A stretch of DNA of 64,000 nucleotides from Rhodoferax sp. (GTDB lineage: Bacteria; Pseudomonadota; Gammaproteobacteria; Burkholderiales; Burkholderiaceae_C): NCBI RefSeq assembly GCF_031291305.1, contig NZ_JARLJH010000021.1; one strand, 5' to 3'. Both the position numbers and the translations under genes were made by a program. This document shows positions 1-64,000 of this stretch, one piece after another. The notes below the pieces were generated by a model. It was not told where the DNA came from. It saw nothing but the letters and a program-made list of their open reading frames with translations, and made no database searches. Positions within the stretch are counted from its first letter, which is position 1, and the number at the start of each line of letters is the position of its first letter.

Positions 1-2
1 TG

Positions 3-536
3 GCAACCTGCGTACGGTCCGTTGAACTGGCAAAGGCCCGGTGGGAGCACATTGATTTGGACCGTGGAACCTGGTGGGTTCCCGATGAGTCGGTCAAGAC
101 ACGAAACGGCTTCCTCGTACCGCTAACGCCAACCGTTGTCGGTTGGTTCAAAGACCTGCTGGATCTCGCTGGTGACTCTCCATGGGCATTGCCTGCACGT
201 GTGGAGCGCAGGCGGAGACGGCTTGGAGATATCCACGTTGGCGAAACAACACTCTGGGCGGCCATCGCAAGAGCATTCGAACGGGGCGATATCGAGATCC
301 GTAAGTTCACCCCACACGACACGCGAAGCACCGCCAAGGGACACATGCGCAACATGGGAATCTCGCGCGAGATATCCGAAATTGCATTGAACCATACCCT
401 AAAAGGGATGGAAGCGATCTACGACGTTCGGGAAGAAATTCCCGAACGCAGGATCGCCCTGGAACGATGGGCAGCTTTCATTGCTGCTTGCGAAAGTGGG
501 AAACCTTGGAATGTCGTACCCTTGAAAGTAGCGTGA
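3..536 (+). CDS. Tyrosine recombinase/integrase, C-terminal part (5' end outside the window)
   Basis: Frame is open from base 3: ATCVRSVEL (box I Arg), HDTRST (HxxR), LNH and AIYD (catalytic Tyr). Confidence 0.9.
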   Translation, partial: ATCVRSVELAKARWEHIDLDRGTWWVPDESVKTRNGFLVPLTPTVVGWFKDLLDLAGDSPWALPARVERRRRRLGDIHVGETTLWAAIARAFERGDIEIRKFTPHDTRSTAKGHMRNMGISREISEIALNHTLKGMEAIYDVREEIPERRIALERWAAFIAACESGKPWNVVPLKVA

Positions 537-621
537 CGAAATTATCAAGATGTGCACGTCTGCGAATTGACATGCGCCAGATCTGTTTGGACGTGAGAAG
601 CAAACCCGCCGAGCAATACAT

Positions 622-1152
622 TCACCGCGAAGGCAGATCACACGGTCGAACAAACGCACATTTCCGGCACAGGCCCGGTGAACAGGTGGACCGAGGCTCG
701 ACCTTCCCAGCAAACAGTTTCCCTCGCCTTATCGCCAGAGAAATTACATCAACATGTGACATGAGCCTAAGTTGATGACAACGCGTTCGAAGTCCATCTG
801 GCCGCTCAATCACAATATAGGCGTAATCCGCAACAACATCTCCCGTGTGCGCCATCAAGGCCACGCGCTGCGCCGACAATTCAATGACATCCGACTGATA
901 CGTCCGATTCGTCTCCCTGGTTTTCAGCTCAACCAGCACCAACACACTTGCCGCATTACGATAAACCCTATCCACCCTGGCAGAAATTGACACTGGCTCG
1001 GTGGATTGAAACAACCGTTCCGCATAAACCAGGCAGGCGCTTCTCAATTCCGGAGGCAACCTTGCCCGGCGCTGATCCGACTTGCAGCGCCACCACCAAA
1101 GGACGAGCGCGAGCGCGCCCACGCCAATAACAGCTGCAGGGTCAATTCTCAT
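622..1152 (-). CDS. Cas4-like PD-(D/E)XK nuclease, C-terminal half, with N-terminal hydrophobic anchor
   Basis: ARVDRV...LVELKT (D...ExK), QxxxL helix, C-terminal CRKCAFVRPC (Cx2Cx5C); hydrophobic AAVIGVGALALVLWWW; ATG at 1152 overlaps the end of the upstream ORF. Confidence 0.75.
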   Translation of the reverse strand: MRIDPAAVIGVGALALVLWWWRCKSDQRRARLPPELRSACLVYAERLFQSTEPVSISARVDRVYRNAASVLVLVELKTRETNRTYQSDVIELSAQRVALMAHTGDVVADYAYIVIERPDGLRTRCHQLRLMSHVDVISLAIRRGKLFAGKVEPRSTCSPGLCRKCAFVRPCDLPSR

Positions 1153-1441
1153 GACGCGGTTTCCTGAATTGAAACCACTTCGCGACACACAAAGTTAGCC
1201 AGCGCCCAAATATCAGGAAAACAATGAAATAACGCCACCGGCGGGTCCAGTCCATATGCCCATCCCGATAGAAGCGTAGGTGCGCCCGTTGTCCGCGCTT
1301 GATTGCCTGCTGCTGTTCAACGGTTCGCCGCTTGCCGTAGCGATGTTCAAACACCACCATCCGCTCGCACACGCCCATCTGCGCCAGTTCTGACGCGCTG
1401 ACAGACGCCCTCCGGCGTCCATGCTTCTTCACCGGCGCCAT
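1142..1441 (-). CDS. Cas4-like nuclease N-terminal fragment with C-terminal hydrophobic segment
   Basis: SASELAQMGVCER...KRGQRAH matches the Cas4/AddB N-terminal S-x-S...C-x-R...G-x3-H pattern; hydrophobic YFIVFLIFGRWLTLCV. Confidence 0.6.
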   Translation of the reverse strand: MAPVKKHGRRRASVSASELAQMGVCERMVVFEHRYGKRRTVEQQQAIKRGQRAHLRFYRDGHMDWTRRWRYFIVFLIFGRWLTLCVAKWFQFRKPRHEN

Positions 1442-1443
1442 GA

Positions 1444-1746
1444 TCAGTCATCCCCATCGAGCATTGGCACCTCGAACGCCTGGACGACATGCCCTGCAAC
1501 AGTCGGATTGACCTTCGCGGGCGCCTGCAACGCGGATGCAGCCGTTTGGGATAACGCTCCCACCGCCGGTACCAGCATCCAGTTCTGCGCCAACAACCCC
1601 TCATGAGCCAGAAAGCGCAATCGGTTCACCCGCTTCGTGCCTTTGTTGAACCGGATCAGGTCATCGTAGAGGCGCGGGTTGTCCTCGCGCGTCATCTCAA
1701 ACAGCAGACGCACCGGCTCACTGTTTGTTTCTTGGTCCCGGCTCAT
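1444..1746 (-). CDS. Small DNA-binding protein, ParR/StbB-like partition adaptor
   Basis: 100 aa; start overlaps the ParM stop (ATGA); beta-strand then helices (VRLLFEMTREDNPRLYDDL) as in RHH proteins; position typical of ParR. Confidence 0.6.
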   Translation of the reverse strand: MSRDQETNSEPVRLLFEMTREDNPRLYDDLIRFNKGTKRVNRLRFLAHEGLLAQNWMLVPAVGALSQTAASALQAPAKVNPTVAGHVVQAFEVPMLDGDD

Positions 1747-2789
1747 GCGCCCTCTCCTTCCAATCGCGTTGTGCGGGCATCACGACCGGGACTTTGCATC
1801 GCTGTGGCGGCGTAATTCATACCTGCGATCTGGTAACCCCGCAGATTCGAGAACATCGGTTCTTTCACTTCCAGAATCTGATGCGTCGCGAACGCCTCCT
1901 TCACCGCCTTTTTGAACAGAAAAGCACCACCGCCCACCAGAATGACGTGCTGGACGTCATAGAACTCCCCGATACGGCGCATCATCGCCCCCACGGCCTG
2001 CTTGGTGACACTTTCCACCACCGGTTTCATGCGCGCCAGACTATAGGTCCGCTGGAAGATCGTCAGATTCTTGTTGGTACGCAGCGCCAGATCGATGGCG
2101 TCCAACTGGTTGTAAGGTCGGCCAATCTCTGTGCTGATGTCGTCCGCGATCACCTGCAGGATGTCGGACACCCCGCGGTTGACCGAATGACTGCGCTTGT
2201 GCGACAACTTCATACCCCGCGCCACCAGCCAGTCGAAGGTGCGTGAGCCGGGGTCAATCACCAGGCTGTGTTCATTCTCCATTGCCACCACTTTGTCATG
2301 TTGCGAGGCATAGTCAATCAATGCCCCATTGGGCTGGGCCATCGCCAGCGCCTTACGCACCAGCACGGTCTTGCCATTGCCCACGTCGTGGGTGCCAGTC
2401 ATCAGCTTTTCCAACGCGGCCTTCATTAAGGCAAACATAGCCACCGGCAGACCAACCACGAGCAAGTCGATGGTGTCGACCTTCATCATGCGCAATGCCC
2501 CGCGTGCCAGGGCCAGGTATTCCGGGGTATCAATAAAGTTGTCGTGGATCTGCGTGGCACGAAAAGCGTCGGCGGCCAGCATCACGTCCGGCCCCACCTC
2601 GTAGAACATGCCGCCAATCGGAATGGCTACGGTTTTGCGGCGATCCGCACCCAAGGTGGTGGAGGGGTCGCGCGGGAAGGGGTAAGCCAGTGACGGAAAG
2701 CTGGCGCAGCGAATGTCGTCGCCAGAGACACCGGTGACGTACTTGGTATTGCCGTAGCCAACGTCTACGGCTCGAACGATCAATTCCAT
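1743..2789 (-). CDS. ParM/StbA-family actin-like ATPase (PRTRC protein D-like)
   Basis: AVDVGYGNTK phosphate-1, VIDPGSRTFD phosphate-2, LVGGGA adenosine motif; GGAG RBS before ATG 2789. Confidence 0.9.
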   Translation of the reverse strand: MELIVRAVDVGYGNTKYVTGVSGDDIRCASFPSLAYPFPRDPSTTLGADRRKTVAIPIGGMFYEVGPDVMLAADAFRATQIHDNFIDTPEYLALARGALRMMKVDTIDLLVVGLPVAMFALMKAALEKLMTGTHDVGNGKTVLVRKALAMAQPNGALIDYASQHDKVVAMENEHSLVIDPGSRTFDWLVARGMKLSHKRSHSVNRGVSDILQVIADDISTEIGRPYNQLDAIDLALRTNKNLTIFQRTYSLARMKPVVESVTKQAVGAMMRRIGEFYDVQHVILVGGGAFLFKKAVKEAFATHQILEVKEPMFSNLRGYQIAGMNYAATAMQSPGRDARTTRLEGEGA

Positions 2790-2878
2790 GAGAGGACTCC
2801 AAATCAGGGTTGCAGAGCGATCAGCATCGGTGGCCCGATGCCGTCCATCCACGCAGAAGGCCCCATCAAACAGTCCGA

Positions 2879-2891
2879 TTTCGGAATCAGC
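2879..2891 (-). promoter_or_regulatory. 13-bp motif GCTGATTCCGAAA, copy 1
   Basis: Identical 13-mer at 58108-58120; both lie exactly 90 bp upstream of a minus-strand ATG. Confidence 0.5.
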
Positions 2892-3307
2892 TCTGGTTTA
2901 AGTCCCAATGCAACCTTGTCAGGTCGCATCGGAGCGAGACCGTTTTCATCGACCATACGGAGAAGTCCTGCGTGTCGAACCACGGTCTCACCGCAAACCA
3001 AGCTGTCAAGGGCGTGATTTGTGCGGATCACGCCGATTTGTGCTGTTTCCGTGGCCCAGGGCTTCGAACCGGCCATCCACCCGGTCAAGGTCCCGTCCGG
3101 GACCAGAGGCAGCAAATACTCTTGTCAAGCCCGCATGCAGCCTCACTCTTGAACCCTATCGAAAAATAAGTACGGCTCACGGACATATCCCGGCGTCTCA
3201 ATCGCCACCCGCAATGGCCCTGAAATTGGCATCCTTTCCGGCACGTCTGCTTGACTCATCCTCTGGGTCAGCGTCAACTACAGGTTCCCGAGGGCCGTCC
3301 TGGCCCT

Positions 3308-3406
3308 GCTCCATCGCGGAGCGCAAGGCGTCGCAGTCGTTACCTGCCCCAAACTCCGGTCCTTGAACCGGAATTGGCCATCGTCCCTTGAGGTGATGGC
3401 CTCGTG
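3308..3406 (+). ncRNA. Structured non-coding motif, copy 1 (possibly radC RNA motif family)
   Basis: Hairpin GCTCC/GGAGC, core GGCGTCGCAGTCGTTACCTGCC (3327-3348), then GGCCA..TGGCC stem and TCGTG; homologous copies at 9802, 16314, 39408. Confidence 0.6.
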
Positions 3407-4023
3407 GATTTATTTCGTAGTGCAACCCCTTGTGGCCTGGCCAGCACTTTTCGCTGGGCGTTCCTTGAAACGCGCCACAGTTTTCGATCACACGGTCGGC
3501 ACCTGATGCCGTACCCCTGTTCCCGCCATCCTTTGAGCACGCGTTACACGCAGCGCGCGGTTGTGTTTGCCATTTTTTGGCTCCCCGCGCGTTTTCGCTC
3601 ACAAACTCAGCACCGCCCTGGACTTTCGGTCAGGGGTGGACCCATGCGAGTGGATGGCGCTACGAATCCAGAACTGATCCATCAGTACGTGCAAGGCCTG
3701 ACCTTGCCACGGATGCCCGTTGACACGCCCAAGAGGCGGACCGGCATCACCAACCCCATGGTTGCAGAAATGCACAGGTGGGACGGATCACATGTTTCAT
3801 TTTTAAGGAAGACCGAGCTGGCCAGCGCAGAAGCGCAGGCTGGCAAAACACTGGGTAGGTACCGCACATCGGTGGTCGCGTGCGGTGCCAGAGTTGTTGA
3901 CCACTGATCTGCCGGGCGACGGAATCCGTCCAGCAGGTGACTGCTTTGCGATCCCACCTTTTTTTCAACACCTTCCCGCCGTTCGGGCGGCGGGCAGACA
4001 TCTCTGAAATGGAAGGCCACACC

Positions 4024-5166
4024 ATGCCAAACAAATCTTCTCGTCAGCGGCAACAAGCCTCGGTCAGCCCCGGCCGTCTGTTAGTCAGTGAACCCACGCG
4101 CCGCCAAGAATGGGCGAACAAGACTGTCCCCGAAATCCTTTCGGGCTATCAACCGAGCAAGGCGCCACCGCTGAAGGTGCTGGAGGTGCTGCTGGAACTC
4201 TTCAACACCCTACACACCTCGCTGGATAAAACCGTGTCACACAAGACACGGTACGAACGCGCCCAGTTTCTGCGACGGTTCTTTCGTGACCTCAAAGTCA
4301 AGGCGGGGTTCAACACGATTCCCGATCCACGCAACCTGGGACAGAAACACCTTCATGCGATGGTGCAGGTCTGGCAGAGGGAGCATCTGGCCGCTGCCAC
4401 GATTCAGACTTACCTGAGTTTCCTGCGCGGCTTGGGCATGTGGATGGGCAAGCATGGTTTTGTGCGGGGGCCAGCGCATTACGGTCTGAGCGTGGAGGAA
4501 TACCAGCGGCATGAGTACGCGCAGCGGGACAAGAGCTGGTCCGCGCAGGGTGTGGACATTCAAGCGGTCATCGAGCAGGTATGCGCCTATGACCGACACG
4601 TCGGCGCTTCACTGCGGCTGATCCAGGCCATGGGGCTGCGACGCAAGGAGGCTGTGCTGTTTCGCCCATTTGAAAGCATTGTGCCGTTTGAGGCGACCGG
4701 ACTGGTCTACGAAGACAAGGTGGCGGATCAGTATGTGAAGATCAAAGGCAAGGGTGGGCGGGTGCGTTTCATCCCTCTGGACAGTTCTGCCAGACGGGCC
4801 GCTGTCGATTTCGCACAGGACGTTGTCAGCAGCCTGGGTGCCCATATAGGAAACCCGACCAATGACCTGAAACAGAACCTGCGACGCTTTGACTATGTGC
4901 TGGAGAAATTTGGGATTACGTTTCGGGAACTGGGCGTCACGGCGCATGGCTTGCGTCATGAGGCCCTGATCCAGCACTTTGAAGCGTTGACGGGGCAACC
5001 ACCGCCGGTGCGCGACAGGGTGGACTTGCCGCCAGAAGTTGATCAGGCGGCGCGGCAAGCGGTGGCCGCACTTGCTGGACATTCGAGAATCAGATCGGCT
5101 GGTGCCTACCTGGGTGCTTCACCCGCCCGTCAGGCGCTAGCCACGTTGATCAACGACAAGGACTAA
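4024..5166 (+). CDS. Tyrosine recombinase (integrase domain-containing protein)
   Basis: GLRRKEA (R), KGKGGR (K), HGLRH (HxxR), LAGH, AGAYL (Y); GGAAGG RBS. Confidence 0.9.
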   Translation: MPNKSSRQRQQASVSPGRLLVSEPTRRQEWANKTVPEILSGYQPSKAPPLKVLEVLLELFNTLHTSLDKTVSHKTRYERAQFLRRFFRDLKVKAGFNTIPDPRNLGQKHLHAMVQVWQREHLAAATIQTYLSFLRGLGMWMGKHGFVRGPAHYGLSVEEYQRHEYAQRDKSWSAQGVDIQAVIEQVCAYDRHVGASLRLIQAMGLRRKEAVLFRPFESIVPFEATGLVYEDKVADQYVKIKGKGGRVRFIPLDSSARRAAVDFAQDVVSSLGAHIGNPTNDLKQNLRRFDYVLEKFGITFRELGVTAHGLRHEALIQHFEALTGQPPPVRDRVDLPPEVDQAARQAVAALAGHSRIRSAGAYLGASPARQALATLINDKD

Positions 5167-5200
5167 CCATGCCCATGACAACCCCATTCAATGCTGGCAA

Positions 5201-6211
5201 TCAAGTTGCATTGGTTTTGTACTGGATGACTCTGCATCGCTCCAACAACGCCTCGAAGGACTCCGCATCATCAAAGAATAGACCATCCTCCACCATATGC
5301 TGGTAGTCGGTGGCCAATTTGGCCAGCGAGCCATCTGCAGGCACGAGCTGGAGTCCACGGGAGACGGCGGCGTGGTAGTCAATCACATTGCCGCGCGCAT
5401 CCTTTTCGGCAAAAAACACACTCTTGTGATCAGCGACGGCCTGGGCGAGTGCCTTGTCCGCGATGGCCGCATCAGCGAAACCGGCAGCATCAAGCCGGGT
5501 CACGTCATGCCAATGACGAGCGAAGCGGTCACCCCCGCGGAATTCACCCTGGGCGCAAAAGACGTGAATCGCCGTGGCCTTTTCCCAGAAGGTTCGTTCG
5601 GCGCGCATGACTTGTGGCGTAGCGGTGGGGAACTCCACCCCCTGCAGATGCGCGGCCGCATCACAGCAGATGGCGCGTAGCTCGCTGGGCTCACCGGTAG
5701 AGCGGGCACCGAATTCCAGCATGACAGATGGTGGAACATAGCCCGTCCCGGTGGTCAGTGGCTCGTAGTCGATAAAAACCTTGTCCCCTTCAGCCCGGAC
5801 CGCTGCCGACAAACTTTGCACCGCAAGGTCTTTTTTGAGCCGGGGCACGATCTCGGCGTCAACCCAGCTTGCCAGGCGCGCACGGATTTCCTTGCTCCAC
5901 TTCTTTTCCTGGCTCTTGCTGGCAGGCAAGGGTGAGCCTGTACCGCCGATCAAATCGCTTGCGATAGCCCGGATGTCATAAGTCAGGTCCACGTCTTCGG
6001 AGAAACGGCGGATGACACCGTACGCTTTTGACAGGGATGTGCCACCCTTGAAGACAAGATGCTGAGCGTAGGGGCCAGTGAAGAGGTGCCGCAATACCCA
6101 AACTACCCAGATATCTTTTTCCAGCAAGTGCGGCGGAATGCCGGATGTGTTGGCCGCCGTATTGAGCGCTTCCAAGCGTTCTTCGGGAGAGAACTGGAAG
6201 AACTCAGCCAT
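5201..6211 (-). CDS. abiEii: AbiEii/AbiGii nucleotidyltransferase toxin (type IV TA)
   Basis: LEKDIWV, FKGGTSLSK, RFSEDVDL, TFWEK and RHWHD motifs. Confidence 0.9.
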   Translation of the reverse strand: MAEFFQFSPEERLEALNTAANTSGIPPHLLEKDIWVVWVLRHLFTGPYAQHLVFKGGTSLSKAYGVIRRFSEDVDLTYDIRAIASDLIGGTGSPLPASKSQEKKWSKEIRARLASWVDAEIVPRLKKDLAVQSLSAAVRAEGDKVFIDYEPLTTGTGYVPPSVMLEFGARSTGEPSELRAICCDAAAHLQGVEFPTATPQVMRAERTFWEKATAIHVFCAQGEFRGGDRFARHWHDVTRLDAAGFADAAIADKALAQAVADHKSVFFAEKDARGNVIDYHAAVSRGLQLVPADGSLAKLATDYQHMVEDGLFFDDAESFEALLERCRVIQYKTNAT

Positions 6212-6800
6212 GGGCCACCAGGGCGCTGACCTCTTGGGCCATCCAGGTTGGCAGGCGGGCGCGTGCCGACGCTACTTCTTTCAGTTCAGACGGTGGCAAT
6301 TTGGAACGCAGCTTCTGAATCGCCTCAGCGGCTTTTTCTGGACCCAGCCAGGCCAAAGCACGCACCACATCACCGGCAGCCCGACCAGGGAAGATCAATT
6401 GCCATATCGGCGCATGCCGGAACTCCACCATCTGTGCGCCTAGTTTCAACTGGCGGCTGCGTCCGGACGTGAGATAAACCGCCCGCATGGGTACTTGCGT
6501 GGTCAAGCCCAGCGCATTGGCAGCGGCGGCGCCGTGGGACACGATGGTTTCTCCACGCTGGTTTGCCAGACCTGCAACCATCTTGACAGTTGAAGGCGCA
6601 CGGGTGCCGAAGCGACTTTCGACGGGCAAGACATAGACGCCTCGGCCTGCACGCAGCAGAGTACCGCGCCCCACAAGACGCGACAGCACCTGGTCCACCG
6701 CAGCTCGACTGCCCAGATGCAGCAGTTCTTTTGCAGCCAAAGGCGCGCCTTCCGGCAACCGGGAGGCGTGCTCCAGCACTTGTTTGGCGAGGGTTTGCAT
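6204..6800 (-). CDS. abiEi: AbiEi-type antitoxin / winged-helix regulator
   Basis: N-terminal wHTH (AVDQVLSRLV...GRGVY), GAAAANALGLTTQVP; overlaps the toxin start. Confidence 0.85.
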   Translation of the reverse strand: MQTLAKQVLEHASRLPEGAPLAAKELLHLGSRAAVDQVLSRLVGRGTLLRAGRGVYVLPVESRFGTRAPSTVKMVAGLANQRGETIVSHGAAAANALGLTTQVPMRAVYLTSGRSRQLKLGAQMVEFRHAPIWQLIFPGRAAGDVVRALAWLGPEKAAEAIQKLRSKLPPSELKEVASARARLPTWMAQEVSALVAHG

Positions 6801-6870
6801 GGCGATAGCTCTTAACTGGTAGAATTATCTTCTTATTTCTGACACTTTTCAAGACCCAAAGTTACCGAAA

Positions 6871-8835
6871 TCACGACGGCTGGCATTGATGCACACTGAC
6901 CCGTAACACGGTGGGCAACCAGCCCGTACCCGCCACGGTCTGTTCGGCCCCTGTCACAACGGCATCCTTCTTGAGCGGTTCCAGCGGACTGGCCGCATTG
7001 GCATCGATCGCTTCTGTCACCACCTCCAAAATACGCGCCTTGGAGACATGGTTGAAATACGATTGGCCGGTGGCAGACCACCATTTGCTCATGTCCAGCC
7101 CCAATGCCACAGCCATCGCATCGGTGCTCTGCTTGCTGCGCTCCACACCGTAGACACCGGTGACCGCCGACGCAATGAGGAAGATCAGCAGTTGCTGCAC
7201 AGTGATGGGCTCCTGCGCCAGCACCCACGGGAAGATGGCATCCACCGATTCTGGCAGTCGTGCCGCCCAGGCTGCACGCTCGGCTTCCATCTTCTGCCAA
7301 GCCGCGCTGGTCTTCATGTCATCAGCTTCGGATGACAGGCTTGCATGCGTGTTGGTCGCGCTCACGGTCAAGACATCGTCGCTGCCGTAGTGGCGCAGGT
7401 AGCCATCGACCAGAAGTTTCACGGCCAGATGGGCGGTGATCGCAGCCAGTGCCACGTCGGGGCGATCCATCAGTTCGGCCTGGACGGCAGCAACCCGGTG
7501 GGCGGTGAGTCGACGCATCAGCTTGTCAGAATGAACCGGTCGGGTCTTGGGTGAAGGCAGCGACACCAGCGACTCGTCATCACCGCCCTCGCCTGCCAGT
7601 CGCGCCGCCTGCGCCATGTCGCTGCGGTCCTCAGGACGAACCAAGCCGCATTTGAGGGCCGCTGTGCCGTCGTTACCGACATAAACCACGCATCCGGCCT
7701 GGGTCATCAGGTCGGCGGGCCAGATGCTGAGGGTGTCTTCCAGTGCCTTGATCTGCGACTGCAGACTCTCGGACTCGGTTTGAAGCTTGTCGTATTCGTT
7801 ATCCTCATCGCCTTCATCCACTTCTGCTTCGGCCAAGACTTCCATCTGGTCATGCAGCGCGGCCATTCTGGTTTCAAGTTCAGCGAGGCTGGCTGCTTCC
7901 TGCTCAGTCGGCTCACGCCGGGTCTTGCGCAGTTCGCCGTACTTATCGAATTCGTCGTAGCTATAGCGCACGCGGACATCGACCCACTTCCAACCATCAG
8001 CGGCGACCTGTTTGGCCTTTTTCTGCAGTTTGTCCGTCGCCAGCTTCTCCAGCAGCGGGGCGTCCAGCAAATAGGCCTTCTTGTCGTCGTCGCTAAACAG
8101 GTCGCGGCGCAGGGTGCCACCGGCTTTCTCATAAGCCTTGACGGTCACGTATTTGACCAACGGGTCACGATCAGACTCGATTTCGCCCTGCGTGAGCAAT
8201 TGGCGCAGGTAATCGGGGCGGCGATTCCAGGTCGGCACCGCGGCCCAGGTTTGTTCCTGCTTGTCGTAGTCATCAACCGACGCCAGCACCATAAGGCAGT
8301 CCAGACCGATCTTGTCTTCCCGGAACTGCGCCATCAGCGTGGGGGACACTGTCGCCAGTTTCATACGGCGTTTGACCACCAGTGGCGTGACACCGAAGGC
8401 GGCAGCCACGTCTTCCACCGACTTGCCCTGCCCCATCAGCTTGGCAAAGGCGGTGTATTCGTCAGCCGGGTGCATGGGGATGTGGAAGAAATTTTCTGAA
8501 AGACTGGCGATCAGGGCCTTGTCCGCGGGCACGATCAGCACGGGCACGGGGTAGTTTTCGGGAATGTCGCCGTTCATGACCAGCAAGGCCAGTGCTTCAA
8601 GACGGCGACCGCCCGCACAAACCTCGAACAGACCGCGAGCGCCTTTCACGACGATCAGGTTTTGCAATACGTTGCTTTCCTTGATGGATGCCGCCAGTTC
8701 GGCGATGCTCATCTTCGATGTGCTGCCAGCAGACCGGGCCTGGTAGGTGTCCGACAGGATCAGCTTATTGAAGGGGACGGTGGCGCGAGGGGACGCCTCG
8801 ATGACGGCTTCGATTTCGGCTTTCGAGAATTTCAT
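6871..8835 (-). CDS. Large ParB-family protein (conjugative-element type, no cognate ParA nearby)
   Basis: LAASIKESNVLQNLIV, AGGRRLEAL (ParB box II), SLSEN, HPADE, HTH region. Confidence 0.9.
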   Translation of the reverse strand: MKFSKAEIEAVIEASPRATVPFNKLILSDTYQARSAGSTSKMSIAELAASIKESNVLQNLIVVKGARGLFEVCAGGRRLEALALLVMNGDIPENYPVPVLIVPADKALIASLSENFFHIPMHPADEYTAFAKLMGQGKSVEDVAAAFGVTPLVVKRRMKLATVSPTLMAQFREDKIGLDCLMVLASVDDYDKQEQTWAAVPTWNRRPDYLRQLLTQGEIESDRDPLVKYVTVKAYEKAGGTLRRDLFSDDDKKAYLLDAPLLEKLATDKLQKKAKQVAADGWKWVDVRVRYSYDEFDKYGELRKTRREPTEQEAASLAELETRMAALHDQMEVLAEAEVDEGDEDNEYDKLQTESESLQSQIKALEDTLSIWPADLMTQAGCVVYVGNDGTAALKCGLVRPEDRSDMAQAARLAGEGGDDESLVSLPSPKTRPVHSDKLMRRLTAHRVAAVQAELMDRPDVALAAITAHLAVKLLVDGYLRHYGSDDVLTVSATNTHASLSSEADDMKTSAAWQKMEAERAAWAARLPESVDAIFPWVLAQEPITVQQLLIFLIASAVTGVYGVERSKQSTDAMAVALGLDMSKWWSATGQSYFNHVSKARILEVVTEAIDANAASPLEPLKKDAVVTGAEQTVAGTGWLPTVLRVSVHQCQPS

Positions 8836-9787
8836 GGGAACTCCTGAAGGGTTAAAAAGGGACCAGCGACGTGCTGTCCATGCCTTCAGAATCTCATGTA
8901 CTACTCAGTCTTCAACCCCTCAGTGCGATAGCATCGCTGCATATTGCGCGGGAAATCGCGTCACAAAATTCAGCCTAAATCCCACACTGCTTCGCACCAC
9001 CCTCGTCGTCCTGTTTATACCGCCGCTATACGAAGTCCCGTTCCTGTTTTCCGCACCACAAGGGTATCTTGCGGAAATCAAGCGGCTGCACCTGCCAGCA
9101 GATACACCCAAAGCCACGGTTTACCAATGGCTGTGGATCAAGGCAGCGACGGTCACCACCCTGCCGTTCGTGGAAATGGTCACGTCCCCACGCCAACATC
9201 GCACCTTCAAAGAAGCGGTTCTATGGTTCGACGGTACGAAAGATGAGCTTCGCTGGAACAGCGGGCCGACCGAACAGCTCTCGACGGAGCCAAGCCAGAC
9301 CCTACCTCAGCTCCTGCTCCGACGGGTCAATTTGCACTTGAGTTGAATCACGATCACCCTTCCGATTCACCTAGACCACGGGCCAATCACAATAGACCGC
9401 CGTAACACGCGCCATTCTCGCAAAGGCTATTGCCCCCATGCGCATGCCAAGGTCCTTTTGTTGACACACAGGAAATCCTTCATGCGCCTTGGCTCCATTC
9501 GACCGCTTCAGTGATTCGCCTGTGGCTGATCGAGGCATTGGAACTGGCCCAACACCTGCTCTACCGGGATGAACTGACATCGCTGCTCAACCAGCAGGGA
9601 TTACGGCGGGCTTGGGAACAGCACCGCAGGGGACGCTGAATTTTGGCCCAGGCGCTTACCACCGGAAATCGATCTGCTTTTCCGGCGTTGCACCTGGAAA
9701 TTCGTTGAAATGCACCCACTCGCCGTCTGAAAAAGGCACACTGGTTCCGCTTCTTGGCCTCGGCCAAAGCACGCTCGTCGGAGCGCT

Positions 9788-9823
9788 CCTGAGTCTGCTC
9801 AGGCGTTGCGGTCGTTACCCGCC
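9788..9823 (+). ncRNA. Structured non-coding motif, copy 2
   Basis: Hairpin CCTGAG-tctg-CTCAGG then GGCGTTGCGGTCGTTACCCGCC (9802-9823, 19/22 to copy 1) with A:T to G:C compensatory change. Confidence 0.55.
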
Positions 9824-10020
9824 TTGCCTGTTGGCGCTGCACCCTGCGGCTGTCTTTCGTACCCGGATTCTTACCCCACTTGAGTCATCCGCTTGCCCTC
9901 GTCTGACGGCAAGCCATTTCATTCTTTTCATAGCCCATTGAGCCCGCCAGCTTCTCCCGAAGCCCGGCACGCTCACGTTCACACGCAGGGGACATTCCTG
10001 ACCCTCGCATTCATTCCCAC

Positions 10021-10079
10021 CCGGGGAGCACGTCTCCCCAGTGGGGACCGTGTTCCCCATATTTTTGGAGAACACACCC
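10021..10079 (+). repeat. G/C hairpin leader repeat upstream of RBS
   Basis: CGTCTCCCCAGTGGGGA (10031-10047) identical to 17360-17376; followed by GTGTTCCC and TGGAGAA..ACACC ATG in both. Confidence 0.65.
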
Positions 10080-13000
10080 ATGGCACGCTATACCGCGCCT
10101 TCCCTATGGCTACCCGGGTTCAATCCGGAGCCCTCCGAGCCCGCAACTCTTGTCATCGAGACCGAAGCGCCTGCACCAGATCTGACATCCACCACGGAAG
10201 AAAGTCCTGCCGGAGAATTTGCTGTACCGACGCGTCCATGTGCCAACTGGCGTGTGGTCAGCGGCACCACAGAAACGGCACCCCGAAACCTGTGGCCACA
10301 GTTGATCCGCGCCGACTTGCACACGCTGGGCGGCAGCGTCACCAAATTCGAGGCCAATCTGGCCGCGATCAGGGTACTGCGCCAGATCGAGGCCGAGCAA
10401 CGCCCGGCTACGCCGAACGAACGCAGCACGCTGCTGCGCTACACCGGCTGGGGCGGCTTGCCCGCCAGCTTCAACCTCGAAGGCGAAGACGCGGCCTGGG
10501 CCATGCGTGCCAGGCAACTGAGTGCACTGCTGACCCCGGCTGAGTACGAATTCGCCCGTGCATCGGTGAACAACAGCCACTACACCGAGGTTCACGTGAT
10601 TGAGGCGATCTGGCAGGCCGTGCAGCGCTTTGGTTTCAGTGGCGGGCGAATTTTGGAGCCCGCTGCGGGTATTGGCCACTTCCTTGGTGCCATGCCACCG
10701 GCCATTGCTCAATGCAGCAACGTCACCGCGGTCGAGATCGACCAGCTGTCCGGGCGCATGCTGCACACGCTGTATACACCGGGTGGCGTCGATGTGCGGA
10801 TTTCCCCCTTCGAGAAAACCGCCCTGGCCGACAACTGGTTCGATCTGGTGATCGGCAACGTGCCGTTCGGCAAATACCAGGTTGCCGACGTGAGCAACCG
10901 GGCCTACGCCCGATTCAGCATCCACAACTACTTCTTTGGCCGTGCACTGGATCTGGTACGGCCCGGCGGACTGGTGTGCCTGATCACCACCAGTTACACA
11001 CTGGATGCCCAGGATGACAGCGTGCGCCACTACCTCGGCGCACAAGCTCAGTTGCTGGGCGCGATCCGGCTCCCACGAGGTGCCTTCGCAGGCATTGCGT
11101 CCACCGACGTGCAGACCGACATCCTGTTCTTGCGCAAGCGACAGCGGGCGGAGAAGGTCGATGACAGCTGGCTGAACCTCAAGCTGGTGCCAGAGACACT
11201 GCGCGACCCGCAGTGTTATCAGAGACACCTGCAGATCAATGCCTGGTATACCCAACACCCGGAATTCTGCATTGGCCGGATTCAGCAAGAGAGTAACGGC
11301 TATGAGGAAGTGCCGGTGGCAGTGTTCGACGGTGACCTGGAGGCCGTGTTACCCGAACGGGTTGCCCTGCTCCCGTCCGATGTCTACCAGCCATTGGTGA
11401 GAAAGCCAGTGGCATTGCGGGTCGTTGTCCCCGCCGAATCCGGCGCCCGCCCCGGCAGCTACCGCCTCCACCAAGGGCGGGTGCATCGGGTCGAAGGCAG
11501 CGAGATGACGGATGTGCATGAGCAGCTCAACGCCACACAGCGAGGCCGGATCACCGGCCTATGTGCGATTCGCGATTACGCCCGTGCCCTGCTGGATGCC
11601 CAGTTGTCAGGTAGCAACGATGGACGGCTGGGTCACTTGCGGGCGCTGCTCAACGGCACCTATGACCGCTTCATTGCCAAATACGGTTGCCTGAGCACCC
11701 GGGCCAATGCGCTGGCGTTCCGGCGCGACCCGGATTACCCGCTGTTGCTGTCGCTGGAGCACTACGACGAAGAGTCGGACAGCGCCAGGAAGGCGGCGCT
11801 GTTCACGCGGCGCACGCTGACACGGGTAGTGGAGCCGACCACGGCGGGAGAACCAACCGAAGCACTGGCAGCGTCCATCCAGTGGCGCGGACGTGTCGAT
11901 CCAGCTTACATGGCCGGGCTGCTCACCGCGCCCGAAGACGCGGTGTTGCAAGCGCTGACCGAGGTTGGGCAGATCTTTCTCGATCCGGCAGATTCTGAGT
12001 GGAAAGCTGCGGACGACTACCTGTCGGGCAACGTGAAAGCGAAGCTCAAGCAAGCCGTGATGTCAGGTAGCGCCTACCGGCGCAACATCGATGCGCTGGA
12101 GCAGGTGCAACCCGAAGACCTACCCCCCACGTCCATCGAGCCGCGCCTGGGTGCGGTATGGATTCCAGCCATGGAGGTCGAAGGCTTCGTGCAGGATGTG
12201 CTGGAGCTCCAGGACTGCCAGGTCAGCTATTCGGCCGAGGCCGGTGCCTGGTCGGTGCGTTATGACGACTGGAAAGCGCGCCAGAACGTGAAGGTGACGC
12301 AGGAGTTTGGCACCTCGCGCATGAACGCGATGGAGCTGGTGCAATGCGCGCTGAACGTGCAGGTGCCCACGGTGCGCGACCCGGACCCCGAGACCGACAA
12401 GTACGTCGTCAATCCAGGCGAGACGCTGGCCGCACGCGAGAAGCTGGGCTTGATCAAGGAGCGGTTCGCAAGTTGGGCCTTCGACGACACGGCACGGCGA
12501 GAGAAGCTGTGCCGCATCTACAACGACCTGTTCAACGCCACCCGGCCACGGCAGTTCGATGGTTCACACCTGAAGCTGCCGGGATTCTCACGCTGTTTCA
12601 CGCTGCACCCGCACCAGCTGGATTCCGTCTGGCGCGTCGTGCAGTCGGGCAATACCGGCCTGTTCCATGTCGTCGGTGCGGGCAAGACGGCCGTTTGCGT
12701 GATCGCCAGCATGGAGTTGCGTCGGCTGGGTTTCGTCACCAAGCCTTGCCACGTGGTACCGAACCATATGCTGGCGCAGTACACGTCAGAGTTCGTTCGG
12801 CTCTACCCAAATGCGTCGGTGCTGATGGCCAGCAAGGAAGACCTGGAAGGCGACCGTCGGCGCGAGCTGGTGTCGCGCATCGCCACGGGCGACTGGGACG
12901 CGGTGGTCATCACGCACTCAAGCTTCGAGCGCATCAAGATGTCACCGCAATTCACGGAGGGCTTTATCAAGGAGATCATTCATGAGCTGGAAATGGCGGT

Positions 13001-15068
13001 ACGCGCCGAAAAGAGCAATGACCGGTCCAACCGGATCGTCAAGCAGCTGGAGGCGATGAAGAAGAACTGGGCGGCCAGGCTGGAACGGCTGCTGGCGGAT
13101 CAGAAGAAAGATGCGCTGCTCACCTGGGAACTGCTGGGCATCGACTGCCTTTTCGTCGATGAGGCGCATCTGCACAAGAACCTGTACCGGTTCACCAAGA
13201 TGACGCGCGTCGCGGGGCTGCCCCTGAGCAGCTCGGAACGCGCGTTCGATCTGTTCCTGAAGACGCGCTACACCATGCAGATCCATGGCCATGCGCAGCG
13301 GGGGGTGATATTTGCAACGGCGACACCGGTGGCCAACACCATGGCGGAAATCCACACCATGATGCGCTACCTGCAGCCGAACCGGTTGGAGGAACTCGGG
13401 CTGCAGCAGTTCGATGCCTGGGCCGCCACCTTCGGGGAGAGCGTCACGGCGCTGGAAATTGCGCCAGACGGCAGTGGCTACCGCATGCACACCCGGTTTG
13501 CCCGTTTCATCAACGTGCCCGAGTTGATGGCGGTGTTCGGTGAAGTGGCCGACATCCGCACGGCGGAAATGCTGAACTTGCCGGTACCGCCCCTGCGCGG
13601 TGGCAAGCCACGCATTGTGGCTTGCCCGGCCAGCAAGGCGCTCAAGGCCTTTGTGCAAACACTGGTGCTGCGGGCCGAAGCCATCCGCAATGGCCATGTG
13701 AAGCCGCAGGACGACAACATGCTGGCGATCACCACCGACGGCCGCAAGGCCGCACTGGATTTCCGGCTGGTCGCACCGCTGGCCAAGTTTGACGCCAAGG
13801 GCAAGGTAGCCGCCTGTGTGCGTGAGGTGGTGGACATCTGGCTCAGGACAGCGTCGTTCCGTGGTGCCCAGATGGTGTTTTGTGATCTGTCGTCACCCAA
13901 GGGCGACAAAGGGTTCAGCGTCTATGACGATTTGCGGCAACGGCTGATCGAAGCGGGTCTACCTGATAAGGAAATCGCCTTTGTGCACGGCGCCGACACC
14001 GACGTCCAAAAAGCCACACTGTTCAAGGCGGTGCGTGAGGGACGGATCCGGGTGCTACTCGGCTCGACGGCGAAGATGGGCATTGGCACCAACGTGCAAA
14101 CCAGGCTGTGCGCCCTGCACCACCTCGATGCGCCCTGGCGACCCTGTGACGTCGAGCAAAGAGAGGGGCGCATCCTGCGCCAGGGCAATGAGTGTGAGGA
14201 CGTGGAGATATTCAGGTACGTGACAGAGCAAAGCTTTGATGCCTACCTGTGGCAGACACTGGAAACCAAGGCACGCTTCATCGCTCAGGTGATGAAGGGC
14301 GACAAGGGCATCCGGTTCCTGGAAGATGTGGAACTGGCAACGCTGTCGTATGCCGAGGTCAAAGCCCTGGCGTCCGGCAATCCACTCGTCATCGAAAAAG
14401 CCGGCGTGGACGCGGAAGTGGCCAAGCTGTCAACGCTGTTCTCGATGTGGCGCAACCAGCGCTACGCCAACGAAAGCGAAGTGGGTCGGTTGCCCATGAT
14501 GATCGAGGCGCTGGAGAAGAAGATTGCGCTGTATGCCCAGGACGTGGCGCGGATTGAGCCGCAAACCATGCAGGGTATGGCCCTGGAATTGGCAGATCGC
14601 CCAGTCACCGGGCCGGATGCCATAGGGGAAGTCCTGCGGGGTCTGGTCAAGACTGCGAAAGAAGAAGTGCGTACTGGCACCCGGATGACTGAGCGGGTGG
14701 TTGGTCGCTTTGGAGGGTTTGATCTGGGCATCCTGGCGGCACGCGGAGAAGAGGTGCCCAACCTGTACCTGGCAGGCCACTGCCTGTACAACGCCGAGCC
14801 GTACCAGACTGGCCCGGCCCTTGTGGCTGGCCTGCTGGCAGCGCTGGAATCAGTGGCCAAGCACCACGCCGACGCGCTTGGCCAGTTGGAGGTGCGGCGC
14901 AAGCGGCTGGAAAACATCCGGCTGGAGCTGGCTCGACCGTTCGAGCATGAAAGCCGCTTAGTGAATCTGCTGGCCCGTCAGCGAGAGCTGCTCAAGCAGC
15001 TTGACCTGGACAAGGATGAGGCGGGCAGCACAAAGGTCGACGCCGAAGAGGTACGACAAGTCGCTTGA
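10080..15068 (+). CDS. N6-adenine methyltransferase / SF2 helicase fusion (DarB-like)
   Basis: LEPAAGIG (motif I), GNVPFG (motif IV), HVVGAGKT (Walker A), VDEAH, ATATP, GTNVQ, QREGRILRQGN. Confidence 0.9.
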   Translation: MARYTAPSLWLPGFNPEPSEPATLVIETEAPAPDLTSTTEESPAGEFAVPTRPCANWRVVSGTTETAPRNLWPQLIRADLHTLGGSVTKFEANLAAIRVLRQIEAEQRPATPNERSTLLRYTGWGGLPASFNLEGEDAAWAMRARQLSALLTPAEYEFARASVNNSHYTEVHVIEAIWQAVQRFGFSGGRILEPAAGIGHFLGAMPPAIAQCSNVTAVEIDQLSGRMLHTLYTPGGVDVRISPFEKTALADNWFDLVIGNVPFGKYQVADVSNRAYARFSIHNYFFGRALDLVRPGGLVCLITTSYTLDAQDDSVRHYLGAQAQLLGAIRLPRGAFAGIASTDVQTDILFLRKRQRAEKVDDSWLNLKLVPETLRDPQCYQRHLQINAWYTQHPEFCIGRIQQESNGYEEVPVAVFDGDLEAVLPERVALLPSDVYQPLVRKPVALRVVVPAESGARPGSYRLHQGRVHRVEGSEMTDVHEQLNATQRGRITGLCAIRDYARALLDAQLSGSNDGRLGHLRALLNGTYDRFIAKYGCLSTRANALAFRRDPDYPLLLSLEHYDEESDSARKAALFTRRTLTRVVEPTTAGEPTEALAASIQWRGRVDPAYMAGLLTAPEDAVLQALTEVGQIFLDPADSEWKAADDYLSGNVKAKLKQAVMSGSAYRRNIDALEQVQPEDLPPTSIEPRLGAVWIPAMEVEGFVQDVLELQDCQVSYSAEAGAWSVRYDDWKARQNVKVTQEFGTSRMNAMELVQCALNVQVPTVRDPDPETDKYVVNPGETLAAREKLGLIKERFASWAFDDTARREKLCRIYNDLFNATRPRQFDGSHLKLPGFSRCFTLHPHQLDSVWRVVQSGNTGLFHVVGAGKTAVCVIASMELRRLGFVTKPCHVVPNHMLAQYTSEFVRLYPNASVLMASKEDLEGDRRRELVSRIATGDWDAVVITHSSFERIKMSPQFTEGFIKEIIHELEMAVRAEKSNDRSNRIVKQLEAMKKNWAARLERLLADQKKDALLTWELLGIDCLFVDEAHLHKNLYRFTKMTRVAGLPLSSSERAFDLFLKTRYTMQIHGHAQRGVIFATATPVANTMAEIHTMMRYLQPNRLEELGLQQFDAWAATFGESVTALEIAPDGSGYRMHTRFARFINVPELMAVFGEVADIRTAEMLNLPVPPLRGGKPRIVACPASKALKAFVQTLVLRAEAIRNGHVKPQDDNMLAITTDGRKAALDFRLVAPLAKFDAKGKVAACVREVVDIWLRTASFRGAQMVFCDLSSPKGDKGFSVYDDLRQRLIEAGLPDKEIAFVHGADTDVQKATLFKAVREGRIRVLLGSTAKMGIGTNVQTRLCALHHLDAPWRPCDVEQREGRILRQGNECEDVEIFRYVTEQSFDAYLWQTLETKARFIAQVMKGDKGIRFLEDVELATLSYAEVKALASGNPLVIEKAGVDAEVAKLSTLFSMWRNQRYANESEVGRLPMMIEALEKKIALYAQDVARIEPQTMQGMALELADRPVTGPDAIGEVLRGLVKTAKEEVRTGTRMTERVVGRFGGFDLGILAARGEEVPNLYLAGHCLYNAEPYQTGPALVAGLLAALESVAKHHADALGQLEVRRKRLENIRLELARPFEHESRLVNLLARQRELLKQLDLDKDEAGSTKVDAEEVRQVA

Positions 15069-15075
15069 TTGAGTG

Positions 15076-15112
15076 GACCCCCATGGCTGAAAAGCGATGG
15101 GGGTCTTTTTTT
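15076..15112 (+). terminator. Rho-independent terminator after the helicase gene
   Basis: GACCCCCAT/ATGGGGGTC stem followed by a T7 run. Confidence 0.8.
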
Positions 15113-15120
15113 GTCTTTCT

Positions 15121-15143
15121 TTATCCACAGGTCCTGTGGATAA
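15121..15143. promoter_or_regulatory. Inverted pair of perfect DnaA-box 9-mers
   Basis: TTATCCACA-GGTCC-TGTGGATAA. Confidence 0.5.
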
Positions 15144-15278
15144 ACAGGTTGCTGCAGGGCGCCAGCCCGCATCGGTCAACAACATCCTTGGCGTGCCTGC
15201 AAATTCAGCAAGTCACGCCAGTTCAGCGCACATATCTTGGGCCAACCTGCATCAGGACATCGTCAGTCAGACACCGGC

Positions 15279-15689
15279 TCACCTGGTCGCCGCCTGAAAG
15301 GCGGCCTGCACGGCTCGCACCAGCGAAGGGTGCAGAGTGCCCAGCTTCGGCGTCTGGCCGTGCGGCGCGACGGGCGGTACCGAAAACCACTCGGTCGTGT
15401 ACGGCAGATCGAGTGCTTGTTTCAAATCAAATTTGGTATCGTAGCTGAGGCCTGCCGCGCTATTGGCCACCGGATTGCGGTCCCGCAGGATGGCGAATTC
15501 GCCTCGGTGCAAGGTGGTCGTACGCTGGCTGGTGCCGTAGGCAACACGCACCGCGAACTGAGGTGCATCGTCGTCAAAGACAGCAAGAATCAGCGCTGGC
15601 CGTGGCTTCGGGCGTGGGTTGACGTCATCGGAAAAGTGGCACCACACCATCTCGCCAGCAGTGGGTTCGCCCCAACACTGATGCGTCAT
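15279..15689 (-). CDS. PemK/MazF-fold toxin
   Basis: GEMVWCHF...PKPRPALIL...VAYGTS matches the PemK/MazF N-terminal pattern; overlaps the upstream small gene. Confidence 0.7.
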   Translation of the reverse strand: MTHQCWGEPTAGEMVWCHFSDDVNPRPKPRPALILAVFDDDAPQFAVRVAYGTSQRTTTLHRGEFAILRDRNPVANSAAGLSYDTKFDLKQALDLPYTTEWFSVPPVAPHGQTPKLGTLHPSLVRAVQAAFQAATR

Positions 15690-15973
15690 GCCAACGCCAC
15701 CTCGAACAGGCTGGATCGCACTGAACGCTTCTTGCCCTGTGGAACAAGCTTCTTGATCTGGCGCACTTGGGCCACAGTCAGCGGAGCATCATCGGCCTCA
15801 TACTGCGGCAGCAGTTTGACTGCCATTTCGTGCAAGGCAATATGGATAGCCTGGGTTTCATCAACGCCCAAGCGTTCCGCCACGCGTTTTGCTGTTTCGC
15901 GCGTCACGCCGGTGGTGCTGTCTATAGTGCGGTAGCGGAATGCGATCTGGTCGGCAGAGGTACGCATGCTCAT
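15686..15973 (-). CDS. Putative antitoxin (RHH-like N-terminus, acidic patch)
   Basis: 95 aa, AAGGAG RBS, translationally coupled to the toxin, palindromic operator upstream. Confidence 0.65.
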   Translation of the reverse strand: MSMRTSADQIAFRYRTIDSTTGVTRETAKRVAERLGVDETQAIHIALHEMAVKLLPQYEADDAPLTVAQVRQIKKLVPQGKKRSVRSSLFEVALA

Positions 15974-15996
15974 GATGATATCTCCTTGATTTGGAT

Positions 15997-16018
15997 ATCT
16001 TAAAGATGTCTTTAAGAT
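15997..16018. promoter_or_regulatory. Palindromic operator of the TA operon
   Basis: ATCTTAAAGA-TG-TCTTTAAGAT, perfect 10-bp inverted repeat just upstream of the RBS. Confidence 0.65.
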
Positions 16019-16302
16019 CATTGTTTGTCAAGGTGCATCACTCCGGCCTTTGCGCCATGGCGTTCATTTCACCATGTAGCAAAGTCATAGACCGAGGCTG
16101 AAACGCTGCTTTGACGCTGACCGACCGTTTCCTGGAATTGCCACGTCAAACCATCCCAACCATCAGGCGTTTTCGTGAGCAAGCCATCACAGCGTGCCTG
16201 TCGAAGCTTGAACACTTGAGTCTTCCTATCCGACAATTCAAAGGCTATCCGTGGACATCGCGTCTACACAGCCTTCATCGGGGAATCCGTTCCTCCTGAA
16301 GT

Positions 16303-16398
16303 CCAGCCTGGCTGGCGTCGCAGTCGTTACCTGCCTCTGAAAAATACCGGTCTTCTTGGACTCGGTCAGGCCACGCACTTTGTGTACATGGCCTCGTG
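16303..16398 (+). ncRNA. Structured non-coding motif, copy 3
   Basis: Hairpin CCAGC/GCTGG, core identical to copy 1 (16314-16335), GGCCA..TGGCC stem and TCGTG (16389-16398). Confidence 0.6.
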
Positions 16399-16677
16399 AT
16401 CCGTGCAGCCCCGAGCTGCACACTGTGCTTGTCATTGGGCCCCTTCGGGTTCGATGGCATGGAATGTCGGGCGTGGTGACATCTTTGGTGTCACGGCGAA
16501 CCGACATCGATAGAAGGTCTCCGTTCGCAAGAACCGTAGATCTTCGTTTTCATGGCACACCGACAGGTGTCGCCACCCAGTCGCTCGGCCGTCTTTGGCC
16601 CGAGCATTCCCGAACGGGGGACTCCAAGTTCCCCGCCGGGGATGGGTGTTCCCCTTCTTACCCCGAAGGAGAGCACC

Positions 16678-16845
16678 ATGTTCGCAGCCTCTGTGACGAG
16701 AGAAACGCGCCCTGTTGGCGTGCTGCTGGGAGGGTCCGGGCGTGCCCGGATGCTCACAGTTCGCAAGCCATTGGTGGCCGCACTGTTGAGGCCGTACCCT
16801 TGCGTTTCCGAACGAAACGTATCGGTCCATGCGACGGTGGCCTGA
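16678..16845 (+). CDS. Small hypothetical protein
   Basis: GAAGGAG RBS and hairpin leader; 55 aa. Confidence 0.4.
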   Translation: MFAASVTRETRPVGVLLGGSGRARMLTVRKPLVAALLRPYPCVSERNVSVHATVA

Positions 16846-16847
16846 CC

Positions 16848-17048
16848 ATGCTGGCCAGCATCTACCGCAAGCGCGTGGTGACCATGGCGATTCAACTCGC
16901 CAAGGATGACCCTCAGTTGGTCAAGGAAGTCATCGCCCGGCTGAGGAAGTCTGGCGAGATCGAGCCCGACGATCTGGTCTATCTGGAGCAAATCGCCGAC
17001 CGCTGGATCAGGATTGCCCGGGAGAACCGGCAGAAGGCTCATCGCTGA
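16848..17048 (+). CDS. Small hypothetical protein
   Basis: 66 aa helical ORF starting 2 bp after the upstream stop. Confidence 0.55.
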   Translation: MLASIYRKRVVTMAIQLAKDDPQLVKEVIARLRKSGEIEPDDLVYLEQIADRWIRIARENRQKAHR

Positions 17049-17274
17049 CCACCAGGTCCAGCGATGGAGGCGGTCGCACGCCCTTGGCCTTCGCCATTTC
17101 CAGGGCAATTTTATCCAGCAGATCAGGGCGTTCATCGACCAGCGTCTGAGCCCAACGGCCCAACGCCTGTTCGACGTCGTCCTGTGTTCGCGTCCCGGCG
17201 AAGTCAATTCCGAGTGATCGGTAGTCCTTGACTTCGTTGGGCGTGAACCGTAGCGCCTTGCCTGCACGAATCAT
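17008..17274 (-). CDS. Hypothetical protein
   Basis: 88 aa ORF with protein-like composition; 3' end overlaps the convergent ORF. Confidence 0.55.
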   Translation of the reverse strand: MIRAGKALRFTPNEVKDYRSLGIDFAGTRTQDDVEQALGRWAQTLVDERPDLLDKIALEMAKAKGVRPPPSLDLVVSDEPSAGSPGQS

Positions 17275-17409
17275 GGTGTGGGCCTGTCCTCTTTTCTATC
17301 CTGTGTCGTCACTGAGCTTATCAGCGACATCTGTCTTTGCAAACCCTCGGGGAGTCCACCGTCTCCCCAGTGGGGAAAAGGTGTTCCCTCTTTCATCTGG
17401 AGAAACACC

Positions 17410-17940
17410 ATGTCCCTTGAGAAACATCCTCCTCGCGCGAAGCGCTCCAGCATCGAGCACGAGGAAGAAAGAGCCTGGGTCAGCTTTTACAAGCGGGTTG
17501 GCAATGATCTTGCCCTCGCCACCGAAGTGCTGGCCCAACTGGATGCCGATCCAGACATGAAGCGTGCCCACCTGGCCTTGTACCTGGGTTGCAAGGAATC
17601 CTTGCGCAGGCATAAAGTTCGACAGGCTCGCAACAAACGGATCGGACTGTTCGTCCGTTGGCTTTGCGGCGCACTGTTCGTGCAATGGCCGAGCGCATGG
17701 CGCCGGAGTCTGCGCCAGGTCGGCGACATCGCTGTCGAATGTTTGCCCGATACGACGAAGGACATCGGCAAAGAGCCTGCCATGGCCAAAACCAGGCAAC
17801 TGACTCAGGACCCCACCTTTGCTACGGCGCAGGCGGACTTCCGTCAACAGAGAACCGGCGTGTTGTCGGCAGAACCTGCCGCTGTGGCCCCACAGGCCAG
17901 TGATTCGGCCCCCTCCCCGGCTACCCGTAAGGCAGCCTGA
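17410..17940 (+). CDS. Hypothetical protein
   Basis: TGGAGA RBS and shared hairpin leader; helical N-terminal domain, low-complexity tail. Confidence 0.7.
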   Translation: MSLEKHPPRAKRSSIEHEEERAWVSFYKRVGNDLALATEVLAQLDADPDMKRAHLALYLGCKESLRRHKVRQARNKRIGLFVRWLCGALFVQWPSAWRRSLRQVGDIAVECLPDTTKDIGKEPAMAKTRQLTQDPTFATAQADFRQQRTGVLSAEPAAVAPQASDSAPSPATRKAA

Positions 17941-18028
17941 ATTATCAACCCCAGTGGGGCTGCATGTCAGCCCCTCTCGTCGACTTGCCTTGGGGCATGG
18001 CGGCATCCCTCATAAAAGGAATTCATCC

Positions 18029-18172
18029 ATGACATCCATTGCAGAGACCCTGCGTGCCATCGAGGCACGCGCCGAACGCGCCATCGTCCAGAAATTGCGA
18101 CTGATGACGCAGGATATCCTCACCATGCGCACCGTGCTGGTGCAGGAAGACCGCCGTCACGCTGACTGTTGA
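18029..18172 (+). pseudogene. Short helical ORF apparently cut off at an IS-like end
   Basis: AAAGGA RBS; ends ...HAD then TGT TGA, the first bases of the IS21-like end motif. Confidence 0.35.
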
Positions 18173-18391
18173 CGCCGACGTCAAATTGACCACCCGTGCC
18201 GGTTTGGCGTTGACCAGTCGTTGCGGTCACAGACGCAGGCCTCGAAATGGTTTGAGGCCGTTCCGGGATGGTCAGACTGCCATCGGCACAATTGTGTAAA
18301 TCTGGTCATTCCGATTTCGGCACCAACATTCAGGGCCATTCAACGAAGATTGACGGTAGCCTCTCAGCTGCAACTTGACTAAATCGTACGA

Positions 18392-18410
18392 TTCGATTAA
18401 ATTGATCGAA
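18392..18410. promoter_or_regulatory. Palindromic operator of the Phd-PIN operon
   Basis: TTCGATTAA-A-TTGATCGAA (one mismatch) just upstream of AAGGAG. Confidence 0.55.
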
Positions 18411-18433
18411 ACTGTTCTATAAGGAGAATCGTC

Positions 18434-18685
18434 GTGCAAACTTTTACCGCGAACGAAGCTAAAACGCGATTTGGCGAGTTTCTGGACCGGGCTCAACGTG
18501 AGCCGGTTGGTGTTCTCAAGCACGACCGTATGGTCGGCGTGATGGTTAGCGTTCAGGATTTTGAAGCCATGCGCGCCTTCTACGCCGACCGCTTGCAGCA
18601 CCGACTAGATGCGTCAGCGCAGGCGGCTACGCGTGCTGGAATGACTCCTGAGTTGCTCGATAAGTTGCTGGTCGATGAGAGCTGA
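18434..18685 (+). CDS. Phd/YefM-family antitoxin
   Basis: TFTANEAKTRFGEFLDRAQREPV signature. Confidence 0.9.
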   Translation: MQTFTANEAKTRFGEFLDRAQREPVGVLKHDRMVGVMVSVQDFEAMRAFYADRLQHRLDASAQAATRAGMTPELLDKLLVDES

Positions 18686-19127
18686 TGCTCAGTCCACCAG
18701 AATCGTGGTCGACACCAACGTGTGGCTGAGCGCGGCCCTATCTCCAACAGGCGCTCCGTCACAGGTGCTTCGGCGGGTGCTGGCGCAGGGTGTCCCTGTG
18801 TTTTCAGATGCCACTTTTGCCGAACTAGAAGCACGAATCTGGAAACCTAAATTTGACCGCTACTTGACGATGGAGACGCGCCAGGGAATCTTGCATGATG
18901 CACGGGCCCTGGGGCATTGGGTTGATATTCCTGAAGCCATCGCGACCCAGCGCTTCAGCAGGGACAAAGACGATGACAAGTTCATTCACACCGCAATCGC
19001 CGGCGAAGCAATGTGGCTGGTCACAGGCGACTTGGATTTACTGGTGATTCAGGCTGACTTGCGTGTGCGCATTGTTGCGCCGGCGCAGGCACTGCTGATG
19101 GAAGACTTTCTTTCCGACGAAAACTAG
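18675..19127 (+). CDS. PIN-domain toxin
   Basis: IVVDTNVWLSA, RDKDDDKF, LVTGDLDLL. Confidence 0.9.
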   Translation: MRADAQSTRIVVDTNVWLSAALSPTGAPSQVLRRVLAQGVPVFSDATFAELEARIWKPKFDRYLTMETRQGILHDARALGHWVDIPEAIATQRFSRDKDDDKFIHTAIAGEAMWLVTGDLDLLVIQADLRVRIVAPAQALLMEDFLSDEN

Positions 19128-19292
19128 GGTCAACATTAGTGGTGCAAATGCTCCCGTTTTGAGCGACATTAGGGTCCACCTTTAGTTGCAAACTGGATTT
19201 CGAGTCAACTTTCGCAGGTCAATTCGACAGGGAATTCGGCCAAAGTGATAGTTTTTTGGTCAAGTTGACCCTAAAGCTGGGGTCAACTTTAG
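19126..19292. repeat. Cluster of GGGTCAAC(T)TTAG-like direct and inverted repeats
   Basis: Copies near 19127, 19171, 19202 and 19280; perfect IR AAGTTGACCC-N8-GGGTCAACTT at 19262-19289. Confidence 0.65.
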
Positions 19293-19314
19293 TGTTGTGA
19301 ACGCCTGGACGCAT

Positions 19315-19806
19315 TCACTTGGCGTCAGGCTGTTGAAACCATACGCCACTCTGCACCCACCCGTCGCTGGCCTCTTCCACAATTTCAAGCATAAATTCAA
19401 AGTCGTCAGATTCACCATAAAAAGGATCTGGCACGTCTTGGGGAACCCGATCTTCACAGCACGCCGTGAAGTAATGCAGCTTCCTGAGATACTTGGGTGG
19501 ACAGAGCAGGCGCAATCTCAGTAAATTGCCCTCATCCATCGCCAGAATCAGATCAAAGCGGTCAAAGTCCACAGCTTCGATGAGCCTGGCTCTGAATTTG
19601 GCAATGTCATAACCCCTGCGCATCGCATGCTTCTGGGCGCGAATGTCCGCCGATTCGCCCACATTGAAGTCATGTGTTGCGGCCGATTCCACCTCGACCC
19701 GATCACCCAATCCTTGTTGAATAATCTTCTGGCGCAACACATCTGCAGCCACCGGGCTGCGGCACAGGTTGTCTGTGCACACACACAGTATTGAATATTT
19801 GGTCAT
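19315..19806 (-). CDS. Low-molecular-weight protein-tyrosine phosphatase
   Basis: VCTDNLCRS P-loop (Cx5R), ILAMDEGN, VPDPFYG. Confidence 0.9.
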   Translation of the reverse strand: MTKYSILCVCTDNLCRSPVAADVLRQKIIQQGLGDRVEVESAATHDFNVGESADIRAQKHAMRRGYDIAKFRARLIEAVDFDRFDLILAMDEGNLLRLRLLCPPKYLRKLHYFTACCEDRVPQDVPDPFYGESDDFEFMLEIVEEASDGWVQSGVWFQQPDAK

Positions 19807-19908
19807 ATAGCGAATAGGCTCTTGAACTTTTAGAGTCGAGGTGGCAACTCCATTGGCATTGTCCAGCAAGATCGCCACGCCAAATGACCTCGGTCATGCT
19901 CGTCTCGC

Positions 19909-20685
19909 TTAACGGATCGCATCCTGCCCCGACATATCCGCACCGGCCAGTTCTGTCTCCGTCATCGGTGTGGCCTTGGCCATGGCCATCCAGATCCCAA
20001 ACGGTAAGGCCGTGCAGGGTCGCTTGGGTGCCATCCGCAAAACCTCAAACTGGTTGTTCTGGTACACCATCACCCCACACTCCAGTGGGATCTCATTGGC
20101 CTTGGCAATCGGGTGACCACTGCGATCACAACCCAGCACATACCAGCACTGGCCACCCACATCCAAATAAGCCGCCCGTTTGTCGGACCGTTTGATGTCC
20201 CCCAGCAAATCAGCCCGGCTGACCTTGATCTCGTGGACGATGGGTTCCAGGTATTCGTGCCGTGAGCTGTTGCGGATCGAGAAGACATCCGGTTGGCACA
20301 TTTTCCAGCGCGAAACATCTTCAGACTCCCCCGGCACCTTGGCTCGCAGGTTCAATCCGGTCCAGACCAGCCGCCCATCGCGCAGCATGGCTTGCACGAC
20401 CTTATCCACCAGGGCTTCATGGGCTGAACGCGCCTGGCGGTTGCCCTGCGTGGCTTTGGCCAGGTGGGCGATACCGGCGTCGGTGACCCGCACCAGGTCA
20501 TGACCGTTGCCGTTGGTCGTGCGCTCCAGCAACCCCGCTGCCAGCAGCTCAATCTCCACCACGTCCTGATACGGCCAACCGGCAGATCGGTACACCTCCC
20601 GAAGTCTTTTGGCATGGACACGCTTGAGGGTGGGTACCTCCTGCTCCTGCATCAGGGTCTGCTCCACCATGGCCGTCTCTTGCAT
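19909..20685 (-). CDS. MmcB-like PD-(D/E)XK nuclease with N-terminal winged-helix-like region
   Basis: PDVFSI...HEIKVSRADLLGD motif; GGAGG RBS; starts 20 bp after the umuC stop. Confidence 0.6.
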   Translation of the reverse strand: MQETAMVEQTLMQEQEVPTLKRVHAKRLREVYRSAGWPYQDVVEIELLAAGLLERTTNGNGHDLVRVTDAGIAHLAKATQGNRQARSAHEALVDKVVQAMLRDGRLVWTGLNLRAKVPGESEDVSRWKMCQPDVFSIRNSSRHEYLEPIVHEIKVSRADLLGDIKRSDKRAAYLDVGGQCWYVLGCDRSGHPIAKANEIPLECGVMVYQNNQFEVLRMAPKRPCTALPFGIWMAMAKATPMTETELAGADMSGQDAIR

Positions 20686-20704
20686 GATCGCCCTCCTCCC
20701 CCTC

Positions 20705-22027
20705 TCAAGCCCTGGCCACCGGCATGTCGTCAAAACAGGTGGTGTAACCCGGTGTCCGGCGTTGCTGCTTCATGGACCAGATCCTTTTGTCTCCGGCCAG
20801 ACCGGCACTGGCCATCTTCAGCGTGCCACGACCATAACGTTGATTCAGCCCATCCATGGCTGACATGAGTTGGGTTTTGTCCATTTCTTCGCGCTGGCGG
20901 TGATCCGTCTCTGTATCTGATTGCAGATCCAGTTCACCTTGCACCACCGTGTCCGATTGCAGGTCCAACAGCATGACCCCAGCCTTGGCCAGTTGGAAGC
21001 CGGGTTGGTAGATGCACTTCAGACCTGACAAGGCGGCAGAGATGATGACAGCGGTATCGGCACTGGGTCGCACCAGCGGCATGATCACCGACTGGCTGTA
21101 CTGGGCATCCTTGCGAAAGGGACTGGTGCGGATGAAGACCATGACCTGGCTGGCCAGGCTGTGTTGCTTGCGGACCTTCTCTGCGGCTCGGCTGGCAAAC
21201 TCGGTAACCGCCTGGTTCAGGTCGGACAGTTCAGTGACCGGGTGACCAAAGGAGCGGGTGCAGGCGATTTCCTTTTTCGGGGCCGGTGCATGGTCCAGGT
21301 CAATGCAGGGCGTGCCTTGCAATTCACGCAGGGTGCGCTCCAGCACCACCGACCAGCGGCTTTTGACCATCACTGGATCAAGGCGAATCAGGTCCAACAC
21401 GGTTTTGACACCGGCTGCCGTCAATTGTTTTGATATCTGTCTGCCCACACCCCAGACTTCATTGACTGGCGTGGCGGCCAGCACGGCATCAAGTTCCGTT
21501 GGCGTCAACTTGGAGAAGTCACACACCTGCGCCAGATGGGCCGGATAGCTGCCGGGTTTGCGTTCTGCCGTCTTGGCAACATGGTTGGCGAGTTTGGCCA
21601 GGGTCTTGGTGGTGCCGATACCAATGCCACAGGGGATACCCACCCATTGCAGGATGCGCGAGCGGATCTTGTGGCTACGTGCCACCAGGTCACCGCAGAC
21701 ACCGGTCAGGTCAATAAAGCTCTCATCAATCGAATACACCTCCTGATGGGGACCCAGACCGGCGGCCAGGCTCATCATGCGGTCACTCAGGTCACCATAG
21801 AGGGCGAAGTTGGCGGACAGGGCCACCAGCCCGGCCTCTTCTGCCAGGTGTTTGATCTCGAACCAGGGGGCACCCATGGCGATACCGAGGGCTTTGGCTT
21901 CGTTGGATCTGGCAATGGCACAACCATCATTGTTGGACAGCACCACCACCGGCAGGCCGTTGAGGCTGGGACGGAAGACCCGCTCACAGCTCACAAAGAA
22001 GTTGTTGCCATCGATCAGGGCGTACAT
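20705..22027 (-). CDS. umuC: Y-family DNA polymerase V catalytic subunit
   Basis: [41 protein letters not shown]-terminal W-x-MK...TP-x-YTT. Confidence 0.95.
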
Positions 22028-22073
22028 GACTGTTCTTTGACTTTGACTTTGAATCTGGACCGGACAGGGATGG

Positions 22074-22514
22074 TCAAACCGGGAACTGTTTGATGCTGCT
22101 GGTGACCACGCCCCAGACTTCGAGGGTCTGGCCTTCTTTGGGGACAATGTCGGCAAAGGTGGGGTTGGCCGCTTTGAGCTTGATGCGCCCTGCCCTTTGG
22201 TAATACTGCTTGACGGTGAAGTCACCATCCACAATGGCTACCACGATGTGGTTGTGCCGGGCCTTGATGGCACGGTCGACCACCAGAATGTCCTTGTCAA
22301 AAATACCGGCTTCCACCATGGAATGACCACTGGCCCGCAGGAAGTAAGTGGCTTGCGGATGGGTGATCAGGACCTGGGTCAGGTCAATGCGCTGGCCACC
22401 GAGGTCTTCGGCGGGTGACGGAAAGCCCGCCTGGACCCGGTTGTTGAGGAGCAGCACCTGCAGCTGTGTCTCAGAAATGGGCACGGGCTGCAGGGCTGAA
22501 ATAAAGCTGTACAT
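22074..22514 (-). CDS. umuD: UmuD (S24 autopeptidase)
   Basis: [10 protein letters not shown] (A-G cleavage site), SGHSM (Ser), FTVK (Lys). Confidence 0.95.
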
Positions 22515-22522
22515 TTAACCAG
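22507..22522. promoter_or_regulatory. LexA (SOS) box
   Basis: CTGTACATTTAACCAG fits CTG-N10-CAG; overlaps the umuD ATG. Confidence 0.8.
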
Positions 22523-22727
22523 TATATTGCAATGGCGATGACTGCAACACAAGCAGTCAGGCCTTGTGCTTGTTTTTTAAGCACACCTCGCCAACCCAAC
22601 GCTGGTCTGGGTTTGCCGACTTGTTCAGGCTCTTGTCCACAGGCTTGGTCCCGCTTATTGGGGACAAGGGCTGAGATACGATCTTTGGTATTCAGTGCTG
22701 CTCACCCTTCCCACTCCTAAAGATTCA

Positions 22728-23675
22728 GTGCAAGCCTTCTACGCCGATCATTTTGTGTTGCCCTTGCCTGAAGGCCACCGTTTCCCGATGGCCAAGTACG
22801 CCTTGCTGCGACAACGCCTGACCCAGCAGATGTCAGCCATCCAGATGCACGAAGCATTGGCGGCCAGCGAGGATGAGTTGTCTCTGGTGCATACCCCGCG
22901 ATACATCCAGGCAGTGACCCAGGGTGGACTGAGTCCGACAGAGCAGCGTGAGATTGGATTCCCGTGGAGCGCCGGTATGGCAGAACGCGCCTGTCGTTCG
23001 GTTGGTGGCACCTTGCAGGCCGCTCGGGCAGCCTTGTTTGGTGGCGGGGTGGCTGCCAACCTGGCGGGAGAAACACATCACGCCTACCCCGACAAAGGCA
23101 GCGGGTTCTGCGTCTTCAACGATGTCGCCGTTGCGGCCCGGCAAATGCAGCGGGAATGGTCAAACCAGAGGCACCGGCACCACATCGATGCCAATGGGCT
23201 TCAGGTCGCCATCGTGGACCTGGATGTGCATCAGGGCGATGGCAGCGCGTACATCTTTGGTGATGACCCTTCAGTCTTTACCTTGTCGCTGCACGGGGCC
23301 AAGAACTTTCCGGTGCGCAAACAACACAGCGATTGCGACATCGAGTTGCCCGATGGCTGTAAGGATGCGGCTTATCTCCAAGCCCTGGAGCAGGGGCTGG
23401 ACCAACTGGAGCGCCAGTTCAAACCGGAACTGATCCTGTATCTTGCCGGTGCCGACCCGCATGAGGGCGACCGACTCGGACGACTGGCCGTGACCGAAGC
23501 AGGCATGCAGGCTCGCGATCAGAAAGTGTTTGAATGGGCATGGCAGCGCCGTGTGCCCGTGGCCATGGTCATGGCTGGCGGTTATGGACGCGACATCGAA
23601 ACCACCTTGAAGGTTCAGCTCAATACCTATCGGGTGGCGCTGGATTACTGGCAGCGCTGGCAGGCGCTATATTGA
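22728..23675 (+). CDS. Histone deacetylase-family (HDAC/AcuC/AphA) protein
   Basis: HRFPMAKY, THHA, GSGFCVFND, DLDVHQGDG, AGADP..GDRLG, MAGGY; GTG start. Confidence 0.9.
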   Translation: MQAFYADHFVLPLPEGHRFPMAKYALLRQRLTQQMSAIQMHEALAASEDELSLVHTPRYIQAVTQGGLSPTEQREIGFPWSAGMAERACRSVGGTLQAARAALFGGGVAANLAGETHHAYPDKGSGFCVFNDVAVAARQMQREWSNQRHRHHIDANGLQVAIVDLDVHQGDGSAYIFGDDPSVFTLSLHGAKNFPVRKQHSDCDIELPDGCKDAAYLQALEQGLDQLERQFKPELILYLAGADPHEGDRLGRLAVTEAGMQARDQKVFEWAWQRRVPVAMVMAGGYGRDIETTLKVQLNTYRVALDYWQRWQALY

Positions 23676-23707
23676 ACACCCCGCGTTGAAACCTGACACC
23701 TGCCACG

Positions 23708-24289
23708 ATGGACAACTTGCCTGAACACATCACTCCCGTTCCCCTGGACAAATCCTACCGTCTGCTCAACCATGGGCCAACGGTGCTGGTGTCGGCCGCC
23801 CATGGTGGTGTCTCCAATGTGATGGCAGCCGCCTGGGCCTGTGTGCTGGATTACGGCCAGTCACCCAAGGTCACGGTGGTGCTGGACAAGGCCACCTACA
23901 CACGCGAGTTGCTGATGGCCAGCGGTGAGTTTGCGCTGCAACTGCCCACCCAGGCCATGGTCAGCCTGACCGTGGGGGTTGGCAGTGATAGCGCCAAAGA
24001 GGTGCCAGACAAATTGGTCAAGCACGGTGTCCAGTTGTTTACCGTGCCAGGATCTGGTGTCCCTCTGGTCGCCGGTTGTGTCGGTTGGCTGGTGTGCAAG
24101 TGGGTCCCGGAACCCCACAACGAACAGACCTATGACCTGTTCATCGGGGAAGTGGTCTCTGCCTGGGCCGATAAGCGGGTGTTTCGTGATGGCCGCTGGC
24201 ATTTCGAGTCGGCCCCCGATGAATTGCGCACCATTCACCATGTGGCCGGTGGGCAGTTTTATGCCACTGGTGAGTCTGTCCAAGCTTAG
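23708..24289 (+). CDS. Flavin reductase-like FMN-binding protein
   Basis: RLLNHGPTVLVS, NVMAAAW, DLFIGEVV, HHVAGGQFY. Confidence 0.85.
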   Translation: MDNLPEHITPVPLDKSYRLLNHGPTVLVSAAHGGVSNVMAAAWACVLDYGQSPKVTVVLDKATYTRELLMASGEFALQLPTQAMVSLTVGVGSDSAKEVPDKLVKHGVQLFTVPGSGVPLVAGCVGWLVCKWVPEPHNEQTYDLFIGEVVSAWADKRVFRDGRWHFESAPDELRTIHHVAGGQFYATGESVQA

Positions 24290-24298
24290 GTCGTCACC

Positions 24299-24970
24299 GT
24301 GTGCAGCCACTACCAAGCCGTCAAGGAGCGTGAGCGTTACATCCGCCACTTTGGCGTCGAGCCACCCGCTGAGCCGGGTAAGTTCGATGTCTGGCCGGGA
24401 TACGCAGCGTCTTTTATTCGCCGCCCCAAAGAAGCCGATGTCGGTGATGAGGCTGTGCCCGAGCGGGAAGCACTGTCCGGTGTCTTTGGCCTGATTCCGC
24501 ACTGGGCCACCGATACCAAGATTGGCCGCCAAACCTTCAATGCCCGTAGCGAAACGGTAGCCAGCAAACCCAGTTTTCGGGATGCGTGGAAGCATGCCCA
24601 ACACTGCATCATCCCCGTCGATGCTTTTTTTGAGCCCGACTGGCGCAGTGGCAAGGCTGTTGCAACTCGGATTGCCAGCGAGAACGGTGAGCCGCTGGGC
24701 ATTGCCGGTTTGTGGTCGTCCTGGAAGTCACCCAAGGGCGTCTTGTACAGCTTCACCATGCTAACCATCAACGCCGATGGCCATGAACTGATGCGCCGGT
24801 TTCACAAGCCTGTGGACGAAAAACGCATGGTGGTGATCCTGCCAGCGGATAGTTATGACGCCTGGCTCAAGGCCAAACCCGAACAGAGCATGGACTTTAT
24901 GCGGCAGTACCCAACAGACCAACTATTGGCTTGCGCTGATGTGCCGAGACAAGACTCGTTTATTCCGTGA
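24299..24970 (+). CDS. SOS response-associated peptidase (SRAP/YedK/HMCES)
   Basis: MCSHY (catalytic Cys2), FNARSETV..KPSFR, FFEP, SFTMLT, FH...KRMVVIL. Confidence 0.9.
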   Translation: MCSHYQAVKERERYIRHFGVEPPAEPGKFDVWPGYAASFIRRPKEADVGDEAVPEREALSGVFGLIPHWATDTKIGRQTFNARSETVASKPSFRDAWKHAQHCIIPVDAFFEPDWRSGKAVATRIASENGEPLGIAGLWSSWKSPKGVLYSFTMLTINADGHELMRRFHKPVDEKRMVVILPADSYDAWLKAKPEQSMDFMRQYPTDQLLACADVPRQDSFIP

Positions 24971-25211
24971 ACGACTGACTCTTTACGCCCCGTTGCAGCC
25001 CGTCGCCGCACCGATCTCGCAGTGGTAAAGCCGCCGATCAACTTGAAAGTAAACGTCCGCCGGAGGCGGCTCACTTGAATGAAGATTCAAGATCGTCGTC
25101 GCAGTAGCTCCTCAGCGATTCCGTGCAAGTGAGCCGAGAAGGTGAGGAACCTAGCCACATCGGCAGGACTCCACCTCAGAAGGTCGACACGCCGAGCGCA
25201 AGAAGCAATCG

Positions 25212-26486
25212 CTATTCTTTCGGCCACGGAATCAGCACGGTGTCGTACATGGAGCGTTGGATGCGAGCGCAGTCGTCGCAGAGGCGATAGCTGCCGGGGC
25301 CGCCCGCTTCACCGCCGTCGGGTGCCCGAAAATCGCCGGCTGGCGTGTCGCCGCAGATGGTGCAGCAGTTGTGCGTACCTTCGGCGCTCAAGACGTACTC
25401 TGTTAACGCCGCTTGCTTGGGGTCCCAGTGACGGAGTGCCTCGAACCACTTCTTTGTGTGTGGCAGAGGAGGGAGTTTCTCTTCGGGCTCAAGCAGCCCC
25501 CGCTCAACCAAATACTCACGCGCGACACGAACGCGCGTCGCGTGCAGTGCCGCGAGCCGTTCGTTGAGGTCGAGCATTCGCCCGAAGTAGCGGAGTGCCG
25601 TATGAGTAGTGAGCGCCATATATCCGCCGCGATTCAGGATAAACCTGTTGGGACCGAGGTCATCATCTGAAAGCAGCTGGGCCGCATAGACGTCAACCTG
25701 CTCCTGTGGAAGCGCCCGCATGGTCACCAATGAGTACCACGGGCTCCCATTCAGCTCGACCTGCCACAGGGACAAGTAGCCGGAATTCTCCAAAATATCG
25801 CAGAGCTTGCCGTCATTCTCAGGATGCGCCAAGAGATGGCGATTCAGGTCGTCGAAGTGTTCGATGCTGCTGTCAAGCTTGCGGGCCTCGTTCAGGATCT
25901 CATTGATGGCAGCTCTCATCTGCTGCGTCAGGTCGCCCTCCTCTTCAGATGCACGGACATAGGCATCGGTCGCTTCGCACAGCATGTCTGGGACCTCGAC
26001 GAGGCGCTTGGTGGTCAGCAACTCGCCCGGGTGACAGTAGTCGGCGTCGTCAACCAGTTGCACGCCGGCATGGCGATACGCCTGAGCGACTAGGCGCGAG
26101 CAGAACTGCTTGGCGCCTACCTTGCCGACACCGACGATGGATTGCACCGCCCCGACCTTGGTGTAGCGAGCACCATTTTGGCTTCGTGCGTAGGTAACAA
26201 CGGCGGCGACTTCCTCCGTGCTGAGCGGCGGCTCTGCTCGCAGCACGTGCACCGCGCAGTCGGCGTGAAACACGAGCCGCAGCACGTTCCGCGCATGGAC
26301 GCCTTCAGCAGTCGAGTCCATGACGCTGCCGCCAGCGACGCAGACCATGGCATGGGAGATGTCTGAATTCGTGACCTTGCGAATGAGCTTGCTCAAGGTC
26401 TGTCGAGTCGTCGTCAAGATGACGTCGCCAGATTGCAGGTTCTCGTATCGGACGCGAATCAGCTTCTGTTCGGTCTTATCAGCCAT
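25212..26486 (-). CDS. Permuted papain-like NlpC/P60 (YiiX/YebB-type) peptidase with C-terminal Zn-finger-like domain
   Basis: GDVILT, SHAM (His) preceding QFCSRLVAQAY (Cys), HPGEL; C-terminal CTIC...CDDC; start could be TTG 26510. Confidence 0.75.
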   Translation of the reverse strand: MADKTEQKLIRVRYENLQSGDVILTTTRQTLSKLIRKVTNSDISHAMVCVAGGSVMDSTAEGVHARNVLRLVFHADCAVHVLRAEPPLSTEEVAAVVTYARSQNGARYTKVGAVQSIVGVGKVGAKQFCSRLVAQAYRHAGVQLVDDADYCHPGELLTTKRLVEVPDMLCEATDAYVRASEEEGDLTQQMRAAINEILNEARKLDSSIEHFDDLNRHLLAHPENDGKLCDILENSGYLSLWQVELNGSPWYSLVTMRALPQEQVDVYAAQLLSDDDLGPNRFILNRGGYMALTTHTALRYFGRMLDLNERLAALHATRVRVAREYLVERGLLEPEEKLPPLPHTKKWFEALRHWDPKQAALTEYVLSAEGTHNCCTICGDTPAGDFRAPDGGEAGGPGSYRLCDDCARIQRSMYDTVLIPWPKE

Positions 26487-26519
26487 ATACGTAGAGAGGA
26501 GAAAAGACAAATGGCGCCA

Positions 26520-28511
26520 CTAGGCGGCCTTCTTTTGTATGTCAGCGATGAGCTCTGCCCGCGGAGAGTCGGCGAACGAGTCGCGCTTCAACGTAAGTGC
26601 GTCGATCATGACCTGGTTGGTCAGCAGGAAGTTGTCCAGCAACGTATACCAGTTGAGCACGAAGCGCTTCATGCGCTCGTCGTCGCTGACCAGGCCAGGC
26701 AATCCCTTCGCGACTTGGCCCTGCATGCGGCTGCGAATCTCCGTGTCGGCCTCAGATATCTTGCGCCCGATCAGAATGAGCTCGAAGTGCATTGCCTCGC
26801 TGCCAAACTCGGCGTGCTTTTTGATAAGTTGGGCGTAGCCATCAAGCTGCTGGAGGTGCTTGTAGTTGAGCGCGATGCTTGGTCGCTTGATCTCCACGAC
26901 GATGCAGCGATAAATTTTGCGACCCATCGAGTCGTGGTGCGGGACCTTGCGGGCGAGGAATAAGTCCGTCTGCTTGTTCGCGCCCTCGATGGCTGTGGGC
27001 TCATTCGTGTCCAAGTCGTCCAAGGCGATGTCTTTGATCCCCTTGACCGTGTCGCGAAGCGATTTGGCGATCTTGGTAAACGTATCCTCCTCCGCCCCAA
27101 GCGTCTCGTATGAGCTGCCGAATAGCCACGTGTTGGCCTCGATGATGCCCTGCAAATCCGGCGTCTCAAGCGTCTCCAAATAGTGGTCGTTCATCAGCGT
27201 CCGCAGCTTGTCGGCCACCTCGTGCCTACGACGCAAAACTTCGATCGCCGAAACGATACTTTGCAGCGACACGCTCTTTAGCTGCTTGGCGAACAGCTTG
27301 GTGGAGACGTCGTCGAGCTCTAGCACGCTGTTGAGAACCTCGAAGATCGCGTCGTTCTCGTTGGAAACCGCCAGCTTGTCGAGGAGTCGCACAATAATTT
27401 TCTTCTGGTTCTTCTTAAGCGACTTCAACGCCGTCGGATCGGCTGTGTAGATGGCGCGCAGGATGCTCTTGGTGTTCTCGAATCGCCAATTTTTGTAGTC
27501 CTCGGGCAGGCCTGCGTAGGCCGGAAAGACGCCGTCGGCGACGTAACTTTCAATTTCCAGCTCGCACTGCTTGCGTAGGAAGTCCTCGTAAACGGACTTG
27601 GTAATCTTGTTGAGTTCGCGCCCCACCTTTCGCCATGTCTCAGACTCGAAGCCTGTCGCGTCTGGGCTGGCCAAGTCGCCGCCGCTCGGCTTAAAGGCGT
27701 CAACCCACTTTGAGCCGACGTAGATGCTGGTGTGGAAGTTTCCCTTATGGTTGAAGGTGCTCAGTTTCTTATCGACCGTCTTGCCCGAAGAGTTCAAAAG
27801 GTAGACGTAGGACTTCTCAGAGCCTGGCTTCAGATCCCAGCGAAGGACAGACACGTCAAAGTCATGCTCGTCGATGGAGAACTTGCGCTGGATAAGGTCG
27901 TGCGACGGTACCGTCACCTCAGTTCCATTAAGGCGGAGCCTCTTCGCGGGGTTGAGCGCGAGGAACCAACCGAACTCGATGGAAAGCTGCTTATGAAGCT
28001 CTCCGGTGGTCGGCAGCGCGCCATGTAGGTTGAACAATTCAGCGGTCGTGCCGGTCTTGCCTACGTCCATCCCTGCGGGCAATGCCGACGGCTCCACCGA
28101 CCAGCCTTCGTAGTTCGTGAGCGTCGCGCCGTTCACTTCGATCTGCGCGGGCCCCGACCCGGCGGCATTTGTCCACCAAATGGCCCGTTCGGCGAGCCTG
28201 TGGAAAGACAGTCGGCCGCGACCATGCGAGCCATGGGTCGTCACGTCCTCCTTCTTACTGGAGTCGTTGAAGCGGCCAAACGTTTCGGCGTGCGCCTCGA
28301 GTTCTATGCCTTCCCCGTCATCGGAGACCGCTACTCGCGTCGCGCCGCCCATCGGCCCCTCGTCAACTAGCACTTCGACGTTGGTTGCCTTGGCGTCGAA
28401 ACCATTCCAAGCCAGCTCGGTGATCGCTCGCCACGGATCGGTAGTCCGAAAATGCTTCTTGATCCCTTCCCCGTTAATCTCCGTCTTTCCCGAAATTTGT
28501 CGAGTCGCCAT
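26520..28511 (-). CDS. GHKL (MutL/MORC-like) ATPase fused to a C-terminal PD-(D/E)XK nuclease
   Basis: ELAWNGFDA (N box), DDGEG (G1), GSHGRG (G2); C-terminal TDLF...VEIKRP...QLDGY (D...ExK, QxxxY). Confidence 0.8.
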   Translation of the reverse strand: MATRQISGKTEINGEGIKKHFRTTDPWRAITELAWNGFDAKATNVEVLVDEGPMGGATRVAVSDDGEGIELEAHAETFGRFNDSSKKEDVTTHGSHGRGRLSFHRLAERAIWWTNAAGSGPAQIEVNGATLTNYEGWSVEPSALPAGMDVGKTGTTAELFNLHGALPTTGELHKQLSIEFGWFLALNPAKRLRLNGTEVTVPSHDLIQRKFSIDEHDFDVSVLRWDLKPGSEKSYVYLLNSSGKTVDKKLSTFNHKGNFHTSIYVGSKWVDAFKPSGGDLASPDATGFESETWRKVGRELNKITKSVYEDFLRKQCELEIESYVADGVFPAYAGLPEDYKNWRFENTKSILRAIYTADPTALKSLKKNQKKIIVRLLDKLAVSNENDAIFEVLNSVLELDDVSTKLFAKQLKSVSLQSIVSAIEVLRRRHEVADKLRTLMNDHYLETLETPDLQGIIEANTWLFGSSYETLGAEEDTFTKIAKSLRDTVKGIKDIALDDLDTNEPTAIEGANKQTDLFLARKVPHHDSMGRKIYRCIVVEIKRPSIALNYKHLQQLDGYAQLIKKHAEFGSEAMHFELILIGRKISEADTEIRSRMQGQVAKGLPGLVSDDERMKRFVLNWYTLLDNFLLTNQVMIDALTLKRDSFADSPRAELIADIQKKAA

Positions 28512-28665
28512 GCTAAGTCCCTGGGTTGTTCGTCCCGCCCGTACGAGGTGGCTGAGTTCAGCATGGAGTTTAGCGACTCCGCGCGCAGAGATTACGAAAG
28601 CTCGACCGGTCGTCCAGCAGCGCCAAGTAGCGATTGCTTAATTGGCGCGTAGCTCAATCATTCGG

Positions 28666-28683
28666 CCGGTCAAAAATGACCGG
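28666..28683. promoter_or_regulatory. Inverted repeat upstream of the GHKL-nuclease gene
   Basis: CCGGTCA-AAAA-TGACCGG. Confidence 0.35.
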
Positions 28684-28825
28684 AAATAGAAACTGTACCC
28701 AGTGCACCACGCGGCATGTCAAATTGCGGCAGTGGCGTTGCCATCACCCCTATCCCGGCTAGCCAAAATGAGAGGAGAGGCTATGTTCTGACCGTGTTGG
28801 GGCATGTATGGTTGAGCTTGAACGT

Positions 28826-29137
28826 TTATACGACATCTGTGGACTTCGTGCCGAGAACTTCAACCCGATTGACAAGAACAATTTGCTGCTTCGAAGGCTC
28901 CCCTTCAATTTCAGCGTCCAGACCAAGGTGTCTAAGGAAATAGAAGAGCAGTGCGCGTTTGCATGGAATTCGAGACTCGCCATCAACCATCCCGTAGTCA
29001 AGCGCAATCGCCTTTTTCGCGGACGCAGAAAGCTTGGGGTGGGGCGCAATCACTACTTCCACCATTTTTTGCCAGGACTCATCCTCTTCAGCATTCGGGC
29101 CGCCTTCTATAGATGCTCTGCGTCGTCCAGCAAGCAT
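28826..29137 (-). pseudogene. 3' remnant of a WYL-domain regulator (CapW/BrxR-like C-terminal domain)
   Basis: W...PHPKLS...KAIALDYGM...RALLFYFLRHLGLD...QQIVLVN resembles the CapW-type C-terminus; no wHTH/WYL N-terminus upstream. Confidence 0.65.
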
Positions 29138-29175
29138 AGATCATGAGAGCGACAATACAACCAGCAAATTAGTCG

Positions 29176-29520
29176 TTGGAAACTGAATTGACAACAAAAT
29201 CACGCTGGTCAGTGCGCCTGGGTGCGCACGAATGGGCCAAGCATACTTACGAGCGCTCTGCCAATGATCCATTGGCGCTGCTGGGCAGTGCCCGCCATGG
29301 GATGCAAAGCGGTGCCTTGGCCAAGCTGGGGGATGAATTTGTCCTGGTGGTTGGCGACCATGTGACGGCCTTGAGCCACTCGGACAACAAGAATCTTGCC
29401 GCTGCAACAGCGCATGCCAAGACGGATAGTCGACCGTTTGTGTTTCAGCCTGCCCCAGTGCCTGCCACCCCGCCTGTGGTCGTTGTCATCAAGCGGCGCC
29501 GCGTTCCTGCGCCCCATTGA
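29176..29520 (+). CDS. Hypothetical protein
   Basis: 114 aa ORF with Pro-rich, basic tail; start uncertain. Confidence 0.5.
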   Translation: METELTTKSRWSVRLGAHEWAKHTYERSANDPLALLGSARHGMQSGALAKLGDEFVLVVGDHVTALSHSDNKNLAAATAHAKTDSRPFVFQPAPVPATPPVVVVIKRRRVPAPH

Positions 29521-29771
29521 GTGCCTAAACTCTGATTTGGTGTCGGGGGTGCCTGTTTCGGGCAGTCAAAAGCCTGGTTGCCTGGGTGTTGACGGCACTT
29601 CTGCCGCATCACACACCGATAGCCAGGCTTCAGACTGCAATTTGCCGGTCGAGTCTCCTGAACGTGGATCCATCCTGCCTCGTCCTGACCTATCGAAAAC
29701 CCAAAAAAGTCATCCCATCGGCGGCAGTTGCGGTCGCAACCCAACCCATAATCAGGCTAGGGGGTGGTTAG

Positions 29772-30752
29772 ATGCTATTGAAGTCTGCGGACAACAAATC
29801 AAAACGGGAAACGCTGCTGGAGGAACTGCAGCGCTCACAAATGCTGGATACACGGCAAAGAAAATGGCTGCGTGAAGAGTTGAGTCGCCTCAAAAAAGGC
29901 ATCCAAGGCGAACGCGACTCCGCTCATTACCTGGACAGCTATTTCAAGAACGGTGTCAATAGCGTTCTACTTCACGATCTGCGATTCGTCGTGAATGGCG
30001 AGGTGGCCCAGATAGACCACCTGATCATTAACCGATTTGTTGGGTTCTTCTTGCTGGAAACCAAGAACTACTCGGGCAGCTTGGTCATCAACGAGCAGGG
30101 TGAGTTCACCGTTGAGTACGATGACGGCAGATACGGCATCCCCTCCCCCATTGAACAAAGCTTGCGGCATGAACGCATTCTCAGCAGGTTGCTGGAGTCG
30201 CTGGACATCGTCGGACGCACCCAAAAGCAGCTGGAGTTTCACCATGTGGTGATGTTGCACCCCAAGGCCATCATCACCCGCCCCTCTACCAAGGCGTTTG
30301 ACACCAAGAACGTCATCAAGTCCGACCAGTTTCCGACCTGGCATCAACAATTCGTTGACAAGGCCGGAGTTGGTGCCGTGTTCAAGAACCTTCTCAATGT
30401 CCGTAGCCTAGAAACAATCAAAGAGTGGGGTGACAAACTGATTCGTCAACACCGCCCTGCTGATTTACTCACCTTGCCGGAATTCATGCAGCCCAAGCAG
30501 CCCGTCAAAGCCGCTGTTCCTGCCCCAATGCCTATTAAACAAGCAGCAGTACCCAGTATTCAACCCACCCAGCCAGTTCCAGCCATCGTCAGACCGGCGA
30601 GCACGGTGGCACACGCTGACGCACCCGCCAAGCGGCTGATATGCGCCCATTGCGGGGCCAAAATCAGCTTTCCCGAGGGCAAGTTTTGCTGGAACAACGT
30701 CAAGCGCTTTGGCGGTGTCGCCTATTGCCGGGATCATCAGGCATTGTTTTAG
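29772..30752 (+). CDS. NERD-domain nuclease-related protein with C-terminal Zn-binding domain
   Basis: KGIQGE, QIDHLII, LLETKNY, SPIEQ..RH; C-terminal CAHC...YCRDH. Confidence 0.85.
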   Translation: MLLKSADNKSKRETLLEELQRSQMLDTRQRKWLREELSRLKKGIQGERDSAHYLDSYFKNGVNSVLLHDLRFVVNGEVAQIDHLIINRFVGFFLLETKNYSGSLVINEQGEFTVEYDDGRYGIPSPIEQSLRHERILSRLLESLDIVGRTQKQLEFHHVVMLHPKAIITRPSTKAFDTKNVIKSDQFPTWHQQFVDKAGVGAVFKNLLNVRSLETIKEWGDKLIRQHRPADLLTLPEFMQPKQPVKAAVPAPMPIKQAAVPSIQPTQPVPAIVRPASTVAHADAPAKRLICAHCGAKISFPEGKFCWNNVKRFGGVAYCRDHQALF

Positions 30753-30873
30753 CTTGCCATTTGACATCCTACCCGGTACTGACGGCACGACCGCTGGTCG
30801 TCACTGTTCAATAATCAAGCCGCTCGTGATCGCCTGCTGAAGGCTGTCACCCACACGAATTTAAATTTCCAAC

Positions 30874-32634
30874 ATGGCCACCACCAACCCCAACCTCAGC
30901 TCCTTCATCTGGTCCGTCGCGGACCTTCTGCGCGGTGACTACAAACAATCCGAATACGGCAAAGTCATCCTGCCCTTCACCGTGCTGCGCCGCCTGGACT
31001 GCGTGCTGGAGCCCACCAAGGCCGATGTGCTGGCCGAGAAGGCCCTGCGTGAAAAAGCGGGCCTGAACCCCGAGCCCTTTTTGCTGCGCAAGTCCGGCCA
31101 GTTCTTCTACAACACCTCGCCGCTTGACCTCAAAAAGCTCATGGGCGACCAGGACCACATTGGCGAGAACCTGCGTGCCTACATGCAGGCCTTCAGCCCA
31201 GCGGTGCGTGACATTTTTGAGAGCTTTGAATTCCACACCCAGATTGACAAGCTGGCCAAGTCCGGCCTGCTCTACATGGTCACCGAGAAATTCGCCACCA
31301 TCGACCTGCACCCAGACGTGGTCAGCAATGCCGAAATGGGCGCGGTGTTTGAAGAGCTGATCCGCAAGTTTGCCGAACTCTCCAACGAAACCGCTGGCGA
31401 ACACTTCACCCCGCGTGAGGTGATCCGCCTGATGGTCAACCTGCTGTTCATTGAAGACGACCAGGCCCTGACCAAGCCCGGCGTGGTGCGCAGCCTGTAC
31501 GACCCCACAGCAGGCACCGGCGGCATGCTCAGCGTCGCCGGGGAACACCTGGCCAGCCTAAACCCCGACGCGCGCCTGGTCATGTACGGCCAGGAACTCA
31601 ACCCCGAGTCCTACGCCATCTGCAAGGCCGACATGCTGATCAAGGGCCAGGACATTGCCAACATCATCTTTGGCAACACCCTGTCTGCCGATGGCCTGCC
31701 GGGCAAGGTGTTTGACTACAGCCTGTCCAATCCGCCCTTTGGCGTGGAGTGGAAAAAGATTGAGGCGGTGATCCGCAAAGAAGCTGAACAACAAGGCTTC
31801 AACGGCCGTTTTGGCCCCGGCCTGCCACGCGTCAGCGACGGCTCGCTGCTGTTTTTGCTGCACCTGATCGCCAAGATGCGCCCGGCAGTTGATGGCGGCA
31901 GCCGCTTTGGCATTGTGCTGAACGGCTCACCGCTGTTCACAGGTGGTGCAGGCAGTGGCGAGAGTGAAATCCGCCGCTATGTGCTGGAGAGCGATCTGGT
32001 CGAAGCCATCATCGCCTTGCCGACGGACATGTTCTACAACACTGGCATCAGCACCTATGTGTGGATCGTCAGCAACCGCAAACCCGCAGCGCGCAAAGGC
32101 AAGGTGCAGCTGATTGACGCCAGCAGCTTCTGGCAGAAGATGCGCAAAAGTCTGGGCAGCAAGCGCAAAGAGCTCAGTCCCGAACACATCGAGGACATCA
32201 CCCGATTGTTTGGCGACTTCAAGGAGGTGAGCCGCCACGTGGACGGCAGCCCGGTGCCCATCAGCCGCATTTTTGCCAACGATGTCTTTGGTTACCACAC
32301 CATCACCGTGGAGCGGCCCGAGCGCGATGCTACTGGCAAGGTCGTGCTGGGCAGCAAAGGCAAGAGCAAAGACAAACCGATGGCCGATGCCAACCTGCGC
32401 GATACCGAAAACGTGCCGCTCAGCGACGACATTGCAGCCTATTTCAAGCGCGAAGTGCTGCCCCATGCGCCCGATGCCTGGATCGACACCGACAAGACCA
32501 AAGTGGGTTACGAGATACCGTTCAACCGCCACTTCTACGTCTTCAAACCGCCGCGCCCGCTGGCTGAGATTGATGCCGAGCTGAAAGGTGTGACTGACCG
32601 GATACTGACCATGATCAACGGGTTGACAGCATGA
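30874..32634 (+). CDS. hsdM: Type I R-M methyltransferase subunit
   Basis: [36 protein letters not shown]. Confidence 0.95.
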
Positions 32635-33944
32635 GCTTTCCGCGATACCCGGCCTACAAGGACAGTGGCGTGGCGTGGCTGGGTGACATTCCGGTGCATT
32701 GGGGCATTGGTCAAAGCCGCAGACTATTCGCCCTCCGCAACGAGCGCGCATTGAATTCGGACAAGCAACTTACTGCTTCCCAGGTGCATGGCGTCATCTA
32801 CCAAGATGACTTCATTCGGATGGAAGGGCGAAGGGTTGTCGAGGTTATTAAAGGCGCTGACATTCTTAAGCATGTAGAGCCAAATGATTTTGTGATCAGT
32901 ATGAGGAGCTTCCAGGGAGGAATTGAATGGTGCCAAGTTCGTGGCTGCATCAGTTCGGCCTATGTAATGCTTGCCCCGTGTGACCGTATTCACGCACCGT
33001 TCTTCCAATACCTGCTCAAAAGTCAAAGCTACATTCAAGCACTTCAAACAACGTCGAACTTGGTGCGAGATGGGCAGGCGCTTCGATACGACAACTTCAC
33101 TCAGGTTGATTTACCCCTCGTCCCTCTCCCCGAACAAACCCAAATCGCTGCCTTCCTGGACCGCGAAACCGCAAAGATTGATGCGCTGGTGGCAGAGCAG
33201 CGGCGGCTGATGGCGTTGCTGAAAGAAAAGCGCCAGGCCGTCATCTCCCACGCCGTCACCCGGGGCCTGAACCCCCATGCCCCCATGAAGCCGTCCGGCA
33301 TCGAATGGCTGGGGGATGTGCCGGAGCATTGGGTGCAGTCGCGTATCAAGTACAGCCTTCGCGGCCTAATTGACACGGAGCATAAGACGGCACCGTTTTT
33401 CGATGACGGGGAATATTTGGTCGTACGAACTACAAACATCAAAGACGGAAAGTTGATTCTTGAGGGTGGCAAATACACAAATTTCGACGGCTATGAGGAG
33501 TGGACACGCAGAGGCAAGCCTGTGCCGGGTGACATTATGTTTACGAGAGAGGCCCCAGCTGGCGAGGCATGTTTAGTACCCGAGGATGTGCAACTCTGTA
33601 TGGGGCAACGCACCGTCTTGATGCAAATTGACCATGACGCCCTCGATTCACTCTTTGCCTTGTGGTCGCTCTATGGTGGGCTGGCTTCGGAATTCATCAC
33701 GATTCTGTCGCAAGGCTCAACCGTCACTCACTTCAACATGAGCGACATCAGTAACATCCCGATCATGTTGCCGTCAGTTGACGAACAGAGGGAAATAGCT
33801 GGATTTCTTGAGTCCGAACTTGCCAAATTCGACACCCTCACCACCGAAGCACAACGCGCCATCGACCTGCTGCAAGAGCGCCGCACCGCGCTGATCTCCG
33901 CCGCCGTCACCGGCCAGATTGACGTGCGGGGTGCAGTGAAATAA
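32631..33944 (+). CDS. hsdS: Type I R-M specificity subunit
   Basis: Two TRDs bracketed by repeated G-x-x-WLG-x-x-P-x-HW and P-x-x-EQ segments; LKEKRQAVI and LQERRTALI helices. Confidence 0.95.
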
Positions 33945-34077
33945 CTATGTTTTCAATAGCTACTAGCCCAGCTTCTATATTGGCTAGAGGCTTATTTTCC
34001 ATATAAACACCGGCGAACGATCTCGGCCAGCCAATGCGCCCCTCGCACAAAATATACCTTTTCAGGTAACATTCACC

Positions 34078-34435
34078 ATGCCCAGCAAGGACAAACCGCT
34101 CGCCTGGATCGGCAGCAGCAAAAAAGACCTGCTGGCCTTGCCGCTGGAGGTGCGCAAGTTCTTTGGACATGCGCTGGACTTTGCCCAGCGCGGTGACAAA
34201 CACGATGCAGCCAAGGTTCTCAAGGGCTTTGGTGGCGCGGGTGTGCTGGAGCTGGTGGAAGACGATCAGGATGGCACCTACCGGGCGTTGTACACCGCCC
34301 AAGTTTGCCCAGGCGGTGTTTGTGCTGCATTGCTTCAGCAAGAAGAGCAAGCGCGGCATCGAGACACCCAAAGAAGATATGGACATCATTCGCGCACGGC
34401 TCAAGGTGGCCGAGGCGCTGGCCAAGGAGTTATGA
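34078..34435 (+). pseudogene. RelE/HigB (Gp49-like) toxin with +1 frameshift
   Basis: KPLAWIGSSKKDL...TYRALYTA then an extra C at 34297-34300; continues KFAQAVFVLHCFSKKS in the next frame. Confidence 0.8.
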
Positions 34436-34436
34436 C

Positions 34437-34784
34437 ATGAGCAAGAAAACCGCAGTGCGCACCATCGACGGCATCGAGATTGACATGGGGTCCGGCAATG
34501 TGTTTGCCGACCTGGGCCTGCCCGATGCCGACAAACTCAAGATCAAATCCGGCCTGGTCATCGAAATCACCAAGGCCATGCGCAAGCTAGGCCTGACCCA
34601 AAAAGCCGCCGCCGAGCGCATGGGCATCCCCCAGCCCAAGGTCTCAGCCATGATGCGTGGCGACTTCACCAATCTGTCCGAACGCAAGCTGATGGACTGC
34701 CTGAACCGGCTGGGCTACGACATTGAGATCAAGATCAGGCCAGCCGCTGAGTCTGTGGGGCATTTGATGCTGGCGTTTGCCTGA
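34437..34784 (+). CDS. HigA-like HTH antitoxin
   Basis: GSGNVFADLGL, LTQKAAAERMGIPQPKVS HTH, LGYDIEI. Confidence 0.9.
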   Translation: MSKKTAVRTIDGIEIDMGSGNVFADLGLPDADKLKIKSGLVIEITKAMRKLGLTQKAAAERMGIPQPKVSAMMRGDFTNLSERKLMDCLNRLGYDIEIKIRPAAESVGHLMLAFA

Positions 34785-34845
34785 GTCCAACGCACTGAAC
34801 ATAGTCGCCGTCACCGGCCATAGCAAGTCATCAAGGGAGTGGTCA

Positions 34846-37800
34846 GTGAGCCTGCACAAAGAAATCAGCTTCGAGTCCGAAATATGCCAACACTTGGCCA
34901 CCCACGGCTGGCTGTACTCGGAGGGTGATGCCGCAGGCTATGACCGCGCCCGCGCCCTGTTCCCCGCCGACGTGCTGGCCTGGGTGCAAGCCACGCAGCC
35001 TAAAGCTTGGGACACGCTGGTCAAAAACCATGGCAGCAAGGCTGAAGAAACTTTGCTCACCCGCCTGCGTGACCAGTTGGACCAGCGCGGCACGCTGGAT
35101 GTGCTGCGCCATGGCGTTGAACTGCTGGGCCTCAAAGCGCCGTTGACCTTGGCGCAGTTCAAACCGGCGCTGGCGATTAACCCCGACATCCTGGCCCGGT
35201 ATGCGGCCAACCGCCTGCGGGTGGTGCGCCAGGTGCACTATTCCCTGCATTGTGAGAACAGCATCGACCTGGTGTTGTTCCTGAACGGTCTGCCGGTGGC
35301 CACGGTTGAACTCAAAACTGACTTCACCCAGAGCCTGGGTGACGCCATTGACCAATACCGTTTTGACCGCCACCCCAAGCCCAAAGGTCAAGCCGCTGAA
35401 CCCTTGCTGTCTTTCCCCAGCGGGGCCTTGATCCACTTCGCCGTCAGCAACAAGGAAGTGGCCATGGTGACCAAGCTGGCAGGTGCAGCCACGGTGTTCC
35501 TGCCCTTCAACCTGGGTGACGATGGTGCCGCCGGTAACCCGGTGAACCCTGCTGGCGGCCACCGGACCGCCTACCTGTGGGAACAGGTCTGGGCACGCGA
35601 GAGTTGGCTGGAGATTCTGGGGCGCTACCTGATCGCCCGGCGCGACAAGAAAAAGCAGATTGAGGCTGTCATCTTTCCGCGTTACCACCAGCTCGACGTC
35701 ACCCGCAAACTGCAGTTTGCCGTGCTGGCGGACGGGCCGGGCAGCAAATACCTGATTCAACATTCAGCCGGTTCCGGCAAAACCAATTCGATTGCCTGGA
35801 CAGCGCACTTTTTGGCCGAGCTGCATGACGCCCACCACCAGAAGGTGTTTGACACCGTGCTGGTGGTGTCGGACCGCAATGTGATCGACGCCCAATTGCA
35901 GGAAGCCCTGTTTGACTTCCAGCGCACCACAGGTGTGGTGGCCACCATCACGAGTCAGGATGGCAGCAAAAGCGGCAAGCTGGCCGAAGCCCTGTCGGGT
36001 GACAAGAAAATTGTGGTCTGCACCATCCAGACCTTCCCCTTCGCGCTGGAAGCCGTGCGCAAGCTGGCTGCCACCCAAGGCAAGCGCTTTGCCGTGATCG
36101 CCGACGAAGCGCACAGCTCACAGACCGGCGAAGCCGCCAGCAAACTCAAGGCCGTGTTGTCCCCAGAAGAACTGCAGGAGATCAACGACGGTGGTGAGAT
36201 CAGCAGCGAGGACATCCTGGCCGCGCAAATGGCCAGCCGGGCCGATGACGGCGGCATCACCTTTGTGGCCTTCACCGCCACGCCCAAGAACAAGACGCTG
36301 GAACTGTTTGGCACCCGGCCAGACTCCAGCCGCAAACCCGCGCCGGACAACGTGCCCCAGCCGTTTCACGTCTATTCGATGCGCCAGGCCATTGAGGAAG
36401 GCTTCATCCTGGATGTGTTGCAGAACTACACCCCCTACAGTCTGGCGTTCAAGCTGGCCCACAACGGCCAGGAAATGAATGAGAAAGAGGTGGAACGCAA
36501 CGCCGCCATGAAAGGCATCATGGGCTGGGTGCGGCTGCACCCGTACAACATTGCCCAGAAGGTGCAGGTGGTGGTGGAGCACTTTCGCGAGTTTGTGGCA
36601 CCGCTGCTCAACGGCAAGGCCAAAGCCATGGTCGTGGTGGGCAGCCGATTGGAAGCCGTGCGCTGGCAACTGGCGGTTGAGAAGTACGTCAAGGACAACG
36701 GCTACACCGTGGGCACGCTGGTGGCGTTCTCCGGTGAGGTCAACGACCCAAGCTCTGGTGAAGAACCCTTCACTGAAAACAGCAAGGTGCTGAATCCCAA
36801 CCTCAAAGGCCGCGACATCCGCGAGGCCTTCAAGGGCGATGAGTACCAAATCCTGCTGGTGGCCAACAAGTTTCAGACCGGGTTTGACCAACCGCTGCTG
36901 TGCGGCATGTACGTGGACAAGCGCCTGGCAGGCATCCAGGCGGTGCAGACCCTGAGCCGCCTGAACCGCGCTTATCCGGCCAAGGACACCACTTATGTGC
37001 TGGACTTTGTCAACGACCCTGCCGAGGTACTGGCCTCGTTCAAGGCGTACCACACCACGGCTGAACTCAGCGCCACCACCGACCCGAACCTGGTTTACAA
37101 CCTACGTGCCAAGCTGGATGCTGCTGGCCACTATGACGACTTTGAAGTAGACCGGGTGGTCGAGGCCGAGCTAAACCCGAACGCCAAGCAGAGTGATCTG
37201 ATCAAGGCGCTTGAGCCGGTGCAAGACCGCTTGATGAAGCGCTACAAGGCCGCACAGGTGGCGCTGGCAGAGGCCAAGATCAAGTCAGATGCAACCGCAA
37301 CCACGGCAGCCCAGGACGAACTGGACGCGCTGGTGCTGTTCAAGGGTGACATGGGAGCCTATATCCGGCTGTACACCTTTCTGTCGCAAATCTTTGACTA
37401 CGGCAACACAGGCATCGAAAAGCGCGCCATGTTTTACAAGCGCCTGCTGCCCCTGCTGGAGTTTGGCCGCGAACGCGAAGGTATCGACCTGTCCAAGGTG
37501 GTGCTGACCCACCACCACCTGAAAGACCAGGGGGCACGCACCCTGCCACTAGGACCAGGTGAGACACCCAAGCTGGCGCCCATCACTGAGGCGGGCAGCG
37601 GCAGCGTGCAAGAACAGCAAAAGGTGTACATGGCTGAGCTGATCAATAAGCTCAATGACCTGTTTGGCAATGACACCAGCGAGCAGGATCAGCTGCGCTA
37701 CGTCAACGGCACGATCCTGGGCAAAGTCAGCGAATCCAAAACGCTGCAGCAGCAAGCCGCCAACAACACCAAAGAACAGTTTGCCAACTCACCCGACCTA

Positions 37801-37977
37801 CAGACCGAGTTGCAAAACGCCATAATCGAGTCGTATGACGCGCACTCAGTCATGAGCACCCAGGCGCTGAATTCACCCATTGTGTTGCGTGGCATTCTGG
37901 ACGTGCTTTTGAATCACTCGGGGTTGTATGAGGCGCTGCGGGGAAGGGCCGGGGCGGGAACGCAAACAGCTGCGTGA
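34846..37977 (+). CDS. hsdR: Type I R-M restriction subunit
   Basis: IDLVLF...VELK...AIDQY nuclease motif, QHSAGSGKT, IADEAH, FTATP, KFQTGFD; GTG start with AAGGGAG RBS. Confidence 0.95.
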   Translation: MSLHKEISFESEICQHLATHGWLYSEGDAAGYDRARALFPADVLAWVQATQPKAWDTLVKNHGSKAEETLLTRLRDQLDQRGTLDVLRHGVELLGLKAPLTLAQFKPALAINPDILARYAANRLRVVRQVHYSLHCENSIDLVLFLNGLPVATVELKTDFTQSLGDAIDQYRFDRHPKPKGQAAEPLLSFPSGALIHFAVSNKEVAMVTKLAGAATVFLPFNLGDDGAAGNPVNPAGGHRTAYLWEQVWARESWLEILGRYLIARRDKKKQIEAVIFPRYHQLDVTRKLQFAVLADGPGSKYLIQHSAGSGKTNSIAWTAHFLAELHDAHHQKVFDTVLVVSDRNVIDAQLQEALFDFQRTTGVVATITSQDGSKSGKLAEALSGDKKIVVCTIQTFPFALEAVRKLAATQGKRFAVIADEAHSSQTGEAASKLKAVLSPEELQEINDGGEISSEDILAAQMASRADDGGITFVAFTATPKNKTLELFGTRPDSSRKPAPDNVPQPFHVYSMRQAIEEGFILDVLQNYTPYSLAFKLAHNGQEMNEKEVERNAAMKGIMGWVRLHPYNIAQKVQVVVEHFREFVAPLLNGKAKAMVVVGSRLEAVRWQLAVEKYVKDNGYTVGTLVAFSGEVNDPSSGEEPFTENSKVLNPNLKGRDIREAFKGDEYQILLVANKFQTGFDQPLLCGMYVDKRLAGIQAVQTLSRLNRAYPAKDTTYVLDFVNDPAEVLASFKAYHTTAELSATTDPNLVYNLRAKLDAAGHYDDFEVDRVVEAELNPNAKQSDLIKALEPVQDRLMKRYKAAQVALAEAKIKSDATATTAAQDELDALVLFKGDMGAYIRLYTFLSQIFDYGNTGIEKRAMFYKRLLPLLEFGREREGIDLSKVVLTHHHLKDQGARTLPLGPGETPKLAPITEAGSGSVQEQQKVYMAELINKLNDLFGNDTSEQDQLRYVNGTILGKVSESKTLQQQAANNTKEQFANSPDLQTELQNAIIESYDAHSVMSTQALNSPIVLRGILDVLLNHSGLYEALRGRAGAGTQTAA

Positions 37978-38067
37978 AGAGATTGCACCCCCAAAGTCCA
38001 GAAAAGTCTTGAACCCGTACCTTGGCACTTTTTGGCCTTGTCCAGCAGCTTGAGCATGGCGTAAAGA

Positions 38068-38427
38068 CTACTTCTTCGATGCAAGCATCGCCTTCAAATC
38101 GGCGAATGGATTGAAGGTGGTGGTCGGTATGACGTTACCGCCATCGCTGCGTCCCTCCATGTCTTTGAGCTTGGAATGTTCGTTTTCATGGCAGTAAGTG
38201 CAGAGCAGTTCCCAATTGCTGCCATCAGGTGGGTTGTCGTGGTGGTTATTGTTCTTGTGATGCACTTCCAGCAATTGCAGATTGGCATGATCGAACGTGC
38301 GCGCACAGCGTCCGCAGACCCAGGGAAACAGCTTCAAAGCTTGCGCCCGGTAGCCCTGTTCCCTTTTTTCAGCGCTGCGTCGGGCCTCAAGGACAAGACG
38401 ATCAAGACGTTCATTGGTTTGTGCCAT
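38068..38427 (-). CDS. YajD-like HNH endonuclease
   Basis: YR..ALK..PWVCGRC...VHH...HHDNPPDGSNWELLCTYCHENEH. Confidence 0.85.
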   Translation of the reverse strand: MAQTNERLDRLVLEARRSAEKREQGYRAQALKLFPWVCGRCARTFDHANLQLLEVHHKNNNHHDNPPDGSNWELLCTYCHENEHSKLKDMEGRSDGGNVIPTTTFNPFADLKAMLASKK

Positions 38428-38513
38428 CCCAAGCCACTGCCTTTTAGTTGAGGGAACACTGCTTAGGTTACGACTAAATCCGACTGCGTGGATGGCGATG
38501 GGTCCTTGATCGA

Positions 38514-38735
38514 TTGAACTCACATCGTGCGCACAGGGTCGAAGCGGTGTGGACGCACGGCAAAGGGACCCTCAAAGTACTGACGCCTGATGGTACCGTG
38601 CTGGCCCGTGTGGACGCGGCCGACGACGCTGATGTGGCCGTACACCCGGTCGTGGTCAACGCCTGCCACGCGCTGCAATCGGGCGATGCCTCACGGATCG
38701 GACAATTGTTCGGTCAGATACTCAAGGCAGCCTGA
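38514..38735 (+). CDS. Small hypothetical protein
   Basis: 73 aa ORF; start uncertain. Confidence 0.4.
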   Translation: MNSHRAHRVEAVWTHGKGTLKVLTPDGTVLARVDAADDADVAVHPVVVNACHALQSGDASRIGQLFGQILKAA

Positions 38736-38845
38736 CACCCTGCCTGGCGCAAACCTGTTGCGCCTCGTGGAGCCTGCCCTGCCCTTCGGGACGGGGCCGG
38801 TTCATTTGTTGTCAAAAAGAGGGGGCAATTGGCGGACCCCCATCG

Positions 38846-39061
38846 CTAGGCAACCCGACGGCACTGGCGATATTCCCGGTCAATCAACCAGTGGATGAAC
38901 TCCGTTTGTTCGGAAACGCCCCAGTAATGCGCTTTGCACCGTGCGACATAGGCCTCCAGGTCGCCCAGCGTGCGAATGTCCACCGGTTCGATGTCGGTGA
39001 TCTTGGTAAACACTTCCATTTCCTTGCGGGTCAGGCGAATCTGGTCGTTGAGTCGAATCAT
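38846..39061 (-). CDS. Small hypothetical protein
   Basis: MIRLNDQIRLT...HYWG...WLID; protein-like composition. Confidence 0.55.
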   Translation of the reverse strand: MIRLNDQIRLTRKEMEVFTKITDIEPVDIRTLGDLEAYVARCKAHYWGVSEQTEFIHWLIDREYRQCRRVA

Positions 39062-39394
39062 GGTCATACCCCTGCAAATGGGTTTGCCGGTATCTTGTCC
39101 GAATTTGACCCGCATGTCGCTGGTTTTCTGTGGTGCGCCTCAAAGATATTTCCAGCATGACGCCAGTCGCAGGCCAATGTCACCTCACTGTGAATGCCAA
39201 CCCTTCTGGAACACCATGTCGCGCCCCTGCAACAAGTTCGACATAAAACAGCCGACCCACGACACACGCCACCGAAATCACCCGAACTTTGCTGACATTT
39301 ACGGGTGGTCTCGTGGCGCCCCCACTTGAACACCACCCATCACCGCGCCAGACTATGCGGGTGATCCCTGTGCATTTCCTCGTGGAATGCCCAT

Positions 39395-39429
39395 CCGGCC
39401 TTGGGCCGGCGTCGCAGTCGACACCTGCC
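39395..39429 (+). ncRNA. Structured non-coding motif, copy 4 (upstream of radC)
   Basis: Hairpin CCGGCC/GGCCGG then GGCGTCGCAGTCGACACCTGCC (39408-39429, 20/22; both changes in the loop). Confidence 0.6.
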
Positions 39430-39527
39430 TTTTCAAGCGCGCATGCCCTGGCCTGCGCATCCCGAGCGGGAGCCTGAATCCCCTCGGGATCGGCGTTTCC
39501 GCTTTTCTGTTTATAGAGGAGAACGCC

Positions 39528-40109
39528 TTGAGTCCATCTTTTCTGTCCCGCGCCGATCTGGTGCGCGAGTTGCTCGCGCCGCCGGTCCGCAATTTTCTTG
39601 AAATAGCCCCCGGTGTCGGTGACACCGAAGCGGCCTACCACGGCGACGCTGCCAACGATTCGGTGCTGACCCACAAACTCGGGGTGGCCCGCGAATTGCT
39701 GTTGCGTGACTTGCAAGCGCAGATGTGTACCGGCCCGGTCATGCACTCGCCGCAAGCGCTGCGCGATTGGCTGCGCCTGCACTGCGCCAACCTGGAGCAT
39801 GAGGTGTTTCTGGTGCTGTACCTGACCGCGCAACACCAGTTGATCGAAGCGGTGGAGATGTTTCAGGGCACCCTGACCCAAACCAGCGTTTATCCGCGGG
39901 AACTGGTCAAAGGTGCAATTGCCCGCAACGCCTGCGCTGTCGTCATTGCGCACAACCACCCAAGCGGACACGCCGAACCCAGTCGTGCCGATGAGGTCCT
40001 GACGCAAACGCTGAAGACAGCACTGAGCCTGGTGGACGTGCGTGTGCTCGACCATTTGATCGTGGCGGGCGACAGCGTGCTTTCTTTTGCGGAACGTGGC
40101 CTGATCTGA
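39528..40109 (+). CDS. radC: RadC-family JAB-domain protein
   Basis: EHEVF, GTLTQTSVYPRE, HNHPSG..PS..D, LDHLIV; TTG start after GAGGAG. Confidence 0.9.
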   Translation: MSPSFLSRADLVRELLAPPVRNFLEIAPGVGDTEAAYHGDAANDSVLTHKLGVARELLLRDLQAQMCTGPVMHSPQALRDWLRLHCANLEHEVFLVLYLTAQHQLIEAVEMFQGTLTQTSVYPRELVKGAIARNACAVVIAHNHPSGHAEPSRADEVLTQTLKTALSLVDVRVLDHLIVAGDSVLSFAERGLI

Positions 40110-40377
40110 CACCTTGGCCTGCGTTTCCCGCAAAAAGACACTACCCCGAGGGGCTTGCTGCCCCAAAAGGGCCTGGCGAGTCCTTCTATTTTTTGAAGGA
40201 CAAAGAGGCCTGCATCCACATCCCCCCGTTGTCCCCTGTGTCCGGGCTTTGGGGGGTGCTTGGCCAACTTGGCCAACTGCGCTGGTTTCGCTGCCGGGCC
40301 TGCGGCATGGACTTCAACCGTCCATCCCGTGCCCGCCGGGCCGCGATCCAATCAACCCAACCCCAAGGAGTCCCCCA

Positions 40378-40685
40378 TGAATGAAGCCACGGTTACCTGC
40401 CTGCGCCAGCAGGCCGAGCCTCTGGCCGCGCTGTCGAGTGCGCATTTGACACCGCCCACACGCCAGAAGTTGATCAGCAACGACCTCTCGGTCAATGCCT
40501 ACCCGACCACTGAAGGCGGCTTCGTCTATGTCGGTTCGCCGCGCTACGACATCCCGACAGAAGCCGACCTGGCCGCCATCTTCGAGCTGGCGGAACAGGC
40601 CGGTGTCGTCTGGCTGAAGTTCGATGCCGAGGCGGCCGTCATTGAAGGCTTGCCGGTTTTCGGCGATCCTGGAGAAACATGGTGA
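40378..40685 (+). CDS. Hypothetical protein (DUF5983-like)
   Basis: LSSAHLT...DLAAIFELA...WLKFDAEA..IEGLPVF; AAGGAG RBS. Confidence 0.65.
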
Positions 40686-41014
40686 GCCAGCATTCTGTCC
40701 ACACACGTTATCGAGACGACAAAGTCGTGGTGGTCTCGGGCTATGACCGACCGCTGAATGAACTGTTTTTGCAGGTGTTTGGCGCTGAAGATGCACCGCT
40801 GTCGAAGGAAGAATGCGTTCTCTACAGCAGCCTGCATGAGCCCCAACTCGACTGGACCAACATCAATACCGTGTCAGACAAGCTGACTGAGTTGGGCATC
40901 AAAGTGCCAGACAGCCTGCTGGAAGGCGTGTCCATGGATCAGTTATTCCATGCGGGCAACCGCATGGTTCGACACCACATCGACCGGCCACCCGAGGTGT
41001 TGCTGGCCGGATAA
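40679..41014 (+). CDS. Hypothetical protein
   Basis: 111 aa, overlaps the upstream stop. Confidence 0.7.
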   Translation: MVSQHSVHTRYRDDKVVVVSGYDRPLNELFLQVFGAEDAPLSKEECVLYSSLHEPQLDWTNINTVSDKLTELGIKVPDSLLEGVSMDQLFHAGNRMVRHHIDRPPEVLLAG

Positions 41015-41099
41015 ATTCTATGGGCCACCGCCGGGTGGTCTCAAGTCCCCCAGGGCGTCGCGCTGCAAGGCCGATGCCCTGTTTCTTTTGGAGCAATGT

Positions 41100-41810
41100 A
41101 TGCAACATCACAACACTCGGCTGGGAAAGCTGCGCCCAACCCCGCAAGTGACCCTCAACACGGAGCAGAAACTGTACGTGATCACCACCGACAATGGCTA
41201 CAGCTGCTTTGGCTTCGACAATGCCCGCGACCACGCCAATCAGATGGCGCAGCGCCTGAACCGAGCCGATTTGTCTTTCACCCCGAGCGACTACGCAGCG
41301 CTCGCCGGGTATAGGAAATATGAAGAAGCAGTCTCAACCTGGTCCCGCTCATCCCTGACCAGACAGACTTACTTCGATCCGGGGACGGATCCCAAAGTCG
41401 CAGCTGTTCTTGAAACGCGGCGACAAACAAGCGACAAAGTGCGACTCGTTTTGGGAAACACTTGCACAGGAGCGCCATGGCTGAATGAATACGATGTGGT
41501 CGGCAAGATTGGCCGCTCGGACGGTAGTCTCAAAGTCCCGCTGTTGATGGAAGACGGTGAGTCAGGCGGCGGTGCCATCCTGACGGCTTGTGTGCTGAAC
41601 ATCATCGACTGGAAGTCGGGGCGGGCGCTGTACCGTCACCCAGCCTACCTGGAGCCTGAACTCAGTTTGCAACCATCGGACGTGCCTGAGCGCCCCTGGG
41701 CCGTCATTCATCTCAATGAAGTGATTGCCCGGTTCAAAGAGATGGGCAAGGCCTGCGCCTACATCGCGTTCATGCGGGGAGAAACGATAGAGCCGCGTGT
41801 CTTTCAGTAA
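41100..41810 (+). CDS. Hypothetical protein
   Basis: 236 aa, GGAG RBS. Confidence 0.7.
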   Translation: MQHHNTRLGKLRPTPQVTLNTEQKLYVITTDNGYSCFGFDNARDHANQMAQRLNRADLSFTPSDYAALAGYRKYEEAVSTWSRSSLTRQTYFDPGTDPKVAAVLETRRQTSDKVRLVLGNTCTGAPWLNEYDVVGKIGRSDGSLKVPLLMEDGESGGGAILTACVLNIIDWKSGRALYRHPAYLEPELSLQPSDVPERPWAVIHLNEVIARFKEMGKACAYIAFMRGETIEPRVFQ

Positions 41811-41851
41811 CGCAATAGCTCGGCAATGCCCGACAAGCCACTCGCCATGGG

Positions 41852-42355
41852 TCACACCACGGCGGGCGCCGGTTCGTCGAGGGGTGGTGTGCGAAAAATC
41901 TCCCGTGACGAAGGATGCGCTGCCAAATAAAGGGGCAGCTCTTCCGCCGCCCATGGCACGAAAACAATATCGGTGACCCCGGCGCATGACACGATCTTGT
42001 CCAGCTTGTGGGGATCGACGAAGGCCGCCACGACCGGACCTTCCAGTTTCCGGAGCTGGATTTTTTCGGTCAGTAGGTGGATCGTGATCCCTTTCAGCTC
42101 CAGCTTGTTGTCCCGATCCAGCACCTTGACCACGCTGTCACCAAAGACGGTGCGCACAACGCCGTCCAGATTGCTTTTGTTGTGGACCGCCAAACCCATG
42201 CACACGCTATTGCGCTGTTGCATCAGCGCGCTGCAATGGAGGAATGCAGCGCGCAGGGCCGCCTCATCCGGCCCCACGGAATGGGTATGAAAATGTTCAG
42301 GCGTCAAACTGGCTCCTCTGTCACCGAGATATATTGATGGAATAGTTGCAGACAT
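41852..42355 (-). CDS. Hypothetical alpha/beta protein
   Basis: 167 aa downstream of the SbcC-like gene. Confidence 0.65.
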   Translation of the reverse strand: MSATIPSIYLGDRGASLTPEHFHTHSVGPDEAALRAAFLHCSALMQQRNSVCMGLAVHNKSNLDGVVRTVFGDSVVKVLDRDNKLELKGITIHLLTEKIQLRKLEGPVVAAFVDPHKLDKIVSCAGVTDIVFVPWAAEELPLYLAAHPSSREIFRTPPLDEPAPAVV

Positions 42356-42396
42356 TTTGCCAAAAGTGAAACCTCAACTGCTGCGGGTATGCCGCG

Positions 42397-44874
42397 TCAA
42401 ACGGCCGGGTACGCCGCAGGTTGCACTGCAAGCATATAAGCATCCAGATCAATCACCACGTCAGCCAGGGCCGTCAGCTCTGGCGTCTGCGACACGAAGA
42501 ACTCCCGTGAGTAGCCGCCCAGGCGCAAGACTTCCCGTTTCATCGCCATGAACATGCGTTTGCGCTCGCAATCCAAGGGTCCGTCGGACTCATCCGAGAA
42601 TAACGTCGCATAGTGCCGCCCAGAGTGCTGGGCCAGGTACAGGGCGACGGCCCGGGTCAGGCATTCATTGATCCAGACGCGCTCACCCCCACTCATCAAA
42701 CCGACGCTCTTGCTTTCACCCGAATCGCCGTCGTGCACCACGATGTCAAAACCTTCCCGCTGTTCGCCCTTACCCGTTTCCACCAATGTATGGATGGACA
42801 CGGTGAAGCGCGGACCATAACAGGCCAACAACAGGTCGTTCGCCAACCCCGACAAGGCCGGACCGGCATCGTCAATCGCCAGGGCAATCAAGCCGTCGTT
42901 ACTCATGCAACGCGCGAACAAGTTCCAGCCGCCCAGCTCGACCTCCACACGGGCCATGCGAGACGCCAGCGCCCGTTGCCGACCAGCGAGGGTCTGGGCC
43001 TGATGGGCTAAGGTCTCGACCTGCTGCGCTTCCCGTACCGCGGCCAAGTGCGCGTGCTCGGCGGCCGCGAGCGCCGCTTCGGCCTGAGTCATGTCCTGGA
43101 CAGTCACCGCCAGTTGGTGCTCGTCGTAGGGCACAGGCATCGCTGCCAAGGCGTCGTCCAGCCGATCAAGCGCGCTGCGAAAATGCAGGGACTGTCGCGC
43201 CAGTTGCTGGACAACGGCCTGCCGTGCCGCGCCAATCTGCTGACGCTCGGTCTGCTCTTCGGAGGTCTCTGCCGCATCCGACGGATCGGCATGACACGGC
43301 TCCAGTGCCGCCAGGGCCTTTTCGGCGCTGGCCAGTGTGGTGCGCGCCTGAGCCATTTCGCCTGACTTGGCCGCCAGCACGGCAAGCCGCGACGCACGCG
43401 CCTGGGCTCGATGGTCCCGGTGCTCAGCCCACGCCAGCGCCTGCGCCGCATCACCCAACCCATCCCTCTCGCGACGGACAGTCGCCAACTCCGATTGCAC
43501 CTGCGTCCGCTCCAGTGCCAACCGGGTGATCTGTGCCTTGGCACTCGGGATCAAGGCTTGGGCCTCTCGGGCATCCCCCAGCAACTTGCATTGACCCTGC
43601 AGGTCACTTCCGGCACACGGCACCTCGCCCGTCAGACCGAAGCGGTGGGCCAGTTCCTCGGAATGCAGCACCGCTTTGCCAGCCTCCCGCTCAATCCCCG
43701 CCAATTTCTGCTCGGCGACACGCCCAGCCCCTTGGCATTGGGTCAGCCGCTGGGCTAGTTGGCGACAAGTCAAGGCCTGCGCGGTGCGCAATGACACAAC
43801 ACGCTCGGCCAAAGGCAAACGCGCGACGGCATACGCCACCCCCCCTGCCGCATCCAGCACCGCCCGGCACTGCTGTTGGGTGTCCTGCAATGCCTGCCTG
43901 CGGGCGCGCTCCTGACGCAGCCGAGTCTCGATACGTTGCACCAAGCGTTCCAGTCGATGCTGCTCGCCTTGATCCTGCGCCTTGAGCGCCGCAATGGTCT
44001 GGCTGCCCGCGTCAACCAGCGCCTTGCGTTCGGACAGCCATTGCGCTCGCTGCCTCTCAGTGGCCAGCGACTGCTCACGCTCGGCCGTCAACGTGGCGTG
44101 CCCCGCTCTGGCGACATCCAGCGTGTGCTGTGCCAGTTGCCGAGCGGCAAGGCCTTGCGCCACCCGATCCGATGCGCCGTCAAGCCGTCGCCGCTCGCTC
44201 TCTACACGCCCGGCATCCTCGTCGAGACCGGCCAGTTCCAGCCGGATGCCCGACAGCCCGGCCTTGAGCAGCCGCGCCGTCTCCGCCGCGTTCTGCCCCA
44301 GGGTACGGATTTCCTCCTGTCCGAGCAAATCGGCCAACAGGGTCTTGATCTCGGCGTTGCGGTAAGTGCTGAGCTGGCGCCTGCCCTGCGCAGCGAACAC
44401 CGATGTGAAAAAGGTGTCGGCGCTGCCGCTGATCGCCTCCACGCACCGGGTGTAAGTCTCCACCTTGCCATCAGAGACGGTGCCATCGTCCAGTCGCAAT
44501 GGCACCCAACTGCCCACATCACTGAGCGCGAACAGGAATGCCTCGGTCTTGCGCCGACCATTGAGACGGATCACCACTTGCGAGCGGTAGCTGCGGCCCT
44601 CGTGCGCCCAGCACAAGTCCTTCTCGTTCTCCGGCAGGCAGACGTGGTCGTAATATGAAAAACCGCCCGGACCCGCCACGGCGGCGCGCGAGGGCATGGT
44701 CAGGTAGGGGTGCATGTTGTCCATGACGGTGGTCTTGCCCCGTCCATTGGCACCAGCCATGGCAACCAGTTCGGCGCCATCGGCCAATCGTTCGAAGTCC
44801 AGGCTCAGCGCGTCGCGGCCCAAGCCATCGCGTATACCCCGAAACCCTTTGAGGGTCAGTGAAAGAATTTGCAT
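42397..44874 (-). CDS. SbcC/Rad50-like SMC ATPase
   Basis: GANGRGKTT Walker A, coiled coils, MSGGE signature, LFSDESDG Walker B, FVSQ. Confidence 0.85.
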   Translation of the reverse strand: MQILSLTLKGFRGIRDGLGRDALSLDFERLADGAELVAMAGANGRGKTTVMDNMHPYLTMPSRAAVAGPGGFSYYDHVCLPENEKDLCWAHEGRSYRSQVVIRLNGRRKTEAFLFALSDVGSWVPLRLDDGTVSDGKVETYTRCVEAISGSADTFFTSVFAAQGRRQLSTYRNAEIKTLLADLLGQEEIRTLGQNAAETARLLKAGLSGIRLELAGLDEDAGRVESERRRLDGASDRVAQGLAARQLAQHTLDVARAGHATLTAEREQSLATERQRAQWLSERKALVDAGSQTIAALKAQDQGEQHRLERLVQRIETRLRQERARRQALQDTQQQCRAVLDAAGGVAYAVARLPLAERVVSLRTAQALTCRQLAQRLTQCQGAGRVAEQKLAGIEREAGKAVLHSEELAHRFGLTGEVPCAGSDLQGQCKLLGDAREAQALIPSAKAQITRLALERTQVQSELATVRRERDGLGDAAQALAWAEHRDHRAQARASRLAVLAAKSGEMAQARTTLASAEKALAALEPCHADPSDAAETSEEQTERQQIGAARQAVVQQLARQSLHFRSALDRLDDALAAMPVPYDEHQLAVTVQDMTQAEAALAAAEHAHLAAVREAQQVETLAHQAQTLAGRQRALASRMARVEVELGGWNLFARCMSNDGLIALAIDDAGPALSGLANDLLLACYGPRFTVSIHTLVETGKGEQREGFDIVVHDGDSGESKSVGLMSGGERVWINECLTRAVALYLAQHSGRHYATLFSDESDGPLDCERKRMFMAMKREVLRLGGYSREFFVSQTPELTALADVVIDLDAYMLAVQPAAYPAV

Positions 44875-44964
44875 GATCGTTCTCCTGAAGAATGACGGAA
44901 CCAGTTTCTCGCGTTGGAGGTGTTGTTCAAGTCCATCGGCACGCTGGAGGGCACCGTCAGACCG

Positions 44965-46281
44965 TCAGTCAGCCAGTTCTGGCTGACATTGCGCCTCCGA
45001 GATTGATGTCAAATCAGGCGTCACCGCCACCGCAGGCGTCCCGGTTCTGCTTAGGGCTCGCTCGGCAATCGCTTGCGGTGTCTGGCTTGCCAGTGCCTGC
45101 AGACAGTCCAACAGTGGGTCGGGTTTCGCGTCCGTGGACTTTGCCCAGGCCCGCACCTTGTCGGCCAGGCTGGCAAGTTGGGAGATGCCTGCTGCCCGTG
45201 TGCGCACCACCGGCACGATGCGCCCTTCGAGCTTGATCTCAGTCGCACCCTGCAGCAACTTCTGGATCGCCGCGCGATTGACTTCGTGCCGATCCTCGTC
45301 GGCCACGGTCCAGCGCAGCCGCACAAAAGCACCCGCAATGTCCTCTCGTTGGACGACTTCACGCAGCACCTCAAGGTCCGGTTTGCCTTCAAACACGATG
45401 TCGATGGCTCGGCGTGCCGGTGTACGCTCAAGCGTGAAGCGCACCTCGTTGGTGCCAATTTCCCACAGCAAAAAACCTTTGTCGCCCTCCTCGCCATAGT
45501 GAAAGCGTCCAATAGAGCCGGGATAAGCGATGCACTGAGGCCTGGCCCTGCCCTGCAAAGCGGTTGCCTGATTTTCCCAAGCCTGGTGCCGGTGAATATG
45601 GCCCAACATGAAGGCTTGAGCCTGCGCGCCAAACAACGCACCAGTCGTGAACTCGTGATCAAAGGCGGCCATGGGCACGCCATGCTCCGAGATACAACCA
45701 AACACCGTGCCGTGCGACACGCCGATGGTGGCCAGACCTTGCCTGTGGGCCAGCTGGTTGCTGGCGGCAAACCCACGCAACAGCCAAGCAAGATGTTCAC
45801 CCACCGCTTGCGCCGCCGAACTGGCACCTACAGTCGCCGCGACCACCGCCTTGTTCACCGCTGGCACGCAAGAAAACAGGGCACGCAGCCCGGCTGGCAG
45901 GGATGTGAAGCACCAAGCTTTCGATGCCACCCAGCGGCCCTGCGTCGTGAGCCCGACTTGTTCAATTCGGTCCGCAACGTAGACCGGGTAGCGCCCGCCC
46001 AACAACCGAAACAGTGAGAGGGTGCCCGGCGGTTCGTGCGAAAACGTCCCTTGCAGCATCAGCACCGGACAATGCTCAGCCAGACGCCGGATGTTGCGCG
46101 CCAGGTGCTCCGCAGCAGGCGAGTGCAGATCCAACGCATGGTCCGTCGAATCACCCGACACCACGGCAGCATCCACTTTCAGGTGGATGGCGCGGTCAAC
46201 CGCATGGCTGAAGCAACGGTCAGCCTCAACCAGATTCTTGGTGCTGTAGTGAAGATCAGAAAACTGGGCCATACGGATCAT
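44965..46281 (-). CDS. SbcD/Mre11-like metallophosphoesterase nuclease
   Basis: SDLHY, SGDSTDH, GTFSHE in place of GNHD, SHG, LGHIH, YPGS. Confidence 0.8.
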   Translation of the reverse strand: MIRMAQFSDLHYSTKNLVEADRCFSHAVDRAIHLKVDAAVVSGDSTDHALDLHSPAAEHLARNIRRLAEHCPVLMLQGTFSHEPPGTLSLFRLLGGRYPVYVADRIEQVGLTTQGRWVASKAWCFTSLPAGLRALFSCVPAVNKAVVAATVGASSAAQAVGEHLAWLLRGFAASNQLAHRQGLATIGVSHGTVFGCISEHGVPMAAFDHEFTTGALFGAQAQAFMLGHIHRHQAWENQATALQGRARPQCIAYPGSIGRFHYGEEGDKGFLLWEIGTNEVRFTLERTPARRAIDIVFEGKPDLEVLREVVQREDIAGAFVRLRWTVADEDRHEVNRAAIQKLLQGATEIKLEGRIVPVVRTRAAGISQLASLADKVRAWAKSTDAKPDPLLDCLQALASQTPQAIAERALSRTGTPAVAVTPDLTSISEAQCQPELAD

Positions 46282-46400
46282 GGTGAACTCCTGAACGGGT
46301 GTTTGGAAAATATGTGAAGGCCTCAACAGCTTCCCCTTGATTTCCAAATCATCAAGGGTGTGTTCGGAGCCCAACGCGGTCTTGACGGACTCCTGCCCGC

Positions 46401-47711
46401 TTACCTGCGCCCCTGCATCGCGCAGTCGATCTTGTCGAGATAGCCCTTTGGGTCGTTTCGATACCGCTCCAGTTCGTCATAAGCGTGCTGGCGACCGAAA
46501 GCATTCAGGCGCCAACCTCGCCCCCAGCGCTGATCAGCGTAGGCTTCATACTGGGTCTTGTCGATGCCATAGGACCTGGCCCGATCACTGACCTGTTCGA
46601 ACGTCGGCCCTTTCACGGCGATCTCTTTCCCATCTGCCTGGTCGTCGGGTTGGCTATCGACTGGCTCTGTTGCGGGGGACATTGGATTGGCAGTGGCAGC
46701 GGCAGCGCCGTTATCCAGACCCCTGGCACCTTCCAGCACCTGAACCGCCTGCCGAGCCTGCACGATGACAGGACCTTCATCCTCGTTGTGACGTATCAGC
46801 GCCGTCACATCAACAGGGGCTTCCAGATCAATGATCCATTGCGGCACCCGCACCGCCCTGCCCTGCTCGTCGATGCGTGCCACCTCCATGCGCTTCTTGG
46901 TCAAATAAAACGGCGTGCGCTGGCTGTCCAGAAAGCCCGAGATGCGCCCGCCACGCAGGAAGCTGAGGGTCTCAAACTTCTGGATGGCCATGTTCATGGC
47001 GTAGAAGCTGTTGGTATGCAGTTCGAAGGCACTGATGGATCGGATGCCGGGGATGAAAAAGAGAAAACGACCCGTCAGATTGCACTGGCGGCGCTGGTAT
47101 TCGCGGCAGGATTCCGGGTCGCACAAGCCGCCGCTCTGAGCGCGCAACATTGTTTTGCGCCCGCCGAACAGCCGAATCACCCGCTTGCCGGTGTCATCGA
47201 AGGGCACGGTTGCGTGCTGTTTGCAGTAGCGCACACGGCCATCGAGCGAGTACTCCGACCAGTAGTGCTTTTCTGCCGCACCCCAGGCCGCCAGTTCGTG
47301 GGGCATCACCACTTGCCAGAAGTCGGACGGAAACACGACCGGGAAACGGTACAGGCGTTTGATGCCATCACCTCGGTCTTCGCTGTGAGCCTCCAGAATC
47401 TGGCGGGCGATCTCTGGATTGGAAAAATCCTGGCCACGAACCGTGAACCAGGACACGTTCTTGGGCACCAAGGGGGATTTCAATTGGGGCAGCGCCGTGG
47501 TGAGCGCCTGCTCGATCTGGACAAACGAGTCGCCCTCAGCGACGCCCCGCTCGTAGATGGCACGGGCATCGGGGTGTGCCGCCGCCTTGGCCGTCAGAAC
47601 CTTGATGCCAGCGCGGATCTTGCCCCCGGTGGGAATCCGTGCCGGGCCTTGTCCCAGCACGGTGGGCAGCGTTGCCTGGCTGCCATTGACCTTGACCACT
47701 GCATTCGACAT
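46401..47711 (-). CDS. Gp3-like (phage recombination-associated) protein
   Basis: GKIRAGIK, Cys cluster CDPESC...QCNL, RFLFFIPG...LHTNSFY; GAAGGAG RBS; family assignment from memory. Confidence 0.5.
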   Translation of the reverse strand: MSNAVVKVNGSQATLPTVLGQGPARIPTGGKIRAGIKVLTAKAAAHPDARAIYERGVAEGDSFVQIEQALTTALPQLKSPLVPKNVSWFTVRGQDFSNPEIARQILEAHSEDRGDGIKRLYRFPVVFPSDFWQVVMPHELAAWGAAEKHYWSEYSLDGRVRYCKQHATVPFDDTGKRVIRLFGGRKTMLRAQSGGLCDPESCREYQRRQCNLTGRFLFFIPGIRSISAFELHTNSFYAMNMAIQKFETLSFLRGGRISGFLDSQRTPFYLTKKRMEVARIDEQGRAVRVPQWIIDLEAPVDVTALIRHNEDEGPVIVQARQAVQVLEGARGLDNGAAAATANPMSPATEPVDSQPDDQADGKEIAVKGPTFEQVSDRARSYGIDKTQYEAYADQRWGRGWRLNAFGRQHAYDELERYRNDPKGYLDKIDCAMQGRR

Positions 47712-48220
47712 GGGTGCACTCCTTCATGAATCGCGAAAGAATTCGCTGATTCATGCTCTCGTGCAAAACGCCTTTGTCAACAAGACTATCCGAAGCGGTG
47801 GGGCGCAAACAGCGCCCAATTCATCGATTCGTAAGCAGACACCTGCTCACCGGCTGTTCTGTCCTTGGAAGCATAAGCGCTCCGCTTCGGAACGTTGATT
47901 TTCCCTGTTAAAAGTAGGCCACCAGAAAAAGGACCCGACACCCAACCGGCAACCCAGTGACTCTTCAAGGCTGACTGCTGTCAGTCAACTTGCCGAAATG
48001 CATCAGCCAAACCGGTCATTCATACCCGCTATTTAAGCTCTGCAATATGACTTTGATTTCGATGGTCAAAGCATCCACGATCGAACCATCTAATGTCAAA
48101 CAAACGCATGGAGTCCAAAAAAGTGGTGATTGGTCAACATTGATAGCTTGTAAATGATGGTCAAGACATTGGACTTTCACCCGTCCAGCTCGGTGGCTCA
48201 ATATTCGATCAACCCCAGCA

Positions 48221-49024
48221 TCAGACCTCCACCAGGAGACCTTTGTCGAACGCGTCGTTTTCGAGAATGATGTCGTGCACCGATGTGGACTCGCGGAGGT
48301 TGCAGACGTAACCCGCCGGATTCGCGACGACCCGGCATCGCCCGACCTGGTAGTCCGCCGAATCGTGAAGATGACCATGCAACCAGATATCCACCTGGGG
48401 CATCAGGTCCGACAGATCGCTCACAAAAGCCGCATTGAGTTCGTTACCGATATACCGGGGGTGTATGGACAGCGAATGCGGCGCATGGTGGGTGACCACA
48501 ACCGTTTTGCCATCAAACGGCTTGGACAGCTCGGTGACCAGCCACTTGCGCGTAGCCTCGTGCCGTTGCAGCGCATGTGCAGCGGTGAATGGCTTTGAGC
48601 CGACACGAATTTTCAAGTGATCGTTGAGCCTTTGCTCAGCATACGCCATGAGTTGGCTTTGTGGTCGATTCAAATCCAGTCGGTAGTCAGTCCACAGAGT
48701 GGCGCCTAAAAACCGCACCCCATCAATGTCGAGACGATCCATTTCAAGGAAATGAATGTTGTGAACTACCGCCGCTTCACGCAGCTTTTGGTACATCGGG
48801 TTGATGGGGTGACCGTAAAACTCGTGATTGCCCGCGATGTAAATAATATGGCGCGGTTTCGCCGATGGCCAGTCAGCAAACAACTCACATGCTTGTACCC
48901 CGTTTGCGACATCCCCGGCCAGGACGAGCACATCTGCACCCGGCACCCCGGCGATGAGTCGTTCACCCGACCATTTGCGCTGCAATAATTCGAGATGGAG
49001 GTCAGAGACAAGCTGGATTTTCAT
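48221..49024 (-). CDS. Calcineurin-like metallophosphoesterase
   Basis: SDLHLE, LAGDV, GNHEFY, THHAP, HGHLH. Confidence 0.9.
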   Translation of the reverse strand: MKIQLVSDLHLELLQRKWSGERLIAGVPGADVLVLAGDVANGVQACELFADWPSAKPRHIIYIAGNHEFYGHPINPMYQKLREAAVVHNIHFLEMDRLDIDGVRFLGATLWTDYRLDLNRPQSQLMAYAEQRLNDHLKIRVGSKPFTAAHALQRHEATRKWLVTELSKPFDGKTVVVTHHAPHSLSIHPRYIGNELNAAFVSDLSDLMPQVDIWLHGHLHDSADYQVGRCRVVANPAGYVCNLRESTSVHDIILENDAFDKGLLVEV

Positions 49025-49257
49025 GGCGCGGACATTTCAGTTGGCGCGTCCTGCCAGGGCACCTTTCCCTTGCAACATGAAATTTCGAGCTGCGCAGGCG
49101 AGTCCAATGTGGGATCCCTTCTCGGCGCCGGAGTCGTGCGACAACGTAGCTGGCGCCAGTCAACGCAGCTCAGGCCTGCATACAGTGGGTGGCCGTATTT
49201 GGCTCGCCAGTCCCCGGCGCAACGTAGAGCGCCGGTTCGTTTAGCTCGCTTCGTCAT
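49021..49257 (-). CDS. Small hypothetical protein
   Basis: 78 aa; GGGAG RBS; stop overlaps the phosphoesterase ATG. Confidence 0.4.
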   Translation of the reverse strand: MTKRAKRTGALRCAGDWRAKYGHPLYAGLSCVDWRQLRCRTTPAPRRDPTLDSPAQLEISCCKGKVPWQDAPTEMSAP

Positions 49258-49429
49258 GATGACTCCCTTTCGTCAGCGTGTCGGTAGAGAGTTGGCTCCT
49301 GTCCGACATTGACATCCCAATGAAGAAATAGTTCGGATCGTTTGGTCGGCGCCCTTCCTCCAAAAGTTCTAGCCTGATGTCCCACAGACTTCCCAGCGAT
49401 CGACGATTTGTGGAACAATGTCCCTCAGT

Positions 49430-49496
49430 GGAGATGGCATTCCTCCTGGAGCTTTCGAGTTCCAAACCGCCCCGCACTGGGGCCGATGATGCCTAC
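49430..49496 (+). ncRNA. Fluoride riboswitch (crcB motif)
   Basis: GGAGATGGCATTCCTCC...AAACCGC...GCCGATGATGCCTAC fits the consensus; directly upstream of crcB. Confidence 0.95.
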
Positions 49497-49561
49497 GTTT
49501 TAACCCGGACGGGTTGCGTAGGCGTTCCTGTCCAAATGTCATCATTGGAGCGGACAGGGTC

Positions 49562-49945
49562 ATGTGGAAATCCATTATTGCCATTTCTTGCGGTGCTGCC
49601 ATTGGGGCGCTTTTGCGCTGGCAACTCGGAATTAGGCTCAATAGCGTTTTTCCATCACTTCCACCTGGCACGCTGGTAGCCAATCTTGTAGGAGGCTACG
49701 TCATCGGGCTGGCCATCGCATTTTTTGCACAGGCCCCCAGCATTGCACCAGAATGGCGCTTGCTGATCATCACCGGCTTCTGCGGTGGTTTGACAACCTT
49801 CTCGACCTTTTCAGCCGAAGTTGTAAGCTTGCTGGAAGTCAACCGACTGGCGATGGCGATGGGCAGTGTTGCCACCCACGTCATTGGATCTCTGACCATG
49901 ACCTTGGCCGGACTTGCCACTTGGCAATTGTTCAAACACGCTTGA
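49562..49945 (+). CDS. crcB: Fluc/CrcB fluoride channel
   Basis: [33 protein letters not shown]. Confidence 0.95.
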
Positions 49946-49955
49946 GGAGATGCGC

Positions 49956-50279
49956 ATGAAAGGCTATCAAATCACATTTTTCACCCAACAGGACCGTCGC
50001 CACAAGGGTAAGCCCTTGGCTGAATGGCTGTTGTTGGCTGCGCGTGATCTGGGTGTACGCGGTGGCACGGTGGTGGCGGCCAGTGAAGGGTTCGGTCAGC
50101 ACCACCGGATCCATTCAGCGCACTTCTTTGAGCTTGCTGACCAGCCACAGGAGGTTGTCATGGCGCTCAGCGACGATGAATGCAAGCGCCTTTTTGCCTT
50201 GCTCAAAGCCGAAAGTGTGCACCTGTTTTACGTCAAAACGTCAGTTGATTTTGGTTTGACTGGGGAAGACGCGCCATGA
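49956..50279 (+). CDS. DUF190-family (PII-like) protein
   Basis: GVRGGTVVAASEGFG; usual crcB neighbour. Confidence 0.85.
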   Translation: MKGYQITFFTQQDRRHKGKPLAEWLLLAARDLGVRGGTVVAASEGFGQHHRIHSAHFFELADQPQEVVMALSDDECKRLFALLKAESVHLFYVKTSVDFGLTGEDAP

Positions 50280-51451
50280 CCGACATCTGGGCTCAGGCTG
50301 CGTTGTGGCTGACGCTGGCGTTGGTGGCATCGCTTTTGTCGATCTGGTTCAAGATCGCCACGGCATTGTCGGAAATTGTGGTTGGCACCATTGCGCAACT
50401 CATCATCGGTGCGGTGCTGGGCAGTGCTTTGCTGGCCGGAGATGCCACCTGGATCAAGTTCCTCTCGGGTGCTGGGGCGATTTTGCTGACCTTTCTGGCC
50501 GGCGCGGAGCTGGACCCGGTGGTCTTTCGCAAGCAATGGAAACAGGCCACTGCGGTTGGTTTGGTGAGTTTTGCCGGACCATTTTTTGGCTGTGCAGTGC
50601 TGGCGCGCTGGGGCTTGGGATGGAGTGTGGACGCGAGTTGGCTGGCTGGCATTGCCATGTCCACCACCTCGGTGGCGGTGGTGTATGCGGTGATGCTGGA
50701 GTTTGGCCTGAACACCACAAACTACGGCAAGACGGTGCTGGCGGCCTGTTTCATCACCGACCTGGCCACGGTGGTGGCGCTGGGCTTGATATTTGCGCCG
50801 TTTACTGTGCGCACACTGATTTTTCTGGGGGTTGGACTCGTGGTGTTTTTTGTCCTGCCCTGGGTGGTGCCACGTTTCTTCAAGCGCTATGGCAACCGCC
50901 CGTCCGAGCTGGAGACCAAATTTCTCATGGCTTGCCTGTTTGGCATGGGTGCTCTGGCTACCTGGGCCGACAGCGAGGCCGTATTGCCCGCCTATCTGAT
51001 TGGCATGGTGCTGGCCGGTACGGTGGGCAAAGACCATGCCCTGGTGCGGCGCTTGCGCACGCTGACATTCGGGCTGCTCACACCGTTTTACTTCATTCGC
51101 GCCGGGGCACTGGTGTCCCTGCCAGCCCTGGTCGCGGCACCGTTGGCCTTTGTCGCGCTGCTGCTGGTCAAGATGGCCACCAAAGTGGCGGGGGTGTACC
51201 CGGTGACAAGGGCCTACGGGTCCCCCAAGCAGGAGGGCATGTACACCACACTGCTGATGTCCACTGGCCTGACTTTCGGCACGATCTCGGCGTTGTTTGG
51301 CCTGTCGCACCACCTGATTGACCAGGCCCAATATTCGGCACTGGTGGCCACGGTCATTGGCAGTGCTGTGGTGCCGACCCTGATTGCGAATGCTTTTTTT
51401 CTGCCCCGGCACCTGATGTCTGCAACCGATTCCAAGACACAACCTGATTAA
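50276..51451 (+). CDS. Cation:proton antiporter (CPA family)
   Basis: About 12 hydrophobic segments, FLAGAELD, STTSVAVV, ITDL. Confidence 0.9.
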   Translation: MTDIWAQAALWLTLALVASLLSIWFKIATALSEIVVGTIAQLIIGAVLGSALLAGDATWIKFLSGAGAILLTFLAGAELDPVVFRKQWKQATAVGLVSFAGPFFGCAVLARWGLGWSVDASWLAGIAMSTTSVAVVYAVMLEFGLNTTNYGKTVLAACFITDLATVVALGLIFAPFTVRTLIFLGVGLVVFFVLPWVVPRFFKRYGNRPSELETKFLMACLFGMGALATWADSEAVLPAYLIGMVLAGTVGKDHALVRRLRTLTFGLLTPFYFIRAGALVSLPALVAAPLAFVALLLVKMATKVAGVYPVTRAYGSPKQEGMYTTLLMSTGLTFGTISALFGLSHHLIDQAQYSALVATVIGSAVVPTLIANAFFLPRHLMSATDSKTQPD

Positions 51452-51462
51452 GGGAGACGGCC

Positions 51463-51879
51463 ATGTTTAAAAAAATCCTGGTGGCTTTTGACGGCTCAGA
51501 TCCTTCTGCAAAGGCTTTTGATCTGGCGCTAGATTTGGCGCTCAAATACTCGGCGGCACTCAAGGTGCTGGCGGTGGTTCGCCCTCCGGAATTTGGCGAG
51601 GAAGTGGAAACTGAGGCGGTGGTCAATAACTCGCGCAAACATCTGCAACAAGCACTTAAGCCTTTGCGAGGGAAGGCATCCCACGCGGCGCAAAACGTCG
51701 AGTTTGACGTGCTGGTTGGGCACCCGGCAGAACGCATCGTGATCCAGGCCGAGCAATGGGGTGCCGACCTGATTGTCATTGGTCATCGGGGGCGTGGCCT
51801 AGCGGGGCGCTGGCTGCTGGGTTCGGTGGCCAAACAGGTCATGCACCACGCCACCTGCGCGGTTCTGGTGGCTCGTTAA
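51463..51879 (+). CDS. Universal stress protein
   Basis: ILVAFDGS, DLIVIGHRG, LGSVAKQV. Confidence 0.9.
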   Translation: MFKKILVAFDGSDPSAKAFDLALDLALKYSAALKVLAVVRPPEFGEEVETEAVVNNSRKHLQQALKPLRGKASHAAQNVEFDVLVGHPAERIVIQAEQWGADLIVIGHRGRGLAGRWLLGSVAKQVMHHATCAVLVAR

Positions 51880-51896
51880 TTTTTCAATCATCAAAT

Positions 51897-52085
51897 ATGA
51901 GCTTCCAGTTGTCACTGATGATGGGTCTGGCTTTTGGTGTGCTCGCGGCATTGCTGGCTTTTGTGAACATTTATGAAGCGTATCGTCGCCAGCAACTGCC
52001 TGTTGCGCGAATCTGGCGCGAATCATTGAGGCTCGCACTTCTGGCCTTTGCTGTATTCATGGCCTCATCCGTCATCCTGGGCTAG
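51897..52085 (+). CDS. Small two-helix membrane protein
   Basis: 62 aa with two hydrophobic segments, inside the operon. Confidence 0.55.
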   Translation: MSFQLSLMMGLAFGVLAALLAFVNIYEAYRRQQLPVARIWRESLRLALLAFAVFMASSVILG

Positions 52086-52106
52086 GCATTGAGCAAGGCC
52101 CTCTGA

Positions 52107-53408
<1,302 letters not shown>

Positions 53409-53562
53409 CGCATTGGTGCGCAAACCCCCTCGATGGAAGGCGCACCCTGCACACCCGTCTGGCTGGGTGCGCAGGGTGAGACCATGACAGATTTCTGAGG
53501 AACATACGCCAAAACACGGCCAACGTAAACTGCAATCACAACATAACGACTACCGCCAAAGA

Positions 53563-53997
53563 ATGACTTCATCGACACCCTGGTTCTACTGGGCGCTACT
53601 CTCTGCCATATTTGCTGCCTTGACGGCTATCTTTGCCAAGATCGGGATTCAAGGCGTGGACTCTGACCTTGCAACCTTGATCCGAACGGTCATTATCATG
53701 GTCGTCCTGTCAGCTTTCGTTTGGTACGCTGGCAAATGGAGCAACCCATTTACTTTGTCATCAAAGACATGGATTTTTCTCAGCCTGTCCGGCTTGGCTA
53801 CCGGGGCATCCTGGGTTTGCTATTTCCGTGCCCTTCAACTCGGCGATGCCTCCAAGGTGGCACCCGTCGATAAGCTCAGCTTGGTGCTGGTTGCAGTCTT
53901 TGCATTCGCCTTTCTGGGTGAACGTCCTGCCCCGCGAGAATGGCTGGGCATCGCCATGGTGGCAGGCGGTGTGTTGGTGCTGGCATTCAAACGCTAA
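53563..53997 (+). CDS. EamA/DMT-family small transporter
   Basis: Five TM segments, YFRALQLG.ASKVAPVDK. Confidence 0.85.
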   Translation: MTSSTPWFYWALLSAIFAALTAIFAKIGIQGVDSDLATLIRTVIIMVVLSAFVWYAGKWSNPFTLSSKTWIFLSLSGLATGASWVCYFRALQLGDASKVAPVDKLSLVLVAVFAFAFLGERPAPREWLGIAMVAGGVLVLAFKR

Positions 53998-54222
53998 TTC
54001 ACTCAGGTATGCTAAGGAATGGTCGGGATGCCGAACTGCACGATCCAGGGTTGGCCGGTCTCCAAATTTTGGCAATTGGCTCACCCTGGAGCTGACTTTG
54101 GGGAAAGTCAGCAACCGCTGCACAAGCGAACTACGTTTCGCTCCATTGCTGACACCCAATTTTCCAGCCAGTCAACGGAAAACCGCGCTCGACCGCCATT
54201 TTTGCGCGCTTTCAGACCGCCG

Positions 54223-55428
54223 CTATGGTCGCGCTCGAGCTGGCAATTCCGGCATCGATTCACTCGTGCGCCATATCCACTGCGGGTCATCACCGGATTT
54301 CAAGGCGAGGGCCTTGGCCGCTTGTTCTTTTGGATCCAAATAGGCACTCACCACATGCAAGGGAACCGGCGACGCGCCTGCGTCCAGCAAAATAGCATTT
54401 GGAAAACTTGCTGCATTCCTGGCGTCGTAGCGCAGGGGCTTGACGAAACGGCGTTGCTGATCCACCAGGGCCTGTACCAAGGGCAACTCGTGAATACCCT
54501 CGACCGGAATCCACTGCTCGCTGGTCAGCATCAGGCTGGCCATGTCGATCTCGTAGGTGTGCTCACGGCGTGCACGGATCAAGGCGACCAACATCAGCCG
54601 CACCTTCTTGCCTACGTCGGCATCCCGCGCCTCCAACAGTGGGGCAAACACCCGCTCGATGCGTTCCCATGCTTTGGCGCCAATCAACAGCGGCGCATCC
54701 GGCATGTGTTTGATCCATACCCGGTGCCCCAATGGCATCACTTCGCTCGCCTTGAATTCGCCAATGACCAAGGCCAGAGGACTGCGCCCTTCCCGTGGCC
54801 GCAATACCGCCAACTTTTCGCGACGTCGCTGGGCGGCCCCAGCCTTTGCGGCTTCGCTGAAGGGCTCGGGGATATACAGCCGCTCAGTCAGTGCGACGCC
54901 CTTCACCACGATGCTTTCTGCTGCCTCCTGCAAGTATTTGTGCAACACACCCTGATTGCGCCGGCCTTGCATCGCAGGCGTCCAGCGATTGAAACCGGCA
55001 CGCTCGAACAGAAAGTGCATCAACGCCCGCAGGCTCATGCGCCGACGCGACACTTCGACCTCGGACACCTCCTGCGGTTCCCCGCGTGGCACGCCTCTTG
55101 CGCAAGACCTTGTCCACGGAAAATCAACTCGCAGCTCAATGGAGCCCAACTCGGACTCAAGCACCGCTTCGCCAACCAATTCGCCCAAACCGGACTGCCG
55201 GAATTCAGGTTCATAGGATGGGCAACCGGGGTGGTGCTGGCTTCCCGTTTCTGGCATGCGTTTGATCACAAACTGCCGGTGGTGCGCCACGTACATCTCC
55301 ACACCGCCTGGCACACACAGGCAGCGGGGACGTTCTGCTGTCTCGTGAATCTGCGCGAGTGTCGCTTGCAACTGTGGGTCGTCGACGCCAAGAATGCAGC
55401 CCTTGATGGAGAAACGCTGAATGTTCAT
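54223..55428 (-). CDS. DUF1173-family protein
   Basis: PRCLC...FVIKRMP.TG..H...CPSY N-terminal Zn motif; FVKPLRYDA. Confidence 0.7.
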   Translation of the reverse strand: MNIQRFSIKGCILGVDDPQLQATLAQIHETAERPRCLCVPGGVEMYVAHHRQFVIKRMPETGSQHHPGCPSYEPEFRQSGLGELVGEAVLESELGSIELRVDFPWTRSCARGVPRGEPQEVSEVEVSRRRMSLRALMHFLFERAGFNRWTPAMQGRRNQGVLHKYLQEAAESIVVKGVALTERLYIPEPFSEAAKAGAAQRRREKLAVLRPREGRSPLALVIGEFKASEVMPLGHRVWIKHMPDAPLLIGAKAWERIERVFAPLLEARDADVGKKVRLMLVALIRARREHTYEIDMASLMLTSEQWIPVEGIHELPLVQALVDQQRRFVKPLRYDARNAASFPNAILLDAGASPVPLHVVSAYLDPKEQAAKALALKSGDDPQWIWRTSESMPELPARARP

Positions 55429-55503
55429 GCTTGACAAGCTCCTTCGCCACCACGTTGCAAGGTCAAATGTAACGAGACCTCAACGCCAAATGCGCCTGGC
55501 ACC

Positions 55504-56466
55504 TCAGATCAGTTCGTCAACAAGATCATCCATGGTTGGCTTGGGCCGAGACAGCAGCGCACGCACGGCGCTGCGCTCGCTGATACCCAACAGCAGTCCG
55601 ACCTGGTCTTCATCGGCACCGCGTTCATACAGCCGGGACACCACAGTACGTCGTGCGGATCGTGCAGACACGTCTTTGATTTCGGCGTACCGGAACAGCT
55701 TGTCATAGGTCTCCAGGATGGGGCGGCATAGAAAGCGCAATTGCCCTTCTTTTCCGTAAGGTGTAATCCTGAAGCCTTCACCCGTCGCCGACAGGAACAG
55801 GCGGCTTGCGGGATCAAGGCCCCGGAAAGTCGCAGCCGTATGCGCACCCAAGTTCAGTGCCACCCGCTCCTGCAAATAGAGCGTCAATACCTCGTCAAGT
55901 CGCGTGCTGCTGAAATACAAAGACCGAGGTTTCTTGGTGATGGCCACTTCGGCGCGCAACTGCGATTCCCGCCGCACGCGGCCGTCAGCATCGAGGTAGT
56001 CCCGAACCTCCAGTCGAGCAATCTCCAGAGGCCTGGCTCCTGTGGCAAACAGCAAGTAGAACAGCGAAAGGTCATGCCAAGGCCGGCTGCTTCGGCCTTT
56101 GATGCGCAGCACTGCCTGCGCAATGTCGTTGCTTGAGAGGATGCGGGTCTCTTGAGTCCTGCCAGCTGAGCCTGGTTCGAAAGACTCCAGCGCCGTCAGA
56201 ATAGCACCCCGGTGCAGGCGAAGACGGCGAACAAAAGCGGCCCCATCCTCGCTGAGTCCCTGAATTCCCACCACCTTACTCAACTGAGCCGCAACAACTT
56301 TGATACGTCTTTCGACGGCGGTACGCGATTTGCCAAACCTGGCGGAGACAACCTCATACGTCTCTCCGCTGATCACCGCTTTGAGCATCTCAACGGATTG
56401 CATTAGCGATTCGTTGTCCCCAGCCATGTCTTGATGTCGATCATGGGGTTTGGTGTCTTGTCTCAT
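55504..56466 (-). CDS. Tyrosine-recombinase-fold protein lacking catalytic His/His/Tyr, with N-terminal HTH
   Basis: TGARPLEIARL present, but RSARRT replaces HxxR, LGI replaces LGH and no Tyr follows; GGGAGG RBS. Confidence 0.8.
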   Translation of the reverse strand: MRQDTKPHDRHQDMAGDNESLMQSVEMLKAVISGETYEVVSARFGKSRTAVERRIKVVAAQLSKVVGIQGLSEDGAAFVRRLRLHRGAILTALESFEPGSAGRTQETRILSSNDIAQAVLRIKGRSSRPWHDLSLFYLLFATGARPLEIARLEVRDYLDADGRVRRESQLRAEVAITKKPRSLYFSSTRLDEVLTLYLQERVALNLGAHTAATFRGLDPASRLFLSATGEGFRITPYGKEGQLRFLCRPILETYDKLFRYAEIKDVSARSARRTVVSRLYERGADEDQVGLLLGISERSAVRALLSRPKPTMDDLVDELI

Positions 56467-56643
56467 ACGAATTGCACCTCCCGATTTTCTTGATGCTCAA
56501 GCTTTTCGTCTCAAGCCGCCAGGCCAAATTGCCAGGAAAGAGGGGGGATTTCGGCGCCACCCCGAGCTCGGTGCCCAACCCTCGGCATCACCCCGCATTC
56601 CCCAAGGCACGGCACGAGCGTCATTCGTTGGGCGCAATCGCCG

Positions 56644-56844
56644 TCATTGTCCCTGCTCAGAAATCCAGCGCCGAACATCCTCGGCACGCCACACCGTGAC
56701 GCGAGCCGAAAGTTTCACAGGCCCCGGAAAGGACTTCGCTTGGACCCGTCTCCACAAAGTAGACTTTGAAATGGGAACGAACACCAACACTTGCGGCTGC
56801 CGCAAAAAACCGGTCTCTGGCAAACCTGGCACCGGCGAGGACAT
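56644..56844 (-). CDS. alpA: AlpA-family transcriptional regulator / excisionase-like
   Basis: FLRQPQVL...SKSTLWRRV...FPGPVKLS...VWRAEDV. Confidence 0.85.
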   Translation of the reverse strand: MSSPVPGLPETGFLRQPQVLVFVPISKSTLWRRVQAKSFPGPVKLSARVTVWRAEDVRRWISEQGQ

Positions 56845-57250
56845 GGAAGAGGTCACCGCAGTGGCGGTGGAAGAAGACATTTGTTTTGGCATGATCTGGC
56901 CTCATCACGGTCTGTGCCGTGGAAGGACTTGACCCGCACTGTCACGGCTGCGCTAGGTCAGGATTGCACATGCCGTTAGGAACGCCTAACTCTTCGATAT
57001 TCCGCAGGCGTTCCGGTCATGCGGGATGGATGGACATTGACAAAACAAGCTTTCAGCAGGTCGTACCAGGCAAGGTGCGCGCGGTACGTCAATCCATTCT
57101 GTCTGCGCTGCACGGCACAGCATGCAGATTCGAAGCGGACAAATGTCATTCTGGCCAAGGCAGGTATCGACTGCGACGCCGCTGCGCAAACAACGGTGAA
57201 TGCGCGCCAAGCGCAGGATCGCCTATCGGGGCGACTTTCGTTCATGCTTC

Positions 57251-58018
57251 TCAGAATGTCGAAACCTCTGCATGGTCGTTCAAAACTGGCTCAGCCAGTC
57301 CGGCCAACGGGGAAACATCGCTGCTGTCCTGGACGCCGTCGCCATCCGGTGTCACCGTCTGTACATCAGCCGTTGCGTCTTTTTCTGGTGCGTCGGGCAC
57401 GTCACCCGTGTCGATCGCATCCCGATTCCCCAGCGCATTCATTCGCCGCCGCAGCCCCATCGCGAAGTTTCGGGCCCCATTGGCCACATCGCGCACCTGA
57501 CGTTTCAATCCGGCCCGCTGGATATCCACCGCCTGCGCCGTGAGGACCTCATGAATCTCCAGGGTTTGCAGCAGCGGCATCAGCTGATCCAGCTTACCGA
57601 GCACTTCCAGGTAACGCCGACCGGCTGATGACATCACCCCGACATCGACCTCAAGTGCAACGGTGTCATACGTCGCCACGCTGGTGACACCATGGCTTTT
57701 AAAGAGCGCCTCGGCACCATCAATGGCCTTGTTGAGGCTTTCGTTCACGGCATCCATCTTCGTGCGCAAGGCAGCCTCCACCTTGGCGACATCCTCGTGA
57801 TCGAGGCGCGTTCGCGCAATCACCGAAATAAAGTGAGTGTTGAGCTGAAGCGTGCTGAACAGGCGCACAAAGAAGCGTTTGCCCTCCGCACTCGTGAACC
57901 GAGCCCGCATCTTCAGGCTAGCTGCCTCGATCCGCCGGAAATCCGCCTTATTTTCCTTGGCAAGAATGCGGGCGTTGACGCCACCCTCATCCATTTTCAC
58001 GATCTGAATGTCCGACAT
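57251..58018 (-). CDS. DUF1845-like (InrR/AcaB-type) helical regulator
   Basis: All-helical, SSAGRRYLEVLGKLDQL; next to alpA as in ICE regulatory regions; family from memory. Confidence 0.5.
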   Translation of the reverse strand: MSDIQIVKMDEGGVNARILAKENKADFRRIEAASLKMRARFTSAEGKRFFVRLFSTLQLNTHFISVIARTRLDHEDVAKVEAALRTKMDAVNESLNKAIDGAEALFKSHGVTSVATYDTVALEVDVGVMSSAGRRYLEVLGKLDQLMPLLQTLEIHEVLTAQAVDIQRAGLKRQVRDVANGARNFAMGLRRRMNALGNRDAIDTGDVPDAPEKDATADVQTVTPDGDGVQDSSDVSPLAGLAEPVLNDHAEVSTF

Positions 58019-58107
58019 GCTCGGTTTCCTCTGGATGCCACGTTGAACGTCATCATCCGCATCGACTGCCGCATTCACCACGCGCAATGGTGACCACTTT
58101 GGCACCG

Positions 58108-58120
58108 TTTCGGAATCAGC
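58108..58120 (-). promoter_or_regulatory. 13-bp motif GCTGATTCCGAAA, copy 2
   Basis: Identical to 2879-2891, same 90-bp spacing to the ATG. Confidence 0.5.
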
Positions 58121-58554
58121 GTCGGTTTTCCGGTTTTTGGGACTTGACCCAGCATTTTGCTGCCACTACCGTCGTGTCATGCAGCAGCTGGCCCTGCATT
58201 CCAACAAGGCAAGCCCAGGAGTTTCTGATTGACAGGCGCTCCCTCCCCCCATTCGGGTTGAGAGGTGGCTAGTCGTCGCATCATCGCTGACGAAACCCGT
58301 CACGTGATGCCGTCGAAGCGGCTTTCGAGGTGAAGGCGAGAGAGTGGCTGCGTATTGCCACGCCACCCTCCCCCCGAAAGCTTTCTTCGATCGGTCGCTG
58401 ACACACCGATCAGGGTGGTTCATACCGCCTTCAAGCCAGCCCTGGAGTCCCCTTCCCCTCGTCGCCGGTTCTGCACCGGCCATTCATCACCCCGTGCGGG
58501 CATTCGCCCTCACCCCGGGTGCGCATTGCCTTCGCATTTTCATTGGAGGCAACG

Positions 58555-59133
58555 ATGCTGAACCTGAGCGTATCCCCCGGCGTCTTCTCCGGCGTATTCC
58601 CCCCTGCTTCTGCGGGGCTTGTATTCACCCCCTTCGCAGCAGACCCGAACCTGCGATCCGCAGCCATCCCTGACCGAGGGGCACTCGACGCCCTCCCGGA
58701 CGACGATGCGTCACCGGTCGAATGGAGCGAGGAAGACATCGTCTTCCTGCATTGGCGTCTGCTGCAAGAGATCAGCCATCTGGCCGACCCCGACAAGCCA
58801 TTAGAAGAGAAGTTCGACACACTGCGCTGGATTTTTACCGAGCGCGAAAAGGACCAGCAACCCTTTTCTTTCGTGAGCTGCCTGCGCGTGGTGGGCTGTA
58901 GCCCGCTGTCGCCCATTGCCTACTGCGGCTTGGTCGATGCGCAGGAAGTCCGCGACCGCATCGAAAACAGCGTCAAAGCCTGGCTCTCGGCAACGCTGGA
59001 GCGCTACCCGGTCTGGGTGCGTGAAGCCGTCGCCCAGAACCCCGAATGGGTGGAGGCACGACTGCTCAAAAACCCCCAGTGGATCAACGAACAGCTCAAG
59101 CGGCTGTCGGTGCAGGACGACTTGTTCGCCTGA
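58555..59133 (+). CDS. Hypothetical protein
   Basis: GGAGG RBS; Trp-rich helical domain. Confidence 0.75.
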   Translation: MLNLSVSPGVFSGVFPPASAGLVFTPFAADPNLRSAAIPDRGALDALPDDDASPVEWSEEDIVFLHWRLLQEISHLADPDKPLEEKFDTLRWIFTEREKDQQPFSFVSCLRVVGCSPLSPIAYCGLVDAQEVRDRIENSVKAWLSATLERYPVWVREAVAQNPEWVEARLLKNPQWINEQLKRLSVQDDLFA

Positions 59134-59195
59134 ACCGCCCCACCCTTCAGGTTTGCGTATGGATCCGCAAGCCTGGTCATTTTTAGGAGTCAACC

Positions 59196-59477
59196 ATGTT
59201 CCCCCTCAAAGACGTCCTGTGCTTGCTGGCGATTTTCATCGCCTACGGCATCACGGGACACATGGATGACGAAGACGCAGTGATGCTGGAAGAAACCCAG
59301 CGGACTCTGCAGCCCTCGGCATCCACCGACTGCTGGCCGGCGACCAACTCGTTGACCGGGCATCCTGCAACGCCGGTTCGTCATCTGGGGCCCGACTCCC
59401 AGTGCGATGAGCTGCCAGATTGCGCTTCTGGCAGGCCGCCTGAAGCGATTGAGCTTTGTCCACCGGACATTGACTGA
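59196..59477 (+). CDS. Hypothetical protein with N-terminal hydrophobic segment
   Basis: AGGAG RBS; VLCLLAIFIAYGITG. Confidence 0.65.
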   Translation: MFPLKDVLCLLAIFIAYGITGHMDDEDAVMLEETQRTLQPSASTDCWPATNSLTGHPATPVRHLGPDSQCDELPDCASGRPPEAIELCPPDID

Positions 59478-59487
59478 GGAAGCCGTC

Positions 59488-59805
59488 ATGCAAACCCATG
59501 TATCAATTTCCGGCAAAGACGCTGCGCTACTGAACGTCCGGGCACCAGAAGACATTGAGTTCCTGGTGAAGGAAAGCGAAGTGCTCACCGGCAAGCCCGG
59601 TCGCATGTTTGTCATCGCCGGTGCTGATCGCCTGAGCTACCGGGTGCAGTGGCATCCGATGGGCGTCCAGGTCGAAAGGCTCGATGCGCACGGGCGGGCC
59701 CTGAGTTCCGAGCAGCTGCTGCTCTGGGAGTTTCTAGAGCACAGCGTGATCGAGGCCCTACGTGCAGGGCAGTTGTTCACCCCATTGGTTCGCCGTCCCG
59801 GCTGA
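59488..59805 (+). CDS. Hypothetical protein
   Basis: GAGGA RBS; 105 aa. Confidence 0.7.
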   Translation: MQTHVSISGKDAALLNVRAPEDIEFLVKESEVLTGKPGRMFVIAGADRLSYRVQWHPMGVQVERLDAHGRALSSEQLLLWEFLEHSVIEALRAGQLFTPLVRRPG

Positions 59806-59874
59806 CCAGTGATGTCCCCCAAGGCGGGTCCGTCCCGCCGGGGCGGTATTGCGCCTGCATTCAAGGAGAATTTC

Positions 59875-61473
59875 ATGCAAATACAGGTTCAAATCAACGA
59901 GGAAGGTGCCTTGCGCAACCAGCGCTACGCCTTTACCGACCGCTTCACGCTCCTCTCTGAGCTGTTGCAAAACGCCCGCAGAGCCGGTGCGACGCAGATT
60001 GAGGTCCGCTACGACGCGGCATCTCAGATCCTGCACGTCACGGACGACGGCTGCGGCATAGACGACTTCCAGAAGCTCCTGAGCTTCAACGAGTCCGGCT
60101 GGGACGCGTCCACCTGCGCGCAGGAACGTCCCTTTGGGGTGGGTTTCTCCAAATGCCTCTATGCCGCCTCGCGCTGCATGGTGGCTTCCGGCCGTCAATG
60201 GGTCGATTTCGATACCCGAGCCGCGCTGGCCAAGACGCCCATTGAGGTGATGCAGATCGCAGAGGTCGATGTCATCGCCGGAACCCGGATCGAGTTGCAC
60301 GGTGTGAATCTGCCCGACCTTGGGACGCGTATGGAGACTTTGTGCCGGGGTTTCCCGGTGCCGGTGCTGTTCAACGGCCAAGCACTGGAGCGACGCTTCG
60401 CCGAAGCGCATCTCGCAACGACGCCAAGTCCGATGGGCACCGTTCATCTCGCGGGCACGCACGATGGCCAGCACAGCCACCACACGATGGTGTTCCTGCA
60501 AGGGTTTTGTGTGCTGAACACGAGCTACCACCTGCTGGGAGGGATCAATGTCGTGCACCTGGATTCGCGCCAGTTCGTGGCTCGCTTGCCGGACCGCGAC
60601 AAACTGATCGACGAAGATGTGCAGTACAAGCGCATCGAGGCCGAGTTAAAAGACGGCTGGCGAAAGATATTGGAAGTCGCCAAGACCGAGTTGCCAGTGG
60701 GTCTCTTTGTCGAACGCTACTACCCCGCCATGCGCGATTGGGGTCATCTCGACCTGCTCAATGACCTCGATGTATTGCCCTGCGAGTTGTTTGACGCCAT
60801 CGTCGACTACCCGATTCTGGACAACGCCGGCAACCGTGACTACGTCCAGCCAGTGTCGACCGCACCGACACGCGAAGCCATCGAAAGCGGTGCTGTCACG
60901 CTGGTCGACCTCGACTGGCTGGGTGACGACAACGCCGCGCGTTGGATGTTCGCCAGGGCCAAGGGCTATCTGGTGTTCGGTTGGAATGGTCTCCATGATA
61001 AGCACTGGGCACAGCGCCACGTGCGCAACCTGGACTGGGACACGGTGGAGGTCCAAGCGCTGGGCGAACAGGCCCGTAGCGTTTTGGACGGTCGCTGGAT
61101 ATGGCCAACGGTCATCCTGTGCGAAGCCGTGCGGGTCAAGGTCGGCGACGAAACGGTGGAGATCACCGACGATGGTGTCTTCCATGGTGGCACCTTGTAC
61201 ATCCCCGCTGGCGAAACCTCGGGGGAGCCGGTACGTCAGGCTTCGTCTTTCACGGACGAGCACGACCAGTTCATGGAAAACGACCTGGATGCCGACCGCA
61301 ATGCGCTGGCCGATCTGATCTGCCGTCTGCGCTCGGTCGATCCGGTGCAAATGCTGGACTCGCTGATGCAGACACTGAAACTCGGCAAGTACCCGCTGCT
61401 GCATGGCAAGACCTTCCAGTTGAACGTCGGTTGGGGATCGGCTCCCGGCCACTCGATTGAACGGGTGGGATGA
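59875..61473 (+). CDS. GHKL-family ATPase with uncharacterised C-terminal region
   Basis: ELLQNARRAGA, DDGCG, PFGVG, GTRIEL. Confidence 0.8.
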   Translation: MQIQVQINEEGALRNQRYAFTDRFTLLSELLQNARRAGATQIEVRYDAASQILHVTDDGCGIDDFQKLLSFNESGWDASTCAQERPFGVGFSKCLYAASRCMVASGRQWVDFDTRAALAKTPIEVMQIAEVDVIAGTRIELHGVNLPDLGTRMETLCRGFPVPVLFNGQALERRFAEAHLATTPSPMGTVHLAGTHDGQHSHHTMVFLQGFCVLNTSYHLLGGINVVHLDSRQFVARLPDRDKLIDEDVQYKRIEAELKDGWRKILEVAKTELPVGLFVERYYPAMRDWGHLDLLNDLDVLPCELFDAIVDYPILDNAGNRDYVQPVSTAPTREAIESGAVTLVDLDWLGDDNAARWMFARAKGYLVFGWNGLHDKHWAQRHVRNLDWDTVEVQALGEQARSVLDGRWIWPTVILCEAVRVKVGDETVEITDDGVFHGGTLYIPAGETSGEPVRQASSFTDEHDQFMENDLDADRNALADLICRLRSVDPVQMLDSLMQTLKLGKYPLLHGKTFQLNVGWGSAPGHSIERVG

Positions 61474-61476
61474 ACC

Positions 61477-62478
61477 ATGCAGACCGCAGAGTACGCCGCC
61501 CGTATTGAAGACGTCAAGCGCCGCGCGCACGGGCGCTGGAGCGAAATTCTCAGTAGCTTGCAGGTCGATGAGCAGATTCTGAAGAAGCACAACCTGCCCT
61601 GCCCGCTGTGCGGTGGCACCGACCGTTTCCAGTACACCGACAAGTTCGGCGAGGGCAACTATCACTGCCGCAGTTGCGGCCCTGGCGGCGGCTTCAAGCT
61701 GCTGCAGGCGGTGAAAGGGATCGACTTCGGCACCGCCCTGAGGGAGGTCGAGCGCTGTGTGGGTACCACTCTTCCTGCCCTGAAGGAGGTTTCTGCCGAG
61801 CCATCAGCCAAACGCATGCAGAGGCTGGCCAAACGGATCTGGGACGAAGCCGTGCCGGTGACTGCCGACGATGAAGTGGATCGCTACCTGCGTGGCCGTG
61901 GGCTGGCACTGCCAGCCTACCCGAAGGTGCTGCGTTTCCACCCAAGGCTGGGGTACTTCGAGAAGGATGCTGCAGGCAAGTCGCGCAAAGTGGCTGAGTA
62001 CGGTGCCATGCTGGCTTGTATCCAGGGGCCAGATGGCCATGCCGTGACGCTGCACCGAACCTACCTCAAGGACGGGCAGAAGGCCGTGGCGCGCGATGCC
62101 AAGAAGGTGTTGTCGGCGGGAATCAATGGTGCTGCCGTCCGTCTGTTCGAAGCCACCGATGAGCTTGCGCTCAGCGAGGGCATCGAGACGGGCATCGCCG
62201 TCCACCAAGCAACGGGCAAGCCGGTCTGGGCCGGACTCAGCGCGGGCAACCTGGAGAAGCTGTGGTTGCCGGACGCCGTGCGTCGGATCTGCATCTACGG
62301 CGACAACGACGCCAACGCGGACTTTGACGGTCAAGCCTTTGCCTTTGCGCTGGCACGCCGATTGAAGAAGGAAGAGAGGCGAACCGGTCCACGGCAGGTT
62401 CAGGTCTTTCTGCCCAAGCTGGCTGGAACGGACTGGGCTGATGTGTGGCGCACGCGAGGGGGCATCCTTCAAACGTAG
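61477..62478 (+). CDS. Zn-finger / Toprim primase-like protein
   Basis: CPLCGGTDRF...CRSC, EGIETG, IYGDND, GTDWAD. Confidence 0.85.
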   Translation: MQTAEYAARIEDVKRRAHGRWSEILSSLQVDEQILKKHNLPCPLCGGTDRFQYTDKFGEGNYHCRSCGPGGGFKLLQAVKGIDFGTALREVERCVGTTLPALKEVSAEPSAKRMQRLAKRIWDEAVPVTADDEVDRYLRGRGLALPAYPKVLRFHPRLGYFEKDAAGKSRKVAEYGAMLACIQGPDGHAVTLHRTYLKDGQKAVARDAKKVLSAGINGAAVRLFEATDELALSEGIETGIAVHQATGKPVWAGLSAGNLEKLWLPDAVRRICIYGDNDANADFDGQAFAFALARRLKKEERRTGPRQVQVFLPKLAGTDWADVWRTRGGILQT

Positions 62479-62747
62479 TGTCGCTTTTGTGAGGGTGTGG
62501 CCGAAAGGCCGCACCCGCTTTTTCAGCATCACTGCGGATGCGGTGGTGATGCAAAGGTTCCCCCACTGGTAGCTGTCAAACCAGGTTGCACCCCGTGCAC
62601 AGCAAAGACAGCCTTGGAGTTTGCGCGCGATTGACTTCGCGCCCTTCGTGGATCGGCTTGCCCGATCCGTCATCGCCCCTTGCGGGGACACGCATCCCCG
62701 CAAAAGGGGCAATGCCGTCCCCGTTTTTCTTTCTGATTGGAGATTTT

Positions 62748-63812
62748 ATGAAAAGCGGACGTTCTCTCGTGAGTCTGGCCCAGGAACTGGAGCGCCAGTT
62801 GCATTCGAAGAAAGATCTGGTGGTTTCGTCGCAGTTGTTACGGCACGACACCAACGATGAAGGCGATACCCGCCTCGTCATCGAAGAAAGCAATGGCCCT
62901 GCCAAGTACGGCATCACGCCCCTGGCGCGGCGCCAGTTGGCAGAAAAACTGAAGATTCCTTATGCGTATTTTGAGCGCATGAGGCATGACCAACCGGTTC
63001 TGCTGGACCGCAACGTGAACACCTGGCTGCAAAGCGAGGATGACCGACGCATGATCCGCACGCTGGACGGGCATGTTCGGGCGGTGTTGTCGGACCGCTA
63101 CCGCCGACTCGACAACTTCGACCTGGCCGAGAGTGTGCTGCCCATCCTGCAGCAACTGCCCGAGGTTAAATTCGAGTCGCTGGAGCTGACAGAGACGCGC
63201 ATGTACCTGAAGGTCGTGACGCCACGCCTGAAATATGAGATGGCTCCCGGTGACATCGTGCAGGCGGGGGTGGCCATCACAAATTCCGAAGTGGGCCAGG
63301 GAACACTGTCGGTGCAGCCCCTGCTGTACCGCCTGGTGTGCCGCAACGGCCTGATCGCATGGGATCGTTCTCTGCGCAAAACCCATGTCGGACGGGCGCA
63401 GGGGGCCGAGGACGATGGCGTCATGGTGTACCGGGACGACACCCTGCGGGCCGACGACAAGGCCTTCTTCCTGAAGGTCCGCGACGTGGTGCAGGCAGCG
63501 GTGTCGGAGGCGACCTTCCGCCAAATGGCGCAAAAGATGCAGAAAACCCTGCATATTGCGCTCATCGGCGACCCGGTCAAAACCGTGGAAGTTCTGGCCA
63601 ACCGCTATGACTTGACGGACACGGAGCGCTCAGGCGTTCTGCGGCACCTGATCACCGAGGGGGATTTGTCTGGTTACGGGCTCGTCAATGCAGTCACCCA
63701 CTTCTCGCAAGAGGTCGAGGACTATGACCGGGCGACCGACTTTGAGGTACTGGGCGGCAAGCTGATCGAGTTGCCGAGCGACGAGTGGAAGGGACTGGCG
63801 CAGGCCATCTGA
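62748..63812 (+). CDS. DUF932-family protein
   Basis: RAVLSDRYRRLDN, ITNSEVGQG, RLVCRNG, YGLVNAVT. Confidence 0.8.
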   Translation: MKSGRSLVSLAQELERQLHSKKDLVVSSQLLRHDTNDEGDTRLVIEESNGPAKYGITPLARRQLAEKLKIPYAYFERMRHDQPVLLDRNVNTWLQSEDDRRMIRTLDGHVRAVLSDRYRRLDNFDLAESVLPILQQLPEVKFESLELTETRMYLKVVTPRLKYEMAPGDIVQAGVAITNSEVGQGTLSVQPLLYRLVCRNGLIAWDRSLRKTHVGRAQGAEDDGVMVYRDDTLRADDKAFFLKVRDVVQAAVSEATFRQMAQKMQKTLHIALIGDPVKTVEVLANRYDLTDTERSGVLRHLITEGDLSGYGLVNAVTHFSQEVEDYDRATDFEVLGGKLIELPSDEWKGLAQAI

Positions 63813-64000
63813 CCGGTCCAGCAGGTCCGCAACAGCCTGCCGACCGACACCAGTTCAACCCTCCTCAGGTCGAGCGGACATCGTAAGGAACGGAACCACC
63901 GGGGCATCTGCCTCGGTGGCTTCTGCCTTCAATGCGCCCAGACGTGCACGGCGCGAATGATCCCTGTGACTTGGCCCACCACAAGCCAGCCCATGCGCCG

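Follow-up and report, generated by a model that had tools for sequence, protein, structure and literature searches.

A structured motif that recurs five times in the window analysed here (the whole stretch of 64,000 nt of Rhodoferax sp. DNA) most likely serves five genes of a conjugative element as a common control signal in their leader RNAs. It is marked by a combined signal: a covarying structure on the sense strand, promoter-like boxes upstream, and terminator-like and anti-Shine-Dalgarno (anti-SD) helices downstream. It is best explained as a modular part of the 5' leaders in five or more transcription units belonging to an integrative conjugative element (ICE). A sequence-only reading had proposed that an integrase gene, a methylase-helicase gene, a small ORF and radC are each preceded by a non-coding cis element that is structured and strand-specific, and this proposal was supported by the present analysis, the covariation being real.

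The 22-nt core GGCGTCGCAGTCGTTACCTGCC was recovered at the four plus-strand sites already reported, 3327-3348 (copy 1, 0 mismatches), 9802-9823 (copy 2, 3 mismatches), 16314-16335 (copy 3, 0 mismatches) and 39408-39429 (copy 4, 2 mismatches, in the loop only, as had been claimed), and at a fifth site that had been missed, 57159-57180 on the minus strand (copy 5, 1 mismatch). Chance matches expected in the window numbered 0 (100 shuffles), and a covariance model of hairpin plus core, run with filters off, returned exactly 5 matches in the window at 36.6-55 bits, the next-best scoring 15.9. The motif is a real observation in this window and, given these two gaps, a specific one. ORF positions and domain matches agreed with the downstream genes named earlier: an integrase at 3937-5166 (PF12834/PF12835) for copy 1, the methylase-helicase at 10041-15068 for copy 2, a 66-aa ORF ending at 17048 and then a conserved protein within 17278-17940 for copy 3, and RadC, starting at about 39528, for copy 4; copy 5 precedes a second integrase at 55504-56466 (-). 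The features of the five loci are as follows, the promoter-like boxes of all five copies having been called by reading the sequence.

3251..3279 (+): copy 1, promoter-like boxes TTGACT (3251-3256) and TCAACT (3274-3279), 17-nt spacer
3270..3936 (+): copy 1, long conserved non-coding leader from promoter to integrase gene, kept in about 20-30 loci
3291..3322 (+): copy 1, upstream hairpins AGGGCC/GGCCCT (3291-3307) and GCTCC-ATCGC-GGAGC (3308-3322, ATCGC loop), both in the minimum-free-energy fold
3327..3348 (+): copy 1, core, inner hairpin 3333-3336 with 3344-3347, loop TCGTTAC
3355..3406 (+): copy 1, downstream hairpins TCCGG/CCGGA (3355-3372) and GGCCATC/GATGGCC (3376-3401), then TCGTG
3389..3404 (+): copy 1, alternative terminator-like stem TGAGG..CCTCG, then TGGATTTATT
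9705..9733 (+): copy 2, promoter-like boxes TTGAAA (9705-9710) and TGAAAA (9728-9733), 17-nt spacer, weak match
9788..9823 (+): copy 2, module, hairpin CCTGAG-tctg-CTCAGG (9788-9803) overlapping core 9802-9823 (GGCGTTGCGGTCGTTACCCGCC)
10041..10070 (+): copy 2, leader end, GGGGAC..GTTCCCC hairpin and ATATTTTT, immediately followed by the methylase-helicase's GGAG Shine-Dalgarno sequence
16208..16237 (+): copy 3, promoter-like boxes TTGAAC (16208-16213) and GACAAT (16232-16237), 18-nt spacer
16251..16301 (+): copy 3, upstream hairpins GTGGAC-ATCGC-GTCTAC (16251-16267) and CTTCA[GGGGAA-tccg-TTCCTC]TGAAG (16273-16301), present in the computed fold
16303..16335 (+): copy 3, module, hairpin CCAGC-ctg-GCTGG (16303-16315) overlapping core 16314-16335
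16347..16398 (+): copy 3, downstream hairpins CCGGTC..GACTCGG and GGCCA..TGGCC (16370-16393), then TCGTG
39326..39356 (+): copy 4, promoter-like boxes TTGAAC (39326-39331) and GACTAT (39351-39356), 19-nt spacer
39372..39429 (+): copy 4, module, hairpins GCATTTCC-tcgt-GGAATGC (39372-39390) and CCGGCC-ttg-GGCCGG (39395-39409), core 39408-39429
39459..39530 (+): copy 4, expression platform, ATCCCGAG..CTCGGGAT (39459-39490) competing with CGGGAT..TTTCCG and CTTTTCTGTT (39485-39511)
39492..39500 (+): copy 4, anti-SD GGCGTTTCC, pairing with GGAGAACGCC (39518-39527)
39528 (+): TTG start codon of radC
57255..57283 (-): copy 5, promoter-like boxes TTGAAC (57283-57278) and GACATT (57260-57255), 17-nt spacer
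57156..57196 (-): copy 5, module, weak hairpin and core 57180-57159 (GGCGTCGCAGTCGATACCTGCC), upstream of integrase 55504-56466

The hairpin said to precede each core is present, with a refinement of its register: in copies 2-4 the 3' arm takes the core's first two G's, and the GCTCC/GGAGC hairpin of copy 1 stops 4 nt short of the core. The GGCCA..TGGCC-TCGTG stem common to copies 1 and 3 was found at 3376-3406 and 16370-16398. The module as a whole begins with a hairpin (helix 1) in which the two leading G's of the core form the closing C-G, C-G pairs, and four linker nucleotides (CGUY) separate this from a second hairpin, of 4 bp, whose 7-nt loop (UCGWYAC) is conserved; hairpins with an ATCGY loop occurred in 46 of 114 instances. 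RNAalifold independently predicted the same two helices. Covariation was indeed present in a larger alignment of 113 distinct sequences, in which 98.8% of cells pair, as against 87.3% in shuffles (0 of 500 reaching the observed value) and 26-51% when the helices were slid, and the three inner pairs of helix 1 each take 4-6 pair types. The 9:19 pair of the core was AU in 79 and GC in 34 of these sequences and unpaired in 0; a pattern scan that permitted A:C and G:T there returned 84 A:T, 44 G:C, 2 G:T (both chance loci) and 0 A:C, with T6 found solely together with G9:C19. Copy 2 differs from GGCGTCGCAGTCGTTACCTGCC by A9>G with T19>C, plus C6>T. The compensatory change from GCAG/CTGC to GCGG/CCGC seen earlier thus stands as a change but carries less weight as evidence, being one position with two states, linked to position 6, so that shared descent or gene conversion could explain part of it. 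The strong covariation sits in the flanking hairpins, not in the core. Single-copy folding energies were not better than those of shuffles (z from -0.98 to +0.26); the case for structure is built on covariation and not on stability.

Pair types also bear on which strand folds. In hairpins located by their loop sequence, both pair types being permitted, the ratio of G.T to A.C on the sense strand was 18:2; it was 54:9 in class C, 23:2 in class A and 20:5 in the model alignment. With G.U outnumbering A.C by 4-9 to 1, it is therefore the sense strand that folds, and the class C alignment likewise folded better in the sense than in the antisense direction (alifold, -32.5 vs -27.4). Stem variants of the copy 1 upstream hairpins retain pairing in class A, and covariation in those of copy 3 is rich in G.U pairs in class C.

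Promoter-like -35/-10 boxes were predicted 40-90 nt upstream of the core. Of 114 instances, 47 had sigma-70-like boxes ahead of the core in the sense orientation and 5 in the antisense orientation, while the counts downstream were 1 and 0; in 27 of the 47 boxed instances the predicted -10 box ends 70-79 nt before the core. TTGAC boxes are conserved in the class alignments: TTGAC with TCMACT is kept across 29 class-A loci, which supports the boxes of copy 1, TTGARC with MATACT across 31 class-C loci supports those of copy 3, and the box layout of copy 4 recurs in 12 RadC loci retrieved by protein. A strict promoter scan yielded no matches; the class-A -10 box is poor, and the call for copy 1 is weak since its -10 box is devoid of the usual A2. 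Isolate RNA-seq (low-depth, unstranded contigs) displayed a break at the predicted start site, with a depth of 11.4 downstream vs 5 upstream, weakly suggesting a transcribed leader. The copy 1 leader is non-coding to about 3830, with mismatches lacking 3-base periodicity and indels that are not multiples of 3; the coding signal from 3830 to 4010 is ambiguous, and the integrase control was strongly periodic. A terminator-like hairpin with a U-tract followed within 300 nt in 45 of 102 instances on the sense strand vs 8 on the antisense strand, although some of these may not terminate because the U-rich tail doubles as the loop of the anti-SD helix. RadC leaders contain mutually exclusive helices, and their anti-SD helix covaries (C:G 19, U:A 11, G:C 3). 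Between module and platform lie anywhere from about 55 to over 600 nt.

Beyond the window, a genome scan yielded at least 120 motif loci, mostly in Burkholderiales and Rhodocyclales and also in some Xanthomonas islands, whereas 2.9 million viral contigs gave only core-only matches of low score. Across relatives the genes that follow the motif encode PF12834/PF12835 integrases, RadC and methylase-helicases; the 125 downstream ORFs include 33 Phage_int_SAM_2, 20 Integrase_1, 12 RadC and 5 Eco57I methylase. In an unbiased sample of 80 RadC loci retrieved by protein similarity, the module was found 100-250 nt upstream of radC in 12, co-oriented with the gene in 12 of 12, all within the 15 closest relatives (L121-L135, plus L136). 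Two leaders, L124 and L131, lack the core only, indicating that the module is discrete. Shortly past the right-hand edge of the window, the element encodes a TraI_2 relaxase and, adjoining it, an FlhC-like activator; a primase gene (Toprim) lies at 61477-62478.

The motif resembles the radC RNA motif in position and gene company, not in sequence. That motif (Rfam RF01754; Weinberg et al. 2010, PMC2864571) is a candidate cis-regulatory structured RNA of unknown function. Its 5' UTR locations belong to genes for RadC, integrases, DNA methyltransferases and anti-restriction proteins, and it comes in several copies per element, being abundant in MPF-G ICEs (Cury 2017); the likeness in gene classes noted earlier is thus borne out. 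Membership of the Rfam family, which had been raised as an option, is not: no match reached the gathering threshold, none appeared when the entire window was searched at E<=10 or when copy 1 was searched with lax filters, and 18 related loci gave none either. With the same tool a true radC RNA did turn up ahead of a more distant RadC gene (L144; 53% identity with the RadC of the window), at about 220 nt from it, a position like that of copy 4. The radC seed consensus, ..GUCGGC..GCCGAC AACAUGCCC AGGUAGCC..GGCUAC GGUGCGU..ACGCAC GGU, spans about 150 nt, whereas the shared module here covers 41 nt, comprising two hairpins and an invariant core of 22 nt, and the two match in neither sequence nor structure. 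STAXI, a set of tandem pseudoknotted repeats, differs in being enterobacterial, and no Rfam match to it was obtained in the window or the 18 related loci. It is ICE-borne and multi-copy, named for Ssbp, Topoisomerase, Antirestriction and XerDC Integrase (RF01728), and was flagged 'DNA?', i.e. a possible single-stranded DNA role, by Weinberg et al. No description of the present motif was found in the literature searched.

On balance, we lean towards a module in the 5' leader RNA, close to the promoter, on which a common factor would dock, perhaps to bring about antitermination; elements of this kind are known, and the mechanism is one that we infer. Each unit would begin at a sigma-70-like promoter, followed by one to three hairpins of variable sequence, often including an ATCGY pentaloop, with the invariant module 40-90 nt past the -10 box; 100-700 nt past the module, the leader would end in terminator-like hairpins with U-tracts and/or a helix sequestering the Shine-Dalgarno region. 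On the nascent RNA, the two-hairpin core may dock an element-encoded RNA-binding protein or RNA polymerase itself, and binding so near the promoter would permit read-through of the attenuators, in the manner of a nut or put site, such that establishment and maintenance genes would be switched jointly. Co-transcriptional action is favoured over local control of translation because it is from the promoter, not from the start codon, that the module keeps its distance. Lambda nut (boxA plus boxB) and HK022 put sites are likewise promoter-proximal, multi-copy per mobile element, orientation-specific and placed ahead of terminators; the present module can be viewed either as a brief conserved single-stranded segment ahead of a 15-nt hairpin, as in nut, or as a pair of neighbouring hairpins, as in put. 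The likeness is one of layout, without sequence similarity, and antitermination may be at work here; the approximately 60 window ORFs scanned yielded no candidate binding protein and no NusG-, N- or ANTAR-like family.

A near-invariant core, stems included, is equally typical of a protein-DNA operator and of an RNA, and 17 of its 22 positions are invariant, in loop and stem alike (130 sequences). The 22-bp core might therefore be bound as duplex DNA by a transcription factor of the element, such as the FlhC-like activator, or by a roadblock repressor, the flanking hairpins being an unrelated leader. An orientation-specific site ahead of a gene set is regulon-box-like, L124 and L131 lack precisely the core, and there is a precedent in the related ICEclc, where BisC binds a 27-bp transfer-competence box (BisC/BisDC site) shared by 8 of 9 co-regulated promoters and where an FlhC-like activator and a TraI_2 relaxase are also found. 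We nevertheless consider this reading unlikely. The core lies 3' of the predicted -10 box, promoter-like boxes following it in only 1 of 114 instances; its first two G's close a hairpin whose remaining pairs covary freely, tying it to a folded strand; and positions 9/19 are never mixed though both alleles share one element (copy 2 vs copies 1, 3, 4 and 5). Moreover, the core is not palindromic and is no closer to the ICEclc boxes than shuffled cores are (p = 0.3-0.4); ICEclc differs in having its DNA boxes at promoters, and bisS, a 23-bp palindrome, within genes.

Rather improbable is a signal on the single-stranded sense DNA, which, were the sense strand the one transferred, could be an ssi priming site for the Toprim primase or a folded tyrosine-recombinase site in the manner of integron attC or CTX attP. 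G.T-tolerant pairing suits ssDNA as well as RNA, neighbouring copies are co-oriented at all listed two-copy loci, integrase genes follow 2 of 5 window copies and 33 of 125 elsewhere, and both the primase gene and the DNA mark on STAXI would fit. Yet copy 5 is opposite in strand to copies 1-4 while co-oriented with its gene, the site always lies between a promoter-like site and a gene start, no chimeric contexts marking crossovers at the core occurred among the loci compared, and the leaders run into RNA-type features (anti-SD helices, a GNRA tetraloop).

RocR boxes lie in Legionella competence mRNAs, and an invariant stretch of about 22 nt common to otherwise unrelated leaders could similarly be the target of a trans-acting sRNA silencing or activating all five jointly; half of the box is however locked inside two hairpins and no complement of >=10 nt exists in the 64-kb window or 4.4 kb rightward, leaving this option with little credit. 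Still less probable is a riboswitch-like sensor in which module and neighbour hairpins bind a small molecule and switch the terminator/anti-SD platform: alternative helices do precede the RBS, and Weinberg et al. graded the riboswitch potential of radC '? complex', but the conserved part here is two small hairpins without a multi-stem junction, the neighbour hairpins differ among classes, and the distance to the platform is as variable as given above.

Finally, the earlier alternative to a cis-regulatory RNA, a promoter of Frpo type in which the folded, transferred template strand lets RNA polymerase transcribe before the complement is made, is hardly credible, since wobble pairs lie on the sense and not the template strand, stems of 4-8 bp are too short to rebuild -35/-10 boxes as duplex, linear boxes already sit upstream, and copy 5 is on the other strand; of that claim, the cis element is supported and the ssDNA-folded promoter, which needs template-strand folding, is not. 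The biology is similar in that the Frpo/ssi sequences of the F and ColIb-P9 leading regions are also structured repeats that are dispersed, share one orientation and precede genes of early establishment; they are, however, imperfect template-strand hairpins of about 300 nt that rebuild a promoter, as opposed to the short sense-strand hairpins found here after linear promoter-like boxes.

The 22-nt core GGCGTCGCAGTCGTTACCTGCC was present in the window in the four copies reported by the sequence-only reading, with 0, 3, 0 and 2 mismatches, and a fifth copy with one mismatch was found at 57159-57180 on the - strand; the shuffled window yielded no match to the core. The hairpins that had been described before each copy were present around all copies, the first two G's of the core forming the 3' end of the preceding hairpin's 3' arm in copies 2-4. 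A covariance model of the module (~41 nt, consisting of the variable upstream hairpin and the near-invariant core) was built on twelve equal-length instances and, with filters off, returned exactly five sites in the window at 36.6-55 bits, the next one scoring 15.9. Folding energies of single copies gave z-scores that were not significant.

A pattern scan of one genome per species retrieved at least 120 loci, and a scan of metagenomes at least 600 stretches. The genomic loci came mainly from Burkholderiales (Rubrivivax, Ideonella, Piscinibacter, Aquabacterium, Acidovorax, Rhodoferax and others) and Rhodocyclales (Dechloromonas and Thauera), with some from Xanthomonas and Proluteimonas; a few matches in Actinomycetota and other GC-rich coding DNA were evident chance matches. 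From 2.9 million viral contigs the motif was essentially absent. Six pattern matches were obtained there, three of which reached E<=0.01 with the model (24-28 bits), without the hairpin, and look like chance in GC-rich DNA. Neither 3000-17500, searched in near mode, nor the copy 1 leader, searched in distant mode, matched anything in the plasmid collection, and the motif-bearing elements appear to be chromosomal. Candidate carrier isolates of the element are Acidovorax sp. SDU_ACID1, Piscinibacter (Ideonella) sakaiensis 201-F6, Dechloromonas agitata DSM 13637 and Xanthomonas hortorum CFBP4925. The core sequence was not found, in either orientation, in the literature searched. The instances sort into context classes according to the downstream gene, with several more classes beyond the following four:

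Class A: integrase with PF12834/PF12835
Class B: methylase-helicase
Class C: small ORF and a conserved protein of ~170 aa
Class D: RadC

A Pfam tally of 125 downstream ORFs gave Phage_int_SAM_2 33 times, Integrase_1 20 times, RadC 12 times and an Eco57I-type methylase 5 times. As an unbiased check, 80 RadC loci were taken from metagenomes by protein similarity; the module was found in 12 of them, in all 12 co-oriented with radC and 100-250 nt upstream of it, and these loci were among the 15 closest relatives (L121-L135, plus L136).

Standard pairs accounted for 98.8% of cells across 130 model-aligned instances (113 distinct), compared to 87.3% in shuffles, none of 500 of which reached the observed value, and 26-51% in slid registers. 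RNAalifold, run independently, predicted the same two helices. The three inner pairs of the upstream helix each occurred as 4-6 pair types (e.g. AU 32, GC 30, UA 9, CG 5). Within the core, the inner-hairpin pair formed by positions 9 and 19 was AU in 79 instances and GC in 34, and was never unpaired; in the pattern scan of at least 120 loci, the search pattern of which admitted A:C and G:T at these positions, A:T was found 84 times, G:C 44 times, A:C not once and G:T twice, both times in chance loci. Both alleles are present in classes A, C and D and inside the window. This pair has just two states and goes together with position 6, T6 being present only alongside G9:C19; descent or gene conversion could therefore contribute to its pattern, a weakness of which the flanking-hairpin evidence is free. 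A hairpin with an ATCGY pentaloop forms a second recurring module: 46 of 114 instances have it, and 36 different stems occur among them. The class C string 'gacatcgcg', considered as the start codon of a divergent gene, was rejected as such and is the ATCGC-loop hairpin.

Wobble direction tells whether the fold is that of the sense strand, as RNA or non-template DNA, or that of the template strand, as assumed in the model of Frpo, the single-stranded promoter type of plasmid leading regions. For classes A and D, indels in the MAFFT alignments made RNAalifold overlook hairpins that are evident, so that comparing the strands in this way told nothing, and loop-anchored hairpins were used instead. 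When ATCGY hairpins were located by their loop with G.T and A.C allowed, their outer pairs were Watson-Crick 118 times, G.T 18 times and A.C 2 times. On the sense strand, G.T outnumbered A.C by 54 to 9 in the helices of the class C alignment, by 23 to 2 in those of class A and by 20 to 5 in the model alignment, and the sense strand of class C folded better than its complement. The excess of G.T over A.C and the folding of class C thus identify the sense strand as the folded one. A single-stranded DNA promoter, the second option of the sequence-only reading, needs a folded template strand, whose wobble pairs should read as A.C on the sense strand, and is not supported by any of the four ratios.

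The first reading had also pointed to the radC RNA motif. Rfam returned no radC, STAXI or other family match at the motif in the five window sites and 18 related loci. The radC model RF01754 had no match in the window at gathering (40 bits) or at E<=10, nor with lax filters on 3230-3470 or in the 18 related loci, while locus L144, which served as positive control, scored 60.5 bits. The radC seed blocks AACAUGCCC, AGGUAGCC..GGCUAC and GGUGCGU..ACGCAC are missing from all five window leaders. Having neither an Rfam model match nor a seed match, the window motif therefore falls outside the radC family. The radC motif is described from the 5' UTRs of genes for RadC, integrases, methyltransferases or anti-restriction proteins, a placement that the window motif shares in its predicted leaders, and in L144 radC RNA lies upstream of a RadC homologue in the position taken by the window motif before radC. 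The window motif is a positional, and probably a functional, analogue of the radC RNA motif, which is the closest known thing. The STAXI RNA motif (RF01728) had no Rfam model match in the window or the 18 related loci; MPF-G ICEs carry many radC and STAXI RNAs (Cury et al. 2017).

A third leader (..CCTTCAACGTACCACGCCGTTCTCGCCGTCAAGG..GCGACCCCTGAC..) was observed ~100-330 nt upstream of radC in L150, L151, L154, L155, L172 and L199, the RadC homologues of which are of intermediate similarity (64-67% identity). Five of these six loci were scanned against Rfam with no match, and the group may represent a third ICE leader family. An integron attC-like site was considered for the window motif and rejected: its copies are separated by 6-23 kb that hold genes in both orientations, and upstream and downstream contexts stay together by class, contrary to attC-like recombination at the core.

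Sigma-70-like -35/-10 pairs were found in the sense orientation upstream of 47 of 114 instances and in the antisense orientation upstream of 5, compared to 1 and 0, respectively, in the downstream region. The -10 box ended 70-79 nt ahead of the core in 27 of the 47 box-bearing instances, and the -35 boxes TTGAC/TTGAA were conserved in class alignments. The boxes of the five window copies, all of which are under the threshold of a strict promoter scanner, are as follows:

Copy 1, + strand, upstream of integrase: TTGACT-17-TCAACT
Copy 2, + strand, upstream of methylase-helicase: TTGAAA-17-TGAAAA
Copy 3, + strand, upstream of small ORF: TTGAAC-18-GACAAT
Copy 4, + strand, upstream of radC: TTGAAC-19-GACTAT
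Copy 5, - strand, upstream of second integrase: TTGAAC-17-GACATT

Among the low-depth, unstranded contigs from metatranscriptomes and isolate RNA-seq, one contig break falls on a predicted start site, which is not decisive. Start codons follow the core at distances of ~100 nt (radC) to ~600-700 nt (integrases). The copy 1 leader at 3270-3830, conserved in ~30 loci, is non-coding: its mismatches show no periodicity and its indels are not multiples of three, in contrast to the strongly periodic mismatches of the integrase used as control. This leader extends over ~650 nt (3270-3936) upstream of the PF12834/PF12835 integrase with many predicted helices, and its 3500-3825 stretch, found in ~30 loci, is conserved to a degree exceeding that of the integrase gene's own start; it could be a large structured RNA or the carrier of a recombinase DNA site. 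A + strand ORF across copy 5 was discarded, having no family match and a low-complexity translation.

On the 3' side of the core, terminator-like hairpins with U-tracts were found on the sense strand in 45 of 102 cases versus 8 on the antisense strand, some overlapping an anti-Shine-Dalgarno helix. RadC leaders have mutually exclusive end helices, ATCCC..GGGAT versus CGGGA..TTCCCG plus U-tract. Their anti-Shine-Dalgarno helix, in which GG-N-GUUCC pairs with GGAGAAC-N'-CC directly 5' of the start codon, covaries at N:N' (n=43; C:G 19, U:A 11, G:C 3, wobble 3, mismatch 7). The same helix (39492-39530 in the window) precedes many element genes with or without the motif, for instance in L062, L096 and L123-L132, and may be a shared translational control device. 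Two radC leaders, in L124 and L131, keep the platform CGCGGGGACctcgTTCCCC..GGCGTTCC..GGAGAACGCC-ATG and are missing the hairpin-plus-core module, so that the latter is a discrete unit, which can be gained or lost as a whole.

Direct support extends to four points: the sense strand folds into helices that covary, promoter-like boxes stand upstream of them, attenuator-like and anti-Shine-Dalgarno helices follow downstream, and the gene classes form a fixed set. The observation of the sequence-only reading stands and is enlarged. Its interpretation holds in part, the cis-regulatory structured RNA being upheld and the radC-family and single-stranded-promoter parts falling away. We lean towards a module of the leader RNA that acts in cis and serves as the docking site of a common factor. 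The module would form part of the nascent leader RNA, and a single shared factor, be it a protein encoded by the element or RNA polymerase, would recognise its near-invariant sequence. It would act co-transcriptionally, because its distance is tied to the promoter and not to the start codon, and most simply by promoting read-through of leader hairpins in a nut/put manner. A nut/put-like site is promoter-proximal, which the predicted position of the core fits, and is followed by terminators, for which the terminator-like hairpins are candidates, some of them overlapping the anti-Shine-Dalgarno helix; processive antitermination specifically is a tentative suggestion that we would not expect to hold. 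HK022 put acts alone, and lambda N is the model for a protein partner. By analogy, the two-hairpin core might be a self-contained RNA signal that reprograms promoter-near RNA polymerase, either unaided, as put does, or in the manner of N with the help of a small ICE protein that has escaped recognition, although we regard this as rather unlikely. If it were so, all establishment operons of a large beta-/gammaproteobacterial ICE family would read through leader attenuators together, and the radC, STAXI and L150-group leaders would solve the same problem in exchangeable ways. The scan of window ORFs against Pfam and NCBIfam brought up no suggestive binding protein and no N-, Q- or NusG-like families.

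A double-stranded DNA operator, although improbable, would fit the invariance of the core and the example of ICEclc, where a 27-bp box at 8 of 9 co-regulated promoters is bound by BisC. The core is, however, welded to a covarying hairpin, is not palindromic and lies downstream of the predicted promoters; a BisC/BisDC box of the ICEclc kind would be expected at or upstream of the promoter. Its likeness to the ICEclc boxes is at chance level, the best matches to the eight published 27-bp boxes (9-13 of 22) being no better than those of shuffled cores (p = 0.3-0.4), as is a similarity to the PinR box noted by eye (7+3+3 matches, same spacing). Slightly less credible is a role of the sense strand as single-stranded DNA in priming or recombination, to which the wobble direction is equally open; against it stand the constant promoter-to-gene placement, the RNA-type leader features and the orientation of copy 5, on the strand opposite to copies 1-4. 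A target box for a small RNA is a poor prospect, no antisense partner of at least 10 nt being found within the window, and a riboswitch a marginally poorer one for a module so small and so distant. An Frpo-type template-strand promoter is the least plausible of all, failing both the strand test and the stem-length test: Frpo needs a long hairpin restoring -35/-10 as a duplex, whereas the window motif has stems of 4-8 bp only and boxes that are linear and upstream. The Frpo model would further place every copy on the transferred strand, in the leading region beside oriT; copy 5 is on the strand opposite to the other four, and the relaxase lies past the right end of the window.

Most RNA annotations of one large ICE class are radC and STAXI motifs, both known since 2010. 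The motif described here stands before genes of the classes that they precede, in one instance before a homologous gene. Reduced to ~41 nt in its essential part, an invariant 22-nt core plus a freely covarying hairpin, it is a small, mutable handle that could show how ICE establishment genes (integrase, RadC, methylase-helicase) are jointly controlled. The motif is real, undescribed, compact and widely distributed, and it makes the long-open role of radC/STAXI-type ICE leaders directly testable. Several unrelated leaders precede homologous genes, which suggests that conjugative elements have a general layer of control at the RNA level, as yet without a name. The result also speaks against carrying the plasmid 'single-stranded promoter' model over to these ICE motifs before the strand has been tested.

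The window encodes ParM/ALP-like and ParB-like proteins, AbiEii, UmuC, a type I restriction-modification system, RadC followed by DUF5983, a Gp3-like recombination directionality factor, a Toprim primase, DUF932 and fluoride-resistance cargo. The contig continues right of position 64000 (L201), the primase gene being followed by DUF932 and then by a 113-aa gene, an FlhC-like gene (PF05280) and finally a TraI_2 relaxase (PF07514), with no further copy of the motif in that stretch; the FlhC-like gene and the relaxase therefore place the window in a MOBH-type ICE with an activator of the FlhDC/SetCD/BisC type. Copy 3 is followed first by two coding sequences that each have coding periodicity and whose products are candidate regulators:

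16820-17048, + strand, 66-aa ORF (MLASIYRK..)
17278-17940, + strand, ~170-aa protein

The latter (..RAWxxFYxRVGxD..GDIAVECLP) belongs to no Pfam family, and its homologues follow class C motifs elsewhere. Defence/repair cargo (including AbiEii toxin, UmuC, SRAP peptidase, GHKL ATPase, NERD nuclease and a complete type I restriction-modification system) is found in the 23 kb from copy 3 to copy 4 and also behind copy 1, in these segments:

5201-6211, - strand, defence/repair cargo
20705-22234, - strand, defence/repair cargo
24299-24970, + strand, defence/repair cargo
26520-28511, - strand, defence/repair cargo
29772-37977, + strand, defence/repair cargo

The cargo between copies 3 and 4 looks like an insertion, since class C and class D motifs are just 2.9 kb apart in the related locus L016. 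Riboswitches of known families were also encountered. An nhaA-I riboswitch (RF03057, 43.8 bits), unrelated to the motif, lies in L090 at 3871-3930 (-). In the window, a fluoride riboswitch (RF01734, 46.9 bits) at 49421-49502 (+) is followed on its 3' side by a small + strand ORF, an Na+/H+ exchanger-family gene and an enolase (ORFs 49514-49945, 50276-51451 and 52143-53408), and together with these three ORFs looks like a fluoride-resistance cargo module within the island.
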